Source of the DNA: Candidatus Aenigmatarchaeota archaeon
GTDB taxonomy: Archaea > Aenigmatarchaeota > Aenigmatarchaeia > PWEA01 > JACQIF01
Direction: 5' to 3'
DNA: 64,000 bases
NCBI GenBank assembly: GCA_016432325.1
Contig: CP066684.1
Span: 800,001-864,000 of the forward strand
In this document: in pieces, positions 1-64,000 of the stretch
How positions within the stretch are numbered: the first letter of the stretch is position 1
How the letters are laid out: each line of letters starts with the position of its first letter
The notes under the pieces: model-generated
What the model was told of the DNA's origin: nothing
The model's database searches: none
Seen by the model: only the letters and a program-made list of their open reading frames with translations
Made by a program: the position numbers and the translations under genes

Positions 1-751
1 CTGTCTGGTTGGACCATCCCATGGCGAACTCGAGCCTCGACGCCTGCGACGGGCCTACGACAACCCATCCCCGCGCCTGGGCCGGATGCGTGTTGGTTGT
101 GATGTTTGACGGATTTGCCCACGCCTCGACGGTGAAGCGGTCGAATGTGCCGAGCTTGATTGTCATGTTGACGCCGTCTACAGGCGCGCCGTCTGTGTTC
201 GTGAAACGGAGGGCCGAGCCGAACTTGCCGGTCGTCCGATTAGGAGAGCCGATGAGAGCGCCGTCGCGGCCGTTGCCGCTCGAGTCGCGCACGACAGTTC
301 CGGAACCTTCCTCGAATCTGAGGTCCTGATAGGCGCCGTCTGCCGTGTCGAGTTCGATGTTTACGGAATCCGAGAAAGACGGACCCGCTATCCTGAGGAC
401 GTGTTCCCCGCGGCCGCCCGCCCATAAACCTTTCACTGTTATTCTGCCTGTCGAACCCTCTGCGATATCTCCGGGCATCGAGTAGTTCAGAATGGTGCCG
501 TCGATTGACACGGCCAGAGAATCTTTCTTGATGGATTGTACTCCTATGTTTCTCACAATGGCGTCTTGCTTTTCAACGCCATCTATCTTGAACGACGTGC
601 CGAGCGCGCCGACCAGCTCCTGCGAACTCCTCTGCCCGGCTTCCGTTTGCGTTCCTGAAAGACGGCCGGTGAAGACCGTATACGCTCCGGCGAGCGAGAG
701 GACTATGAGAACGAGAATTATCGAGGCAATTACAGGCGATATCCCCTTCAT
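1..751 (-). CDS. Pilin/archaellin-like N-terminus + LamG-like domain surface protein (runs off window start)
   Basis: Hand translation from ATG 751: MKGISPVIASIILVLIV (class III signal peptide), later FEEGSGTVVRDSSGNG...GKFGSAL...FTVEAW (LamG motifs). Start overlaps the carS stop. Not in the ORF track because it is truncated. Confidence 0.85.
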   Translation of the reverse strand, partial: MKGISPVIASIILVLIVLSLAGAYTVFTGRLSGTQTEAGQRSSQELVGALGTSFKIDGVEKQDAIVRNIGVQSIKKDSLAVSIDGTILNYSMPGDIAEGSTGRITVKGLWAGGRGEHVLRIAGPSFSDSVNIELDTADGAYQDLRFEEGSGTVVRDSSGNGRDGALIGSPNRTTGKFGSALRFTNTDGAPVDGVNMTIKLGTFDRFTVEAWANPSNITTNTHPAQARGWVVVGPSQASRLEFAMGWSNQT

Positions 752-1287
752 CACCACGGCACCTTCTTCGCCCCTATCTTGTAGCCGATTAGGTTCGCCA
801 TCAGGTGTATTAGAGGCGTGAACGCGACTATCAAAACCATCGGCACGAAGCGCAGTTCCACGAACGCGTACGAGAGGGCGAACGCGCCCACGACGAAATC
901 AAGCTGGTCCAACAGCGGCACGGGCTCGCCGCGCGGGACGCCCCATCGTCTTTTCATGAATGACCCCACGAGGTCTCCTATCATGGCTCCCGTCGAAATG
1001 AGGAAAACGGAGAGCGGGCCCAGTTGCGGAAGCGCAACGCTTTTCGTCGCCGCGTACGCCGTCAGACCGGGCTGGTAGTATATCTCTATGAAGCCGACAG
1101 CCGTGCCTATGAAGATTCCGAAGAGCGTGCCCTTCCATGTCTTGCCGCTGCCAAAGACTTGCCGCCCCCCGACCTTCGCTCCCATGTCCAAAGGCGTGCG
1201 CCCGCCTGCGAGAGGCGCGAAGGCGTTGGCGAAGTACGCGGGCAGGATGACCCACAGTCCGATTAGCAGGTCTACGGTTAGGGACAT
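751..1287 (-). CDS. carS: CDP-archaeol synthase
   Basis: PAYFANAFA, PLD.G, GSGKTWKG, GDLVGSFMKRR, LDQLDF motifs. Confidence 0.9.
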   Translation of the reverse strand: MSLTVDLLIGLWVILPAYFANAFAPLAGGRTPLDMGAKVGGRQVFGSGKTWKGTLFGIFIGTAVGFIEIYYQPGLTAYAATKSVALPQLGPLSVFLISTGAMIGDLVGSFMKRRWGVPRGEPVPLLDQLDFVVGAFALSYAFVELRFVPMVLIVAFTPLIHLMANLIGYKIGAKKVPW

Positions 1288-1339
1288 GGAACAAGACGAA
1301 CGAATGTGTTATAAATAGATTGTCCGTCAGGAAAGATCG

Positions 1340-1810
1340 ATGACAAAGCCGCGGCTTACGATTAGGAATCAGTGGGACGGTGTAGGGATTCTCACCTGCG
1401 GAGGAAGGGCCGTCGAGGCGTCCCCTGTGGGATTGCCGGTCGAACAGACCATGGGTGAGATGGGGCGTCACAAGGGCGACGCCTATCTTGTCATCGGTCT
1501 CGGCCCTGTGCAAAACCGGTCCCGCGGGAACACGTACATTGTTCAGTATTTCGACGTTCCCAATGTGGAAGAGCTTCCTGTGACAAAAGGGGAACATGGA
1601 GTGCTAATGGCCAGTCTCAGGGAGCTCTGCGTTCCTTACTGCGGCATGTCCGGGCTTCGTGGACCGCGCACGCAGAGGACCATCGACAGAATGAGAGCCG
1701 GAAGGTCAAGAGACGTTGCCGTGGCAAAGCACAAAGAGTTGCGCCGCCTCATCACAGACGTGCACGGCACATCGCGCGGCCGATGGGACTACTTCGGTTA
1801 TAGGCTGTAG
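1340..1810 (+). CDS. hypothetical protein
   Basis: 156-aa ORF after an AT-rich TATA-like box; no recognised motif. Confidence 0.55.
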   Translation: MTKPRLTIRNQWDGVGILTCGGRAVEASPVGLPVEQTMGEMGRHKGDAYLVIGLGPVQNRSRGNTYIVQYFDVPNVEELPVTKGEHGVLMASLRELCVPYCGMSGLRGPRTQRTIDRMRAGRSRDVAVAKHKELRRLITDVHGTSRGRWDYFGYRL

Positions 1811-1827
1811 CTTTTTGGGAATTCGTC

Positions 1828-2112
1828 TCACTCTTTTTCCAGATCATTGAGATTTTTCAGGACCTCGTTTCTATCAGACTCGTCTACGAACATAGCCACA
1901 AGCTCTCTGGCAGATTCGAAATCGCGTTTAATTGTTTCTATGAACGCATCGTACACCGCCTTGTAGCCGCGGCTTCCTGCTATCTGTCTATCGAAAATGA
2001 AGCCGCACCTGAGCCACAGTTCGTCTATCTTCTCGGGAGGCAACTTCATTATTCTTTTCGTTAATTCGTCTATTTCGTCGTTCGTGAAGCTGCTGGGTCC
2101 CATTTTCCTCAT
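1828..2112 (-). CDS. hypothetical protein
   Basis: Start moved to ATG 2112 because the upstream part of the called ORF lies inside tRNA-Arg. Confidence 0.55.
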   Translation of the reverse strand: MRKMGPSSFTNDEIDELTKRIMKLPPEKIDELWLRCGFIFDRQIAGSRGYKAVYDAFIETIKRDFESARELVAMFVDESDRNEVLKNLNDLEKE

Positions 2113-2143
2113 GCAACCGTCTCTTATATTTCGAATGTTGTTA

Positions 2144-2379
2144 TGGCGCCCCCGGTGGGAATTGCGTTCGGCCTTTCGAAGAGTGGCCGGAGTGCAGACA
2201 CGGGTGTCTGCTTTCGAACCCACGACCCCAAGGTGTCTGCCTTTGCAGAAATCTGCAAAAACCGCAACCTTGTGCTCCATATGCTCAAGTCCGCAAAGGG
2301 ACTTTTCGTGAACGTTTTTGCGCGTTTAGCCTATGCGCATTGGCGCAAAAAGGTTCTTTCCAAGCTGAGCCACGGGGGC
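2144..2379 (-). tRNA. tRNA-Arg(GCG) with three introns: D-loop (~2278-2356, ~79 nt, junction uncertain), canonical 37/38 (2235-2261, 27 nt), T-loop 59/60 (2161-2212, 52 nt)
   Basis: Acceptor GCCCCCG/CGGGGGC, encoded CCA, anticodon stem CAAGG/CCTTG, T stem GTGGG/CCCAC. Canonical BHB helix TTGC/GCAG. Mature length ~78 nt. Confidence 0.9.
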
Positions 2380-2458
2380 TTTGTGCCGTTTAAATACCTT
2401 TCTCGGTCTACTAGACTTCCGCAACAACTATATAAAACGTCAAACGAAGTGGATCCGC

Positions 2459-2635
2459 ATGCAATCAACCGCGCAAGATACAATGTGCACAACCTGTGGC
2501 AAGAGCGTCTTCGGAGCGTCGCAGAGCGTCCGCTTCCTGTGCCCGCGCTGCGGAGCCGCAGAGATCGTGCGCTGCAAGGACTGCCGCGTGCTCAAGAACA
2601 AGTACGCGTGCGGTTGCGGATTCACAGGACCATGA
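2459..2635 (+). CDS. small zinc-ribbon protein (HVO_2753/DUF1610-like)
   Basis: CTTC...FLCPRCG...RCKDCR...YACGCGFTGP. Confidence 0.85.
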   Translation: MQSTAQDTMCTTCGKSVFGASQSVRFLCPRCGAAEIVRCKDCRVLKNKYACGCGFTGP

Positions 2636-2707
2636 GGGACCAGTAAATGCATGAAACTGCGGTTTCATATTTACTGCTCAGAAGCGTAAAGAGGGACAAG
2701 TAAATGC
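2634..2707 (+). repeat. hairpin element (ATGAAAC-TGCG-GTTTCAT core) between 17-bp direct repeats of the rps12 RBS/start
   Basis: GAGGGACCAGTAAATGC (2634) and GAGGGACAAGTAAATGC (2691); stem CAGTAAAT/ATTTACTG. Confidence 0.8.
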
Positions 2708-3129
2708 CGGGAATGTTCGCTGCAAGGAAGCTCAAGAATCGAAGGCAACACCTGAGATGGAAGGAGGTAAAGTACAGGACGCGCACCCTGAAACTCAAGG
2801 AGAAGAAAGACCCGTTGGAAGGCGCCCCTCAGGCCCGCGGAATCGTGCTGGAAAAGCGCACGATTGAACAGAAGCAACCTTCTTCAGGACTTGCGAAAGC
2901 CGTACGCATTCAGCTCATCAAGAACAACAAGCAGATAACCGCGTTCCTGCCGAGAGACGGCGCGGTGAAGCACGTGGACGAGCACGACATCGTTCACGTT
3001 CAGGGACTGCACGGCTCGCAGGGCGGCGCCAAAGGCTCCCTGTGGGGCGTGAAGTGGGCCGTCTTCAAGGTCAACGACATAGCGCTCGAACAACTCAGAA
3101 CCGGCAAGAAACAGAAGCCGAGCAGGTAG
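2704..3129 (+). CDS. rps12: 30S ribosomal protein uS12
   Basis: PLEGAPQARGIVLEK, KQPSS, QITAFLP. Confidence 0.97.
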   Translation: MPGMFAARKLKNRRQHLRWKEVKYRTRTLKLKEKKDPLEGAPQARGIVLEKRTIEQKQPSSGLAKAVRIQLIKNNKQITAFLPRDGAVKHVDEHDIVHVQGLHGSQGGAKGSLWGVKWAVFKVNDIALEQLRTGKKQKPSR

Positions 3130-3137
3130 GCGACACT

Positions 3138-3734
3138 ATGGACATGAAATTCTTCAACAAGTGGCCGGGAAACGTGGAAACGAAGGACCTCGGGCTCGCG
3201 ACATACATGAACACTAAGCCAACGCTCGTCCCGAGAAAATCCCACGGTCGCCATGCCCAGCACCAGTTCTACAAGAGCGACGTGTCGATAGTCGAACGCC
3301 TCATGAACCACATGTTCACTCCGGGCCACCGCGGCAAGCGCCACAAGTACACGTCGGGCCAGTGCTCGGGCAACTCTTTCACCAACTACGAGAACGTCAA
3401 GAGCGCCTTCGGGATCATAGAGCAGAAGACAGGAAAGAATCCCCTTGAGATTTTGGTGAAGGCGATAGAGAACGCCGCTCTCCGCGAGGAGGTCTCTTCT
3501 TATCAGATCGGCTCCATGATAGCGCGAAAAGCCGTCATCACGTCGCCTCAGAGGCGCATCGACCTTGCGATGAGATTCATGGCGCAGGGCGCGTACAGTC
3601 GCACGCACGGCTCCAAGAAGGCGATTGCGCAGACGCTCGCCGACGAGATAATAGCCGCGTCCAACAACTCGAAAGACTCGTACGCGATACAAGAGCGCGA
3701 CCGCCTCGAACGCGAAGCAGAAGGGGCGCGCTAA
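3138..3734 (+). CDS. rps7: 30S ribosomal protein uS7
   Basis: SIVERL, NPLEILVKAIEN, SPQRRIDLA, EREAEGAR; start set at ATG 3138. Confidence 0.95.
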   Translation: MDMKFFNKWPGNVETKDLGLATYMNTKPTLVPRKSHGRHAQHQFYKSDVSIVERLMNHMFTPGHRGKRHKYTSGQCSGNSFTNYENVKSAFGIIEQKTGKNPLEILVKAIENAALREEVSSYQIGSMIARKAVITSPQRRIDLAMRFMAQGAYSRTHGSKKAIAQTLADEIIAASNNSKDSYAIQERDRLEREAEGAR

Positions 3735-3770
3735 ACGCATTTTATAAGCCAGCCCGACGCAACCTTCCTC

Positions 3771-4388
3771 ATGTCTCTCCGCGACTACGAGAAGATCGAG
3801 CAGAAGATAACGAAGGAGGAGTTGCGAGAGCTGCATAAAATTTGGGGACTCACGCACAAGGACTTCACTGAAATCTTTGCGGCCGAAACCCTCGCGCTGA
3901 CGGGCAGTGTTTTGACAGGAGTTGTCTTGGCGATCTTCCTCAACAGACTCGAACTGGTACCGGCCTTCTTCATCGCTCTGCCCGGCTTCCTAGAGATGCG
4001 CGGCGCTGTCGGAGGCTCCCTCTCCGCGCGCCTCAGTTCCGCGATGTTCGTCGGTCATCTCAAACCAACGATCAGAAACAACCACATTCTCAGAGGCAAC
4101 GTGTTCGCGACGTTCGTTCTGACAATTGTCGGCGCCCTCTTCCTCGGGCTCGTTGCTTACTTCATCGAACTCGCGCTCTTCGGCATAGCGTTCCCGCAAA
4201 TCATAACCATCCTGCTGCTGGCGAGCGTCATCTCGAACCTCATAGAGATTCCGCTCACCGTCGCGACGACATTCGCTCTCTTCAAGCGCGACGTTGACCC
4301 GAACAACGTGATGGGCCCGTACGTCACCACCCAGGCCGACGTAGTAAGCGTGGCGAGCGTGCTGATTGCAATAGTGTTGATATTATGA
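3771..4388 (+). CDS. MgtE-family integral membrane domain protein
   Basis: GAVGGSLSARLSS, DPNNVMGPYVTTQAD. Confidence 0.85.
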   Translation: MSLRDYEKIEQKITKEELRELHKIWGLTHKDFTEIFAAETLALTGSVLTGVVLAIFLNRLELVPAFFIALPGFLEMRGAVGGSLSARLSSAMFVGHLKPTIRNNHILRGNVFATFVLTIVGALFLGLVAYFIELALFGIAFPQIITILLLASVISNLIEIPLTVATTFALFKRDVDPNNVMGPYVTTQADVVSVASVLIAIVLIL

Positions 4389-5071
4389 GAAACCTGTTCA
4401 AGAGTCTGGCGAAGAAACCGAGGAGACGCTACCACCCTCTCCAGCATAAGATAAAGGAGAAACACGGGCTCTCTAAACGCACGGTCTTTTTCATGAAGGA
4501 GTACGGTCCGCACTCGCACGTTATGACGAACATACTCCGCGAGAGCGTTCCGATAGTGCTCCTGAGCGCGATCATCAGTTCTCTTGGAGGCGTTGCATTG
4601 GAAGATATGCGCAGCCAGTTTGCGATGGTGCTGCCTCTCATAATGATTGTTCCTGCCCTCAACCACATGGTAGGCAGCTTCGGCACCATCGTCGCCTCCA
4701 GATTCACGACAGCGCTCTTCCAAGGCAAGATTCGCGAAAGGTGGTGGAAGATACACTTCCTGCACAGGCTCTTCTGGATGATGTTCGCGATAGCCGTTGT
4801 CTCCGCAGTTTACGTTGCGTCCCTGGCCGCGATAGCCTCTCTGCTGCTCGGCAGCCCGATAGACGTCGCCGTCTACGAGAAACTCATAATGACTACAATG
4901 GCCTCGGCTGTCTTGCTGACCGGCCTGATATTCAACATTTCCGTCGTCGGCGGCCTCTGGATATACAAACGCGGCGAGGACCCGAATAACTTCCTGATTC
5001 CCATCACGACCGCGCTCGCGGACTTCGGTTCTCTCATCGTTTTTGCTTATCTCGTGACGGTCTTTTTCTGA
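4385..5071 (+). CDS. MgtE-family integral membrane domain protein
   Basis: GSFGTIVASRFTT, DPNNFLIPITTALAD. Confidence 0.85.
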   Translation: MRNLFKSLAKKPRRRYHPLQHKIKEKHGLSKRTVFFMKEYGPHSHVMTNILRESVPIVLLSAIISSLGGVALEDMRSQFAMVLPLIMIVPALNHMVGSFGTIVASRFTTALFQGKIRERWWKIHFLHRLFWMMFAIAVVSAVYVASLAAIASLLLGSPIDVAVYEKLIMTTMASAVLLTGLIFNISVVGGLWIYKRGEDPNNFLIPITTALADFGSLIVFAYLVTVFF

Positions 5072-5123
5072 GCGACAAACGTTTAGCAGAAGGTTTAAAT
5101 TCGTTGGCATCGCAATACAACAG

Positions 5124-5357
5124 ATGGGCGCGTCACATGCGTTGGACGGGATTCCAGAACGGATAGCAGATTTGCAGTCTGGCCTGAGGACCACGAAACC
5201 GGACCATCCGCTCCTCGGACTGGTCTACGTACATGAGTCGGGCATCGGCTTTACCAAAGCGTTCCTGAAGCGCTATAGCGGCGACGCGGTGACGCAAGGC
5301 CTGCCGCAGTACGTGGCGGATCTGGAGAGGGCCGTCGACGCCCTGCCAGTATCTTAA
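5124..5357 (+). CDS. hypothetical protein
   Basis: 77-aa ORF downstream of a TTTAAA box. Confidence 0.5.
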   Translation: MGASHALDGIPERIADLQSGLRTTKPDHPLLGLVYVHESGIGFTKAFLKRYSGDAVTQGLPQYVADLERAVDALPVS

Positions 5358-5390
5358 CGAGCATTTAATCCTTTGCGCGCAAAGCGCAGT

Positions 5391-5621
5391 ATGCCGATAA
5401 TCGTATCCATCACGCCAGAAGCTCTGGAAACAGGCCACTACACCCATGGAGGCAAGCTCGCCAAGGCGTGTCCTATGCACCCGTACGTGATGGCCGGCAG
5501 CGAGAGCCTTGCCGTCCCCATAAGCGAAGCGACAGAGCGCAGGGGCCAATCGTACGCCACGAGGTACGTCGGCTCCGTATGCATGACGTGCGGCACGTGG
5601 CTGACGCGTAACGGTCACTGA
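5391..5621 (+). CDS. hypothetical protein, possible Zn-binding (CPMH...CMTC)
   Basis: ORF with paired Cys/His motifs. Confidence 0.5.
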   Translation: MPIIVSITPEALETGHYTHGGKLAKACPMHPYVMAGSESLAVPISEATERRGQSYATRYVGSVCMTCGTWLTRNGH

Positions 5622-5673
5622 CGCGAATAAGGCCTTTTTATACCTTTCCACCAACTCTTTCTGTTGATTTATC

Positions 5674-6411
5674 ATGCCGGTTATTGAAGCTCTTGTCGAA
5701 GGCGGGAAGGCCAGCGCAGCGCCTCCGCTCGGACCGGCTCTCGGCCCGGCAGGCGTGCCCATACCCAAAGTCATAGCGGCGATAAACGAGAAAACGAAGG
5801 ACTTCGTCGGCATGCAGGTTCCGGTAAAAATCATAGTGCGCGATGACAAGTCCTTCGAAATAACCGTCGGAACGCCTCCTGTTTCTGCGATGATTAAGAA
5901 GGAAGCGAAGCTCGAGAAACTCTCGGGCAAGCCGAAGACCGAGCGTCTTGCTGATTTGGCCATCGAACAGGTCATCAAGATAGCCAAGAACAAGCTGGAC
6001 GGACTTAATACCCGCCAGGCCCGCGCCGCGGTGAAGCAGGTAGTGGGCACGTGCGTCTCTTCAGGAATTCTCGTGGAAGGCAAGGATCCGAAAATCGTTC
6101 AGAAGGAAATAGACGCCGGCGCGTACGACGACAAGATTCTCAAATGGAAGACCGAGCTGAGCACAGAAGAGCTCAAGAGGCTCGACGAGGAGAAGAAGAA
6201 GCTCGTCGAGGCCGCGGCGAAACTGCACGCGGAACAGCGCGCCTCGGGAGAAGCGATACTCAAGTCTCTGGAAGGCAGGCCGCGCCACGAAATCGTCGCG
6301 AAGATGGAGGAAGCCAAGCTGCCGACGGACCTCATCAACGAGCTCGTGCCAGCGACGAAGAAAGCCGAAAGCGCCGCGCCTGCCGCTCCGGCCGCGCCGG
6401 CGAAGAAGTAA
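5674..6411 (+). CDS. rpl11: 50S ribosomal protein uL11 with C-terminal extension
   Basis: GGKASAAPPLGPALGP, VGTCVSSGI. Confidence 0.95.
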   Translation: MPVIEALVEGGKASAAPPLGPALGPAGVPIPKVIAAINEKTKDFVGMQVPVKIIVRDDKSFEITVGTPPVSAMIKKEAKLEKLSGKPKTERLADLAIEQVIKIAKNKLDGLNTRQARAAVKQVVGTCVSSGILVEGKDPKIVQKEIDAGAYDDKILKWKTELSTEELKRLDEEKKKLVEAAAKLHAEQRASGEAILKSLEGRPRHEIVAKMEEAKLPTDLINELVPATKKAESAAPAAPAAPAKK

Positions 6412-6420
6412 TCTCTTGGC

Positions 6421-7866
6421 CTACGAACTTTCTGGGGTGTTCCACACATCGACTCCTGACTTACCGGTCTCTCTGCTGGCGCGCCCCGCTTTGGACAGCT
6501 TGTCGAGCGTGGCCATCGCCCGCTGGCGGGAAAGTCCGAGTTCGTTGGCATAGAACCAAATAGGTTTTCCGGGATGCTTCTGCAACGCGATTTCCATCGA
6601 GTCGAGGGCTGTCGGTGCGATGCTGAGTCTCCAACGATAGTCCTTGCTTTGCGGCACGCTCTCCTTCTCCTCAACGGTCGCATTGCCGTTCTGCATGTAT
6701 AACGCGGCGGCGCCGAGAATCCTAGACACGCCGGAAGCATGGACGCCGTGCCTTTCCGCGAGCTCCTTCTGTATCGTCTCCACCTCTCGGATGTCGTTTG
6801 CAGAAAAGTTGATGTCAAGCAACGATCTATCAGACATTCCTATGCATATTCCGTTGTATCTGCGCAGAGCCATAGCCGCATGCTTCGCCGAATCCTCCGA
6901 CTGCGCGTCCTTCCAGAAGTCCCTGATGACTTGCATCGGTGAGGTCCCGCCGTCGAACTCCGCCTCAAGGAATCTCTTGATGTCTTTTGGAACCTCTACA
7001 GAGAACGAAACCCTCTTCTCCATCAGGCGCTGTTCGTCAACGGTTGGCGTCACGTCAGGTGTTGGCGTTGCGTTGGACAGGGACACGCTGACTGCAAGTG
7101 TCTTCTGCGGATTCGGTGCAGGTTCAACCGCAACAGGCGCCGCTTGCTCCTTGCGTCCACCACCCGGCCTCAAGAAAAGACCCGTATACTCTATTTCTCC
7201 CGCGTCGTGCATCTCTCTTAGAAGCGGTTCGCCTGCGCTTGCGGTAAGCCCAATGGCACGCAGCGCCGCAGACGCCATGCCGCCAGGATGCTTCTCTGCA
7301 TAGGATTTTATGGACGCCCTCGCGTCCTTGATGTCCTCAGGATTGTCCGGACGAACGGCGGCGAAGTACTTGAGAATCCTTCCCTCCCTCGTCCTCATCA
7401 GTTCGCCTTTGTTGAACAACGTTCTCAGTTCCATGCCGGTTTTTATCGGATTCACGTTGAGCCTAGCGGCATACGAATATGCGTCTTCCATCGGATGCCT
7501 GCGAACGTCTGCGAGAAGGTTATCCCTGAATTCTATCGAATGCCTCGATCTTTGCTTTACAACCTTTTCCTTGCGCGGTTTGGGATGCCCGTTGCTATTA
7601 CCGGAAAGACCGACAAGCTCGACGCCCGGTCGGATGAAATATCCTCGTCCAGAGTCGTCGCCTCCGTCCTTGTATCCGAGGATGCCGTCCCTTTTCAGGT
7701 GGTTCAGAGCGAACGTTGTTCCCCTGAACGGCGTGCCCAAGTCCTTCGATACCTGACCGGCAAAAACCACTCTGCCCTCTTCAAAATACTCGAGAATCTT
7801 TCGCGAGAGAGAACTGTATCTTGAGATATCAAAGATTCTTTTTGTGCCGTTGCCGTTTTCTGACAC
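6421..7866 (-). CDS. hypothetical protein with several winged-helix-like segments
   Basis: 481-aa ORF with repeated HTH-like patterns (e.g. YANELGLSRQRAMATLDKLSKAG). Confidence 0.6.
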   Translation of the reverse strand: MSENGNGTKRIFDISRYSSLSRKILEYFEEGRVVFAGQVSKDLGTPFRGTTFALNHLKRDGILGYKDGGDDSGRGYFIRPGVELVGLSGNSNGHPKPRKEKVVKQRSRHSIEFRDNLLADVRRHPMEDAYSYAARLNVNPIKTGMELRTLFNKGELMRTREGRILKYFAAVRPDNPEDIKDARASIKSYAEKHPGGMASAALRAIGLTASAGEPLLREMHDAGEIEYTGLFLRPGGGRKEQAAPVAVEPAPNPQKTLAVSVSLSNATPTPDVTPTVDEQRLMEKRVSFSVEVPKDIKRFLEAEFDGGTSPMQVIRDFWKDAQSEDSAKHAAMALRRYNGICIGMSDRSLLDINFSANDIREVETIQKELAERHGVHASGVSRILGAAALYMQNGNATVEEKESVPQSKDYRWRLSIAPTALDSMEIALQKHPGKPIWFYANELGLSRQRAMATLDKLSKAGRASRETGKSGVDVWNTPESS

Positions 7867-7957
7867 CCTAACCCCGTTTTCAATTGAAGGCAGTTTTATT
7901 TATACGTTCAGTCTCGGCGCGTACGCGCACTTCGTCTCTTGTCGTTGCACTCTATAT

Positions 7958-8428
7958 ATGGAACGCACGAAAATATTATTTCCGATGCAAGGACACCGCG
8001 CCGCGCCAGAGCCTCTTGTAGAGACGCTTTCAGGAGTCTATTCAGGCCACGTCGCAGAGGTCGTTACAGCCCTTGCGCCTGCCACAATCGGCGTCAACGC
8101 TCAGGCAATGGAGGCCACGAGACTCTTCCCGGAACAGCAAGTCTTTGTCACGATAGTCCCGCCGCGCGGCGTGCCGCGTTCCCTCATCTACAAGGCCCAG
8201 TACGCTGTGCAACCGATACTCGTGCCTGAGAAGCTTCTGACAGAGGAGGACAGGAAACTGCTGCAACTCTACGCGCTGTCCTACGGCTACGGCGTCCTTC
8301 TGCCGAGCGATCCGGTTTTTGGGCGCGTCAAGAACGGCGACGAAGTGATAATCAACACGCATGTCGACGAGGCGGCTTGGGGCGTGGCGCGCGTGCTGAA
8401 GGACCATTTCAAGAACCCGTGGACCTGA
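7958..8428 (+). CDS. hypothetical protein
   Basis: ORF, probable start ATG 7958. Confidence 0.55.
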   Translation: MERTKILFPMQGHRAAPEPLVETLSGVYSGHVAEVVTALAPATIGVNAQAMEATRLFPEQQVFVTIVPPRGVPRSLIYKAQYAVQPILVPEKLLTEEDRKLLQLYALSYGYGVLLPSDPVFGRVKNGDEVIINTHVDEAAWGVARVLKDHFKNPWT

Positions 8429-9452
8429 CCGTAGTTCCGTCCAGCTCGAGCCTCTTTCCAAGGAACGCTTCGATGACCACGATGTTCGTGCGCACGTGAT
8501 TCGTGACTTCTTGCAGATGTGCCTGACCGCCGGACAAGGCGAGGAACGGGAGAATCATGTCAGAGGTCTGCCTGTCCGTTATGCATCCCGAGTCCATCGC
8601 TTTCAGAAGCTTTTCCGCGGCGCTCTTGCCCACGTCTTCTGCGCTCACGCTTTTTTCGCCAATCGCGTCCCCGCCGAGGACAGTGTGCTCGTACTCTGCG
8701 TAACAAACGACACCGGAGCCCGGGTTGTCTGATAGTTCGTACGAAACCTCGACTGTCGTGTCACGGCCTAGCGGTTTGAGCGCCTGTGCGGCTGCCGCGG
8801 CCTGCCTCTCCGCGACGCGCGCCCGCTTCAGTTCTGTCGAGGCCACGGAATAGACGTGTACTCCACGAATGAAACCGCGGTCTGTGAACGAGACGGGTTT
8901 CCCGCGAGACATCGCCAAGAGCGGCGACGCGCCTTCCGGGGGATGCAGGACGAACGTCACGTCCGCGCCTCCCTTCGGATAAAAGCCTTCGCGTTTGACA
9001 TCGAACTCTGTCCTGTAGCCGAACCGCTTGACAACAGGCAGGAAGACCCGCGTTATGTAATCCACGGGCGGGGCCCACTTGCCGTACGTCGCTCCGCCGC
9101 GGACGTGCACGTGTAACGGTTCTTTCAAAACGTACGGAACCAGCTGCAGTGTTTGGAATACGAGACCGACAGAACCGGCTGTCCCTATCTCAACATCCAG
9201 CGCGTCGCGCGTTATCTTTTCCGGAGCGAACGTCACTTCTGTGCTTCCAAGTTTTGCGCCAGTAACTTCCGCGTCGCACAGTAGCGCTATGGCTTTGAGC
9301 GCCTCGAGGTGCTGCGTCTTGAGTCCGCCCACTTCGCGGCCGCCTCTGATGTTCGTCAGCCTGAACGGCGTCTTCGTTACGACCGACAGTCCTAACGCAG
9401 TACGGAGAATCTGCCCGCCGCCGGAAGAGCCGTCGAGTGAGATCATATACAA
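8409..9452 (-). CDS. rtcA: RNA 3'-terminal phosphate cyclase
   Basis: GGGQILRTAL, GLKTQH, TAGSVGL, GFYPKGG, TNHVRTN. Confidence 0.95.
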   Translation of the reverse strand: MYMISLDGSSGGGQILRTALGLSVVTKTPFRLTNIRGGREVGGLKTQHLEALKAIALLCDAEVTGAKLGSTEVTFAPEKITRDALDVEIGTAGSVGLVFQTLQLVPYVLKEPLHVHVRGGATYGKWAPPVDYITRVFLPVVKRFGYRTEFDVKREGFYPKGGADVTFVLHPPEGASPLLAMSRGKPVSFTDRGFIRGVHVYSVASTELKRARVAERQAAAAAQALKPLGRDTTVEVSYELSDNPGSGVVCYAEYEHTVLGGDAIGEKSVSAEDVGKSAAEKLLKAMDSGCITDRQTSDMILPFLALSGGQAHLQEVTNHVRTNIVVIEAFLGKRLELDGTTVRSTGS

Positions 9453-9536
9453 TAATACCCCGAACGATAATAAAGGCCGCCAGGGCGGTTTGCGCAGCTC
9501 TCGGTCTTTTTATTACTATCGTCGCATATATCGTCT

Positions 9537-10346
9537 ATGAACTCGAAACGAGAGAATTTCGAAAGATTGAGAACCCGGAGGGAATTGTGGGAGCTAAAAC
9601 GCCGTGAACAGGCCTTTTATGAAGGATTTCCTAGAAGCGGGTCCGCCGCGACATTCGAAAGAGACGCTGTAGACACAGACACTATTAGGAGGCATCGCAG
9701 TAAACTAGCTTTTCCGCAGCTTGTGCATGCGCGCCTCGGCCTAGTTGAAGATTATTACGAACTCCTCGAGCACATGCAGTTTTTACAGTACGCGAAGGCC
9801 GTCTTCGAGGGGGGCGCGAAAGTAAAGACCCGTGCAAAATATTTCACGAAACTGAACACGATAAACCCATCCACATTCCATCAGAGTCGGTATCCAGTTA
9901 AGGTCCATGAGCGGGGCTGGGGATACTCTGCGAATTCTAGCACAGATCAGGAAACGGTTGAAAAGATAGACCTTGAACTCGTACGTCTGGAAGCCAGACT
10001 GGACAAACACCCAGTCCGCGGCACGGTGCTGGAAAAAATACCCATCGGGACAAAGCCAATGTGGCGCGAGTATATAGCGGGGATGAAATCTTCCGGTCGA
10101 ATCGTACGCTTCCTATATGAATCCGAAGAGAAGAGGCAGGAAAGACTTGAAGAAATAAAGGATGCCGTGACTGCGAGATGGCGTCATGTAACCCCATCCG
10201 ATCCTGAATCATATAAACGCTACAAAGGCGCCGTCTTTGGGTTGAAGAAAGAGGCCGCCCTAATAGGCGCGGAAAGGGCCGCAATATATTTCGTTTCGGA
10301 ATTCGAGAGGCAAAGGCGACAGGCCCCGCCTCTGCCCGACGCCTAA
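9537..10346 (+). CDS. hypothetical protein
   Basis: 269-aa ORF, lower GC than the flanks. Confidence 0.6.
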   Translation: MNSKRENFERLRTRRELWELKRREQAFYEGFPRSGSAATFERDAVDTDTIRRHRSKLAFPQLVHARLGLVEDYYELLEHMQFLQYAKAVFEGGAKVKTRAKYFTKLNTINPSTFHQSRYPVKVHERGWGYSANSSTDQETVEKIDLELVRLEARLDKHPVRGTVLEKIPIGTKPMWREYIAGMKSSGRIVRFLYESEEKRQERLEEIKDAVTARWRHVTPSDPESYKRYKGAVFGLKKEAALIGAERAAIYFVSEFERQRRQAPPLPDA

Positions 10347-10388
10347 ACAAATGTCATTCTTATTTCGGCTCGTACAAAAACATATTCC

Positions 10389-10565
10389 ATGGAAGCTCTC
10401 CTGTACAACAGAAGCGGCTCGCCTGCTCCATGCGACTTCTGCGGCACGCCGATATCGGACTTGGGCCTCGGTTTCCACGACCACATAAAAACAAGCGAAG
10501 GCTGCAGCGCGCAGTACGAGGCGTGGCTCGAGCGCATCAAGCAGGACCATCCAGAAGGGGACTAG
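10389..10565 (+). CDS. small zinc-finger protein (CDFCG...H...C), 58 aa
   Basis: Hand translation MEALLYNRSGSPAPCDFCGTPISDLGLGFHDHIKTSEGCSAQYEAWLERIKQDHPEGD; below the ORF-track cutoff. Confidence 0.7.
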   Translation: MEALLYNRSGSPAPCDFCGTPISDLGLGFHDHIKTSEGCSAQYEAWLERIKQDHPEGD

Positions 10566-10633
10566 ATAAATATTCGCTGCCTTCGACAACGCCCAAGAGA
10601 GGGTTTAAATTGTTATCGTTGCCAACAAAGGGC

Positions 10634-11248
10634 ATGGCAACATCACTTCAGATGCTCCGAATAGAGCCTAAAATAGTTGGCGGTAAAACGGTCATTCCAG
10701 CCTTCGAACTCGCCAACCAGATAGAGTTTCCACAGCAAAACGGTCGCTATCTGACAGCCGCAGAGCATCAGGCCCGCGGACTCGCGACGCTCGGCATGTT
10801 TCGCCACGCTTTCGATACTTCTCCATATTTCAAACAGGCCATCCACGCCCAGCGCGGTTGCGGCGAATGGACCTCGACCGCGTGGGAAGACGGTCGTTAC
10901 GTGCACGAAGGAGGCCGTCTCGTACGCGACGGAAACGCTTGGGAATACGAAGGCGGTACGCGCACGAAGGTGCGAATGCCTGAAGACGGCTGGGGACTCG
11001 AATACCATCCCACGCTTGGCGTTCCTACGAAAACAGGCGACAGAGAAGACGCCGTAGCGAAGTTCGGCCAGGACGCTTCATATTTCTTGGGCGACAAAGA
11101 AGGCTTTAGGCCCGTGATTCGGGGTCGCAGCCTCGGCGACCGCGGGCCCTTCGACGTCGGCGCGAGCTGTGGGCCTGGCGCCGGGAACTCGGTCGTTGGT
11201 GGTCGTGCGTGCCGTAGGTCAGGACTAATGAGATTGGCAAAGGAATAG
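10634..11248 (+). CDS. CLec-fold-like protein, probable DGR target
   Basis: GEWT motif and C-terminal PVIRG...GPFDVGA...P...SVVGGRACR with NNC/NNT codons; start moved to ATG 10634 after a TTTAAA box. Confidence 0.7.
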   Translation: MATSLQMLRIEPKIVGGKTVIPAFELANQIEFPQQNGRYLTAAEHQARGLATLGMFRHAFDTSPYFKQAIHAQRGCGEWTSTAWEDGRYVHEGGRLVRDGNAWEYEGGTRTKVRMPEDGWGLEYHPTLGVPTKTGDREDAVAKFGQDASYFLGDKEGFRPVIRGRSLGDRGPFDVGASCGPGAGNSVVGGRACRRSGLMRLAKE

Positions 11249-11306
11249 ACGACATCATTTCAAGATATGGAATAAGAGAATAGACTCCACCCCCAGTAAA
11301 AAGCAA

Positions 11307-12590
11307 CTAGACGTCAATCGTATCCCCGACGGCAGGCGCGACGGCGTCAAAGCCGTGCTCTTCCTTGAGCGCCGCGGCGAACTTCTTGGTGTCCTCCCCG
11401 TGGATGCAGACGACGCGTTCCGGATTCAACGTTTTGATGTAGTTCACGAGTTCGCTCCTGCCCGCGTGCGCAGAGAAGTCGAGCTTTTCAAACGGAACCT
11501 TGAGCTTGAACTCCTTCTTCTCCGTCTTGTAGACGCCTGTCTCGAGAAGCGCTTTTCCCGCGGAGCCTTCGGCCTGGAAGCCCGTCATTGCCAGATACGA
11601 GTTTCTGTCATCCTTCAGGTGTTCGAGGTAATGAGCGACAGGACCGCCGTTGAGCATGCCGGAAGTCGTGATGATTACGCACGGATGCTTCTTCTTGAGA
11701 ATCTTCTCGCGCGCTTGGTTGTTCGTCACTTTCTTTGCTCTGGCGAACACGCGCTGGAGCATCTGCGGGTATCTCAGGAACTCCGAGTAGCGCAGGGCGA
11801 TGGCCGTAGCGTCGCGGCACATGCCGTCCACGTATATCGGCACGTCGATGCCGTACTTTTCCAGCACGAGCAAGAGTTCCTGTGCGCGGCCGACTGCGAA
11901 CGAAGAGACCAGCGCGACGCCGTCATTGTTCACGGCTTCGCGTATGCGCTTTATCAGGTGCTTCTCTGTCTCGTCGCGGTTCGGATGCTCTTTCGTTCCG
12001 TAGGTGGACTCTATTATCAGCGTCTTCACGTCCTCGCGCACCGGACTCAGGCCGTTCAGGAGCTCTGTCTTTTCGACCTTCATGTCGCCTGTGTAGACCA
12101 CGACTCCTTTTCCTGTGTCTATCACGGCCTGCCCCGAGCCCGGGATGTGGCCCGCGTCGTAGAACATCACCTGCGAGTTGCCTATCTCGAACTGCTGGCC
12201 GTAGGCGACGCGAAACGCGTTGGCGTACATCGTGGAGACGTCCTTGGAGAAATACCCGATGCCGTGGCCCTTGATTTTGGCGAGCTTGAGGCTGTCCTTC
12301 AAAAGCAGGTCCATCAGGTCGAGAGTGGTCGCGGACGCATGCACCGGCCCTCGATAGCCGCGGTTGTAGAGAGAAGGCACGAAACCGCCGTGGTCCAGGT
12401 GGGCGTGCGAGACTACGACGCCGTCGAGTTTAACGGACGCCGCCATCGGGAACGCGGGCTGGTCAACGCCCTCCGCGCCTGTGACGACCTTTATTCCGTA
12501 GTCCATCAATATGCGTTCGCTTCCTGTGTCCAGCACGAATCCGGAACGGCCGACCTCTTGGGCGGCGCCGAGGCATTGTAACTTCATCAT
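11307..12590 (-). CDS. beta-CASP metallo-beta-lactamase ribonuclease (aCPSF-like, no KH domains)
   Basis: GAAQEVGRS, SHAHLDH, AGHIPGS, ESTYG, GRAQE, FSAHA, IHGE. Confidence 0.92.
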   Translation of the reverse strand: MMKLQCLGAAQEVGRSGFVLDTGSERILMDYGIKVVTGAEGVDQPAFPMAASVKLDGVVVSHAHLDHGGFVPSLYNRGYRGPVHASATTLDLMDLLLKDSLKLAKIKGHGIGYFSKDVSTMYANAFRVAYGQQFEIGNSQVMFYDAGHIPGSGQAVIDTGKGVVVYTGDMKVEKTELLNGLSPVREDVKTLIIESTYGTKEHPNRDETEKHLIKRIREAVNNDGVALVSSFAVGRAQELLLVLEKYGIDVPIYVDGMCRDATAIALRYSEFLRYPQMLQRVFARAKKVTNNQAREKILKKKHPCVIITTSGMLNGGPVAHYLEHLKDDRNSYLAMTGFQAEGSAGKALLETGVYKTEKKEFKLKVPFEKLDFSAHAGRSELVNYIKTLNPERVVCIHGEDTKKFAAALKEEHGFDAVAPAVGDTIDV

Positions 12591-12660
12591 CAAAATCCTG
12601 TGCGACGTTTCCCACAAGCGCTTATATAGCTTCTTCTTGAAGTCTTCTTCGGTGTCCCTG

Positions 12661-13363
12661 ATGAGCAACGGCCTTTACGAGAAACGTCTTTGGCGTTAGA
12701 ATAGGAGTTCTCGGAGGCATAGGCCCTGAAGCAACGGCGCTTTTCTACAGGAAGCTCATCCTGCGGCTGCAGAAGAGAGGCACGATACGGAGCAACGGCG
12801 ACTACCCCCAGATAATCATCAACAGCATTCCGGCTCCGGAGCTGGTCGGCGAGATATCAGACGAACACCTCAAGCCGTTCGTTCGCGGACTCAAAGAGCT
12901 CGACTCGTTTGGCGTTGACTTCATAGTGATGGCCTGCAACACGATACACCTCTTTCATGGAAAATTGCAGAAGGAAGTGCGCGCTCCCATCCTAGACCTG
13001 CGTGTTGCCGTAAATAAGTCCCTCGAAAGACGCGGAGTGAGGAACGCCCTGATTATTGGGACGCCTAATACCGTGAAACGGAAATTATACGGGTTTGGCG
13101 GGCGCCTTATTGAGCCTGACGCGGAAGAAACAGAACGCCTCGCGCAGGCGATTCTGAACTTCAACAGAGGAGTGGACAAGGAAGCCCAGGTCGAGATCAC
13201 AAGGACAATCTGCAGACGCCATTTGGATAACGGCGCAGAAGCGGTCTTGCTGGCCTGCACGGAGTTCGCGGTGATGCTCGACGGCGAACCGCAGACAATA
13301 AGCACAATAGACGTGTTGGTGGATGCCGTGATGGAAAAGTTCGTGTCTCCCACAAACGCTTAA
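12661..13363 (+). CDS. aspartate/glutamate racemase-family protein with predicted 34-nt intron (12666-12699)
   Basis: RIGVLGGIGPEAT, MACNT and LACTE motifs. No in-frame start unless 12666-12699 is removed, which gives MRIGVLGG. Confidence 0.8.
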
Positions 13364-13446
13364 ATACTTTCTTTGCGAATGGGGCTCAGGTGGACAAGAT
13401 GGGTGAGGGCCTTTATTGGTGGGTGCCTTTATCGCTTCTGGCGGTA

Positions 13447-13640
13447 ATGGGCGGAACAGGAACAGTCGAGTAGAACAACCCTGTCTTGCGACTATTGCTC
13501 AAATCGACGACCGCGGGCGCATCTTCCTTCCAGCCATGCTCAGGAAGCGGTTGGGAATAGAAAGAGACGCGGCGTTCATGCTGATACTCGACCCGGACGG
13601 TTTCTTGGTGCTGATGCCAACCACGAGAGAGGGGAAATAG
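13447..13640 (+). CDS. AbrB/MazE/SpoVT-family DNA-binding protein with predicted short intron (13463-13485 or 13470-13495)
   Basis: AQIDDRGRIFLPAMLRKRLGI. ATG 13447 is out of frame and followed by TAG unless the insert is removed. Alternative start TTG/GTG at 13416/13419. Confidence 0.7.
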
Positions 13641-13641
13641 G

Positions 13642-13836
13642 ATGGGTCTTCTTGAATACATTAGGAGAGAGCTTATAGTTGGATGGCGTGTCTCGGAGCG
13701 GATGGGCGACGTTGATATGGTGTTGGCCCGTTACGGTGATTCGTGGGCTCTCGAGAAACTCACCGCGATGATGGAGGAGGAGGCCCTCAGGTACAGGCGC
13801 GAAACACGTGGGAGTTCCGAAAGCCTTAATAAATGA
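13642..13836 (+). CDS. hypothetical protein
   Basis: 64-aa ORF coupled to the AbrB gene. Confidence 0.5.
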   Translation: MGLLEYIRRELIVGWRVSERMGDVDMVLARYGDSWALEKLTAMMEEEALRYRRETRGSSESLNK

Positions 13837-13849
13837 CTAAGGGAGAACA

Positions 13850-14317
13850 GTGAACATGGGTCTTGAAGTCGAGAAAAGGCTGGAAGAGAAGGGCATTTCG
13901 TACAGGCTCATAGAGCTTGAAGGGAGAGCCGTGTCTGTGAAAGATGTGCTGGCCCTTGCCAAGGAGAAGATAAAACTCGAAGAGGTGTGCAAGACTATAG
14001 TGGCGAAGGACGGCAAAGGCAACAGCTATGCATTCGTCCTCAAGGGCAACCAAAAGATAGACATGGCCAAAGCCGAACGTCTCGTAGGAGGAGGTCTCAG
14101 AATAGCGAGACCCGAGGAAGTGGAGGATGCCGCGGGCGTCGAGCCCGGCGCTGTGTGCCCGCTCCTGCTGGAGATTCCCATACTTGTTGACAGGCGGGTC
14201 TTGGATACCGAAAGGATAAACTTCGGTTCCGGAGACCATCTGTATGGGGTGGAAATCTCGACGAAGGATTTGGAGAAGGTCATCGAGTTTCGCGTGGCGG
14301 ATTTTGCGAAGGTGTGA
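13850..14317 (+). CDS. YbaK/ProX-family aminoacyl-tRNA deacylase
   Basis: VCKTIV, GVEPGAVCP, NFGSG. Confidence 0.9.
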   Translation: MNMGLEVEKRLEEKGISYRLIELEGRAVSVKDVLALAKEKIKLEEVCKTIVAKDGKGNSYAFVLKGNQKIDMAKAERLVGGGLRIARPEEVEDAAGVEPGAVCPLLLEIPILVDRRVLDTERINFGSGDHLYGVEISTKDLEKVIEFRVADFAKV

Positions 14318-15687
14318 ACATGGACATGGAGAAAAGGATGGAACTGATAAAACAAGTAGGAGAGGAGATATTAACCGAAGAAGAACTACGAGAACTTCTT
14401 GCCAAGAAACGCGATCCCATCGCCTACGACGGCTTTGAGCCTTCCGGACGCATGCACATTGCGCAGGGAATTTTGCGTGCGATTAATATTAACAAGATGA
14501 CCCGTGCCGGCTGCAAATTCAAGATGCTTGTTGCGGATTGGCACGCCTGGGCTAACAACAAGATGGGGGGCGACCTCGATGCGATTCAGATGGTAGGCGA
14601 ATACATGATAGAGGTCTGGCGAGCCAGCGGTATGGAACTGGACAACGTGGAGTTTGTCTGGGCCTCGGACCTAGCAAAGGACGACGAGTACTGGAAAATC
14701 GTTATGAACGTTGCCCGCGCGTCGACGCTCAATCGTATTATACGCACCGCACAAATAATGGGACGATCGGAACGTGACACTCTCTCGGCCGCGCAGATAC
14801 TCTATCCATGCATGCAGGCCGCGGACATCTTCTACCTGAAAGCCGACATAACACAACTCGGCATGGACCAGAGGAAGGTGAACGTTCTGGCTCGCGAGCT
14901 GGGGCCGTCGCTTGGGTTTTGGAAACCTGTTGTTGTTTCGCACCATATGCTGATGGGACTTGTGGAACCCACTACAAAACCACATATAGCTACAAGGCAT
15001 CTGGATCTTCAGGGAACGTTGCCTTTGCCCAACGGAGGACAATTAAGAATAAAATCAGTTCCATCACAAAAAGGACTTTTACCAGTTTTAAACCATCCTG
15101 CCTATGGCGGCCGAGGATTTAGTGCAAAATTCTTTTACACTCCACCAAAATCAGTGACAGCGACAGAGGAAGAATTGTGGCAACGGGAATTAACAAACCT
15201 TGATGGGATCGGGGTCAAACTTATATCTCTCGATCAAATGACAGGTGAAGCTCAGTTGGAAATAATTTCAGGACCTTCAGCAGAAGAGCGGGCGATGGCG
15301 ATGAAGATGTCCAAATCGGTCCCAGACAGCGCGATATTCATGACAGACTCCGTAGACGATATTAGCGAGAAGATATCGAAAGCGTACTGTCCAGAAAAGC
15401 AGACAAACGAGAATCCGATTTTGGAATATTGCAGGCATATTATTTTCGGGTTGAACGAAGAGATGAAAATAAGCAGATCGGCCAAATGGGGTGGTAATGT
15501 AACGTATAGTTCATACGGTGAGCTTGAAAGGGACTATGCCGGCGGGAAGTTGCACCCAATGGATTTGAAAGCCGCCGTGATAAAATATTTGGTGAAAGCA
15601 GTCGAGCCGATACAAAAGCACTTCTCCAAGAACAAGAAAGCCGCCGAACTTCTGAAGTTCGTGGAAGGCGCGAAGGTGACCAGATGA
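14314..15687 (+). CDS. tyrS: tyrosine--tRNA ligase with ~95-aa insertion before KMSKS
   Basis: YDGFEPSG, HIAQ, YPCMQAAD, GMDQRK, KMSKS, LHPMDLK. Confidence 0.97.
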   Translation: MNMDMEKRMELIKQVGEEILTEEELRELLAKKRDPIAYDGFEPSGRMHIAQGILRAININKMTRAGCKFKMLVADWHAWANNKMGGDLDAIQMVGEYMIEVWRASGMELDNVEFVWASDLAKDDEYWKIVMNVARASTLNRIIRTAQIMGRSERDTLSAAQILYPCMQAADIFYLKADITQLGMDQRKVNVLARELGPSLGFWKPVVVSHHMLMGLVEPTTKPHIATRHLDLQGTLPLPNGGQLRIKSVPSQKGLLPVLNHPAYGGRGFSAKFFYTPPKSVTATEEELWQRELTNLDGIGVKLISLDQMTGEAQLEIISGPSAEERAMAMKMSKSVPDSAIFMTDSVDDISEKISKAYCPEKQTNENPILEYCRHIIFGLNEEMKISRSAKWGGNVTYSSYGELERDYAGGKLHPMDLKAAVIKYLVKAVEPIQKHFSKNKKAAELLKFVEGAKVTR

Positions 15688-15737
15688 AAACGCGCGGCGT
15701 TTTCAAAGTTACCTCCAACGGGGTCGGTAACCGATGA
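15676..15737 (+). repeat. hairpin element between duplicated tyrS-stop/serS-start sequence
   Basis: GGTGACCAGATGA ... TGAAAACGC-GCG-GCGTTTTCA ... GTTACC ... GGTAACCGATGA. Confidence 0.65.
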
Positions 15738-17002
15738 TCGACATAGAACTCCTGAGAAAAGATGCGGACGCAGTGCGCGCGAATCTCGCGCGCCGCCACA
15801 AGCCCGAGCTGCTCGAACTGCTGGACTCGGTCATCGAGATGGACGAAAAATGGAGAAAGGCGCAAGGCGAACTGGACGCTCTGCGCGCCAAGCGCAACGA
15901 GCTCACCGAACAGATACGCAAGAAGAAAGACGCGAAGCTGATAGCGCAAGCGCGCGACGCCAGCGCGCATGTGAAGGCCCTCGAAGACGAAGTGGCGTTC
16001 CTCAAGCCGAAGCTTGATTTCGAGCTCTCAAAGATTCCTGTGATGCTGCACAAAGACGTGCCGGACGGAAAAGACGCGAACGACAATCCCGTCGTCCGTA
16101 CGTGGGGCAAGCAGACAAAACCGAAATTCGCGCTCGCGTCTCATGGGGAACTTATCGAGGCTCTGGGAATCGGGGACTTCGACAGGGCGTCGGAGATCGC
16201 CGGACGCGGATTCAACTACATCATGGGCGACCTGGCTCTTCTTGACAGGGCGCTGCAGGCGTATGGAATTGAATTTCTGATAAAGAACGGCTTCAGGTTC
16301 GTCGAGCCGCCGCTGATGATAAGGAAGCGCCCGATGGAAGGCACAACGGACTTCCAGGCGTTCATAGACGTCCTCTACAAGATAGAAGGGGAAGACCTGT
16401 ACCTCATTCCTTCGTCCGAGAACTCGCTCGTCCCGTTCTATATGGACCAAGTCATCGATGAAGACGAACTGCCGCTAAAGATAGTCGGCGTCAGCCCGTG
16501 CTTCCGCAAGGAGATCGGTTCGCACAGCGTCGACACCAAGGGTCTCTACCGCATGCACCAGTTCAACAAGGTCGAGGAAGTCGTAATCTGCAAACCCGAA
16601 GACTCGTGGAAGTGGTTCGAGAAATTGCAGGCGATAAGCGAGGATATTTTGCAGTCGCTCAAGATACCTTACCGCGTCGTCGACATCTGCACAGGCGATA
16701 TCGGCTCGAAACAGTCGCGCCAGTACGACATAGAAGCGTGGTTCCCGCGGCAGGGCAAGTACGGCGAGATCACATCCTGTTCGAACTGCGTCGACTATCA
16801 GGCGCGCGGCCTGAACATGAAGTACGGCAAGCGCGGCGGCTCGCGCGCGTTCGTGCACACTCTGAACAACACGTGCGTCGCCACTTCGCGCATAATGGTC
16901 GCGATTCTCGAGAACTTCCAGAACGAGGACGGCACAGTCGACGTTCCGAAGGTGCTGTGGCCGTACATGATGGGACGGAAGACGATTGGGAAGGCGAAGT
17001 GA
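15734..17002 (+). CDS. serS: serine--tRNA ligase
   Basis: CFRKE, GLYRMHQFNKVE, EITSCSNC, HTLNNT. Confidence 0.97.
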   Translation: MIDIELLRKDADAVRANLARRHKPELLELLDSVIEMDEKWRKAQGELDALRAKRNELTEQIRKKKDAKLIAQARDASAHVKALEDEVAFLKPKLDFELSKIPVMLHKDVPDGKDANDNPVVRTWGKQTKPKFALASHGELIEALGIGDFDRASEIAGRGFNYIMGDLALLDRALQAYGIEFLIKNGFRFVEPPLMIRKRPMEGTTDFQAFIDVLYKIEGEDLYLIPSSENSLVPFYMDQVIDEDELPLKIVGVSPCFRKEIGSHSVDTKGLYRMHQFNKVEEVVICKPEDSWKWFEKLQAISEDILQSLKIPYRVVDICTGDIGSKQSRQYDIEAWFPRQGKYGEITSCSNCVDYQARGLNMKYGKRGGSRAFVHTLNNTCVATSRIMVAILENFQNEDGTVDVPKVLWPYMMGRKTIGKAK

Positions 17003-17007
17003 CGCGT

Positions 17008-17526
17008 ATGGAAGACCTTCACGCACGATGGCCGCATCGGTGGCTGACGCCGAAGGCTGTCGTGAAATCCTCTAGAATACACGGTTTGGGAATTTTCTGC
17101 GGGGGGGACATCGCCAAAGGAGAGACCGTTCTTGTTGCCGGCGGTGTAATAGTCCCGTGCTCTGAAATATCCGAGTATCGCAAGATAATGGGCATCGATG
17201 TGGGCGCCCAGATAGACGACGACTTCTTTATATGCCCAACGAACAGGGAAGAACTTGAAGATAGGGGAGTTGTCAATCACTCGTGCAATCCAAATATCGG
17301 CATGGTAAATTCAATATCGCTGGGAGCCTTACGAAAAATAAGAGCCGATGAAGAACTCGTAATGGACTACGCCTTCCACGAAACGTCGTTTGAGCCCTTC
17401 AAATGCAACTGCGGCTCCGCGAACTGCCGCGGCACGATAAGACCGACGGACTGGCGGCTGCCCGAACTGCAGAAGAAGTACGGCAAGTACTTCTCGCCGT
17501 ACCTGCAAAGGAAGTTCATGAAATAG
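17008..17526 (+). CDS. SET-domain protein with post-SET motif
   Basis: IHGLGIF, NHSCNPN, EELVMDY, CNCGSANCRG. Confidence 0.9.
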   Translation: MEDLHARWPHRWLTPKAVVKSSRIHGLGIFCGGDIAKGETVLVAGGVIVPCSEISEYRKIMGIDVGAQIDDDFFICPTNREELEDRGVVNHSCNPNIGMVNSISLGALRKIRADEELVMDYAFHETSFEPFKCNCGSANCRGTIRPTDWRLPELQKKYGKYFSPYLQRKFMK

Positions 17527-18174
17527 TCATTTAACAAACTTGACTTTCGCTTCTCCGTCTTTCAACTCTACCACGCTCAAAGCCGTCGCCGTGTTAAGAA
17601 TCGTCGTCTTGCCGACCTTGTAGATTCCTTTCGCCTCGTGTATGTGTCCGCACACTATAAGCAGGGGCTGGAAGTCGTCTACTATCTTTCTCAGGCCTTC
17701 GTCTCCTGCGTCCTCGTCAAAGCCCCACGCGGTAGCGAAGTCGGCCTTGGTCTTGTATGGGGGTATGTGGTTCACTATGATGGTTCGTTCAGGCTTGCAG
17801 CCCTTCAGGACGCTCTTCAGCACGTCAGAACGCAGATGGCGGAACGCGTAGACCAGAGGAAGAGAAAGATCCATCAGACCCACAATCGTGTAACCGTTCA
17901 GCTCGACTTTTTCCATCCCAAGCAGGTGGAAGGCCGGGCTGGCGAGCGCGACTATCTTGAGAAACTCCGGGTCATCGAAGTTCCCTGCAACGACGTACGC
18001 CGGGACTCCGAGATTCGCTATGCCCTCCGCGACATCCTCGGCGCTGCCGTCTTCCCACGGATGGGGAATCATGTCGCCTGCGTACAGAAAGGCAGCGGGC
18101 TTCTCCTTCTTCACAACCTTCTCAAGACTCTTCGGCAGCGTGCCGTGGAAATCCGAGCCACATAAGAGTTTCAT
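17527..18174 (-). CDS. calcineurin-like metallophosphoesterase
   Basis: SDFHG, AGD, GNFD, HIPP, CGHIHE. Confidence 0.88.
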   Translation of the reverse strand: MKLLCGSDFHGTLPKSLEKVVKKEKPAAFLYAGDMIPHPWEDGSAEDVAEGIANLGVPAYVVAGNFDDPEFLKIVALASPAFHLLGMEKVELNGYTIVGLMDLSLPLVYAFRHLRSDVLKSVLKGCKPERTIIVNHIPPYKTKADFATAWGFDEDAGDEGLRKIVDDFQPLLIVCGHIHEAKGIYKVGKTTILNTATALSVVELKDGEAKVKFVK

Positions 18175-18279
18175 CGAGCCTCACCATACGCCTCGATGAG
18201 ACTTTCAAACCGCAGTTTGATATGCTTCATACGTTGCCTACGTTCGCAGGTATAAAAAAGGTTGTTTCGTACGTAGCGT

Positions 18280-20322
18280 ATGGCGACGCTTGTCATCGCG
18301 GAAAAGCCCAAGGCCGCAGAGAAGATTGCCGCCGCGCTGGGAACGCCTAAAGCGTCAAAGAAGGGCAAGGCCGTTTTTTACGAAGTGCAGCACGACGGAG
18401 ACACTATTTACGTCGTCCCGTCTGTCGGTCATATCTTTTCTTTAAAACAGAAAGGCAAAGGATGGACTTACCCAATCTTCGATATCGAGTGGCTGCCTTC
18501 GTTCGAGGTTTCGAAGAGCTCCAAGTTCACCAAAGCGTATTACGACAATCTGGCGAAGATTGCAAAGAAATGCAGCGATTTCGTCATCGCAACGGACTTC
18601 GATACGGAAGGTTCGGTCATCGGTTACAACATTCTTCGCTTCATCTGCGAAACGGACGACGCGAGGCGTATGAAGTTTTCGACGCTCACGACGGACGAGC
18701 TCCGCGAGGCGTATGAAAGCGCGGGTCCCCTCGACACGCCGCAGATAGAAGCCGGCCTTGCGCGGCACGTGCTCGATTGGCTATGGGGCATCAACGCGTC
18801 CCGCGCGCTTACAAAAGCCATAAACTCCGGCGGCAAGGGCTTCACTTTGATGAGTACGGGACGCGTTCAGGGTCCGTCGCTGAAACTGCTCGCAGATCGC
18901 GAACGCGAAATCCGCGCGTTCAAGTCCGAACCCTACTGGGACATCGAGGCTGACGTCGACGGTCCGTTGACCGTGTTCTGCGAAGAAGAACACATCCCCG
19001 AAAAGGAAAGGACAATTGAGATAAAGGACGCTTGTGGAAAAACGGCCACCGTAGAATCGCTGGACAAAAAGGAGTACAAGCAAGCGCCTCCGACGCCTTT
19101 CGATCTGACGTCGCTGCAGATGGACGCCTACGCCGCTTTCGGATTTTCGCCTTCTGCGACGCTGTCGCTCGCGCAGTCGTTGTATACGGAAGGATTGATT
19201 TCGTATCCGCGCACGTCTTCGCAGAAACTGCCGGCGAAGCTCGGTCTTGAGCGTATCTTGAAAGCGCTGGCCGAGCAGAAAGCCTATGCGGCGCACGTAT
19301 GCTCGCTTCCAACTCCTCTGCAGCCGAACGAAGGCCCGAAGAGCGACGCGGCTCACCCGGCGATACACCCCACTGGAGAAAAGCCCGCGGCGTTGACGGC
19401 AGACCAGAAAAAGCTCTACGACATGGTCGTTCATCGTTTCATCGCGACGTTCGCGAAGCCCGCGACGCGCGAAACCGTCAGGCTCGTGCTGGACATAAAC
19501 GGCATCGCGTTCTCCGCGTCCGGAAACAGAACCGTGGATCCTCAATGGCGCGAGATTTACAAATTCTCGAAGCACAAGGAAGTCATTCTTCCCGCACTGA
19601 CGAAGGGACAGGAGCTGAACGTTCTGGACGTTCGCGTTCTCGACAAGGAGACGCAGCCGCCGAAACGCTATACAGAAGCGTCGCTTGTCCACGAACTCGA
19701 GAAAAGGTCTTTGGGCACGAAAGCGACGAGGTCTGAGATCATCCGCACGCTCTACGAACGTTCATACGTCAAGGACAGGTCCATCGTTGTCACGGAACTC
19801 GGTCTCGGGGTCATAGGCACGTTGGAAAAGTATGTGCCTGAAATCCTCTCCGAGGAGATGACCCGTTCGTTCGAGCAGGAGATGGAATCTATAATGGAGA
19901 ACAGGTCCACGAAAGAAAAGGTCATCGAAGGCGCGAAGAAGGAACTGACGACGCTTCTGGTGAAGTTCAAGGACCACGAGAAGGACATAGGCGCGGAGCT
20001 TGGTCCGCTGCTCGCCGAGACGCGCAAGCGTGCGTACACTGTAGGCCCGTGCCAGAAGTGCGGCGGCGAGCTGAAGATTGTGACAGCCAAGGCATCCAGG
20101 AAGCGCTTCGTCGGTTGTACAGGATATCCGAAGTGCGAATCTGGCTACCCGTTACCCCAGTACGGCCTGATAAAGACAGGCGGCGTGAAGTGCAAGACGT
20201 GCGGTCTGCCGACGGTCTTGATAATAAGGAAGGGCAAGAGGCCGTGGAACATGTGCATAGACCCGAAGTGTACGTCTAAGACGGAGTGGGGCAAGTCCAA
20301 GGATGCCGCGCAAACACCTTGA
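18280..20322 (+). CDS. topA: DNA topoisomerase IA
   Basis: IAEKP, ATDFDTEG, GRVQ, ISYPRT, AHPAIHPT, LGTKATR, C-terminal Zn ribbons. Confidence 0.96.
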   Translation: MATLVIAEKPKAAEKIAAALGTPKASKKGKAVFYEVQHDGDTIYVVPSVGHIFSLKQKGKGWTYPIFDIEWLPSFEVSKSSKFTKAYYDNLAKIAKKCSDFVIATDFDTEGSVIGYNILRFICETDDARRMKFSTLTTDELREAYESAGPLDTPQIEAGLARHVLDWLWGINASRALTKAINSGGKGFTLMSTGRVQGPSLKLLADREREIRAFKSEPYWDIEADVDGPLTVFCEEEHIPEKERTIEIKDACGKTATVESLDKKEYKQAPPTPFDLTSLQMDAYAAFGFSPSATLSLAQSLYTEGLISYPRTSSQKLPAKLGLERILKALAEQKAYAAHVCSLPTPLQPNEGPKSDAAHPAIHPTGEKPAALTADQKKLYDMVVHRFIATFAKPATRETVRLVLDINGIAFSASGNRTVDPQWREIYKFSKHKEVILPALTKGQELNVLDVRVLDKETQPPKRYTEASLVHELEKRSLGTKATRSEIIRTLYERSYVKDRSIVVTELGLGVIGTLEKYVPEILSEEMTRSFEQEMESIMENRSTKEKVIEGAKKELTTLLVKFKDHEKDIGAELGPLLAETRKRAYTVGPCQKCGGELKIVTAKASRKRFVGCTGYPKCESGYPLPQYGLIKTGGVKCKTCGLPTVLIIRKGKRPWNMCIDPKCTSKTEWGKSKDAAQTP

Positions 20323-20360
20323 CATACCCGTTATTAATAGATTCGTCCTCTATCCGAAGT

Positions 20361-21224
20361 ATGCTATTGGACTTTGTCGTTGATGGCCATGGCAAAACCA
20401 AGATCTTTGTCGAACGGCTTGAAACGCTTTTTGGTGCGACGTTTGTGGCGGCGTCACCGAACCACCCGCTGAGCCATGGAAAGCCTCTGGGAAGTTTTAC
20501 CGGAGCATACGCGGCCAATCCCGTCAACAACGAGAAAATTCCTGTTTGGGTTGCGGCGTATGTCAGAGACGGAGCCGTCGCGGCCGTTCCCGCTCACAGC
20601 CAAGCGGACTATGTGTTTGCAAAGGAACACGGACTACCCATCAGAACAGTAATCGAACCGCTAACAGGCGAGCCTCAGCAAAATCCCGAACTCCGACGCA
20701 GTATAGTCGCGCTTGTTGCAAATCCGCAGACAAACCAAATCCTCTCCATTAACTGGGGGCCGCAGGCCGGAGGCAATCTTCTCATAGGAGGCGGCCGCGA
20801 AGAAAATGAAGATCCCGTTGAGTGCGCTAAACGGGAGATAGCCGAAGAGACAGGGTATAGAGACGTGACGTTGGTCGCACAGTCCGAGCGCATCCACCAC
20901 CGCTACTTTGCGCACTCGAAGAACAAGGCTCGCCAGATAGAAGCGATCGGCCTTTTCTTCAATCTGCAGAGCAACGAAAGGATAAATCCAAAACTAGAGG
21001 CAGACGAAGTTGGCAGGTTTAAAGTCGAATGGCTTTCCGAACCCGATGCGGCGGAACGGATCAGAGACGAACTCCATCGTTACGTGTTCGCCAAATTCAT
21101 CAGGGACGAAGTTCACAGCGGCGAAGGCATCCTCATTAACTCCGGCAATTATAGCGGTATGAATTCGAGACAAGCCTGCGAACAGATGACGAAGGACTTC
21201 GTAACCCAGATCGAACAGCGTTGA
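20361..21224 (+). CDS. stand-alone bacterial-type LeuRS editing (CP1) domain with inserted NUDIX domain
   Basis: ETLFGATF, FTGAYAANPVN..IPVWVA.YV, VPAH, FAKEHGLPI, GILINSG.YSG; NUDIX box GGREENEDPVECAKREIAEETG. Confidence 0.8.
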   Translation: MLLDFVVDGHGKTKIFVERLETLFGATFVAASPNHPLSHGKPLGSFTGAYAANPVNNEKIPVWVAAYVRDGAVAAVPAHSQADYVFAKEHGLPIRTVIEPLTGEPQQNPELRRSIVALVANPQTNQILSINWGPQAGGNLLIGGGREENEDPVECAKREIAEETGYRDVTLVAQSERIHHRYFAHSKNKARQIEAIGLFFNLQSNERINPKLEADEVGRFKVEWLSEPDAAERIRDELHRYVFAKFIRDEVHSGEGILINSGNYSGMNSRQACEQMTKDFVTQIEQR

Positions 21225-21262
21225 GTAAAACGTTATTTATTCTGGACGCGCGCACGTAAAAC

Positions 21263-22915
21263 ATGCGCAAGGGAGTCTCGGCGTTGATAGTGTCCATATT
21301 CCTGGTTATCGTGACCGTTGCGCTCACATACGCGTTCCTCGCATGGTCGCAGAGCACGCAGCAGGAGATTCAGGAACGGGTCGGCGAAGGAGGCGAGCGC
21401 CAGACCGGTTCGTTAAGCGCAGGCCTCGCCGTCGTCGCAGTCGCAGACAACCAAATCTCGATAAAGAATACCGGCAGGAACGTCGTCGAGACGTCAAAGA
21501 TAGACATTCTTATTGACGGCAAGAGGGCGGCGAGCGTCCCGGACCGCGCGAGCATAGGGCCGGGTCAGGTGGCTGTCGTGAACGTAACGAACTTCGTGCC
21601 CGGCGTGCGCAAGGTGCGCGTCTCCGGACCGCTTGGCACGTCTGACGAAACGCAGGAGCCGCTCCTGTATCCGGGCACTGTCGCCTTCTACGACTTTTTG
21701 CCAGAAGACGAAGCGAGAGTCAAAGACAGCGCCGCAGGACACAACGACGGCGCGCTTAACGGGACGACTGAGCTTGCACTGCATTTCGATGAGAGCCGCG
21801 GAGACCTCGCACAGGACGCGAGCGTGAACGCTAACGACGGGATTCTGAAGAACGGAGCAACGTGGACGTCGGGCGTGAGCCGCAGCGGCGTGAAGTTAGA
21901 CGGTTCCAACGACTTTGTGGAGGTTTCACACTCCACATCACTCAACGCAGTCAACGCATGGACGCTCGAAGCGTGGGTCAACGCCGACGCTTTTGCAAGC
22001 GAGTCTTACATAATATCCAAGCAAGCCGCTGGGAGCGTACAGACACCTTACGGCATGGCAATCAAAGGCAGCGGCGGAACCCTGACGGCATGGTACTACG
22101 ATTCGGCATGGCGGGAAGTGCCCTATAGCTTTGCTTTCCAGCCCGGCGTTTGGTATCATGTCGCGGCGACCTTCGACGGCACGTCGATCCGCGTATACCT
22201 GAACGGAGAACAAAAAGCTACAGGAGCGTCAGGCGGTTCGCCTCCGAGCACAACAGCCCCTGTTTCCCTTGGGTGGTCTGGCGGATATGCCGATGCGGCG
22301 CATGCTTGGAAAGGCACAATAGACGAAGTGGCAATCCACACACGTGCGCTCTCGCCTCAAGATGTCAAAAAACGTTTCGACGCCAAGCGCGTTCTCTTCT
22401 CCGATTACGTTGACGGACCATTGAACTCGGCGCTGAATCTCGACGGGCGTTCGCATGTGCGCGTCCCGGATTCGCAGGCGCTTGACATATTCTCCACCAT
22501 AACCATGGAAGCGTGGGTGAGCCCCAAACAGTCGTCGGGCCAGCAAACCGTGCTCTGGAAGGAAGGCGCGTACGCTCTGTGGATCGACTCGGCGAACAGG
22601 ATAACGGCCCGCGTCTGGCCTCAGGGAAGCAGCGCCGCGCAGATAACATCTGACGTAGCGTTAGGCGCGAACTCCTGGAGCCACGTTGTCGCGACAGCCG
22701 ACGGAGAGACTCTCGAGATATACGTCAACGGCGCGCTCGTCAAGTCAGGCACCTACGCTGGGCAGATACAGCCCACGGAAACCCCGCTGTTCGTGGGAGC
22801 AGCGGACGCATCTCTGACGAATCCCTTTAACGGCGCCATCGAATACGCGGCCATCTACAAGACCGCGCTCTCCGCAGACCAAATAAACGAGATATACGAC
22901 GCCGGAAAGGCCTAA
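21263..22915 (+). CDS. pilin-like N-terminus + tandem LamG-like domains
   Basis: MRKG|VSALI class III signal; WTLEAWV, WYHVAATFDG, GTIDEV repeated. Confidence 0.88.
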   Translation: MRKGVSALIVSIFLVIVTVALTYAFLAWSQSTQQEIQERVGEGGERQTGSLSAGLAVVAVADNQISIKNTGRNVVETSKIDILIDGKRAASVPDRASIGPGQVAVVNVTNFVPGVRKVRVSGPLGTSDETQEPLLYPGTVAFYDFLPEDEARVKDSAAGHNDGALNGTTELALHFDESRGDLAQDASVNANDGILKNGATWTSGVSRSGVKLDGSNDFVEVSHSTSLNAVNAWTLEAWVNADAFASESYIISKQAAGSVQTPYGMAIKGSGGTLTAWYYDSAWREVPYSFAFQPGVWYHVAATFDGTSIRVYLNGEQKATGASGGSPPSTTAPVSLGWSGGYADAAHAWKGTIDEVAIHTRALSPQDVKKRFDAKRVLFSDYVDGPLNSALNLDGRSHVRVPDSQALDIFSTITMEAWVSPKQSSGQQTVLWKEGAYALWIDSANRITARVWPQGSSAAQITSDVALGANSWSHVVATADGETLEIYVNGALVKSGTYAGQIQPTETPLFVGAADASLTNPFNGAIEYAAIYKTALSADQINEIYDAGKA

Positions 22916-23007
22916 GGGACGATTGCGAGGCTCTTCAGGAGGAAGTAGAATATGACAAGTCCTAGAATAATCATCATCACTGTTAGCTGGTCGATTTTGA
23001 ATTCCAT
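22912..23007 (-). CDS. 31-aa single-pass membrane microprotein
   Basis: MEFKIDQLTVMMIILGLVIFYFLLKSLAIVP; ATG overlaps the upstream stop (TAATG). Confidence 0.55.
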   Translation of the reverse strand: MEFKIDQLTVMMIILGLVIFYFLLKSLAIVP

Positions 23008-23225
23008 TATCCCACCCTCTCTTCGAGGTCCTTAAGACGGGGTTCTATGACGAATTTCAGATAACCCACAATATAAAAGGATAGCGCAGCTGTCAAGACG
23101 AGATATTTCTGCGGTTCGGTTAAGAAGCCAGTATAGAGTATCTGGTATATTATCCACAGGGTTGGCAGTACGAGACTTGCATACCTCAGAAACCTCTCCC
23201 ATCCATTTCTTGGCATGGATAGCAT
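23007..23225 (-). CDS. small two-TM membrane protein
   Basis: hydrophobic ORF, probable start 23225 or 23216. Confidence 0.55.
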   Translation of the reverse strand: MLSMPRNGWERFLRYASLVLPTLWIIYQILYTGFLTEPQKYLVLTAALSFYIVGYLKFVIEPRLKDLEERVG

Positions 23226-23329
23226 GATTAGGCTTCTAATACTTAAAACAGGCACTACCACTGTGTACGAGAAGCCGCGCTTCTCGACATGCCGGGAAGC
23301 GCCGTTCCCGTGCACAGGGGTAATGACGT

Positions 23330-23980
23330 ATGAAGCAGCTTTTTGACGGAGTCTACGAAAAGAATGGCACGCTTCTCACGCTCAACGCGCGGCCGGGCCA
23401 GCGCGCCTATACGGAGAAACTCGTGAACGTCGGGAACAAGGAGTACAGAGAGTGGATTCCTTCCAAGTCGAAGCTCGGCGCGGCGATAAAAAACGGCCTG
23501 AAGACGTTTCCTTTCACGCGCGCTAGCGCCGTACTCTATCTCGGCTCTTCCACAGGCACGACGCCGTCCCACATCTCCGATATCGTCACGGACGGGACTG
23601 TTTTCTGCGTTGAATTCGCGGAGCGCGTCATGCGCGAATTCCTGCATTTGGCCGAGCAGCGCAAGAACCTGGTCCCGATTCTGGCCGACGCCCGCAAGCC
23701 TCAGGACTATGCGTGGGTCGGTTCCGTGGACGTCGTCTACGAGGACGTGGCGCAGCCGGACCTTGTGGAGATAGGAATCAGAAACGCCGAACGTTTCCTG
23801 AAGGACGGCGGTTGCCTGATGGTAGCGATAAAGTCGCAGAGCATCGACGTCACCGAAAAGCCGGGCGTTACGTACAAGGCGTGCGAACGCAAGCTGAGGG
23901 ACGCAGGCTACAAGGTCGTTGAGACGATTATTCTGGAGCCGTACGAGAAGGACCATGCGATGATTGTGGCGAGGAAATGA
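23330..23980 (+). CDS. flpA: fibrillarin-like rRNA/tRNA 2'-O-methyltransferase
   Basis: SKLGAAI, VLYLG, GTTPSHISD, DVAQPD, KSQSID, LEPYEKDH. Confidence 0.95.
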   Translation: MKQLFDGVYEKNGTLLTLNARPGQRAYTEKLVNVGNKEYREWIPSKSKLGAAIKNGLKTFPFTRASAVLYLGSSTGTTPSHISDIVTDGTVFCVEFAERVMREFLHLAEQRKNLVPILADARKPQDYAWVGSVDVVYEDVAQPDLVEIGIRNAERFLKDGGCLMVAIKSQSIDVTEKPGVTYKACERKLRDAGYKVVETIILEPYEKDHAMIVARK

Positions 23981-23981
23981 T

Positions 23982-24087
23982 TGGTAGCGGGGGCACGATT
24001 TGAACGTGCGACCTCAGGGTTATGAGCCTTTAGCCAGCGTGCAAGAAGCACGTTGTCTGCGAGCACTCCAGGCTGCTCCACCCCGCT
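23982..24087 (-). tRNA. initiator tRNA-Met(CAT) with 28-nt intron at 29/30 (24029-24056)
   Basis: A1-U72 (AGCGGGG/CCCCGCT); three G-C pairs in the anticodon stem after intron removal; CCA encoded. Confidence 0.92.
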
Positions 24088-24110
24088 ATGAAGTAGACTG
24101 AGAAAATAGT

Positions 24111-24704
24111 CTATTTAACCGTGTCGAACGCCCGCATCTCTGAAATCTCCAGAGCCAGCTCCGTTGTCGGCGCGGCGTCGGCTTTCGCGGGGCGGAACTT
24201 TCTTACGGCCAGTCTGAGCGCTTCGTCAGGACCAGTGTAGCCGCCGAAGCGCAACTGCATCTCCATAATCGGTTTGGCGGCCGGTGTGAACGGTATGCCG
24301 ACGCTTTTCAGCGTGTGGTATATCTCATCGAGGGTTTTAGGTTCGATTTCTGTAGCGTTGTAAGATGGCCTGAAGCCTGTCGCGCCTCTCTTATTGTAGA
24401 CGTCCCACTGGTGGAACTTGTACTCGTATGCCTTGTCGTGCAGCTCTCCGGGCATGCCCTCGTGCTTCTCGGCCCGCGGGTCTTTCTCCACGCATTCGAT
24501 GGGCCCGTCTTCCGCGATGGATAATCTCTTCGCGCATTTGTAGACTTTGCTCTGCGATGCATCGAAGGCGCGGAGCCTGCGGCTGTTGGCTATGAAGGGA
24601 AGGCTCGGTCTCAGCTTCAGGCCATGGAACTCGTCTATCGTATCAAGAAGCGGGGTATCCAGAGGGTCAGCGATGTCTATCGGCTTGCGCGGACTGGTTG
24701 CCAT
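24111..24704 (-). CDS. hypothetical protein
   Basis: ~197-aa ORF with typical codon usage. Confidence 0.6.
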   Translation of the reverse strand: MATSPRKPIDIADPLDTPLLDTIDEFHGLKLRPSLPFIANSRRLRAFDASQSKVYKCAKRLSIAEDGPIECVEKDPRAEKHEGMPGELHDKAYEYKFHQWDVYNKRGATGFRPSYNATEIEPKTLDEIYHTLKSVGIPFTPAAKPIMEMQLRFGGYTGPDEALRLAVRKFRPAKADAAPTTELALEISEMRAFDTVK

Positions 24705-24807
24705 GCGTTGCACCAGAACGGTTTAATACCCAAACGGATAAATAGCCTTCATGTTCGCCCGTTCGCGTCATGGCTCCCGGAACGGGGATAATGGAACCCG
24801 CGGTTCC

Positions 24808-25926
24808 ATGTTTGCCAGTTACCAGTCGTGCTTTTCGTGCAAGGCCCGCTATCGCGCGAACGAGCGCGTCTTCCGCTGCGAGCGCTGCAAAGGCTCGCTC
24901 TTGCTCGTGTACGACAGGCTGCCGCAGAGGAAGGCCGTGCGTTCGAAGGCCTTCGCGCTGACGCGTCCTCACCATTGGAAATACTGGATGTTCTATCCTG
25001 TTAGGCGCGAGCGCGCCATTACGATGGAAGAGGGAGGCACGCCTTTGTTGCAGAGCAAGACGCACAACCTGTGGTTCAAATATGAGGGTGAAAACCCGAC
25101 CGGTTCTTTCAAGGACAGGGGCTCTACAGTCGAGATAACGCATGCGAAGGAGTTGGGCGTCTCGCGCGTCCTGTGCGCTTCGACAGGCAACATGGGCGCG
25201 TCCGTTGCCGCGTACGCTTCACGCGCACACATGCAGGCCGAGATATGGCTACCGAAAGGCACGCCTCCTGTAAAGACGCGACAAATAAAGGCGTACGGCG
25301 GACGCGTGGTGCGCTACGGGCGCACGTACAACGAAACACTTGAGAAGACGTTCGAGCTTGCGAAGCGCGCATATCTTGCAGGCGATTACGCTTACAGACT
25401 CGAAGGACAGAAGTCTGTTGCGTTCGAGATTGCGGACCAGCTGAAATGGCGGGTGCCCGATTACGTGGTCGTCCCTGTCGGCATGGGCACTCTTGCCTTC
25501 GCCACGTACAAGGCGTTTGCGGAACTCGAAGCGCTCGGCTTGACGAGCAGGATGCCGCGGCTCGTTGCCGTGCAGGCTGCCGGCTGCGCACCTGTCGTTC
25601 AGGCGTTCGAAAAGAATTCGCACATGATAATACAAGTCAATAATCCGAGAACAATCGCGTCTGCAATCAACTGCGGCTATCCGAACTATGGTCATGAGGT
25701 TCTGCGCGCGCTGCGCAAGACGAAGGGCTTAGCCGTGGCCGTTACTGACAAAGAAATCATTGCGGCGCAGCGCGCGCTTGGCAAGGAGGGAATTTTCGCC
25801 GAGCCCGGAGGCGCGGCTTCGTACGCCGGATTTTTGAAGGCGGGCTTGAAAGGCTCTGTGGTCTGCGTAGTAACGGGTTCTGGACTGAAGGATCCGTTTG
25901 CTGGCGCGAAGAGGCGATCAAAATGA
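24808..25926 (+). CDS. thrC: threonine synthase (PLP, fold II)
   Basis: EGGTPL, NPTGSFKDRG, ASTGN, EGQKS, TGSGLKDP, N-terminal Zn ribbon. Confidence 0.9.
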   Translation: MFASYQSCFSCKARYRANERVFRCERCKGSLLLVYDRLPQRKAVRSKAFALTRPHHWKYWMFYPVRRERAITMEEGGTPLLQSKTHNLWFKYEGENPTGSFKDRGSTVEITHAKELGVSRVLCASTGNMGASVAAYASRAHMQAEIWLPKGTPPVKTRQIKAYGGRVVRYGRTYNETLEKTFELAKRAYLAGDYAYRLEGQKSVAFEIADQLKWRVPDYVVVPVGMGTLAFATYKAFAELEALGLTSRMPRLVAVQAAGCAPVVQAFEKNSHMIIQVNNPRTIASAINCGYPNYGHEVLRALRKTKGLAVAVTDKEIIAAQRALGKEGIFAEPGGAASYAGFLKAGLKGSVVCVVTGSGLKDPFAGAKRRSK

Positions 25927-26369
25927 GCCAGGAACACTCCGCAGGCGCGATAATCTTCAGAAACGAGAACGGTCGGCGCGTCTATCTTCTTCTCCACTAC
26001 ATTTCAGGCCACTGGGACTATGTGAAAGGCCACATAGAGAAGGGCGAATCCCTGGAAGAGACTGTCAAACGCGAAACGATGGAGGAGACGGGACTGAAAG
26101 ACCTGCGGTTCGTGCACGGTTTCCAGCACAAGATACAGTACTTCTTCCGCCGTGGCCGGACCACTGTAACGAAGGACGTTGTTTTCCTGTTGGCCGAGAC
26201 GCAAACCGCACGCGTAGTCGTTTCAGAGGAGCACAAGGGCTACGACTGGCAGCCTTACGCACAGGCGCTGGAGAAAACCACTTTTGAAACTGCGAAATCC
26301 GTCCTGAGAAAGGCCGAGGAGTTCTTAAACGTGTACGGGAACCAGAAAGTTCCAGACAATATTCGTTAA
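25923..26369 (+). CDS. NUDIX hydrolase (Ap4A hydrolase-like)
   Basis: GHWDYVKGHIEKGE...RETMEETG, SEEH. Confidence 0.9.
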   Translation: MSQEHSAGAIIFRNENGRRVYLLLHYISGHWDYVKGHIEKGESLEETVKRETMEETGLKDLRFVHGFQHKIQYFFRRGRTTVTKDVVFLLAETQTARVVVSEEHKGYDWQPYAQALEKTTFETAKSVLRKAEEFLNVYGNQKVPDNIR

Positions 26370-26571
26370 ACCCACGTTTTAAGTTTACGGTTGCCGCGGT
26401 AAATCGTTCCACGTCAGAGAAACGTTTCCACAGGAAATATACCCATAAATTAATCGGCGATTGACGTATATAGGGTTTTAAATGGTCGTCCCCCAGTTTA
26501 GGCTGTTCGAATGCCGAAACATTTGAACTTTTCGAACACGGTTCGAAAATACCCACTAGGGTGAAAAAACA

Positions 26572-26874
26572 ATGGCCATATTCGAGATAGGTGCATCGGC
26601 CGCGTCCACTGGTTTGAACCTTGGACTCGTGTTGCTGATCGTGCCGGTATTGGCCGAATGGGCGAAAGTCAGGAAGGGCTCTGAGAAGGCCTATGCCTGG
26701 ATAGCCGCAGGAGGAGTATCGTTCATACTCGCTTCGGCTTTCGGGGCTTCGGGAACTCTGAGCACATATGCGGCCAGCGCAGCGTCGTCTGGCTGGCTCC
26801 TGTTTGACGCCGTCGGCTTCATATTGGTGCTGGTTGGCGCTCTGATGGCGTTATACAACTCCGTGAGCGGCTGA
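26572..26874 (+). CDS. small three-TM membrane protein
   Basis: hydrophobic ORF with GGTGA RBS. Confidence 0.7.
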   Translation: MAIFEIGASAASTGLNLGLVLLIVPVLAEWAKVRKGSEKAYAWIAAGGVSFILASAFGASGTLSTYAASAASSGWLLFDAVGFILVLVGALMALYNSVSG

Positions 26875-26983
26875 AACTTTTGAACATGCCGCGACACAAA
26901 ACGCCGCGTTTTTCTTTGCTTCTCCATTTTTAACTGCCAATAGACGTACGTCTGCGCGACTTTATGGAAAGCTTTGAGAAAAA

Positions 26984-27151
26984 CTACTTCACGGACACCT
27001 TCATCAACGTGCGGTTTATCTTGCCGCACTTCTTGCAGAATATCTCCGTGCTGTAGGAGCCGTCGCCCGAAGGGCCGAGCTTCATGCCAGGAATGAGCAC
27101 TTCGAGCTTCGTTTCGCCCGAACCGCATCTCTTGCAAACGAGGTTCTCCAT
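26984..27151 (-). CDS. small zinc-ribbon protein (CKRC...CKKC), 55 aa
   Basis: Hand translation MENLVCKRCGSGETKLEVLIPG...FCKKCGKINRTLMKVSVK. Confidence 0.65.
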   Translation of the reverse strand: MENLVCKRCGSGETKLEVLIPGMKLGPSGDGSYSTEIFCKKCGKINRTLMKVSVK

Positions 27152-27226
27152 CTCTAGTATCACAATAACACCCTGTCTCTTCTAAGGAAAGAGAGGTATA
27201 TAAAGCTTTTCAGACCCATTAGAACC

Positions 27227-27790
27227 ATGCAAAAGGCGTATTTCAAAGGCTTTGGGCTGGAGATATTTGACACGGTTTACGCGCCACGGGAAGATACGGA
27301 ACTGCTTCTTGACATTCTTGACGTCAAGCGTGGCGAGCGCGTGCTGGAGATAGGAATCGGTTCTGGCGTCGTTTCCATCGCGGCGGCCAAACGAGGCGCA
27401 GATGTGACGGGCGCGGACATAAATCCGGAAGCCGTCAGGTGCGCCGAGAGGAACGCAGAGACGAACAACGTCCGCGCCACGTTTTTGCAGAGCGACCTTT
27501 TCGCGAACGTCAGCGGAACATACGATGCAGTGCTGTTCAACGCTCCTTATTTGCCTGTTGCAGAAGACCCAATCTGGTCCGCGGGCGAGAATCTGGAGGT
27601 TTTGGAGAGGTTCGCGCAGGGATTGGGCAAACATCTGAGACCGGAAGGACGTGCGTTGGTCGTAATATCATCCTTGACAGGCATTGAGAAGGTCAAGAAG
27701 ATGTTTGAGAAGAACGGATTCGCAGTTTCAATGGCAGGCGAAAGGAAGGTTCCAGGAGAGACGCTGTACGGCTTAAGAATAGAAACCTAA
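27227..27790 (+). CDS. HemK2/MTQ2-type protein methyltransferase
   Basis: VYAPREDT, LEIGIGSG, DINP, SDLF, FNAPYLP. Confidence 0.9.
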   Translation: MQKAYFKGFGLEIFDTVYAPREDTELLLDILDVKRGERVLEIGIGSGVVSIAAAKRGADVTGADINPEAVRCAERNAETNNVRATFLQSDLFANVSGTYDAVLFNAPYLPVAEDPIWSAGENLEVLERFAQGLGKHLRPEGRALVVISSLTGIEKVKKMFEKNGFAVSMAGERKVPGETLYGLRIET

Positions 27791-28581
27791 TTCTCTCCAG
27801 GCAGACGTTTGGTCATTTCCAGAGTGTTTACTATACCGTCCAGCTCCTTTTCCACGTTATCCGTCAGCTGGTTGAGGCGCGATATTGAAACCTCATCGTA
27901 TACGCCTACGTATCCCATCATCTGCTCGTCGAGTATCTTATCGAGCAGCTCGCTGAGATCGTTGTACAGGTCCATCTTTTCCGCTGTTTTGGCGTCTCTG
28001 GAGCTCTTCTCCACGACGCGCTTCATGTCAACTATCTCAAATTGCACGTGGAGAACTATGGCCGAGAACCCGGATTCCAATCGCGACATCCTATCCAGTT
28101 CGTTGACCGTTTGCGCGGTCTCCCAGTCGGCTATCATTTGGTCCAGCTTGCCTAACTCCCGATCGTAATTATTCACAAACGCGCCCAGCCCCGGCACTTC
28201 TTCCCGCAGGGGATGCAGCAGAAGACGTTCCTTATAGTTGGCCAGCATATCTCTGCGAGTCTTTCTCAACCCGACGGAGAAATGCTTCATCCCGTTTGCG
28301 AACGCGTGGAGTATCTTGGACAGCGGGTCCAGCCGTTCAAAACGCATCCTTTCCGCCTCGTCGGCAAGCGCGTTCTCCCGCAACAGATCTCTTATCTCAG
28401 TGATAACGACCCTGTAGAGCTTGTTGAGTTCATCCGAATGCTTGGCATACATGTCAAGATTGTGGGACTCGACGTCTTTGGACAGTTCGTAAAGCAGGAC
28501 TCTGAGCTCGTCGTTCTTCTTGTGCATCTTCTGCAGGATAGACGCGGCTCGCTCATCCATTGTCTTATGCAGGATTCCCAT
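27787..28581 (-). CDS. hypothetical helical protein
   Basis: 264-aa coiled-coil-like ORF. Confidence 0.6.
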   Translation of the reverse strand: MGILHKTMDERAASILQKMHKKNDELRVLLYELSKDVESHNLDMYAKHSDELNKLYRVVITEIRDLLRENALADEAERMRFERLDPLSKILHAFANGMKHFSVGLRKTRRDMLANYKERLLLHPLREEVPGLGAFVNNYDRELGKLDQMIADWETAQTVNELDRMSRLESGFSAIVLHVQFEIVDMKRVVEKSSRDAKTAEKMDLYNDLSELLDKILDEQMMGYVGVYDEVSISRLNQLTDNVEKELDGIVNTLEMTKRLPGEN

Positions 28582-28663
28582 GCGCCTAATTCACAAGCGA
28601 AAGATATAAACCAGAGCCTCCGCTGTTCAAACAAAACAAAAGAAGAAAAAGAAAAACCCGCGC

Positions 28664-29308
28664 TCAGCGCCTTCTGCGACCCTTGTACTCGTCTTCGTAG
28701 CTCTTCGCGAGGTCTGCTACGACGTCCTTGAGTCCGAGGCCGAGCGCTATCGCCACGCCGAGACCGACCGCCGCTACCAAAATCAGCAGTATCTCGTCGA
28801 CGATGAGCAATGGGATTCCTATCACCCGCAGAGCCACAGACAGGCCGAGGTACATCACCAGGAAGAAGATGATCTTTCCTGTAAGCTTGGAATAGACCGT
28901 CCTCGAGCTGATGAGCTCCTCCTTGAAGTAGATTCCCACGGCATAAGCGACGAGCATGACGATGCCCGCTGCTATCATGTCCGGCAGGAAGCCTACGACT
29001 GTGCCCACGAACGCCGCCAGGGCTGCTATGCCCAGCACGTCCGCGGACGCCTGTATGAACACCAGATAGACTACCCAGCGGACTATCATGTCCAGGAAGT
29101 GCGAAACGCTCACCTTGATGTGCGCTTCCTTCCTGAGTTCCTTGTCCACGCCTGCGCGCGTCAGGAGCTCGTAGGTCACCCTACCCAGGGCTCTGCCGAT
29201 GATGTAACCCAGTGCCAGCAACACGACTGCTCCGGCCAGATTCGGGATGAATATCGCGAAACTGGTCCAAAGGTCGGTGGCAATGCCTACTAAAACATCG
29301 ACTGCCAT
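28664..29308 (-). CDS. TM-helix repeat protein (MscS-associated type)
   Basis: PNLAGAVVLL and FLPDMIAA repeats, ALGLGLKD. Confidence 0.8.
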   Translation of the reverse strand: MAVDVLVGIATDLWTSFAIFIPNLAGAVVLLALGYIIGRALGRVTYELLTRAGVDKELRKEAHIKVSVSHFLDMIVRWVVYLVFIQASADVLGIAALAAFVGTVVGFLPDMIAAGIVMLVAYAVGIYFKEELISSRTVYSKLTGKIIFFLVMYLGLSVALRVIGIPLLIVDEILLILVAAVGLGVAIALGLGLKDVVADLAKSYEDEYKGRRRR

Positions 29309-29427
29309 AGGCTACGTGCGCAGGAGGGGTTATTAAAGCTTTCTGCGCGAGGCGCGGAAAGTTAAGAACGGATGTTTTTGAGCTTTCTGACTGACGTGCG
29401 TTGTGGCCAGAGGTTCAAAGTCATTGT

Positions 29428-29613
29428 TGGTGGGCCCGCTGTGATTTTCTCATACGCCGGAAGGCGTACTTTCCCTAAAGGCTTTTGGACGGAAATGTCC
29501 AAAAGGCTTTGAACACAGGTTTCCAACATGTTAGCTCGTTCTTCATCTTCGCTTCAGAAGCTTAGAGACGAGTCCCCAAGCTGGAGTCCTAAACCAAGCT
29601 AGACTACGGGCCC
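29428..29613 (-). tRNA. tRNA-Pro(GGG) with introns at 37/38 (29529-29573, 45 nt) and 59/60 (29445-29507, 63 nt)
   Basis: GGGCCCG/CGGGCCC acceptor, CCA; BHB helix TTGG/CTAA. Confidence 0.92.
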
Positions 29614-29671
29614 AGTGGGAATAACGCCACAGACCAACCATTTATACTTGTTTACCAGAACGTGCCTTCGA

Positions 29672-29728
29672 GGGCAGGTAGTCGTAGCACGCTTTTGCGA
29701 AAAGCGTGGGCAAAACGACGCCACCTAT
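29672..29728 (+). repeat. duplicated tRNA-Ala 5' end plus a copy of its D-loop intron hairpin
   Basis: GGGCAGGTAGTC at 29672 and 29729; AGCACGCTTTT..AAAAGCGTGGGCAAAAC vs AGCACACTTT..AAAGTGTGGGCAAAAC. Confidence 0.8.
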
Positions 29729-29920
29729 GGGCAGGTAGTCTAGACAGCACACTTTAAAAAAAGTGTGGGCAAAACACAAATTGCCAGCTGGGAAAACGGA
29801 ATGACGTCACGTTCGCAACGTGAAGGTCGCGGGTTCAAACCGGGCTTTCTTCCAAAGAAAGCACGGGTGCAAAGAAGGTAAGCCTTCCGGCACTCAACGG
29901 AAATCCCGCCCTGTCCACCA
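29729..29920 (+). tRNA. tRNA-Ala(CGC) with D-loop intron (~29744-29795, junction +/-1-2 nt) and 59/60 intron (29840-29903, 64 nt)
   Basis: G3-U70 in GGGCAGG/CCTGTCC; anticodon stem TCACG/CGTGA; CCA. Confidence 0.92.
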
Positions 29921-29952
29921 TTTTTATACTTTACACTCTGTACGTTCCTTGC

Positions 29953-30062
29953 GGACCCGTAGCTCAGGTGGTTAGAGCGCTGCTCTGATAGTTGGACATC
30001 GATACGTTGATGTCCTTTTGGTCAGGCAGAGGCCCGGAGTTCAAATCTCCGCGGGTCCACCA
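29953..30062 (+). tRNA. tRNA-Ile(GAT) with canonical 33-nt intron (29991-30023)
   Basis: Full cloverleaf; BHB helix CTGA/TTGG. Confidence 0.95.
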
Positions 30063-30192
30063 CAAATTTCAAGGCAAGGATTTTCGAACAAAGTTCGAAA
30101 ACTTCGAACCGCTGTTCGAAGACAGTTGAAACGCGAAGCGTTTCTTGGGGTCCACCAAAACCTTTTATACAGGGAACGTCGATAAACTCACC

Positions 30193-30528
30193 ATGGCACT
30201 GCCCGCTATCGTCTGGCTCCTCGTTACGGCAGTAAACCTCATAGTTGAAGTGCTGGCCGCCGTCATTGCGTTCAATATGAGCCGCAAGGTCAAAGGCGAC
30301 CTTCTGCGTAAGATGTTTATAACCTTCGGAATTATCATACTTCTCAACACGGCGGCTGACTTCAGCACATACCTTGTCTTTCAGGTGCCGTCAATCCAAG
30401 CAGCCGCCGCCGCGGCGAGCTCACCCCACAGCGATTTTGTCGTTGTCTTCAGGCTACTGAGCAACCTCGCACTCGTCTATATGATGACGCGTTTCGAGGA
30501 GTTCAAGAAGCAGTTCACATTCGGTTGA
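30193..30528 (+). CDS. small three-TM membrane protein
   Basis: hydrophobic ORF, start ATG 30193. Confidence 0.65.
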   Translation: MALPAIVWLLVTAVNLIVEVLAAVIAFNMSRKVKGDLLRKMFITFGIIILLNTAADFSTYLVFQVPSIQAAAAAASSPHSDFVVVFRLLSNLALVYMMTRFEEFKKQFTFG

Positions 30529-30561
30529 GCTTTATATCTCTTATTCTCAAACTGGACTTGC

Positions 30562-30787
30562 GCCTGGGTGGCTCAGTGGTAGCGCCTTTTTGCTGCGGCA
30601 AAAACCCGCGGGAATGCACGGAACAACGTTCCGGCACATCGGGAGCGCACTCCCGAATGAAATCCGCGCCGCGCGCCTAAAGAGCACCAGACTCATAATC
30701 TGGGGGTCGTGAGTTCGAAGCCTTACTGCCCGAGAGGGCGGTAAGTGAAACGCGCAGCGTTTCAGGAGTTACTCACCCCAGGCACCA
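30562..30787 (+). tRNA. elongator tRNA-Met(CAT) with ~100-nt D-loop intron (~30582-30681) and 51-nt T-loop intron (30720-30770)
   Basis: GCCTGGG/CCCAGGC acceptor, CCAGA/TCTGG anticodon stem, GTGAG/CTCAC T stem, CCA. Confidence 0.9.
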
Positions 30788-30822
30788 TAATTCGATACAA
30801 GAACGTTGTATATTGTCGAGAA

Positions 30823-31116
30823 CTACGCCTCTACCGCTCCTGAATCGAGAGCGGCATAGGGAACGTTGACGCGTAGCGCAAGCGTGTAGAACGCAGCGCT
30901 GTTCTCGCCGCGCTCTTCCCTGAATACGGCGCTCTGCCTTTCAAGGCCCTGGAGACACGATCTCACGTCTTTCGTTTCCCATCCCGGGAATGCATCGTAT
31001 ATGGTTCTTTCCTCGACTTCGCCGTCTCTTGCGATTATGTTCAGAATCCAGCTCTCGATGACGGTCTTGCGTTTCTCTGTTGCGCCGTCGCGCGCGAACC
31101 GCGAGAACGTGTTCAT
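30823..31116 (-). CDS. small winged-helix-like protein
   Basis: ILNII...DVRSCLQGLERQSAV pattern; start ATG 31116. Confidence 0.55.
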   Translation of the reverse strand: MNTFSRFARDGATEKRKTVIESWILNIIARDGEVEERTIYDAFPGWETKDVRSCLQGLERQSAVFREERGENSAAFYTLALRVNVPYAALDSGAVEA

Positions 31117-31166
31117 CGCGTCCAGTTGGACAAGATAGGATTTATACGCGAGAGATAAACAGTCGT

Positions 31167-31298
31167 TTACTTCTTCGGCTTCGCCTTGCACGCCCTGCAG
31201 CCGTCGCGGCCTATGCAGGAGAGGCATACCTGCGACTTGCAGGCAACGCACTCGTGCATCTCTCCGACGCGCTGGCAGGCTTCGCATGCGCCTCTCAT
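31167..31298 (-). CDS. 43-aa four-CxxC zinc-binding microprotein
   Basis: MRGACEACQRVGEMHECVACKSQVCLSCIGRDGCRACKAKPKK. Confidence 0.7.
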   Translation of the reverse strand: MRGACEACQRVGEMHECVACKSQVCLSCIGRDGCRACKAKPKK

Positions 31299-31329
31299 AG
31301 AAATCACATTCGTAAATGCAGGATATAAA

Positions 31330-31509
31330 TCAGAACGTTTCCTCTTCTGACTCGTCTGGCGATGCTTCTGCCATCGTGGCGCGGCCGTGGCATATCTGGC
31401 AGCCGTAGTCCTGCAGGCACTCGGCGCACACGCGCGCGGCGCAGACCGGGCATTCGCGCAGCGTGCGCACTACCTCTCCGCAATGCTGGCATACTCCTGC
31501 CATGTACAT
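31330..31509 (-). CDS. four-CxxC zinc-binding microprotein, paralog of the neighbour
   Basis: GVCQHC...ECPVC..VCAEC...GCQIC; GGTGA RBS. Confidence 0.75.
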   Translation of the reverse strand: MYMAGVCQHCGEVVRTLRECPVCAARVCAECLQDYGCQICHGRATMAEASPDESEEETF

Positions 31510-31658
31510 ATCACCTGCCGGACAAGACGCATGAAACCCGGGGGCTTCACGGATGCCTCGACACTCGCGTAGAAACAAAAATTCATGTATTTAACCTTTC
31601 TTAGGCCGACAGTCGACGAATTTTTAGCTTAAATAAAGTTGCGCAGAAGACGACTCGT

Positions 31659-31734
31659 GCCGCCATAGCTCAGCTAGTAGAGCACCTGACTTGTAATCAG
31701 GGGGTCGAGGGGGCAGAGCCCTCTGGCGGCTCCA
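31659..31734 (+). tRNA. tRNA-Thr(TGT), intronless, atypical D- and T-loops
   Basis: All four stems pair; D-loop AGCTAGTA, T-loop GGCAGAG; CCA. Confidence 0.88.
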
Positions 31735-32550
31735 CTATCTCGCCAAGCCCTTGAACTTCCTGACGATGTAAGACGTCACGAAGAATGCCAGGAATATGGC
31801 GGCCAGCTGGACGCCTCCTGCGATGGCGCCGAAAGGCCTTCCTGCCCTCGGATAGAGCATCTCCTGCAGTCCGCTCATCAGCACGAAGTCGAGCAGCAGG
31901 ACGCTGGACAGATAGAGCCGGTTGATAATCTCCTTGTCTTGCGGAGGCAGTCTCTGCCTGAACGTGTCGTAGTCCCTCTTTGACAGCCAGAAGAGGCCCG
32001 CGACGACGAGCATGTTGACCGCGATAATAGAAGCGCCGTATGCTGGAAGACCGGCGAAGAAGACGCTAACGGTGTAAGACGCGCCGACGACAAACGAAAC
32101 AATAAGGGCAAGCCAAGGCCCGGGCTGGTTCAACCGCACGCTTCTCTCCAGCACTGCTTCGAGGCGCGTCGTCGTGTCTTCCAGAATCCGGACGGCGCCT
32201 CCGAGGACGTGCAAAAAGACGAAGAGGAAAGACGCCTGCAGCGCTACAAGACCCAGCAGCATCGAGTCCGCGACGAGAGGCGGAGACAGGAGGTCGGCGA
32301 CGACGCGCGCCAGCATAAAGACGAGCACGTAGTGCACGAGAGCCGACAGCAGGCGAGCGACGGTTCGGCCTTTCGAGGCGCTGATTTTCCTGAAGTGCGC
32401 GACGTGCGTCAGCGTGGTGAACGAAAACAGCATCGCGGCTGTCATGGCGATGGACGCGTAGAAATCCGTTACGCTGGAGAGTGCGAGCGTGCCGGCGACG
32501 ACGGCCACGGCCAGTATGAAGACGTCTTTTCTCGTAGACTCCATGGTCAT
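31735..32550 (-). CDS. multi-pass membrane protein
   Basis: ~8 hydrophobic segments. Confidence 0.65.
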   Translation of the reverse strand: MTMESTRKDVFILAVAVVAGTLALSSVTDFYASIAMTAAMLFSFTTLTHVAHFRKISASKGRTVARLLSALVHYVLVFMLARVVADLLSPPLVADSMLLGLVALQASFLFVFLHVLGGAVRILEDTTTRLEAVLERSVRLNQPGPWLALIVSFVVGASYTVSVFFAGLPAYGASIIAVNMLVVAGLFWLSKRDYDTFRQRLPPQDKEIINRLYLSSVLLLDFVLMSGLQEMLYPRAGRPFGAIAGGVQLAAIFLAFFVTSYIVRKFKGLAR

Positions 32551-32617
32551 GTTTTAAGGAGACCCGGATTTAAATCCAATTTCCGCCGATCGCAGACCGG
32601 CGGACGTTTAAAACATC

Positions 32618-32968
32618 TCAGCCAATTCGCGGCGGGATGATGCGTTCCGTCTTGTTCTCCGTGTCAACTTCCACTATTGACTCAAAGAGCTCGACGAGCG
32701 TTTTCATGGAGACCACGACGAAAACCATCGCCAGAGTGAAGAACACGGGCATTATGTTCCACAGCTCGTTCGTCACGTCGAGACCCGTTATTCCAAAATA
32801 CGCCACGATTAAGTGAGAAGGCGGTCCGAACATCGCGGCGAGGAAGAGATAGGTCAGGCTCTGCTTCAGCCGCCCCGACGACCTGCGGAGAGCGTCGTAT
32901 AGGAATACCGTGCCTATGAATGCGAGAACGACGCCCACGACTGTCAGATGCCATACGGTCAGCGCCAT
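32618..32968 (-). CDS. small three-TM membrane protein
   Basis: hydrophobic; resembles 32971-33261. Confidence 0.65.
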   Translation of the reverse strand: MALTVWHLTVVGVVLAFIGTVFLYDALRRSSGRLKQSLTYLFLAAMFGPPSHLIVAYFGITGLDVTNELWNIMPVFFTLAMVFVVVSMKTLVELFESIVEVDTENKTERIIPPRIG

Positions 32969-32970
32969 GG

Positions 32971-33261
32971 TTATCCCTTCCCGCCCAGGCGCGATATTGT
33001 GTACATGCTATATGCCCACGTGGCGCCGGGTATCGCGTGGACGGCTATGAACACCGCCCATAAGGGGTCGCTGGTCTGGATGCCGGCGAAGCCGAGATAC
33101 GCGGCGATGAGATTGTAAAGCATGTATGACGCATCCGTGTAGAGAAAGAAGACGAGTCCCGTTCTAAGCCTGCCGGTGGTCGCTCCTATCGCCCGTCGCA
33201 GGAGAACCAGGCCATAGAGACCGATGAAGAACCCGACGACACTCAGCCACCAGAGAACCAT
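32971..33261 (-). CDS. small three-TM membrane protein
   Basis: hydrophobic; shares a GRL-containing loop with the neighbour. Confidence 0.65.
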   Translation of the reverse strand: MVLWWLSVVGFFIGLYGLVLLRRAIGATTGRLRTGLVFFLYTDASYMLYNLIAAYLGFAGIQTSDPLWAVFIAVHAIPGATWAYSMYTISRLGGKG

Positions 33262-33291
33262 GCGTATGGTTGGCGAAACCGACTTATAAAA

Positions 33292-33996
33292 TCATTCCAA
33301 CACGTACTCCATTCGCTGGACGTCTTTCCCCTTGTTGGCAAGGCCGACTATGCGCACGCGGCCCAATTCTTGGAGGTTAGAGACGTGCGTGCCTCCGCAC
33401 GGGCAGAGATCATAATCCTTTATCCTGATGAGGCGCAGTTGTTGGACGTTCTTCGGGATGCGTTCTATGTCGGTGCGCTGCGCGTTCGTGGCGTTCAGCG
33501 CGTCCTCCCGCGACATGTACTCTATGGAGACGGGCCTCTTTTCAGATATTAGCGCGTTCGCTCGCTGTTCGATGCTCCGCAGGTCATCGTCCGAGAAGTG
33601 CGCCGGTGCGAAATCTATGCGCGAGCGCTCCGGATGTATCTGGTTCCCCACCGTGGACGCCTTGAAGAGTTCCAGCACGACGGCCGAGACGAGATGCTGA
33701 GAAGTGTGCATCCTCATGTTCGCGTGGCGGCGCGTCCAGTCGACGACGCAGTGCACGGAAACGCCTGCGGGAACGTTCTTGTCGACGAAGTGTTTGACTT
33801 GCCCTTTGTCTTTACGCGCATCCGTTACGTTCGCGGCGCCGCCATCGAATGTCATGGTCCCTGTGTCGTGTTCCTGCCCGCCGCCCGTGGGGTAGAACAC
33901 TGTGCGGTCCAGAACGACCCAGTTCGGTCCGCTCTCAATTACGCGCGCGTCGCACTCGCGCAGATAGCAGTCGTTGAGATAGAGAAGGTCGGTCAT
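33292..33996 (-). CDS. alaX: AlaX-M alanyl-tRNA editing protein
   Basis: FYPTGGGQ, MRMHTSQH, CPCGGTHV. Confidence 0.92.
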   Translation of the reverse strand: MTDLLYLNDCYLRECDARVIESGPNWVVLDRTVFYPTGGGQEHDTGTMTFDGGAANVTDARKDKGQVKHFVDKNVPAGVSVHCVVDWTRRHANMRMHTSQHLVSAVVLELFKASTVGNQIHPERSRIDFAPAHFSDDDLRSIEQRANALISEKRPVSIEYMSREDALNATNAQRTDIERIPKNVQQLRLIRIKDYDLCPCGGTHVSNLQELGRVRIVGLANKGKDVQRMEYVLE

Positions 33997-34000
33997 CGGA

Positions 34001-34252
34001 TCACCTGTATATGTTTTTCCTGTGCCCAAGAGAAAGGATAAAGACGACCTTCTCTTTATTGTCAAGCTTTGCCAATACGCGGTAGTCGCCGACGCGCAGT
34101 TTATAATCCACCCTGCCTGTAAGCCGTTCCAGATAGTGCGCCGGGCGGGAGGCGGCCCTTTCCAGACTGTCCAGGATGCGTTTGGCCGTGGCGTTGTCCA
34201 GTTTCCGCAGTTCGGAGACCGCCTCGTCGGAGAACACAAGCCTGAAGGTCAC
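34001..34252 (-). CDS. relE: RelE/ParE-family toxin
   Basis: YKLRVGDYRV, LGHRKNIY. Confidence 0.9.
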   Translation of the reverse strand: MTFRLVFSDEAVSELRKLDNATAKRILDSLERAASRPAHYLERLTGRVDYKLRVGDYRVLAKLDNKEKVVFILSLGHRKNIYR

Positions 34253-34491
34253 CGTATCCCCAGCTCTTCTCTAATCTCCCGCAGCGTGCGGGTCCTTCCC
34301 CTCTTCACGTCTGCCAGGGCTCTTAGAAGAGAGGCTTTGAACTCGTCGGTATACTCTCCCTCATCGTCTCCCGAAGGAACGAGTTCCAGAAGAGCGTTCA
34401 GCAGCTCGTCATACGTTTCGCCCTCAGTTTCCTTGAGCCGCGCGAGCCTCCCCCTCGTCTCCCTGCTTATCTGTATTGTGGTGTAGGACAT
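34249..34491 (-). CDS. cognate antitoxin
   Basis: TTIQIS.ETR..L..LK...ETYDE; overlaps the toxin start. Confidence 0.8.
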   Translation of the reverse strand: MSYTTIQISRETRGRLARLKETEGETYDELLNALLELVPSGDDEGEYTDEFKASLLRALADVKRGRTRTLREIREELGIR

Positions 34492-34577
34492 ATTATGGAT
34501 ATATTATACAACAACTATATAAAGGTTGCATTCGGAAGAACGCCCCCTTTAAATAACTTTCCACGCAAACGCTACCT

Positions 34578-35148
34578 ATGATGGCCGCGCAGGAGTATCG
34601 AAAGTTGTCGTTCGGAGCAGACGACTTGACCAAGCCGCCGAAGAAAGGGCTGTACGTCCCTCAGTTCAAGGTCGACGTTCCCCAAGGATATAGGTTTTAC
34701 ACCGGCGAGCCGCTCGTTTCACGGGTCGACCGCTGGGCCACTCTTGACATGAACGCCATGTTGGCCGAGGAGTACGGCGGCGTCTGGCGCCAGCCGAATA
34801 TGGACGAGTGGGCCGCGTGGTCCGGGTAAATCGTATTACGTGTGGTCTCACCTTAACCCGATGATAATAAAGAACGTTGGCGTCCTTCTGATGCCTGAAG
34901 CAAAGGACAGAAAACTGACGGGCGGGCAGATTAGATTTTGCGAGACAAGCGGGAACCTTCGTGAGGTTCTGTCGGCAGCCGATGTTAAAACAAGCATTCC
35001 CTTCGCAGATTGTGGAATTGTATACGAAGATAATATTGCCCCCGTCAGGTCCCGCTGGGACGCTGGTGCGGGGCGCTTCGGCGCGGTTGCTGGCAGGCCC
35101 TCGAGCCGGATTGACGGGGGCGCCGCCACTTTCATGAGAGAAAAATAA
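34578..35148 (+). CDS. CLec/DGR-target-like protein, split by a predicted 25-nt intron (34820-34844) or by a +1 frameshift
   Basis: WRQPNMDEW motif in ORF1; VR-like C-terminus APVRSRW...RFGA.A.RPS in ORF2. Confidence 0.6.
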
Positions 35149-35154
35149 AAGTCG

Positions 35155-37296
35155 CTAAGACGGTCCCAAGGACTTCTGTCCGTCTTCCAACCCCTCCTTC
35201 GCATGCAGCTGCTTGTGAACGTCCGCGGCAAGCTTTTCACCGAGCAACGGTTTCAACTTTTCCAGAGGCGCGTCGCGTATTTTTGTCAGCGATGTCAGCC
35301 CGGCATTGTGCAGCGTCCTCGCACGCACGCGTCCTATCCCTTTTAGAGCGACGAGCGCAACGAGTTCTTCCTTGATGCCGTACTTTACGCGCACGCGGGC
35401 CTTGCGCAGTTCGCGCATCTTTTCCTTAAGTCCTGTCAGCAGAGCCATCTCTTCCGCGGCGTACAGCAACCAGTCCGCGGTTTCGAGGCGCGCACGCAGC
35501 TCGCCTGGCGTTGTGCCATACTCTTCAAGAAGCCAGTCTTCGCCCGCTTCGGACGCCCATGCGTCCAGAACAATCGCGCACTTCATTGCGTTGACGAAGT
35601 CGTCATACTCGCTGTCCCACGGTTCCGGCGCGCTCACCCCGCGCGATTCGGCTTCGGCCAATAGCGCCGCAACCTCGCCGTCCTTCGCGCGTCCCGGAGC
35701 CATCTCCCGCGTGTTGGCTATCATGAGAAGGCTGTCAAACACACTCGTGCACTTTTCCAATGTAGTCATCATCGAGAACGCGGTCTCGGGGTCGATGTAG
35801 AGCTGCGACACGCGCGTTCCAATCCGCGTGGCTTCGAGCCCTCCGTCACGTGTTATGAATCCCTGCTCTTCGAGTCTCGACAAGACGCGTTCGACTGTCG
35901 CACGTATCTTCTCCAATTCCTTATACTGGTGCGCGAAAAACGTTCCCTGCAAGAATTTCCACAGCCCCTCCTCTGAAGCGACGTGGGACGCGATGAGCGC
36001 GAGCGCATGCATCCTCAGTATCGGCTCGACCCCGAGCTTCGAGAGTATCTCTTCTGGCTTTCCTTGTATGTACCTCTTGACAAGGTCGTGCGCTTCCAAC
36101 TCCGAGCGCGCGAGAAGAACGGCTTCGCCTTCATTGTCGTACTTCGGACGCCCTGCCCGGCCGGCCATCTGGTGGTATTCGAGAACGGGAATGAAGACAG
36201 AACCGTACATGGGATGGAAGCGCTTGACGTCGCGTATGACGACGCGATATGCCGGGAGATTCAGGCCTGCCGCAAGTGTCGGCGTGGCCGCGATGACCTT
36301 GATTGCGTTCTCCTTGAAGGCGCGCTCGACAAGCGAACGCTGCGGCCCCGCGAGACCGGCGTGATGGAAGGCCGTGCCTTTGCGGATGCAGCGAGCGAGG
36401 CGCTCGCACTGTTTTGTCGGGCGCGAAGTGACGTTGAGAATGTCTTCTGCAAGCTTGGCGAGTTTCGCGCGTTCGTCGGCCTTCAACTTCGTTCCTATCG
36501 ATTCTCCGCACTTCTCTGCGACGGATTCGGCGTTGCGCCTCGAGGACGCGAAGACGAGCGCCTGCTTGCCTTCGGCGACCGTGCGGTCGCAGATTTCCAA
36601 TTCCACATTCTCTTCGTTCGCGAGTTTGAAGTCACGGTCGCTTTCGGGGAAGCGTACGGCTTCGCCGTCGTAAACGCCTTTGTAGAGGGCGACAGGCCTG
36701 TAGTCAGACGTTACGAGCTCTGCGTTGAGCCACGATGCCAGTTCTTTTGCGTTTGCTATTGTCGCGGACAGACCGATTATCTGCGGTTTGTATTCGCGCA
36801 GGCGCGTCAGCACGACTTCCAGCGTGGGTCCGCGCGTTTCATCATTCAACAGGTGCACTTCGTCTGCAACGACAAGACCGACGTTGAGTATCCATGCAGG
36901 ACTGTGGCGCAGAAGCGAGTCCAGCTTCTCGGAAGTGGCGACAATAAGGTCGTACGAGCCGAGCCAGTCGTCTGCGGTGTCATAGTCGCCCGCCGAGACG
37001 GCGACGCGCACGCCGAGCTTTTCATACTTCCTGAAGTCCTCGAGCTTTTCAGAAGCGAGCGCGCGGAGCGGAACGATGTAAAGGACTTTTCGCTTCTTTT
37101 CCAATATCATCTTGAGGAACGCGAGTTCCGCGATGAGCGTCTTGCCCGAAGCCGTCGGAGACGCTACAACAAGGTTCTTGCCCTGCAGAAGGCCTGCTTC
37201 TATCGCAAGTTTCTGCGGAGGATTGAGACTCGTGACGCCTCCCAGTACGAGCGTGCTGCGGGCTTCCTTGGGCAGTTCGAGAGAGTCGACGTGCAT
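35155..37296 (-). CDS. hel308: Ski2-like helicase Hel308
   Basis: PTASGKT, DEVH, LSATI, HHAGL, QMAGRAGRP, GIGRVRAR. Confidence 0.95.
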   Translation of the reverse strand: MHVDSLELPKEARSTLVLGGVTSLNPPQKLAIEAGLLQGKNLVVASPTASGKTLIAELAFLKMILEKKRKVLYIVPLRALASEKLEDFRKYEKLGVRVAVSAGDYDTADDWLGSYDLIVATSEKLDSLLRHSPAWILNVGLVVADEVHLLNDETRGPTLEVVLTRLREYKPQIIGLSATIANAKELASWLNAELVTSDYRPVALYKGVYDGEAVRFPESDRDFKLANEENVELEICDRTVAEGKQALVFASSRRNAESVAEKCGESIGTKLKADERAKLAKLAEDILNVTSRPTKQCERLARCIRKGTAFHHAGLAGPQRSLVERAFKENAIKVIAATPTLAAGLNLPAYRVVIRDVKRFHPMYGSVFIPVLEYHQMAGRAGRPKYDNEGEAVLLARSELEAHDLVKRYIQGKPEEILSKLGVEPILRMHALALIASHVASEEGLWKFLQGTFFAHQYKELEKIRATVERVLSRLEEQGFITRDGGLEATRIGTRVSQLYIDPETAFSMMTTLEKCTSVFDSLLMIANTREMAPGRAKDGEVAALLAEAESRGVSAPEPWDSEYDDFVNAMKCAIVLDAWASEAGEDWLLEEYGTTPGELRARLETADWLLYAAEEMALLTGLKEKMRELRKARVRVKYGIKEELVALVALKGIGRVRARTLHNAGLTSLTKIRDAPLEKLKPLLGEKLAADVHKQLHAKEGLEDGQKSLGPS

Positions 37297-37334
37297 GGTT
37301 TGCGTACGCACAGAAGGTATTAAATCGTTACGGT

Positions 37335-37928
37335 TCAGAGGGGCCGCCAGTCGCCGTCGTCCGGGTGAAGCTTATCCCGCGCTTTTGCCACGATGTCCTC
37401 GAATTCTTTATCTATTCTCCTGCAGGCTTCGTCCGTGGCCGCGTCGAACCATTTGCTAGTGTCCAAGAAAAGGTCCACTGCAGGCAGATAGGCGTCGAAA
37501 TTTTCTGGCAACGGCTCTATAGTTGCTCCTATAAAGATTCGTGTCATTCCAGAGTCGGGATTCTGGAGAGGGGATATTGTGACGTATGCACCCGCTTTCG
37601 TGAGTTCCTTGTCGCGTGTTATACTCCCGTTCACGCGGGAGCCCAGATGCTTGGTTATCATTGCCAATTCCCTGCCAGTGAGCATCGAGGGCGGGGCTAT
37701 CATGTTTGTTGCTCTGAATCTGTTAGAGACATACGGCTCTCCGGCCCCCGATCCACTGATGTCGAAGACTTGCGTGTTGATGGCGTGCCCTTCTCTGGCT
37801 GTTGCGTAGTCGCCCAGCGCGCCGATAAGAACGTCCCGGTACCCCGTATCGGATACGATTGGCCGGAGTTCTTTGAGCTTCGTCTTGGTCTTGGCCGAAT
37901 CAAACACGACATGCGAAGCAGCTGCCAT
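37335..37928 (-). CDS. hypothetical protein
   Basis: 197-aa ORF. Confidence 0.6.
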   Translation of the reverse strand: MAAASHVVFDSAKTKTKLKELRPIVSDTGYRDVLIGALGDYATAREGHAINTQVFDISGSGAGEPYVSNRFRATNMIAPPSMLTGRELAMITKHLGSRVNGSITRDKELTKAGAYVTISPLQNPDSGMTRIFIGATIEPLPENFDAYLPAVDLFLDTSKWFDAATDEACRRIDKEFEDIVAKARDKLHPDDGDWRPL

Positions 37929-38025
37929 ACAATAACACCCAGCCGATTAAGGATGGAAAACTATTTAAACCGCTTGCGGCGTTTTAAAGTTACCGCGCCG
38001 AGCGCAGTAACTATTTAAGGCGCAT

Positions 38026-38625
38026 TTAGAGTTCCTTCACCGTAAACCTCCACACGTCTTCTATGCATTCGCGCAGCGTCTCGAGGTTCGCGTGGCGTGC
38101 AGGAATCAAGCGCGCCTGAATCCTGCTCTTGTGGCGTTCAAGCGCTCCGCACTCTTTCGCGAACGCCTTCACGGTTTCGCGCGGGCCGCCGAAGAATATG
38201 TGCTCTATGAGAGACTGGCCGAGCAGGACCTCGAAAGAGAAGCAGACGCCGTCCAGAAATTCGCTGCGCTGTTGCGAACGTACGCGCGCGTAACGCGAAG
38301 AAGACGAGCCGCCCTTCTTCGTGCGTCCGCGTATGAAATGGTGGCCGGTCTTGTACAGGACGAGCGAAGTGCCTTCGAAGAGGCCTATGGCATACTCGCC
38401 CATATGGACGAGTACAACCGCAATCTTTGGCCGCGACGCCAGATGTTCAGCGAGCATCGTGTTGCGCGGCGTTATCAGCTCGGGGCGCGGAGGAAAAGGA
38501 GGCTCGGCGAGGTAGCGCTTGTCGCCGGCGCTTACTGTGTATGCGACGCCGTCGAAAGAAACCTCGTGCGGGCCGAGCGCGCGCAAGAACGACCCGAACT
38601 CACTGCGCTTCATCCGTTTTTTCAT
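38026..38625 (-). CDS. VLRF1-type (acVLRF1-like) release factor homolog
   Basis: VVLV.MG.YAIG, RGRTKKGGSS..RYAR.R, FFGGP. Confidence 0.75.
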   Translation of the reverse strand: MKKRMKRSEFGSFLRALGPHEVSFDGVAYTVSAGDKRYLAEPPFPPRPELITPRNTMLAEHLASRPKIAVVLVHMGEYAIGLFEGTSLVLYKTGHHFIRGRTKKGGSSSSRYARVRSQQRSEFLDGVCFSFEVLLGQSLIEHIFFGGPRETVKAFAKECGALERHKSRIQARLIPARHANLETLRECIEDVWRFTVKEL

Positions 38626-39199
38626 CAGAACCAAAACCTTCTGTTCGCGGCACGTCTGGATGAGGCGCCGTTTGTGTAGCCGTGTTGGCCTGCGTTGCTT
38701 CCTCAGCCTCCTGCTTTTTGAACATTTCGATTAAGTCCTTGCGAGAGCTTATGCCGAAATATGACATGAAGTGGTCCGTGAGCTCGATGCGCTTTGAGCG
38801 CCTGTACTTCTCCGTTTTTATCAAACCGCGCTCTTCCAGGTCTTTGACGTAATCGTATCCGCGGTTGCCGATGGTCTTTACGATGTCGCTCTGCGTTATG
38901 GGTTGCTTGTATACGATAAGGGAAAGCGCTTTCAAAAGACCCCGAGACAAGTCCGCGTAGGGCGTCAGGTGCGCGACGCGCTGCGCGTGCGGTTTCTTGA
39001 CGCGCATCTCGTAACGTTCGCCCACTTCCACAATCTCCATTCCTTTGTGCTCGGCCTTGTATTCCAGGATAAGCTCTTCTATGCACGTTTCGACCTCCTG
39101 TTCGGGAAGCTCGACTATCTTGGCTATCTCCTCGACGCTCAAAGGCCCGCTCGCCTGAAAAAGTGCGGCTTCCAAGAGAGCGCGTTTGTTGGTGTCCAT
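38600..39199 (-). CDS. scpB: SMC-Scp complex subunit ScpB
   Basis: LEAALF, IVYKQPITQ, F..YFG. Confidence 0.92.
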   Translation of the reverse strand: MDTNKRALLEAALFQASGPLSVEEIAKIVELPEQEVETCIEELILEYKAEHKGMEIVEVGERYEMRVKKPHAQRVAHLTPYADLSRGLLKALSLIVYKQPITQSDIVKTIGNRGYDYVKDLEERGLIKTEKYRRSKRIELTDHFMSYFGISSRKDLIEMFKKQEAEEATQANTATQTAPHPDVPRTEGFGSDEKTDEAQ

Positions 39200-39201
39200 T
39201 C

Positions 39202-40008
39202 TCACTCCTCTTTCTTCGAATGCCGATCATTCGAAGTTTTCGAATCCTGCGATTCGATAGTCTCTGCTTTGCTGAAGTCTTCGTCCTCCTGTTCTTCGAC
39301 GCGTGCTTCCTTGCCTTCGGAGACACGGACATATATCTCCTTGAAAGGCTCCTCCTGCTCGAGCGTGACGCGGCCGTCGTTGCTCATGTGCAGCACGCCG
39401 AGGAGCGATTGAACGATTTCGCGGCGCTCCCATTTCGTGACGAGCGACGAGAAGGGCATCGTGCCTGACTTGAGCTGTTCGACCGTCTCGGAGATGCGCG
39501 CGTAAAGCTCGTTTATCTTTTTGGTGACGTCGAAACCCTCGTCCGCTACGACCTCTTCCACGCGCTCGCGCGCCCGCTCGACCTTCACTTCCCTGCGCTC
39601 CTGCGTGCTGAAGGCCTTTTCCAGCGCGCTCACCAGCTCGTCCAGCGTGACGCGTCTTGTCGGAACGCGCTTGGCCGGAACCTGCAGTTCTGGCACCTTC
39701 GTTATGTCTATCGGCGGGCCCTGCGCTGCCGCGGCAGCGTTCCTCTGTTCCTCCTCCCACATGAGCACCTCGGCTTTCATGTGCAGAAGCACGGCAGCGA
39801 TCATTATCAGGCGCGCGGGGACCTTGAACTCCAAAACGCCTGCTTTCGTTACGTAAACGCGAAACGCGTCGGCGAGCTTGACGACGTCCACGTCCCACGG
39901 GTCCATTCCTTCTTCTCTTATAACGTATTCCAGAACCTCCTCCCAGGACGCTTCCTTGGACGCCAGGTCCACTATGCCGGCCTCGTCTATCGTTGAATCC
40001 ACCTGCAC
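39202..40008 (-). CDS. scpA: segregation/condensation protein A (kleisin)
   Basis: MDPWDVDV, RRVTLDELV.AL, LEQEEPFKEI. Confidence 0.92.
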   Translation of the reverse strand: MQVDSTIDEAGIVDLASKEASWEEVLEYVIREEGMDPWDVDVVKLADAFRVYVTKAGVLEFKVPARLIMIAAVLLHMKAEVLMWEEEQRNAAAAAQGPPIDITKVPELQVPAKRVPTRRVTLDELVSALEKAFSTQERREVKVERARERVEEVVADEGFDVTKKINELYARISETVEQLKSGTMPFSSLVTKWERREIVQSLLGVLHMSNDGRVTLEQEEPFKEIYVRVSEGKEARVEEQEDEDFSKAETIESQDSKTSNDRHSKKEE

Positions 40009-40052
40009 AGCTTGGGGACCGAAATTATATATCCGCGAGACTCATTGCACCC

Positions 40053-40502
40053 ATGGGCAAAGGCCTGAGCGAACTCGTATCCGCAGTTCTGATACTGGCC
40101 TTTGCCATAGCCATAGCCGTCATCGTTTCCACGTTTTCCACCGGTTTCGCCAGGGAGAGCATAGGAAAAACCCACATCGAAGGCGAGCGGACGGCAGACT
40201 GCAACGGCGCCGGTCTGGACATACTGGCCGACAGCATTGCTTCCAGCGGCACGACGCTCTTCGTTACGGTTAAAAACACCGGCCTGCCGGACCTGACAAA
40301 CGTTGACTTCGTCTACCGCAATACGACAGACTCGGCCTACCTGACAGTGGACATCAATGAAACGGTAGCTTCGGGCCAGATAAAGACGCTCCAGATAAAA
40401 GGCATAAGCAGCCCCATAAACCGCATAATAATGACGACCGGCTGTCCAGGGATAACGGACACGGTGGAAAACGTTTCCGGAACATTCGAGCCCGTGACCT
40501 GA
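40053..40502 (+). CDS. archaeal type IV pilin-like protein
   Basis: MGKG|LSELVSAVLIL class III signal, VKNTG. Confidence 0.8.
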   Translation: MGKGLSELVSAVLILAFAIAIAVIVSTFSTGFARESIGKTHIEGERTADCNGAGLDILADSIASSGTTLFVTVKNTGLPDLTNVDFVYRNTTDSAYLTVDINETVASGQIKTLQIKGISSPINRIIMTTGCPGITDTVENVSGTFEPVT

Positions 40503-40537
40503 AAAATACTTATATAGGCTGTCAGATATCTCTTTGC

Positions 40538-41026
40538 ATGCACGGTAAAGGCATCAGCCCTCTCATAGCGACCATCCTGCTCGTGGCGCTGGTGGTGGCC
40601 ATAGCGGCCCTCTCGTCCCAGTTCGTCATAAACTTCCAGCAGGAGAGACAATCGGAGATAGAAAGCAAAGGGTCGCAGAGGTGCACCTTCACGGCCTTCG
40701 TCATAGATCCGGACAGCGTCTCCTACACGCCGGGCACCACGACGCTTTTGGTGACTGTGAGAAACACGGGCTCCGAGGACATCATAATCAAGGACATCGT
40801 GTACTCCAATACCACTTCCAGAATCCGCGAGGTGGCCGTAGCCACGAAGAGGAGGGACTACGGCACGATAAACGCCACGTACCCGCTCAAGCCGGGCCAA
40901 GTGGAGACCATACAGAACACGACCGTCGGTTCGAGACCCGAGGAGATAACGGTCACGACAGACTGTCCGGCGGCGACAGACACCGTGCTGAACGACACGA
41001 CCACAAACAAGTTCAAGAGGATTTAG
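40538..41026 (+). CDS. archaeal type IV pilin-like protein
   Basis: MHGKG|ISPLIATILLV, VRNTG. Confidence 0.85.
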   Translation: MHGKGISPLIATILLVALVVAIAALSSQFVINFQQERQSEIESKGSQRCTFTAFVIDPDSVSYTPGTTTLLVTVRNTGSEDIIIKDIVYSNTTSRIREVAVATKRRDYGTINATYPLKPGQVETIQNTTVGSRPEEITVTTDCPAATDTVLNDTTTNKFKRI

Positions 41027-41060
41027 TCCAGTTCGCAGGCAGTTTACGGATACGTGCCGT

Positions 41061-43514
41061 TCAGTTGGTTGGCAGTTCTATCGCAACAGCCTTCGAAACG
41101 CCGTCTTCCATTGATATGCCGTACACGCGATCTGCGAGGCGTATCGTAAGGTCGTTGTGCGTTATGAGTATGAACTGGGCGGCGTTCGAATACTTCTTTA
41201 TCAGCTCCGCGACCTTCTTGCTGTTCCTCTTGTCCAGAGCCGCGTCTATCTCGTCCAGCACGTAGAACGGAGCGGGCTTGTACATCTGCACGGCGAACAG
41301 GAACGCCAGCGCGGTCATCGTCTTCTCGCCGCCTGACATCGCGTCCAGGTGCAGCTCGCGCTTGCCCTCGGGCCGCGCCTTTATGAGAAGGCCGGAGCGT
41401 ATGTCGGTGGCGGCCTCCAGTTCTATCGCGGCCTCGCCTCCGTTGAGGTCTGCGAATATCTGGCTGAAGTGCGTTGCAATCGCGCCGAAGGTCTCCATGA
41501 AGGCCTGCACGCGCTTGGCTTCCACGGACGCGGCCATCTCCAGAACGGCCGCCTTCTCGTTCTCTATGATGCCAACCTTCTTGCTGAGGTCCTCGTAGAC
41601 CTGCTTGTGAAGCTCGTAGTCTTCTATGGCCTTGAGGTTGACCGCTCCGATTCGGTTGAGGCGTTCGAGGACGCGCTTCTTGTTGTTCTCCAGAACCTCT
41701 ATTGTCCCTTCCGTATAGAAGTCGTTCTTCTCGAAGAATTCTACGAACGCCTCTTTCTCCACGTTGAGGTTGCCTATCTCCACCTCGTATTTCGCGCGTT
41801 CGACGCTCATCCTGCCCATCTCGTTTTGCACGGCGAGCATCCTGTTGAAAGCCTCGTCGCGCTTCGCGCGCAGCGCGTCGATGCCGTCCAGGGTCTCCTT
41901 GAGCTTCTTCTCGAACTCGTTCTGCGTTAGTGTCGTGCGCTCCCTTTCGGCGAGTTCCTTGAGCTGTTTTTGAAGACGCGCGACGTCGGCTTCGAGGGTT
42001 TCCACCTGAGCCGCGAGCTCCTGCTTCTGTTTGGCGTAGCGGTTGCTCTCGTCGTCCCGCTTCCGCAGGAAGCCGCCTGTCATGGCGCCGCTCTTCTGCA
42101 CGAGCTCTCCCTCAAGAGTAACCATGCGCGCGGCGCCGATGTGCCTGCGCGCCGTCTGAAGAGTGTCGACGACGACCGTCTCGCCAAAGACGTGGCGGAA
42201 CGCGGTTTCATACTTTGAGTCGTACTCGACAAGATTCAACGCGAAGTCTATTACTCCTTCATTGCCTATCAACGCCTTCGCATCCTTGCCGCGTTCGCGC
42301 ACGTCGAGCTTGTTGAGAGGCAGGAACGTCGCGCGGCCTACTCGCGCGCCCTTCAGATGCTCTATGCATTCCTGTGCCGTCGCGTCGGTGTCGACGATGA
42401 CGTCGTGCAGAGCGTTTCCTGCGGCGATTTCAACGGCGGTCCTGTACTGCTGGTCCGTCTTCATGAGTCCGGATACTGTCCCGTGCACGCCTTTCTTGCC
42501 CAGCGCGAGCACGGCCTTGGCGACGAAGTTGTCAGACACGACCGCCAACTCGTCGAGGCGCGCGATTTCGCGCTTCGCGTATTCGATTCTGTCCAGCTTT
42601 CGTTCCATTTCCCCTCGCAGGGACGCCAGTTTTTCTATGGCTTCCCTGTTGCCGGCGCGCATGGCCAGAGCGGTCGCCGTCCTCTCCTCCTTCTGCAGCT
42701 CGCCGACCTCTTTGTCGATTACGCCGATTTCCGCTTGTACGGTATCAACCTTTTCCTTCTCATTGCCTATGCGTTCGTTCACGTTCGTCAGGCGTTCACT
42801 GAAGAAGTCCAGCCGTCGTTTGGTCATCGAGGCGCGAATCTTGCGCAGGTCGTTTTCCAGAGTCCGGTACTCGCGCGCCAGCTCATCCTCCTTCTTCAGG
42901 TTCTCCAGAATCTTCCTCTTCTCGTTCAGGATGATGTGGGCCTCCTTGAGCTTCCCGTCGACCTTCGCTATTTCCTGCTCGGCTTTGAGTTTCTTGTCGT
43001 CGAACTCGGCTATGCCGGAAATCTCGTCTATTATCTGCCTGCGTTCGAGGGGGTTCATTTCGATTAGGTTCGTGATGTCTCCCTGCAGGATGATGTTGTG
43101 GCCGTCTGCGTAGATTCCTGCGTTGGCCAACACGTCGACGACGCGCCTGCGGTTCACTGTCTCGTCGTTTATCCTGTATACGGACACGCCTGACGCGTTC
43201 ACCTTTCTGGTGACCTTTATCTCCGGTGGTTCGCCGGGAATCGTTCCGTCCGTGTTGTCGACGTAGAGCGAGACGGCGGCATACTTGGAACCCTCGCGCT
43301 TGCGGCCGCCCTTGAAGACGAGGTCTTCCAGCTTGCCCGCGCGTATGGTTTTCGCGGAGCGGATTCCAAGAACGAACACCACGGCGTCAAGAACGTTAGA
43401 TTTGCCAGAGCCGTTAGGACCGCAGATTGCGTTGAAGCCGGAAGGGAATGGCAGGACAGTGCGGTTCGCAAACGACTTGAAGCCCTGCATTACGATGCGG
43501 TCTATGCGTACCAC
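41061..43514 (-). CDS. smc: chromosome segregation protein SMC, short arms (817 aa)
   Basis: GFKSF, GPNGSGKSN, hinge GRATFLPL, MSGGE, LDEIDAALD. Confidence 0.95.
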   Translation of the reverse strand: MVRIDRIVMQGFKSFANRTVLPFPSGFNAICGPNGSGKSNVLDAVVFVLGIRSAKTIRAGKLEDLVFKGGRKREGSKYAAVSLYVDNTDGTIPGEPPEIKVTRKVNASGVSVYRINDETVNRRRVVDVLANAGIYADGHNIILQGDITNLIEMNPLERRQIIDEISGIAEFDDKKLKAEQEIAKVDGKLKEAHIILNEKRKILENLKKEDELAREYRTLENDLRKIRASMTKRRLDFFSERLTNVNERIGNEKEKVDTVQAEIGVIDKEVGELQKEERTATALAMRAGNREAIEKLASLRGEMERKLDRIEYAKREIARLDELAVVSDNFVAKAVLALGKKGVHGTVSGLMKTDQQYRTAVEIAAGNALHDVIVDTDATAQECIEHLKGARVGRATFLPLNKLDVRERGKDAKALIGNEGVIDFALNLVEYDSKYETAFRHVFGETVVVDTLQTARRHIGAARMVTLEGELVQKSGAMTGGFLRKRDDESNRYAKQKQELAAQVETLEADVARLQKQLKELAERERTTLTQNEFEKKLKETLDGIDALRAKRDEAFNRMLAVQNEMGRMSVERAKYEVEIGNLNVEKEAFVEFFEKNDFYTEGTIEVLENNKKRVLERLNRIGAVNLKAIEDYELHKQVYEDLSKKVGIIENEKAAVLEMAASVEAKRVQAFMETFGAIATHFSQIFADLNGGEAAIELEAATDIRSGLLIKARPEGKRELHLDAMSGGEKTMTALAFLFAVQMYKPAPFYVLDEIDAALDKRNSKKVAELIKKYSNAAQFILITHNDLTIRLADRVYGISMEDGVSKAVAIELPTN

Positions 43515-43584
43515 TTACAGGTCACCTCTTAGCGCACTGAGCCGTAAGTATGAAACAGCAGTTTCATGCATGAATGGAGTCCCC
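43515..43584 (-). repeat. smc leader element homologous to the rps12 leader element
   Basis: GGGAC..TGCATGAAACTGCTGTTTCATACTTACGGCTCAG..AAGAGGTGAC..GTAA-GTG. Confidence 0.75.
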
Positions 43585-43638
43585 GATAGAATACGCGCCC
43601 TAACCTATAAAATCGCGTGGAACGGCGTTCCAGAACGC

Positions 43639-44331
43639 TCAAACCAGCACGACGTTGTTCCGAGTGTCCTTGCCTTCCCCGAATGCCATATTGTATCTTG
43701 CGCGGTCCAGATTGGTGACCATCACCCTCGATATATTGGGATCCGCTGTTACTGCCACGAGTGCCCTCTTGTCGAGCCCTTGATCGGCGTGATTCTTGTA
43801 TGGCGTGAAACGCTCTATGGTGAGTGTCGTTTCCCTTATCGACGGTCGCATTGTTGCAGGAGTGCCGGCTTCGCTCTGGACAAGATACTGTATTCTGTCG
43901 TCTGTGAAATCCGCGTAGAAAAGTATTCTTGTACGGCCCGGGAAACTGTCCTCACAGCCGTTGGAGTTCACGCCTTTCATTGTGATAGACGCCATCTTTG
44001 GGACCCGTGCTTCCCTTTGCATGCCACGAAGTTCGACCAACAAGTCGTCACCTGTCAGCGCGACCGTGTACAGATCGGGCTTCCCTTTCAGCGACCTGTC
44101 GAACACTTCTGTGAAGCCTGCCACGTTTGGAAGCCTGAGATGCGAGAGCTGCGCGTCTGCCGCCTTCATCATATCTGCGAATCCGCTCTTGTCGACGAAC
44201 CTCTCTTCAGTCCCGATGTATTTTATCATCGACTCCGCTTGCGCACCAAGCTTTATATGCCTTACGGGGCGGCGCGAGGTAAGCTTAAACATCGGTTTAA
44301 GCCTTTCGTTTCGCAAGCCGATGCCGAACAC
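43639..44331 (-). CDS. hypothetical protein (true start may be downstream, near 44228)
   Basis: ORF, no motif. Confidence 0.55.
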   Translation of the reverse strand: MFGIGLRNERLKPMFKLTSRRPVRHIKLGAQAESMIKYIGTEERFVDKSGFADMMKAADAQLSHLRLPNVAGFTEVFDRSLKGKPDLYTVALTGDDLLVELRGMQREARVPKMASITMKGVNSNGCEDSFPGRTRILFYADFTDDRIQYLVQSEAGTPATMRPSIRETTLTIERFTPYKNHADQGLDKRALVAVTADPNISRVMVTNLDRARYNMAFGEGKDTRNNVVLV

Positions 44332-44362
44332 CCTTTATCTATTTGTTCCGCGAGTTCGTTCT

Positions 44363-45181
44363 ATGCCAGCAAACTTCGGATATGCATACGGCAAGGCCGA
44401 GGCCCTCTACAAAGCGGCCAAGACGCGCGAAGAGAAGATAGCGGCTCTGGAAGAGATGATAACAGCTTGCCCGAAGCACAAGGGAACAGAGAACCTGCTC
44501 GCCACGCTGAAATCGAAGCTCGCCAAGATGAGGGAGCAGAAGGAGACGAAGACGGCGAGGAAGAGCGTCACCGTAAAAAAAGAGGGCGAGGCGCAGATAT
44601 GCATGCTCGGCCTGCCGAACTCGGGCAAGAGCACGCTGCTCGCGCGCCTCACGGGCGCGAAGCCCCGCGTCGCGGACTTCGAATACACGACCACGCGACC
44701 CGAGGTCGGCATGCTGGAACACAATGACGTGATGCTGCAGCTCGTCGAGATTCCTTCCACATGGACGCCCGAGCTCCTGTCGATAGCCAGAAACTGCGAC
44801 GCACTCGTGCTGCTCGTTGACGAACGAAAGGACAGGCGCATGCAAGAAAAGGAACTTCAGGACCTCGCAGAAAAACTGAAGGCCAAGAATTCCATCGTTG
44901 TTAAAAACAACGACGATCCGGAAGAGATAAAACGAAGAATATGGATGGCGCTCGACCGCATACACGTCTATACCAAGACTCCCGGAAAGCCGAGGGACGT
45001 GCCTGCGATAACGTTTTCAAAGGGCGTAACAGTGCGCGACGTCGCCCAACGCGTCCACAAGGAGTTCGTCTCGCGCTTCAGGTTCGCGAGAATCTACGGC
45101 CCGTCTGCGCGTTTCGCGGGACAGACCGTGGGCATGGACCACGTTCTGAAGGACGGAGACGTCGTGGAGATTCACGCGTAA
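44363..45181 (+). CDS. DRG/OBG-family GTP-binding protein with TGS domain
   Basis: PKHKGTE, GLPNSGKS, FEYTT, YTKTPG, DHVLKDGDVVEIH. Confidence 0.9.
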   Translation: MPANFGYAYGKAEALYKAAKTREEKIAALEEMITACPKHKGTENLLATLKSKLAKMREQKETKTARKSVTVKKEGEAQICMLGLPNSGKSTLLARLTGAKPRVADFEYTTTRPEVGMLEHNDVMLQLVEIPSTWTPELLSIARNCDALVLLVDERKDRRMQEKELQDLAEKLKAKNSIVVKNNDDPEEIKRRIWMALDRIHVYTKTPGKPRDVPAITFSKGVTVRDVAQRVHKEFVSRFRFARIYGPSARFAGQTVGMDHVLKDGDVVEIHA

Positions 45182-45211
45182 GATAAATACTTTCGCCTCG
45201 CAAATAACCGC

Positions 45212-45544
45212 ATGCCCGAGCTACAAACGGTAGACAAGGCGAAAGTGCGTGCGTTCGTTTCTGACACCCTCTACGGGCTCGCTGCTCTCGAGATTGACCA
45301 GACCGAAGAGATGAGGAGAAACCTGAGAGAGAACGGGAGACGCGCCATAGAGGAGATGAAAAACGGAGATATACAAGACGTTCTGCCTTCCGATGCCATG
45401 CTCGACGGCATCAATGCCCACTACGGAAGGCTGGATAAACTATACGACGTTCTCGATGGAGGGGAAGAACCAGACCCCCGAGAAGTCAAGGAAATCCGTG
45501 AAGGAATTCACAGCTTCATCCGCAGACTCCACAAGTACACCTGA
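45212..45544 (+). CDS. hypothetical protein
   Basis: 110-aa ORF. Confidence 0.55.
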   Translation: MPELQTVDKAKVRAFVSDTLYGLAALEIDQTEEMRRNLRENGRRAIEEMKNGDIQDVLPSDAMLDGINAHYGRLDKLYDVLDGGEEPDPREVKEIREGIHSFIRRLHKYT

Positions 45545-45574
45545 TTTATATCGTCTGTCGACCAAAAGTGTGAT

Positions 45575-45865
45575 ATGAGCTTCCACGAAGCGCTGATTCC
45601 GAACGCGACCACGCCACTGGCCAGCATACCGACTCTCGTCACGTTCGCTGTTTTCCTGGTGATAATCTACTTCGTCTACAAGGGGGTAAAGCTCGGCATT
45701 CACCTGCTCATCATGGCCGCTCTGGGCGGGCTGTTTCCCGTTGTCGCGAACCAGTATCTGGGGTTCAACCTGCCTGTCACGATTCAGACGATAGGATTCT
45801 ACGCGGCTGTGACTGCGTTTGTCTATCTGGTCGCCCACTTCGGAAGGAAGCTGGTCGGGAAGTAA
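45575..45865 (+). CDS. small membrane protein
   Basis: three hydrophobic segments. Confidence 0.65.
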   Translation: MSFHEALIPNATTPLASIPTLVTFAVFLVIIYFVYKGVKLGIHLLIMAALGGLFPVVANQYLGFNLPVTIQTIGFYAAVTAFVYLVAHFGRKLVGK

Positions 45866-45906
45866 TCAGGAAACCTTCTGTTTCAACTGTCCGCTCTTAG
45901 CGGCCC

Positions 45907-46563
45907 TCAAGAAACAACCGTCGCATAGTCCTTTCCTGAAACAAGAACGCGACGAACCTTTCCGTTTATCTCCAAAGCCTCGCCGAGTGTTACGTTTCCC
46001 AGAAAGTAGTCTATGTCCAAAGGTTCGTCCGTGAGCGTCAGCGAGACCTTGCCCTGCAGTTGAACGTTGCCAGTGAGGGGCGACGTCTTGAACTTCTTTG
46101 CTTCTGTGCCGTAAGCGCCAAAGGATGTGAGGGGCAGCCCGGACGCCTTCACCTTGACGGATGTGCGTCCTGTGTCAAGCGCGACTCCGTTGACGCGCAC
46201 GCGGTTTGCGGAGCCGTCCAGCGTGATTTTCATCTCGTCCACCCGCAGCGTGCCGGCATAGTTTTCTACCGTAACGTCCGCCCCGTTTTCAGCGTCGACG
46301 CGCACGCCGTTGACCGTTATGTCTCCGGCATCGTACGCGAGCGTCAGGGAAGAGACAGGCGACCCGCTCAGGTCGAGGGGAGCGCGCGCGAACGAGCCAA
46401 CTACAGTGACGTTACGGGCGATCTGCCCGTCTGAGAATACGTCCCGTGTTGTGTCTGCGAATCCCCCTATGTCAGAAGGCGAGGCGCCGAGCTGGTTCAT
46501 TATGCCGAAGGCGAGAAGGGCCAGGCCGACGAGGACTGCAGCGAAGATGTGCCAACGGGCCAT
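45907..46563 (-). CDS. membrane-anchored beta-rich hypothetical protein
   Basis: N-terminal TM helix, start ATG 46563. Confidence 0.65.
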   Translation of the reverse strand: MARWHIFAAVLVGLALLAFGIMNQLGASPSDIGGFADTTRDVFSDGQIARNVTVVGSFARAPLDLSGSPVSSLTLAYDAGDITVNGVRVDAENGADVTVENYAGTLRVDEMKITLDGSANRVRVNGVALDTGRTSVKVKASGLPLTSFGAYGTEAKKFKTSPLTGNVQLQGKVSLTLTDEPLDIDYFLGNVTLGEALEINGKVRRVLVSGKDYATVVS

Positions 46564-46605
46564 ACGACCACAAAGACTAAATACCCCGGCTCGATATTTA
46601 AGCAT

Positions 46606-47262
46606 ATGATCGATGTCGTCCTGATTCAGCCCGAACAGCCCGGGAACATAGGCGCTGTGGCGCGGGCCATGAAAAATTTCGGTTTTCAGGCGCTCGTTCT
46701 GGTGGACCCATGCGAGCTGACGGACGAAACGCGCGCCCAAGCGAAGCACGCATACGACGTCATAAAGAACGCGCGCATCCTGAGGAAATTCGAGCCGAAG
46801 AAGTACGATTACGTCATAGGAACCACGGGGATAATGGGCGAAGGCCGGCCGTGCGTCACGCCTGAAGAGCTGAAGGCGCTCGTCCCGGGAGGCAAAGTAG
46901 CGCTTGTATTCGGCAACGAGGGAAGAGGCCTTTCGCGGCACGATATGGAGGCGTGCGACGTGCTGGTGCACATACCGACGTCAGATGCGTACGCAGTGAT
47001 GAACCTCTCGCACGCCGCGGCGATAGTGCTATACGAGCTCTCGGGGGCCCATGGTAAAGAGGTATCGGGACGGAAAGAGAGGCGCGAACTGGAGAAGGCC
47101 TTTATAAACATCCTTGATAATTTAGGGTATCGGAAAAAGGAGGACGCGGCCCGTGCGTTCGGACGTCTTGTGAACAGGGCTCCGCCGCGACAGGACGAGG
47201 CTTCGACGCTGGTCGGGGTTTTGAAGCGCATAGAGAAAACGCTCAACGGTGAACGGTTATGA
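46606..47262 (+). CDS. trmJ: TrmJ/SpoU-family tRNA methyltransferase
   Basis: GNIGAVARAMKNFG, VFGNEGRGL, MNLSHA. Confidence 0.9.
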   Translation: MIDVVLIQPEQPGNIGAVARAMKNFGFQALVLVDPCELTDETRAQAKHAYDVIKNARILRKFEPKKYDYVIGTTGIMGEGRPCVTPEELKALVPGGKVALVFGNEGRGLSRHDMEACDVLVHIPTSDAYAVMNLSHAAAIVLYELSGAHGKEVSGRKERRELEKAFINILDNLGYRKKEDAARAFGRLVNRAPPRQDEASTLVGVLKRIEKTLNGERL

Positions 47263-56592: not shown

Positions 56593-57159
56593 ATGAAAAT
56601 GACGCTTTGGTCCGACGACGCTATCGTGCGAAAGCACGCCGAAGAGGACCTCGTGGATTTCATCCTCGAAGCGCGAAAGCACGGCTGGCCGGCAGTTGAC
56701 AAGGACGAAAAGCAACCGCAGAGGCCCGGCTTCAAGGAGCGCGTCTATCGGGATGTTTCCCGATTGTGGGAATATCGGGACAGCTACACGGGATTTTTCA
56801 ACGCTCCGGGGCAGGAGATCGTAAGATTCGACGACAACCCCATATGGAGCATGTCGTACAACGGAGGCATGCTGCCTGGCTATCAACACGACGTATCGTT
56901 CGCCAAGAAAACCTTCGAATTCTTGAAGGAGGCCCTGTTGCGCGCGGACCAAAAGAATCCTTTCCGCGGTCCTGAAAGGCATACAGATTTCAAACACTTT
57001 GGCGGATACTATCTATATGAGAACAAAAGCGATGGCGATATCAGGGACTTCGTGGGAACAGAGATAATTGGTTTTGGAAACACCGGTAAAATGTCGCAGG
57101 CGCCTACCGTTTTCAGACAACACTATATGGGCGGGTTGATTGTGCACAAGGTTGCCTAA
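56593..57159 (+). CDS. DUF5680-like protein
   Basis: YRDSYTG, GQEIV, WSMSYNGG, FLKEAL, PFRGP. Confidence 0.7.
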   Translation: MKMTLWSDDAIVRKHAEEDLVDFILEARKHGWPAVDKDEKQPQRPGFKERVYRDVSRLWEYRDSYTGFFNAPGQEIVRFDDNPIWSMSYNGGMLPGYQHDVSFAKKTFEFLKEALLRADQKNPFRGPERHTDFKHFGGYYLYENKSDGDIRDFVGTEIIGFGNTGKMSQAPTVFRQHYMGGLIVHKVA

Positions 57160-57176
57160 TCCTTTGGGCGCGCCAT

Positions 57177-58271
57177 CTACTCCAGCCAGTCCTTCTCCTT
57201 GATTTTGTCCGGCAGGTACTTCTCGGAGATGAACGAGATGCCCTTGCTCACTATGGCGTCCAGTTCGACCTTGGCGCTCATCTTCTTCATCATCTCGAAT
57301 TGCCTCTGCCACTCCTTGTTGTCCTTGAACCACGCGTACTTCTCTATCTGCTTCAGGCGCGTGTGGTCCACGTCCTTGAACTTTATCTTGTGCCTTCCCA
57401 ACCCGTAACGCTCCACGTCGTCCGCGCTCAGTCCGAGGAACTTGGCTTTCGGGATTGCCAGACGCTCGGAGATGTGGGCGAGGCTTATCGAACCGAACTT
57501 CAGGACCGAGTAGATGTAGAATCCCCACGGGTCGAAGTCCGTAAGCACGTATATCGGGAGATTGTGGTCTGTGCTCAAGCGCTGCAAAAGTCGGCGTATG
57601 CCGCGCGTAGCCTGTCCTTGCGACGAGATGATTATGCAGTTGTGCTTCTCCCAGAACTTGTCTTCGTTGAGGCGCTCCCACATGGCGGCCTTCTCCATAT
57701 ACACGACGAATTTCGCTTCTATCTTCTTGAACTTGATGCTCTCGACGTTTGAAGGAACCGACCAACCGCCAGAACCGAGCTTGGACCAGTCTATCGTGTC
57801 TCCGCGGTCTTCGATGACGACCTTTCCGGCGACTGAGCCGGACTTGTTGGCGTTGATGCGCAGCTGCTCGCGGAGCGCGTCGGTCATCAGTTCAAGATCT
57901 TCGACGGCCGCGTCGCTCTCGGTTTGCTCATCGACTATGTCGATGTTAGTTCCGGGAAGCGTGCGTCTCAGCGCGTAGAAGACCTGACGCAACGACATGC
58001 TCTTGTTCTCCTCGGAGAGGCCCTTGGAGACGCGCGCGACAGCGACGGTCTGGACGAACTTCTTGACGTGAGCGATGTTGAAGAAGAACCTCTTTGCCGT
58101 TTTCTCGCCCATCGTGATAAGGCCCGTTCCCTTGTCGTACTTGATGTTTGAGAGGGCGCGTATGGGGACGTCCATCGTCGGGTTTTCCGCGGCCGCCGCC
58201 TGCGTCGCAATGGTTTTTCCGAATGCCGTCAGCTTTTTCTTCATTTCCGCCTGCTCTTCTTTGGTTGCCAT
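57177..58271 (-). CDS. top6A: DNA topoisomerase VI subunit A
   Basis: LRQVFY, EQTESD, TDFDPWG. Confidence 0.93.
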   Translation of the reverse strand: MATKEEQAEMKKKLTAFGKTIATQAAAAENPTMDVPIRALSNIKYDKGTGLITMGEKTAKRFFFNIAHVKKFVQTVAVARVSKGLSEENKSMSLRQVFYALRRTLPGTNIDIVDEQTESDAAVEDLELMTDALREQLRINANKSGSVAGKVVIEDRGDTIDWSKLGSGGWSVPSNVESIKFKKIEAKFVVYMEKAAMWERLNEDKFWEKHNCIIISSQGQATRGIRRLLQRLSTDHNLPIYVLTDFDPWGFYIYSVLKFGSISLAHISERLAIPKAKFLGLSADDVERYGLGRHKIKFKDVDHTRLKQIEKYAWFKDNKEWQRQFEMMKKMSAKVELDAIVSKGISFISEKYLPDKIKEKDWLE

Positions 58272-58283
58272 TTAGAGTCACCT

Positions 58284-59921
58284 TCACTCCTTCGCGGCTT
58301 CGCCATTGTCGCCGCCTTCTTCTATTATCTTCGCGACGTTCTTCTTCAGGAACTTCTTCAGGCCTTCTTCCATCTTTTCCTTCTTCTCTCCTGTAAGATG
58401 CGCCAGATCGCCGGCGAGTTCGGGTATGTAGACCTCGAACAGCTTCTGCCTCTTTGCCCTGTCCTCTGTCTTGCGGATTCCTGAGACGTACTGGAAGAGC
58501 GAGCGCGCGACTTCCTGCACGGCCAGCTTTATCTCTTCTATGATTTCAGGATACGAGGCGATCGCCTCCTTGCCTTCTGACGTGTAAGGAACCCACGTGG
58601 AGCAGATGTGAACCGCTATGACGGCCGGACCGTGGGGCAGGCCGCCTCCGGGCTGGTTCATTCCGTAACGGCGCCATGTGACGCCCTGCACGGCCTTGGT
58701 GAGCGCGCATGAGGACTGTTCGTAGAGCAGAGGCATCTTGTTGGCGTAGCGTATGAGCTTGGCCGGCTGCTGGACGGCTTCGTCTGACGCGACCTCGCCC
58801 GACTGCGTCTTCGCGAGGTCCCCGCCGTAGGCTATCGCGGCCTCTATCTGGAAAGGGTTGCCCCTGTAAACGACAGGGTCACGCGTCACGGCATTTACGA
58901 ATTCGGCTTTCGTTTCGTTCTTCAGGCCTTCCTCGAGCATCTTCTCGCCTATCGGTGCGAGGCAGTCCGTGGGCGGACGCATGAGCTTGACCTTCTGTAT
59001 GGCGTCATAGAGCTTCCTCACCTGTTCGCTCGTGAGTTCGCGCGGCTTTGCGTTAGGAGCGATTCCGGCAAGGCGGCACATCTCTTCTGCGGACGTGCTC
59101 CCGACGCGGCAGAAGTCGTTCTGCATGAAGTTCGCGACCGTGCGCGAGTCCGTGTTGTGAGCCATTCGCTCGAGGATTCCCATTTCGACTCCGTGAGGAT
59201 GAGGCTTTATTTCCTTGGGCAGAGGAGGAAGCTTGTCGACGGTGCGCTTCCAGTCGGACTTCTCGCCCGCCGCGTTTTCGTAGCGAATATTCGCGTGCGG
59301 GTTCATTATCGCCGTTTGCCTCATATACTCGTCGACCGAGTGCTTGGATTGAATGTACTTGCCCTGAATTTCGAGGATTATCTTCGTTCCAGTATGTTTC
59401 AATCCGTCTTCCAAATCTTCTTCCTTCAGAATCTTCGGTTCGTTCTTCGTAGTGTCGAGCTTCAACTCGACCATGTGCGTTTTCTTGTTCTTGTCCGGCT
59501 TGCTGTAGATTATCGCCGGCTTGCCCGTGGTCAGTTGCGAATACAAAACGGCCGCGGAGATGCCGATGCCCTGTTGTCCGCGGGACTGTTTGCCGCGTCC
59601 GAACTTGGAGCCGTATAGCAGGCGCGCGAAGATGTGGGGAATCTGCTGTTTAACTATTCCGGGGCCGTTGTCTTCTATCGTGACGCGGAATACGTTCTCT
59701 TCCAGAGGCTTGATTATTACCTTGACGTCAGGGAGAATGCGCGCCTCCTCGCACGCGTCCAGAGAGTTGTCAACAGCCTCCTTCACTACCGTGAGAAGAG
59801 CCTTCGTAGGATTGTCGAAGCCGAGAAGGTGACGGTTTTTTTCGAAGAACTCGGAGACCGAAATCGCCCGCTGTTCCTTCGCCAGCGTCTCCGCGGTCTT
59901 TGCAGTCGCCTCTTTTGCCAT
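58284..59921 (-). CDS. top6B: DNA topoisomerase VI subunit B
   Basis: SVSEFF, KEAVDNSLDACEE, DNGPG, SRGQQGIG, RYANKMPL. Confidence 0.96.
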   Translation of the reverse strand: MAKEATAKTAETLAKEQRAISVSEFFEKNRHLLGFDNPTKALLTVVKEAVDNSLDACEEARILPDVKVIIKPLEENVFRVTIEDNGPGIVKQQIPHIFARLLYGSKFGRGKQSRGQQGIGISAAVLYSQLTTGKPAIIYSKPDKNKKTHMVELKLDTTKNEPKILKEEDLEDGLKHTGTKIILEIQGKYIQSKHSVDEYMRQTAIMNPHANIRYENAAGEKSDWKRTVDKLPPLPKEIKPHPHGVEMGILERMAHNTDSRTVANFMQNDFCRVGSTSAEEMCRLAGIAPNAKPRELTSEQVRKLYDAIQKVKLMRPPTDCLAPIGEKMLEEGLKNETKAEFVNAVTRDPVVYRGNPFQIEAAIAYGGDLAKTQSGEVASDEAVQQPAKLIRYANKMPLLYEQSSCALTKAVQGVTWRRYGMNQPGGGLPHGPAVIAVHICSTWVPYTSEGKEAIASYPEIIEEIKLAVQEVARSLFQYVSGIRKTEDRAKRQKLFEVYIPELAGDLAHLTGEKKEKMEEGLKKFLKKNVAKIIEEGGDNGEAAKE

Positions 59922-60425
59922 TCAGTCACCAATCGCTTTTCTCGTTTTTATCCAGTCCTCGAGGTATTCGTAAACGACGCCGTGTCTCACGCCCTTTATC
60001 AGCATCTCTATCGCTTCAAGAGCGGCTGCGACGCCGGTGTCCCCGATCACAGAGACGGTCTTGCCGTACACTGATATATAAACGCCTGTGAACTCCTCGA
60101 TAAGCTCACGCGTTCTTCCGCCGCGGCCTATGATGCGCGCGCGCACGGCTTTCATTCTACTGTCGCTCAGGTTGCTGAGGTCTATGATTTCCAGAGAGGA
60201 GTCTTTTGCCAGTCGTACGGCGCGCACAGGACTGAAACCGCGGCCTACGGCGCGCACGACGTCGCGGGCCTTCCATACGTTCTCGGCCTCTCCCTCGATG
60301 AAGACGTCGTTGTCTTTCACGCGGATTTTCACATGTGTTTCGCGTTCGAGCCTGTTGAGCTCGCGCCTTTTCTCTCCGACAAGAGCGCCAATTCTGTCTT
60401 CCGGAATCTTGAGATCTGCTTTCAC
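59922..60425 (-). CDS. KH-domain RNA-processing protein (Pno1/Dim2)
   Basis: IP..RIG, AVGRGF, RIIGRGG, YGKTV. Confidence 0.9.
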   Translation of the reverse strand: MKADLKIPEDRIGALVGEKRRELNRLERETHVKIRVKDNDVFIEGEAENVWKARDVVRAVGRGFSPVRAVRLAKDSSLEIIDLSNLSDSRMKAVRARIIGRGGRTRELIEEFTGVYISVYGKTVSVIGDTGVAAALEAIEMLIKGVRHGVVYEYLEDWIKTRKAIGD

Positions 60426-60540
60426 CGACCCACCTTGTCTGGACTAAATATCATGCCTTTCCTAGAACGCAAAAGCGGCTCTATTAGGCGTATAGAGTGC
60501 GTAAATGGCCTTTAAATAGGTTTGTTGGTCGCCTGATGAT

Positions 60541-60849
60541 TCACATATCCTTCAGAATTCCCTTCTTCCTGAGCTGTTCGACCTGCACCTCGGTGTAGCG
60601 CCACGCAAGGTCCGCTTTCGTATCTTTCTCTATTTCCCACGGTATGACGAGTATTATGTCGTTGACGCGCGTCCAGACGCGCCTGCGCATCTTGCCCGGT
60701 ATCCTTATCATGCGCGACTTGCCGTCCTCGCAGTCCGCGCGCATGCGCGACGCGCCGGACATCTCCACCACGCGCGCCAGCAGCTCGCCCTGGCGCGGCA
60801 TCCTGATTCTCGCGATTTCCTCCTGGGGATTCACGGGTTTTTTCTCCAT
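60541..60849 (-). CDS. eif1A: translation initiation factor aIF-1A
   Basis: RIPGKMRRRVW, WRYT. Confidence 0.93.
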   Translation of the reverse strand: MEKKPVNPQEEIARIRMPRQGELLARVVEMSGASRMRADCEDGKSRMIRIPGKMRRRVWTRVNDIILVIPWEIEKDTKADLAWRYTEVQVEQLRKKGILKDM

Positions 60850-60869
60850 GAGAGACGTGGACGAACGAG

Positions 60870-61395
60870 TTATTTAAAGGCGGGCGGCCACGGTCTGTCC
60901 TGTTCTATCACCGTCGTTCCTTCCGGATGCGGCAGTCCGTCCAGAGACGCGCGTGGAACGCCCGCATAGATTAGCGTAATGCGATCCCTAAATCTGCGAC
61001 CGAATCCTTTCCCGTAAGAAGCCTTGACGAAGCCGGCCGCTTTTCCAGGACTAGGTGCATTCGATAAAGCTCTTACTCTGATAAGAGTCCCTCCGTCAGC
61101 CGTTCTTTCCGAGGCGTATGGTTTGGGATTGGTCGCACAAAAGCTTTTGGTTGCGAGGTCCCATAACTCTCTCGTTGTTGCCGTATTCATAAGCACTCGG
61201 GAATAGTGCAGGTGAAGTCTCGGTGGGAAGTCTCTCTTCTCCCCTGCCTCCACAAGATAATACGGTGCCCGGCCATTTTCATATTTGTTCGGATCGTCCA
61301 TGTGAAAAAGGGACTTGACACCCCGAAAATATGGTCTGATTGGTTTCAGATATTCTATTGATTCATCGATACTCATCATGTACGACGGATTGTGC
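60870..61395 (-). CDS. hypothetical protein (lower GC)
   Basis: ORF, start uncertain. Confidence 0.5.
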
Positions 61396-61480
61396 ATGAC
61401 GCTGACAAAACCGTTTCGAGTTCCTTGTGTCGCCGCAATCTTCCGCATACAAACAAATCGACACAAAACTATTTAACCGA

Positions 61481-62164
61481 CTAGACCCGCACCAGCATTA
61501 TGTCGCGGTACACGACCCTCCCGCCGACGTGGCCATAGAGTTCGTGCGACATCTTCGTCTCTAGCGCGCCGAAATCTTCCTTGAGACGCCTCTTCAGCGG
61601 AGAGAGCATGGCCTTCGAACCGAGACGGATGTCCACGCCTCCTCGCACGCGCGACATCTTCGCGACGAACCAATACTTCCCGCGCGGATGCTCGACGACC
61701 TCCTCGATGAGAAGCGCGACGCGCTTGACGTTTCTCTCGTCTTCGGAGCGTATCTGCACGATGGCCTCGTAGTATCCGCCGCGGGCGCGCACGCAATCGT
61801 CGCACAGCCGCTTCGCGTGTTTTATCGCTATCTCGTACGATTCGTGCCGCGGTTCGCTGTAGCCTTCTATGCTGCCGTCGGCGGTCAGCGTCGCTCTGTT
61901 CCCCTTGAAATCCAGCTCGAGCTTTGCCTGGCCGTTCACGCGCAGAGAGTCCTTTATCGTTGTCAGCACTGGATCTGCTGGAGCACGTGTCCACTCGTTT
62001 TTCACCAGCATGCGATTGCAGGAAGGACACGTGACCACGGAGACGCGCTCTGGAGCGTCGACGAGTTTCTTGCCCAAGTTGTGGCAGGATTCGCACAGTC
62101 CTTCGACCAGATCGTCCACGCGCTTCCCGCATTTGGGGCAGAACTGCTGGAGTTTTCGCGGCAT
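61481..62164 (-). CDS. nmd3: NMD3-family protein
   Basis: FCPKCG, LCESC, CPSC, CDDC, YYEAIVQIR. Confidence 0.9.
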   Translation of the reverse strand: MPRKLQQFCPKCGKRVDDLVEGLCESCHNLGKKLVDAPERVSVVTCPSCNRMLVKNEWTRAPADPVLTTIKDSLRVNGQAKLELDFKGNRATLTADGSIEGYSEPRHESYEIAIKHAKRLCDDCVRARGGYYEAIVQIRSEDERNVKRVALLIEEVVEHPRGKYWFVAKMSRVRGGVDIRLGSKAMLSPLKRRLKEDFGALETKMSHELYGHVGGRVVYRDIMLVRV

Positions 62165-62200
62165 AGAAAGAGTGACTAGACAACGCTTAAAAAGGCCTCG

Positions 62201-62524
62201 TTACCCCTTGAGTTCCATGATCGCCGCGGCGATGTCTCCCTTGGCCTTTTCGAGAGCGTCGCGCGCCAGCGCCTCATCGACGCCTGCCTGCTCGGAAACG
62301 AGTTTTACGTCATCTTCGGTGAACTTGCTCGAGGAGCGCTCGCGAACGGCGCCCGTGATCTGGAACGACTCCTGGCCGGCCATTGTGACCTTCTGGACGC
62401 TCGGACTTTCGATGACCAGTTCCTTGTCCTTGCATTTTATGAGAACTTCAAGAGCCTCAACGTTCTCGCTCTTGATTCCCATCTGTTTCATCGCACGTTC
62501 CATGTCCTTGGGATTGATTTTCAT
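62201..62524 (-). CDS. nac: nascent polypeptide-associated complex protein
   Basis: NP..M..AMKQMGI, SFQITG, C-terminal UBA GDIAAAIM. Confidence 0.93.
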   Translation of the reverse strand: MKINPKDMERAMKQMGIKSENVEALEVLIKCKDKELVIESPSVQKVTMAGQESFQITGAVRERSSSKFTEDDVKLVSEQAGVDEALARDALEKAKGDIAAAIMELKG

Positions 62525-62683
62525 AGCATCATTCCATAGAGGTCGTTTTTGCCCATGTACGAAAACACGCGTTTTCGACATGTCGGCAAGCTTCGCTTGC
62601 CGTACACGCTTTTCTTAAAAGCGTGATTTTCACAGATATCGTAGGAAGGCAAACTTTATAAACGCCCTGCGCCAACGGTATGC

Positions 62684-62872
62684 ATGCCATTGAAGTCCGG
62701 CTGGCAAGTGGACGAAGAGGTGCCCATGGCGATAATCCTCTTTGTTCTTGTCGCGGCTGTCATGTACTACTGGGTACCCAGCGCGAGCACGGCGCAGAAG
62801 CTGGCCACGGCGCTGCTCGTTTCCGTAGCAGCGGTCTCTCTCGAAGTCATTCTGACAGGCAAGCACAAGTGA
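62684..62872 (+). CDS. small two-TM membrane protein
   Basis: 62-aa hydrophobic ORF. Confidence 0.55.
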   Translation: MPLKSGWQVDEEVPMAIILFVLVAAVMYYWVPSASTAQKLATALLVSVAAVSLEVILTGKHK

Positions 62873-62880
62873 GCGTGGCG

Positions 62881-62949
62881 TTCACCACAGCCAGTTCATG
62901 AAACTGCGGTTTCATACCGCCAGTCCCCTGCCACTTCACCACCGCCAGT
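62881..62949 (+). repeat. ATGAAAC-TGCG-GTTTCAT hairpin element between 15-bp direct repeats
   Basis: TTCACCACAGCCAGT (62881) and TTCACCACCGCCAGT (62935). Confidence 0.75.
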
Positions 62950-62990
62950 GGTAAGGAACTATTATTTACCAGCCGGACGCCTAAACATAC

Positions 62991-64000
62991 ATGCTTGAAA
63001 TAGCAATCCTCATAGCAGCCGGCATTCTGCTCGGGGCGTTTGCCGGCCTGCTCCCTGGAGTGCATCCGAATCTTTTCGCGACTCTTTTCCTCGCCGCATC
63101 GTTCGCAGATCCTTTCGGTACGGCTCTCATGCTGATTGCAGCCTCTGTCACGAACTCCTTTGTAGCATTCGTCCCTTCAGTGTTTCTGGGCGCGCCCGAA
63201 GGCGGGAACGAACTGAGCATCCTGCCCGGACACACGATGCTGCTCGAGGGAAGAGGCTATGAAGCCGTGCGTCTCACTGTCATAGGAGGCCTGCTCGTCG
63301 TCGCGGCGGCGCTCGTTACGTTGCCCGTTCTTGCGTACGTAGTGCCGGTATTGTACGCGCTGGCACGACCGCATCTTCACTGGCTTTTATCGGGCGTACT
63401 GCTATACGCGTTCTGGAGAGACCGTTCCGTGTGGCCCGTGGTCGTGGTCGCGCTGTCCGGCGCGCTCGGCCTGCTGGCGCTGGAGAACTTCAAGGAACCG
63501 CTGTTCCCCATGCTCACCGGCCTCTTCGGGACGAGCGGACTGCTCTATTCTCTGAAGGGCAACGATTCCATACCACAGCAGAATTTGCAATGCGAACCGT
63601 TCTCGTCGAAAAGCTATCTGTCCGGCGGCTTGGCCGGATATTTGGCTGGCGTCGCCGTCGGAATCCTCCCGGGCATCGGTGTTTCTCAAGCCGCATACCT
63701 GACTCAGGAAGCGACGCGCAAGGACAAGGACGTTCGAAGATTCCTCGTGGCGATAGGCGGCGTCACCACGGCAGACGCGATGTTTTCCCTGTTGGCTCTG
63801 TGGCTGATTGGAAACCCGAGAAGCGGCGTCGCCGTCTCCGTGGGCGAGCTGCTCGGACAGGTCTCGATTTCTGAGGTAGTCGCCTTTCTCGGCGTGATAT
63901 GTTTCTCGGCGGCGGTCGCGGCCGCGGTTACACTGAAGATAGCCGAGTTCGTATCCATCCGTTTCTGGAAGATTGAGTACAAGACGCTGACGCTGCTCGT
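62991..64000 (+). CDS. TctA-family (DUF112) permease, runs off window end
   Basis: GLLPGVHPN, FVPSVFLGAP, LPGH, PMLTGLFG, GNPRSG. Confidence 0.88.
   Translation, partial: MLEIAILIAAGILLGAFAGLLPGVHPNLFATLFLAASFADPFGTALMLIAASVTNSFVAFVPSVFLGAPEGGNELSILPGHTMLLEGRGYEAVRLTVIGGLLVVAAALVTLPVLAYVVPVLYALARPHLHWLLSGVLLYAFWRDRSVWPVVVVALSGALGLLALENFKEPLFPMLTGLFGTSGLLYSLKGNDSIPQQNLQCEPFSSKSYLSGGLAGYLAGVAVGILPGIGVSQAAYLTQEATRKDKDVRRFLVAIGGVTTADAMFSLLALWLIGNPRSGVAVSVGELLGQVSISEVVAFLGVICFSAAVAAAVTLKIAEFVSIRFWKIEYKTLTLL

Follow-up and report, generated by a model that had tools for sequence, protein, structure and literature searches.

Interrupted tRNA genes and the splicing enzymes

The window analysed here, the whole stretch of 64,000 nucleotides, belongs to a very small genome of 875 kb in one contig, whose nearest relatives are MAGs of Candidatus Aenigmatarchaeota (DPANN). 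Short hairpin-forming DNA elements are introns in nearly every tRNA gene and also lie within protein genes. With default settings ARAGORN detects no tRNA gene in the window; the Rfam tRNA model recovers two of the nine at gathering score, and only 8 matches pass its threshold in the whole genome. A cloverleaf solver that permits introns at any position, and to which the bulge-helix-bulge (BHB) motif is not an input, gives 16 introns across nine tRNA genes in the window and about 55 introns in 27 tRNA genes genome-wide. At a score of at least 22.5, 28 rows (27 loci) come from the real genome and none from the reversed genome under the same pipeline (0 of 156 candidates). Removing the inserts restores a canonical cloverleaf with correct identity features at these 27 loci. 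The count of 16 introns in nine tRNAs in the original prediction is thus reproduced by a motif-free method. The window genes are as follows, with the solver's intron counts.

2144..2379, minus strand: tRNA-Arg(GCG), CCA encoded; solver; three introns
~2278-2358, minus strand: its D-loop intron, 79-81 nt; BHB H4/3/3
2235-2261, minus strand: its anticodon-arm intron, 27 nt; BHB H4/outer5/inner9
2160-2211, minus strand: its T-loop 59/60 intron, 52 nt; BHB H3/outer5
23982..24087, minus strand: initiator tRNA-Met(CAT); one intron
24029-24056, minus strand: its 28-nt anticodon-stem intron (~29/30); weak BHB, H3/outer2/inner2
29428..29613, minus strand: tRNA-Pro(GGG); solver; two introns
29529-29573, minus strand: its 37/38 intron, 45 nt; BHB H4/outer6/inner5
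~29443-29507, minus strand: its T-loop intron, 63 nt; BHB H3/outer5
29672..29920, plus strand: tRNA-Ala(CGC) with G3:U70; solver; two introns
~29741-29792, plus strand: its D intron, 52 nt; BHB unconvincing
29840-29903, plus strand: its T-loop intron, 64 nt; BHB H3/outer5
29953..30062, plus strand: tRNA-Ile(GAT); Rfam model; one canonical 33-nt intron (29991-30023), H4/outer5
30063..30160, plus strand: tRNA-Ile 3' trailer, full of TTCGAA-type and GAAACGCG..CGTTTC hairpins
30562..30787, plus strand: elongator tRNA-Met(CAT); solver; two introns
~30581-30680, plus strand: its D-loop intron, 98-100 nt, three hairpin modules
~30720-30772, plus strand: its T-loop intron, 51 nt
31659..31734, plus strand: tRNA-Thr(TGT); Rfam tRNA model; intron-free
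51596..51835, plus strand: tRNA-Asn(GTT); solver; two introns
51625-51651, plus strand: its 30/31 intron, 27 nt
51681-51818, plus strand: its T-loop (59/60) intron, 138 nt
51841..52051, plus strand: tRNA-Phe(GAA); solver; three introns
51864-51911, plus strand: its D intron, 48 nt
51927-51968, plus strand: its 37/38 intron, 42 nt
51991-52034, plus strand: its T-loop intron, 44 nt
49757..50362, minus strand: EndA, 201 aa, the sole tRNA-splicing endonuclease detected in the genome

In each of the five short introns of the anticodon arm or loop, every pair of the 4-bp helix forms, and the outer helix comprises 2-6 bp. In all six T-loop introns the T-stem is the outer helix (4-5 bp), with 3-4 of the 4 central pairs formed. 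By this simple measure the BHB is weak in three of the four D-arm introns and in that of initiator tRNA-Met.

EndA keeps the Tyr and His of the triad, has Ala at the canonical catalytic Lys (M. jannaschii Lys156), and carries a Tyr-His loop that is six residues longer, Lys-rich before the His and alignable to N. equitans 3iey_A. The enzyme had been called atypical, which is borne out and holds clade-wide: the Lys position is Ala in 59 and Thr in 2 of 61 relatives. DPANN genomes are known to carry an alpha4-type EndA with an 'L3' (Nanoarchaea/ARMAN-2) loop (Kaneta et al. 2018, PMC5829648). The present enzyme shares with that type a one-unit single gene, a Lys-rich Tyr-His insertion and heavily disrupted tRNA genes; it differs in the Lys-to-Ala change, since the relevant passages of that paper term the Tyr/His/Lys triad 'well conserved' and mention no substitution. 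With the canonical Lys absent, activity is assumed from necessity. An RtcB ligase is also encoded in the genome.

Shared modules and hairpin cassettes

The long introns of the D- and T-loops are pieced together as mosaics from hairpin modules that recur in several tRNAs. Of the 16 window introns, 8 have a non-self BLAST match (E<=0.01), which confirms that introns share modules. In particular, nt 18-87 of the elongator tRNA-Met D-loop intron (70 nt) are 96% identical to stretches of the tRNA-Arg(TCG) D-loop intron and the tRNA-Gly(TCC) anticodon-region intron; the three genes are unlinked and their intron positions differ.

Comparison of orthologues with a sister genome of the same genus (G001) reveals variable intron presence. 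Its tRNA-Asn has near-identical exons and a single 37/38 intron, the 30/31 and T-loop 59/60 introns being absent; its tRNA-Phe lacks the D intron, and the remaining two are unlike ours in sequence and length. The tRNA-Pro(GGG) orthologue is 72% identical across 186 nt, introns included. The different introns of tRNA-Asn and tRNA-Phe point to fast turnover. Small structured elements had been proposed to form a proliferating family, and such a family does exist here: it builds and lengthens tRNA introns, with quick turnover.

In Thermoproteales, tRNA genes with several introns and 'tRNA intron transposition' are known (Fujishima et al. 2010, via PMC4090602), as is heavy tRNA interruption in ARMAN and Asgard lineages (PMC3239211; bioRxiv 10.64898/2026.10.13.758758). 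Judging from the parts of these sources that bear on introns, the likeness lies in near-identical introns at different positions of different tRNAs, in how quickly introns come and go, and in genes that standard finders mostly miss. Unlike in those lineages, the host is an aenigmatarchaeote, the introns are visibly assembled as mosaics from small hairpin cassettes, which are likewise present beyond tRNA genes and in coding sequences, and, compared with Thermoproteales, the copying of modules among tRNAs is directly visible. Our literature search found no paper on Aenigmatarchaeota tRNA introns.

Outside tRNA genes, the following features carry related hairpins; as our list of tRNA genes is not exhaustive, some of the module copies classed as 'intergenic' are tRNA genes that escaped recognition.

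2634..2707, plus strand: rps12 leader, with a 17-nt direct repeat (RBS + ATG) at 2634-2650 and 2691-2707
41061-43514, minus strand: smc
43537..43571, minus strand: hairpin of the GAAAC-TGCG-GTTTC family; the smc start lies 45 nt downstream
62897..62916, plus strand: intergenic GAAAC-TGCG-GTTTC hairpin

The 17-nt repeats of the rps12 leader enclose a long hairpin tipped by GAAAC-TGCG-GTTTC. A uORF of 19 codons starts at the first ATG, and its TAA abuts the rps12 ATG (2704). The 14-mer hairpin core has 21 genome copies at <=1 mismatch, against roughly 0.3 expected by our own arithmetic estimate rather than program output. In the window, GAAAC..GTTTC patterns number 4 (0.41 expected) and TTCGAA..TTCGAA patterns 6 (0.10 expected). 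The proposed sharing of modules with mRNA leaders is seen in such short hairpin cores. Genome-wide, 48 of 231 perfect hairpins fall within long ORFs, which cover 57% of the genome, and hairpin density is about 5-fold higher outside them. For the cassettes we identified neither a transposase nor a clear target-site duplication rule, and established neither a conserved encoded peptide nor family-wide terminal repeats.

In tRNA-Ala(CGC) the 5' 12 nt are present twice (29672-29683, 29729-29740) with a hairpin unit between, and the tRNA-Ile 3' end has a second copy (GGGTCCACCA) after its hairpin-filled trailer, whose hairpins have related copies elsewhere in the genome. Local duplication could account for these repeats and for the one at rps12.

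Inserts and frame anomalies in protein genes

Cassettes also interrupt coding sequences. The polB gene has a 54-nt in-frame insert, missing in relatives, of which 37 nt match a module of a tRNA-Gln intron at 89% identity; in G001, polB has a different hairpin insert (48 nt) at another place. CysRS carries 45 nt immediately 5' of KMSKS, missing in all three relatives, and an Lhr-like helicase carries 48 nt, missing in G001 and four others. All three inserts are multiples of 3, stop-free and in frame, a bias that is partly an ascertainment effect, as hairpins were sought inside intact long ORFs. By eye there is no BHB at the borders of the helicase and CysRS inserts, and that at the polB junction is at chance level, with a relaxed H3/outer4 motif possible. 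Such stop-free, BHB-free inserts of 3n are what selection for translatability, not for excision, would be expected to leave.

Like Rickettsia palindromic elements (RPEs), the coding inserts are probably translated. RPEs, a kind of intragenic MITE, are short palindromic repeats of ~150 bp, in frame in unrelated housekeeping genes, translation-compatible and also found between genes (PMC10969869). As described there, RPEs resemble our cassettes in being palindromic, in frame in unrelated genes and also intergenic; the cassettes are much shorter (~20-55 nt), have an archaeal host and compose tRNA introns.

Three further window genes were considered for introns.

8874..8900, minus strand: in-frame extra loop segment of RtcA, borders ambiguous
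12661..13363, plus strand: Asp/Glu racemase gene
13416..13640, plus strand: AbrB/SpoVT-like small gene, in-frame starts TTG (13416) and GTG (13419)

RtcA is 9-12 residues longer at this segment than in all nine relatives compared; the insert is in frame and requires no restoration, so a frame-breaking intron was rejected. The racemase ATG (12661) is one base out of the enzyme frame; shifting once by +1 at CTT TGG C (12688-12694) joins the two frames into one product of 233 aa. The layout is family-wide, dozens of relatives having one or two +1 steps at a TGG-C motif; two separate steps are needed in 15, and an in-frame ATG is missing in 40 of 81 distinct upstream regions from independent assemblies. 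Since 52 nt shifts the frame by only +1, one excision between repeats cannot give two steps. An intron was rejected here because BHB junctions are at chance level, 59% of 300 shuffles giving as many or more excisions that restore the frame and have all pairs of the 4-bp helix, and the frame step is conserved without a BHB. In AbrB, an out-of-frame ATG at 13447 opens an 8-codon ORF; the gene can start at the in-frame TTG or GTG, and an intron was likewise rejected, as every candidate junction at AbrB or the racemase lacks a helix on at least one side.

The racemase anomaly is real, and the conserved step looks like translational recoding. Either a shift of frame by the ribosome or initiation coupled to a uORF could account for it, and such a uORF might begin at a non-AUG codon. 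At the site, the zero-frame Trp codon overlaps the +1-frame Gly codon (GGC) and CUU or CGG often precedes; many relatives have a GUGAU/GGUGG stretch 3 nt upstream and a zero-frame stop within 1-3 codons after. The prfB +1 site comprises an SD-like element, a 3-nt spacer and CUU UGA C, and further +1 sites are known in Ty1/Ty3. Glass-sponge mitochondria shift +1 at UGG_(A)/CGG_(A), where a T precedes a GGA Gly codon (PMC5009743, in its account of these sites). The racemase resembles such sites in its Trp/Gly overlap, the preceding CUU/CGG, the upstream stretch 3 nt away and the nearby zero-frame stop; it differs in its archaeal cell and the tandem steps of 15 relatives.

Competing explanations

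The reading we hold to be rather probable is that proliferating hairpin cassettes are spliced from tRNAs and tolerated or translated elsewhere, the racemase and AbrB anomalies not being introns. Cassettes of ~20-60 nt, often tandem, with small loops and GC-rich or TTCGAA/GAAAC/CGGAA-type stems, would insert or be copied at the DNA level. Within tRNA genes they would create or extend introns, removed from RNA by the single EndA (one-unit, DPANN-type Lys-rich loop) before RtcB joins the exons; excision would work there because the stems of the tRNA itself provide a BHB, strict or relaxed, with its outer helix. Outside tRNAs they would survive at sites of little cost to the cell: 5' leaders, 3' trailers and, in protein genes, only as in-frame, stop-free insertions at surface-tolerant places, most likely translated.

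Quite improbable, in our view, is that BHB-type introns have spread to mRNAs and are routinely excised by EndA, making frame-breaking inserts harmless. This would invoke an event like that of cbf5, whose pre-mRNA has a BHB intron cut by EndA (PMC2738675, as far as its account of the intron goes); unlike there, an hBHBh' motif that convinces is absent from all inserts here, and none that breaks the frame is conserved as an insert. The EndA loop type is tied to relaxed substrates (PMC5829648, in the passages on this type), the hairpin in the rps12 leader combines a perfect helix of 4 bp with a single bulge of 3-4 nt, the polB motif would permit a 54-nt in-frame excision, and AbrB has 8 four-bp-helix junction candidates against a shuffle mean of 2.6. 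Against this stand the chance-level racemase junctions, the TGG-C step kept in dozens of relatives, and coding inserts that are all 3n and stop-free. Deleting a hairpin cluster joins two open frames no more often than deletion at control positions does (30/189 against 314/887), in an unspecific test that 35% of control positions pass, with controls from crude intergenic segments only. No split gene was seen among the 10 window ORFs scanned, including four overlapping or adjacent same-strand pairs. The BHB-like junctions by which three protein genes were said to be restored are literally present and not above chance, and the prediction that mRNA splicing is common is not supported: nothing in the sequence indicates spliced messenger RNAs here.

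It is unlikely, though less so, that the hairpins are not mobile and arise by local duplication, slippage or stem selection (terminators, processing or protein-binding sites), tRNA introns merely accumulating them. The missing transposase and fixed terminal repeats would fit, as would the many copies sharing only a 14-17-nt tip with covarying outer stems, tRNA-Ala and rps12 units resembling 57-nt tandem duplications, and several window hairpins between or at the ends of genes (e.g. 15685-15705, 49735-49759). The 70-nt module in three unlinked genes, the tRNA-intron module inside polB, the two congeneric genomes with their unlike cassettes at different sites of the same genes, and the 14-mer excess (by our estimate) favour mobile cassettes instead. 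That faulty assembly or binning of a metagenome-derived genome created the interrupted tRNAs, frame breaks and inserts is extremely improbable. The genome contains 100 N and the G001 assembly is broken exactly at a cassette array; nevertheless, cloverleaves are restored at 27 loci and never on the reversed genome, the racemase layout recurs in independent assemblies, and the EndA Lys is substituted in 61 of 61 relatives.

tRNA genes, their introns and intron turnover

Standard tools see very little of the tRNA complement of this genome, a single contig of 874,869 bp (~56% GC, estimated completeness 90%) that contains 100 N and of which the window covers positions 800001–864000. ARAGORN with default settings reports no tRNA genes on the window, and Rfam gives two tRNAs at gathering score plus one fragment. 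Across the whole genome, Rfam returns only eight tRNA matches above threshold, and ARAGORN with introns allowed lists 12 genes, several of them implausible. Standard tRNA annotation fails almost completely here, which affects inferences on completeness and codon usage for DPANN MAGs.

Enumerating introns from the BHB (bulge-helix-bulge) motif cut by the tRNA-splicing endonuclease EndA was dropped because a loose BHB (4-bp helix, G-U allowed, two of three outer pairs) is found about once per 2–3 nt. Since the loose motif is so common by chance, the cloverleaf rather than the motif is the evidence for introns. A custom solver links acceptor, D, anticodon and T arms into a chain, with room for a single arbitrary gap in each unit, and does not use the BHB motif. 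It arrives at the same count as the original prediction, 16 introns among nine tRNA genes.

tRNA genes of the window resolved by the cloverleaf solver (number of introns; intron lengths)
tRNA-Arg(GCG): three introns; 81, 27 and 52 nt
iMet tRNA: one intron; 28 nt
tRNA-Pro(GGG): two introns; 45 and 63 nt
tRNA-Ala(CGC): two introns; 52 and 64 nt
tRNA-Ile(GAT): one intron; 33 nt
tRNA-Met(CAT): two introns; ~100 and 51 nt
tRNA-Thr(TGT), window 31659–31731 (+): no introns
tRNA-Asn(GTT): two introns; 27 and 138 nt
tRNA-Phe(GAA): three introns; 48, 42 and 44 nt

Removal of all 16 inserts from the eight genes that carry them leaves canonical cloverleaves with the right identity elements, and G3:U70 is present in tRNA-Ala. 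All nine window genes encode CCA, as does every tRNA gene resolved genome-wide. The sole intron-free window gene, tRNA-Thr(TGT), has the T-loop GGCAGAG instead of the usual TTCRA type.

The census was extended to the whole genome with a faster solver (TTCRA, CCA and T-R-G prefilter; score >=22.5), which returns 28 rows at 27 loci with 58 gaps. We count ~55 introns and not 58 because three 11-nt gaps in Ser and Leu tRNAs are probably long variable arms. The 27 loci are a lower bound, since the prefilter misses odd T-loops and tRNAs without an encoded CCA. The reversed genome, passed through the identical pipeline as a control, gave 156 candidates and no loci.

Junction registers were scored near each solution, counting contiguous pairs only and ignoring stepwise splicing. 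In each of the five short introns of the anticodon stem/loop, the 4-bp central helix is fully paired, and the outer helix measures 5 bp (Arg, 27-nt intron), 6 bp (Pro, 45 nt), 5 bp (Ile, 33 nt), 2 bp (Asn, 27 nt) and 6 bp (Phe, 42 nt). All six T-loop introns lie at 59/60 and share one relaxed geometry: the outer helix is the T stem (4–5 bp), TTCR pairs at three or four of its four positions with the 3' end of the intron, and the inner helix has 0–1 pairs. By the same contiguous-pair scoring, one of the four D-arm introns is good (Arg, in a 79-nt register, with 4/3/3 pairs in the central, outer and inner helices), the other three are weak and the iMet intron has a weak BHB.

Intron turnover can be followed in the same-genus sister genome G001 (73% complete), where synteny is kept and EndA adjoins tRNA-Asn-Phe. 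The tRNA-Asn exons are almost identical in the two genomes, and the introns sit at 37/38 only in G001 and at 30/31 and 59/60 in the studied genome. The tRNA-Phe gene of G001 has no D intron, and its two remaining introns are of another length and sequence. Between the two genes, the spacer holds ~90 nt of hairpins in G001 and 5 nt in the studied genome. These differences are direct evidence for rapid intron gain, loss and replacement. The two genomes are a compact natural experiment, with recent gains and losses at known positions and identical modules in different tRNAs.

Hairpin cassettes inside and outside tRNA genes

The long D- and T-loop introns are mosaics of short hairpin-forming elements (cassettes or modules). 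That modules are common to different introns, as originally predicted, was borne out by BLAST against the genome: eight of the 16 introns have a non-self match at E<=0.01 (Arg D, Pro T, Ala D, Ala T, Met D, Met T, Asn T and Phe D). The other eight had no such match: iMet, Arg T, Phe T and the five short introns of the anticodon region. The best match is of nt 18–87 of the Met D-loop intron, 96% identical over 69–70 nt to stretches of two other tRNA introns, one in the D-loop of tRNA-Arg(TCG) and one in the anticodon region of tRNA-Gly(TCC). ‘Intergenic’ module partners were not counted as non-tRNA sites, because many of them are tRNA genes missed by the census.

Cassettes also occur in leaders, in trailers and near gene ends:

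Window 2644–2706 (+): 19-codon uORF that starts at the first ATG of the rps12 leader, part of a decoy RBS plus ATG
Window 29672–29740 (+): two occurrences of the 5' 12 nt of tRNA-Ala, flanking hairpin cassettes
Window 30050–30160 (+): two occurrences of the tRNA-Ile 3' end (GGGTCCACCA), flanking hairpin cassettes
Genome 441671–441734: three tandem hairpins at the N-terminal region of a pilin-like gene (..KAQTGIEFMVVAG..), inside it or shortly upstream

The rps12 leader contains a long hairpin with a GAAAC-TGCG-GTTTC tip, placed between the two copies of a 17-nt direct repeat of the RBS and ATG. The TAA of the uORF abuts the rps12 ATG (TAAATG), a junction that, judged from its sequence, suggests translational coupling. 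Direct repeats also surround cassettes at tRNA-Ala (12 nt), and a 10-nt repeat follows tRNA-Ile. For the doubled ends of these two tRNAs, either copy could be the true end; they may be terminal introns or duplications. Neither the rps12 nor the nac locus was recovered in G001.

The 14-mer tip has 21 genome copies at <=1 mismatch (e.g. 45 nt upstream of smc, at window position 62900, and in several tRNA trailers), and the outer stems of the copies differ yet stay complementary. An identical hairpin core lies within the T-loop intron of the G001 tRNA-Phe. A second tip, GAAACGCG.AGCGTTTC, has seven copies, including those in the T-loop intron of tRNA-Met and in the trailer of tRNA-Ile. Within the window, GAAAC..GTTTC hairpins are observed four times against 0.41 expected and TTCGAA..TTCGAA hairpins six times against 0.10 expected, and CGGAA..TTCCG is not enriched (one against 1.11). 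Perfect hairpins with a stem of >=8 number 231 in the genome. Only 48 of them lie within the interiors of long ORFs, which make up 57% of the genome, and the density outside these interiors is therefore about five-fold higher.

Some cassettes do lie inside protein genes. A module of the tRNA-Gln intron is found within polB at 89% over 37 nt. Relative to G001 and another relative (G009), this polB (genome 40.42 kb) is longer by a two-hairpin insert of 18 residues (54 nt), located just ahead of the KKRYA motif; G001 in turn carries, ~25 residues upstream, a 16-residue (48-nt) insert of the TTCGAA hairpin type that is not in the studied genome. Two further cases emerged from tandem hairpins elsewhere in long ORFs: in CysRS (genome 191.3 kb), a 15-residue insert immediately before KMSKS, absent in all three relatives with a match, and in an Lhr-like helicase (316.9 kb), a 16-residue insert absent in G001 and four others. 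Neither the Lhr nor the CysRS insert showed flanking direct repeats. In the window, one loop of RtcA (8874–8900) is 9–12 residues longer than in all nine aligned relatives. Every one of these coding inserts (polB, CysRS, Lhr, rtcA) is a multiple of three and stop-free, an in-frame bias that is partly due to the search mode. A four-hairpin array of ~110 nt was also found in a 268-aa protein, and the G001 assembly breaks exactly there (end of C53, start of C8). Cassette arrays may fragment DPANN MAG assemblies.

Proposed mRNA splicing and the racemase frame step

The original prediction went further and took mRNA splicing to be common in this genome, with three genes (a racemase, an AbrB-type gene and rtcA) brought back into frame by removal of a short BHB-flanked insert. 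Splicing of this kind is needed for nothing that we see, and several observations speak against it. The rtcA insert is in frame and leaves no frame to restore; on alignment it is a probable further in-frame insertion absent from orthologues. The AbrB case fares no better, given in-frame TTG and GTG starts 9–10 codons upstream of an out-of-frame ATG. Candidate excisions with a 4-bp helix are more frequent there than in shuffles (8 versus 2.6), none has flanking helices, and the orthologues (seven weak matches) are too distant to inform.

Window 13447–13473 (+): out-of-frame ATG ORF of eight codons preceding the AbrB-type gene, with a TTTAT-type box ~30 nt upstream of the ORF

Short leader ORFs, as at the racemase and AbrB, may be a recurrent feature of the genome. 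At the mRNA junctions examined, the hBHBh' motif does not rise above chance. This holds in shuffles for the racemase and AbrB, and in folds of polB from G001 and from the studied genome, where the insert has a relaxed BHB only, at chance level; by eye, there is no BHB at the insert borders in Lhr and CysRS. Nor is there an excess of hairpin clusters whose deletion would fuse two open frames of >=90 codons (30 of 189 clusters versus 314 of 887 control positions), in a test that is unspecific and whose controls come only from crude intergenic segments of a crude gene map. Four ORF pairs of the window that overlap or adjoin on the same strand were inspected, and none proved to be a split gene. 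Elsewhere in the window, an ORF at 20286–21224 (+), beside topoisomerase I, joins a LeuRS editing-domain match (PF13603) to a NUDIX domain, which is an unusual combination for a free-standing protein.

The racemase poses a different problem. Its enzyme frame becomes open immediately past the TGA within an ATGA (the ATG is at 12661), and there is no ATG, GTG or TTG in that frame before the essential GGIGPEAT motif. A single +1 step at one site gives a continuous protein of 233 residues:

Window 12661–12701: racemase leader, with the site CTT TGG C at 12688–12694

The BHB explanation originally offered was a 34-nt excision. Two of the pairs in the 4-bp helix of its junction are G-U, flanking helices are absent, 59% of 300 shuffles match it or do better, and the supposed insert is retained in relatives. 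Orthologues gathered in 371 genomes of the class and in metagenomes supplied 81 distinct upstream regions, 41 with an in-frame ATG and 40 with none. Of the 40 ATG-less regions, 36 have a -1-frame ORF that runs across the opening of the racemase frame and contains, in the overlap, an in-frame TGG followed by C. Altogether 31 of the 81 regions chain back to an ATG, through one +1 step (n=16) or two successive steps (n=15), and in most of these a TTTAAATA-like box precedes an ATG by a leaderless distance. The motif forms a direct repeat, GATTGTC-KKT-GGC, in which TGG is read in the old frame and GGC in the new. The codon before TGG is CGG in 28 cases, CTT in 7, CCG and CTC in 4 each, GCG in 3, CCC in 2, and GAT, TGG and CTG in 1 each; GUGAU or GGUGG often stands 3 nt before that codon. 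Between the repeats lies an invariant TTTTTCTTAGA core without codon periodicity. We conclude that the racemase anomaly is real, old and functional, and that it points to a translational device and not to a BHB intron.

Several simpler devices were weighed. A conserved leader peptide (NFFLDKSI) was rejected, as the nucleotides of TTTTTCTTAGA are themselves invariant, with entropies of 1.05, 1.03 and 1.03 per codon position. A single intron from the first to the second repeat was rejected as well: it would shift the frame by +1 with its 52-nt spacing, where the leaderless ATG calls for +2. The idea that TGGC is generally read as a quadruplet was discarded too: C follows TGG in 22% of cases in long ORFs versus 25% overall. 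Since TGG-C is not avoided genome-wide, the signal at the racemase must be local. Several relatives lack the stop codon of the uORF, and a +1 shift or re-initiation dependent on it was therefore not retained. Rfam recognizes no known RNA family in seven racemase leaders. The translational device may be +1 frameshifting, as in prfB, Ty3 or glass sponges (PMC5009743 for the last), or uORF-coupled initiation at a non-canonical codon.

Origin of the introns and the splicing endonuclease

A population of hairpin cassettes, mobile or copy-prone, is the simplest account of the introns, leader hairpins and coding inserts. tRNA genes would tolerate cassettes because the exon stems together with the insert give EndA a usable motif; proteins would tolerate only in-frame, stop-free copies, and leaders and trailers would tolerate most. 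In its full form, the proposal is that the tRNA introns of this lineage were born from mobile mini hairpin cassettes that land anywhere and survive as EndA-excised introns (with tRNA stems supplying a relaxed BHB), as translated in-frame peptide inserts or as neutral passengers of leaders and trailers; that EndA works without its canonical catalytic lysine; and, separately, that the racemase family has tandem +1 recoding sites at UGG_C, which would be the first reported from cellular archaea. We put this combination forward tentatively, as possible but less likely than not.

The cassettes resemble two described systems, namely tRNA intron transposition in Thermoproteales (PMC4090602) and the in-frame palindromic elements of the Rickettsia RPE type (PMC10969869). 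Traits of the RPE/MITE kind found here are multicopy dispersed palindromes (the 21 and seven copies of the two tips) and in-frame insertion in unrelated genes, absent from orthologues (polB, CysRS, Lhr-like). A 2026 survey of Asgard archaea (bioRxiv 10.64898/2026.10.13.758758) states in its abstract that the arrival route of BHB introns ‘remains open’; if true, the cassette reading offers a concrete, testable route. Together with the gains and losses at known positions and the identical modules, cassettes of this kind caught inside essential protein genes make cassette insertion directly testable as an intron source.

The processing machinery is encoded in the genome. The exon ligase RtcB (PF01139) scores 531 bits, and EndA, encoded at window 49757–50362 (-), is a protein of 201 aa with PF02778 and PF01974 domains, the latter at 97 bits and with one match in the genome. 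The original prediction of an atypical EndA was upheld on alignment with the M. jannaschii enzyme (1a79): Tyr115 and His125 are retained, and Ala stands opposite Lys156 (AHNIR-A-T). Between Tyr and His, the loop is six residues longer than in 1a79, Lys-rich and alignable with that of N. equitans (3iey_A). According to Kaneta et al. 2018 (PMC5829648), this C-terminal insertion is named L3, and L3-bearing alpha4 enzymes occur in several DPANN lineages alongside increased tRNA gene disruption. The studied EndA, known here from its sequence, shares with the alpha4-type L3 enzyme the single unit, the single gene and the Lys-rich insertion before His, but it differs in the Tyr-His-Lys triad, with Ala in place of Lys. 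We found no description of this Lys replacement in the literature searched, a set of limited coverage that included part of PMC5829648. An EndA without the canonical Lys and the TGG-C frame steps of the racemase family both pose concrete biochemical questions.

A scan with the EndA protein returned 60 related loci, mostly from Candidatus Aenigmatarchaeota, the nearest being a groundwater Aenigmatarchaeota MAG at 85% identity. On this basis we take the organism to belong to that DPANN phylum. Among 61 relatives, the motif reads AHNIRA in 59 and AHNIRT in two. The residue after this Ala or Thr is Arg or Lys in 51 of the 61, and Thr in the studied genome and its closest relative. The Tyr-His spacer measures 15 residues in 54 of the 61, and some relatives in the order encode a two-unit EndA of 365–410 aa.
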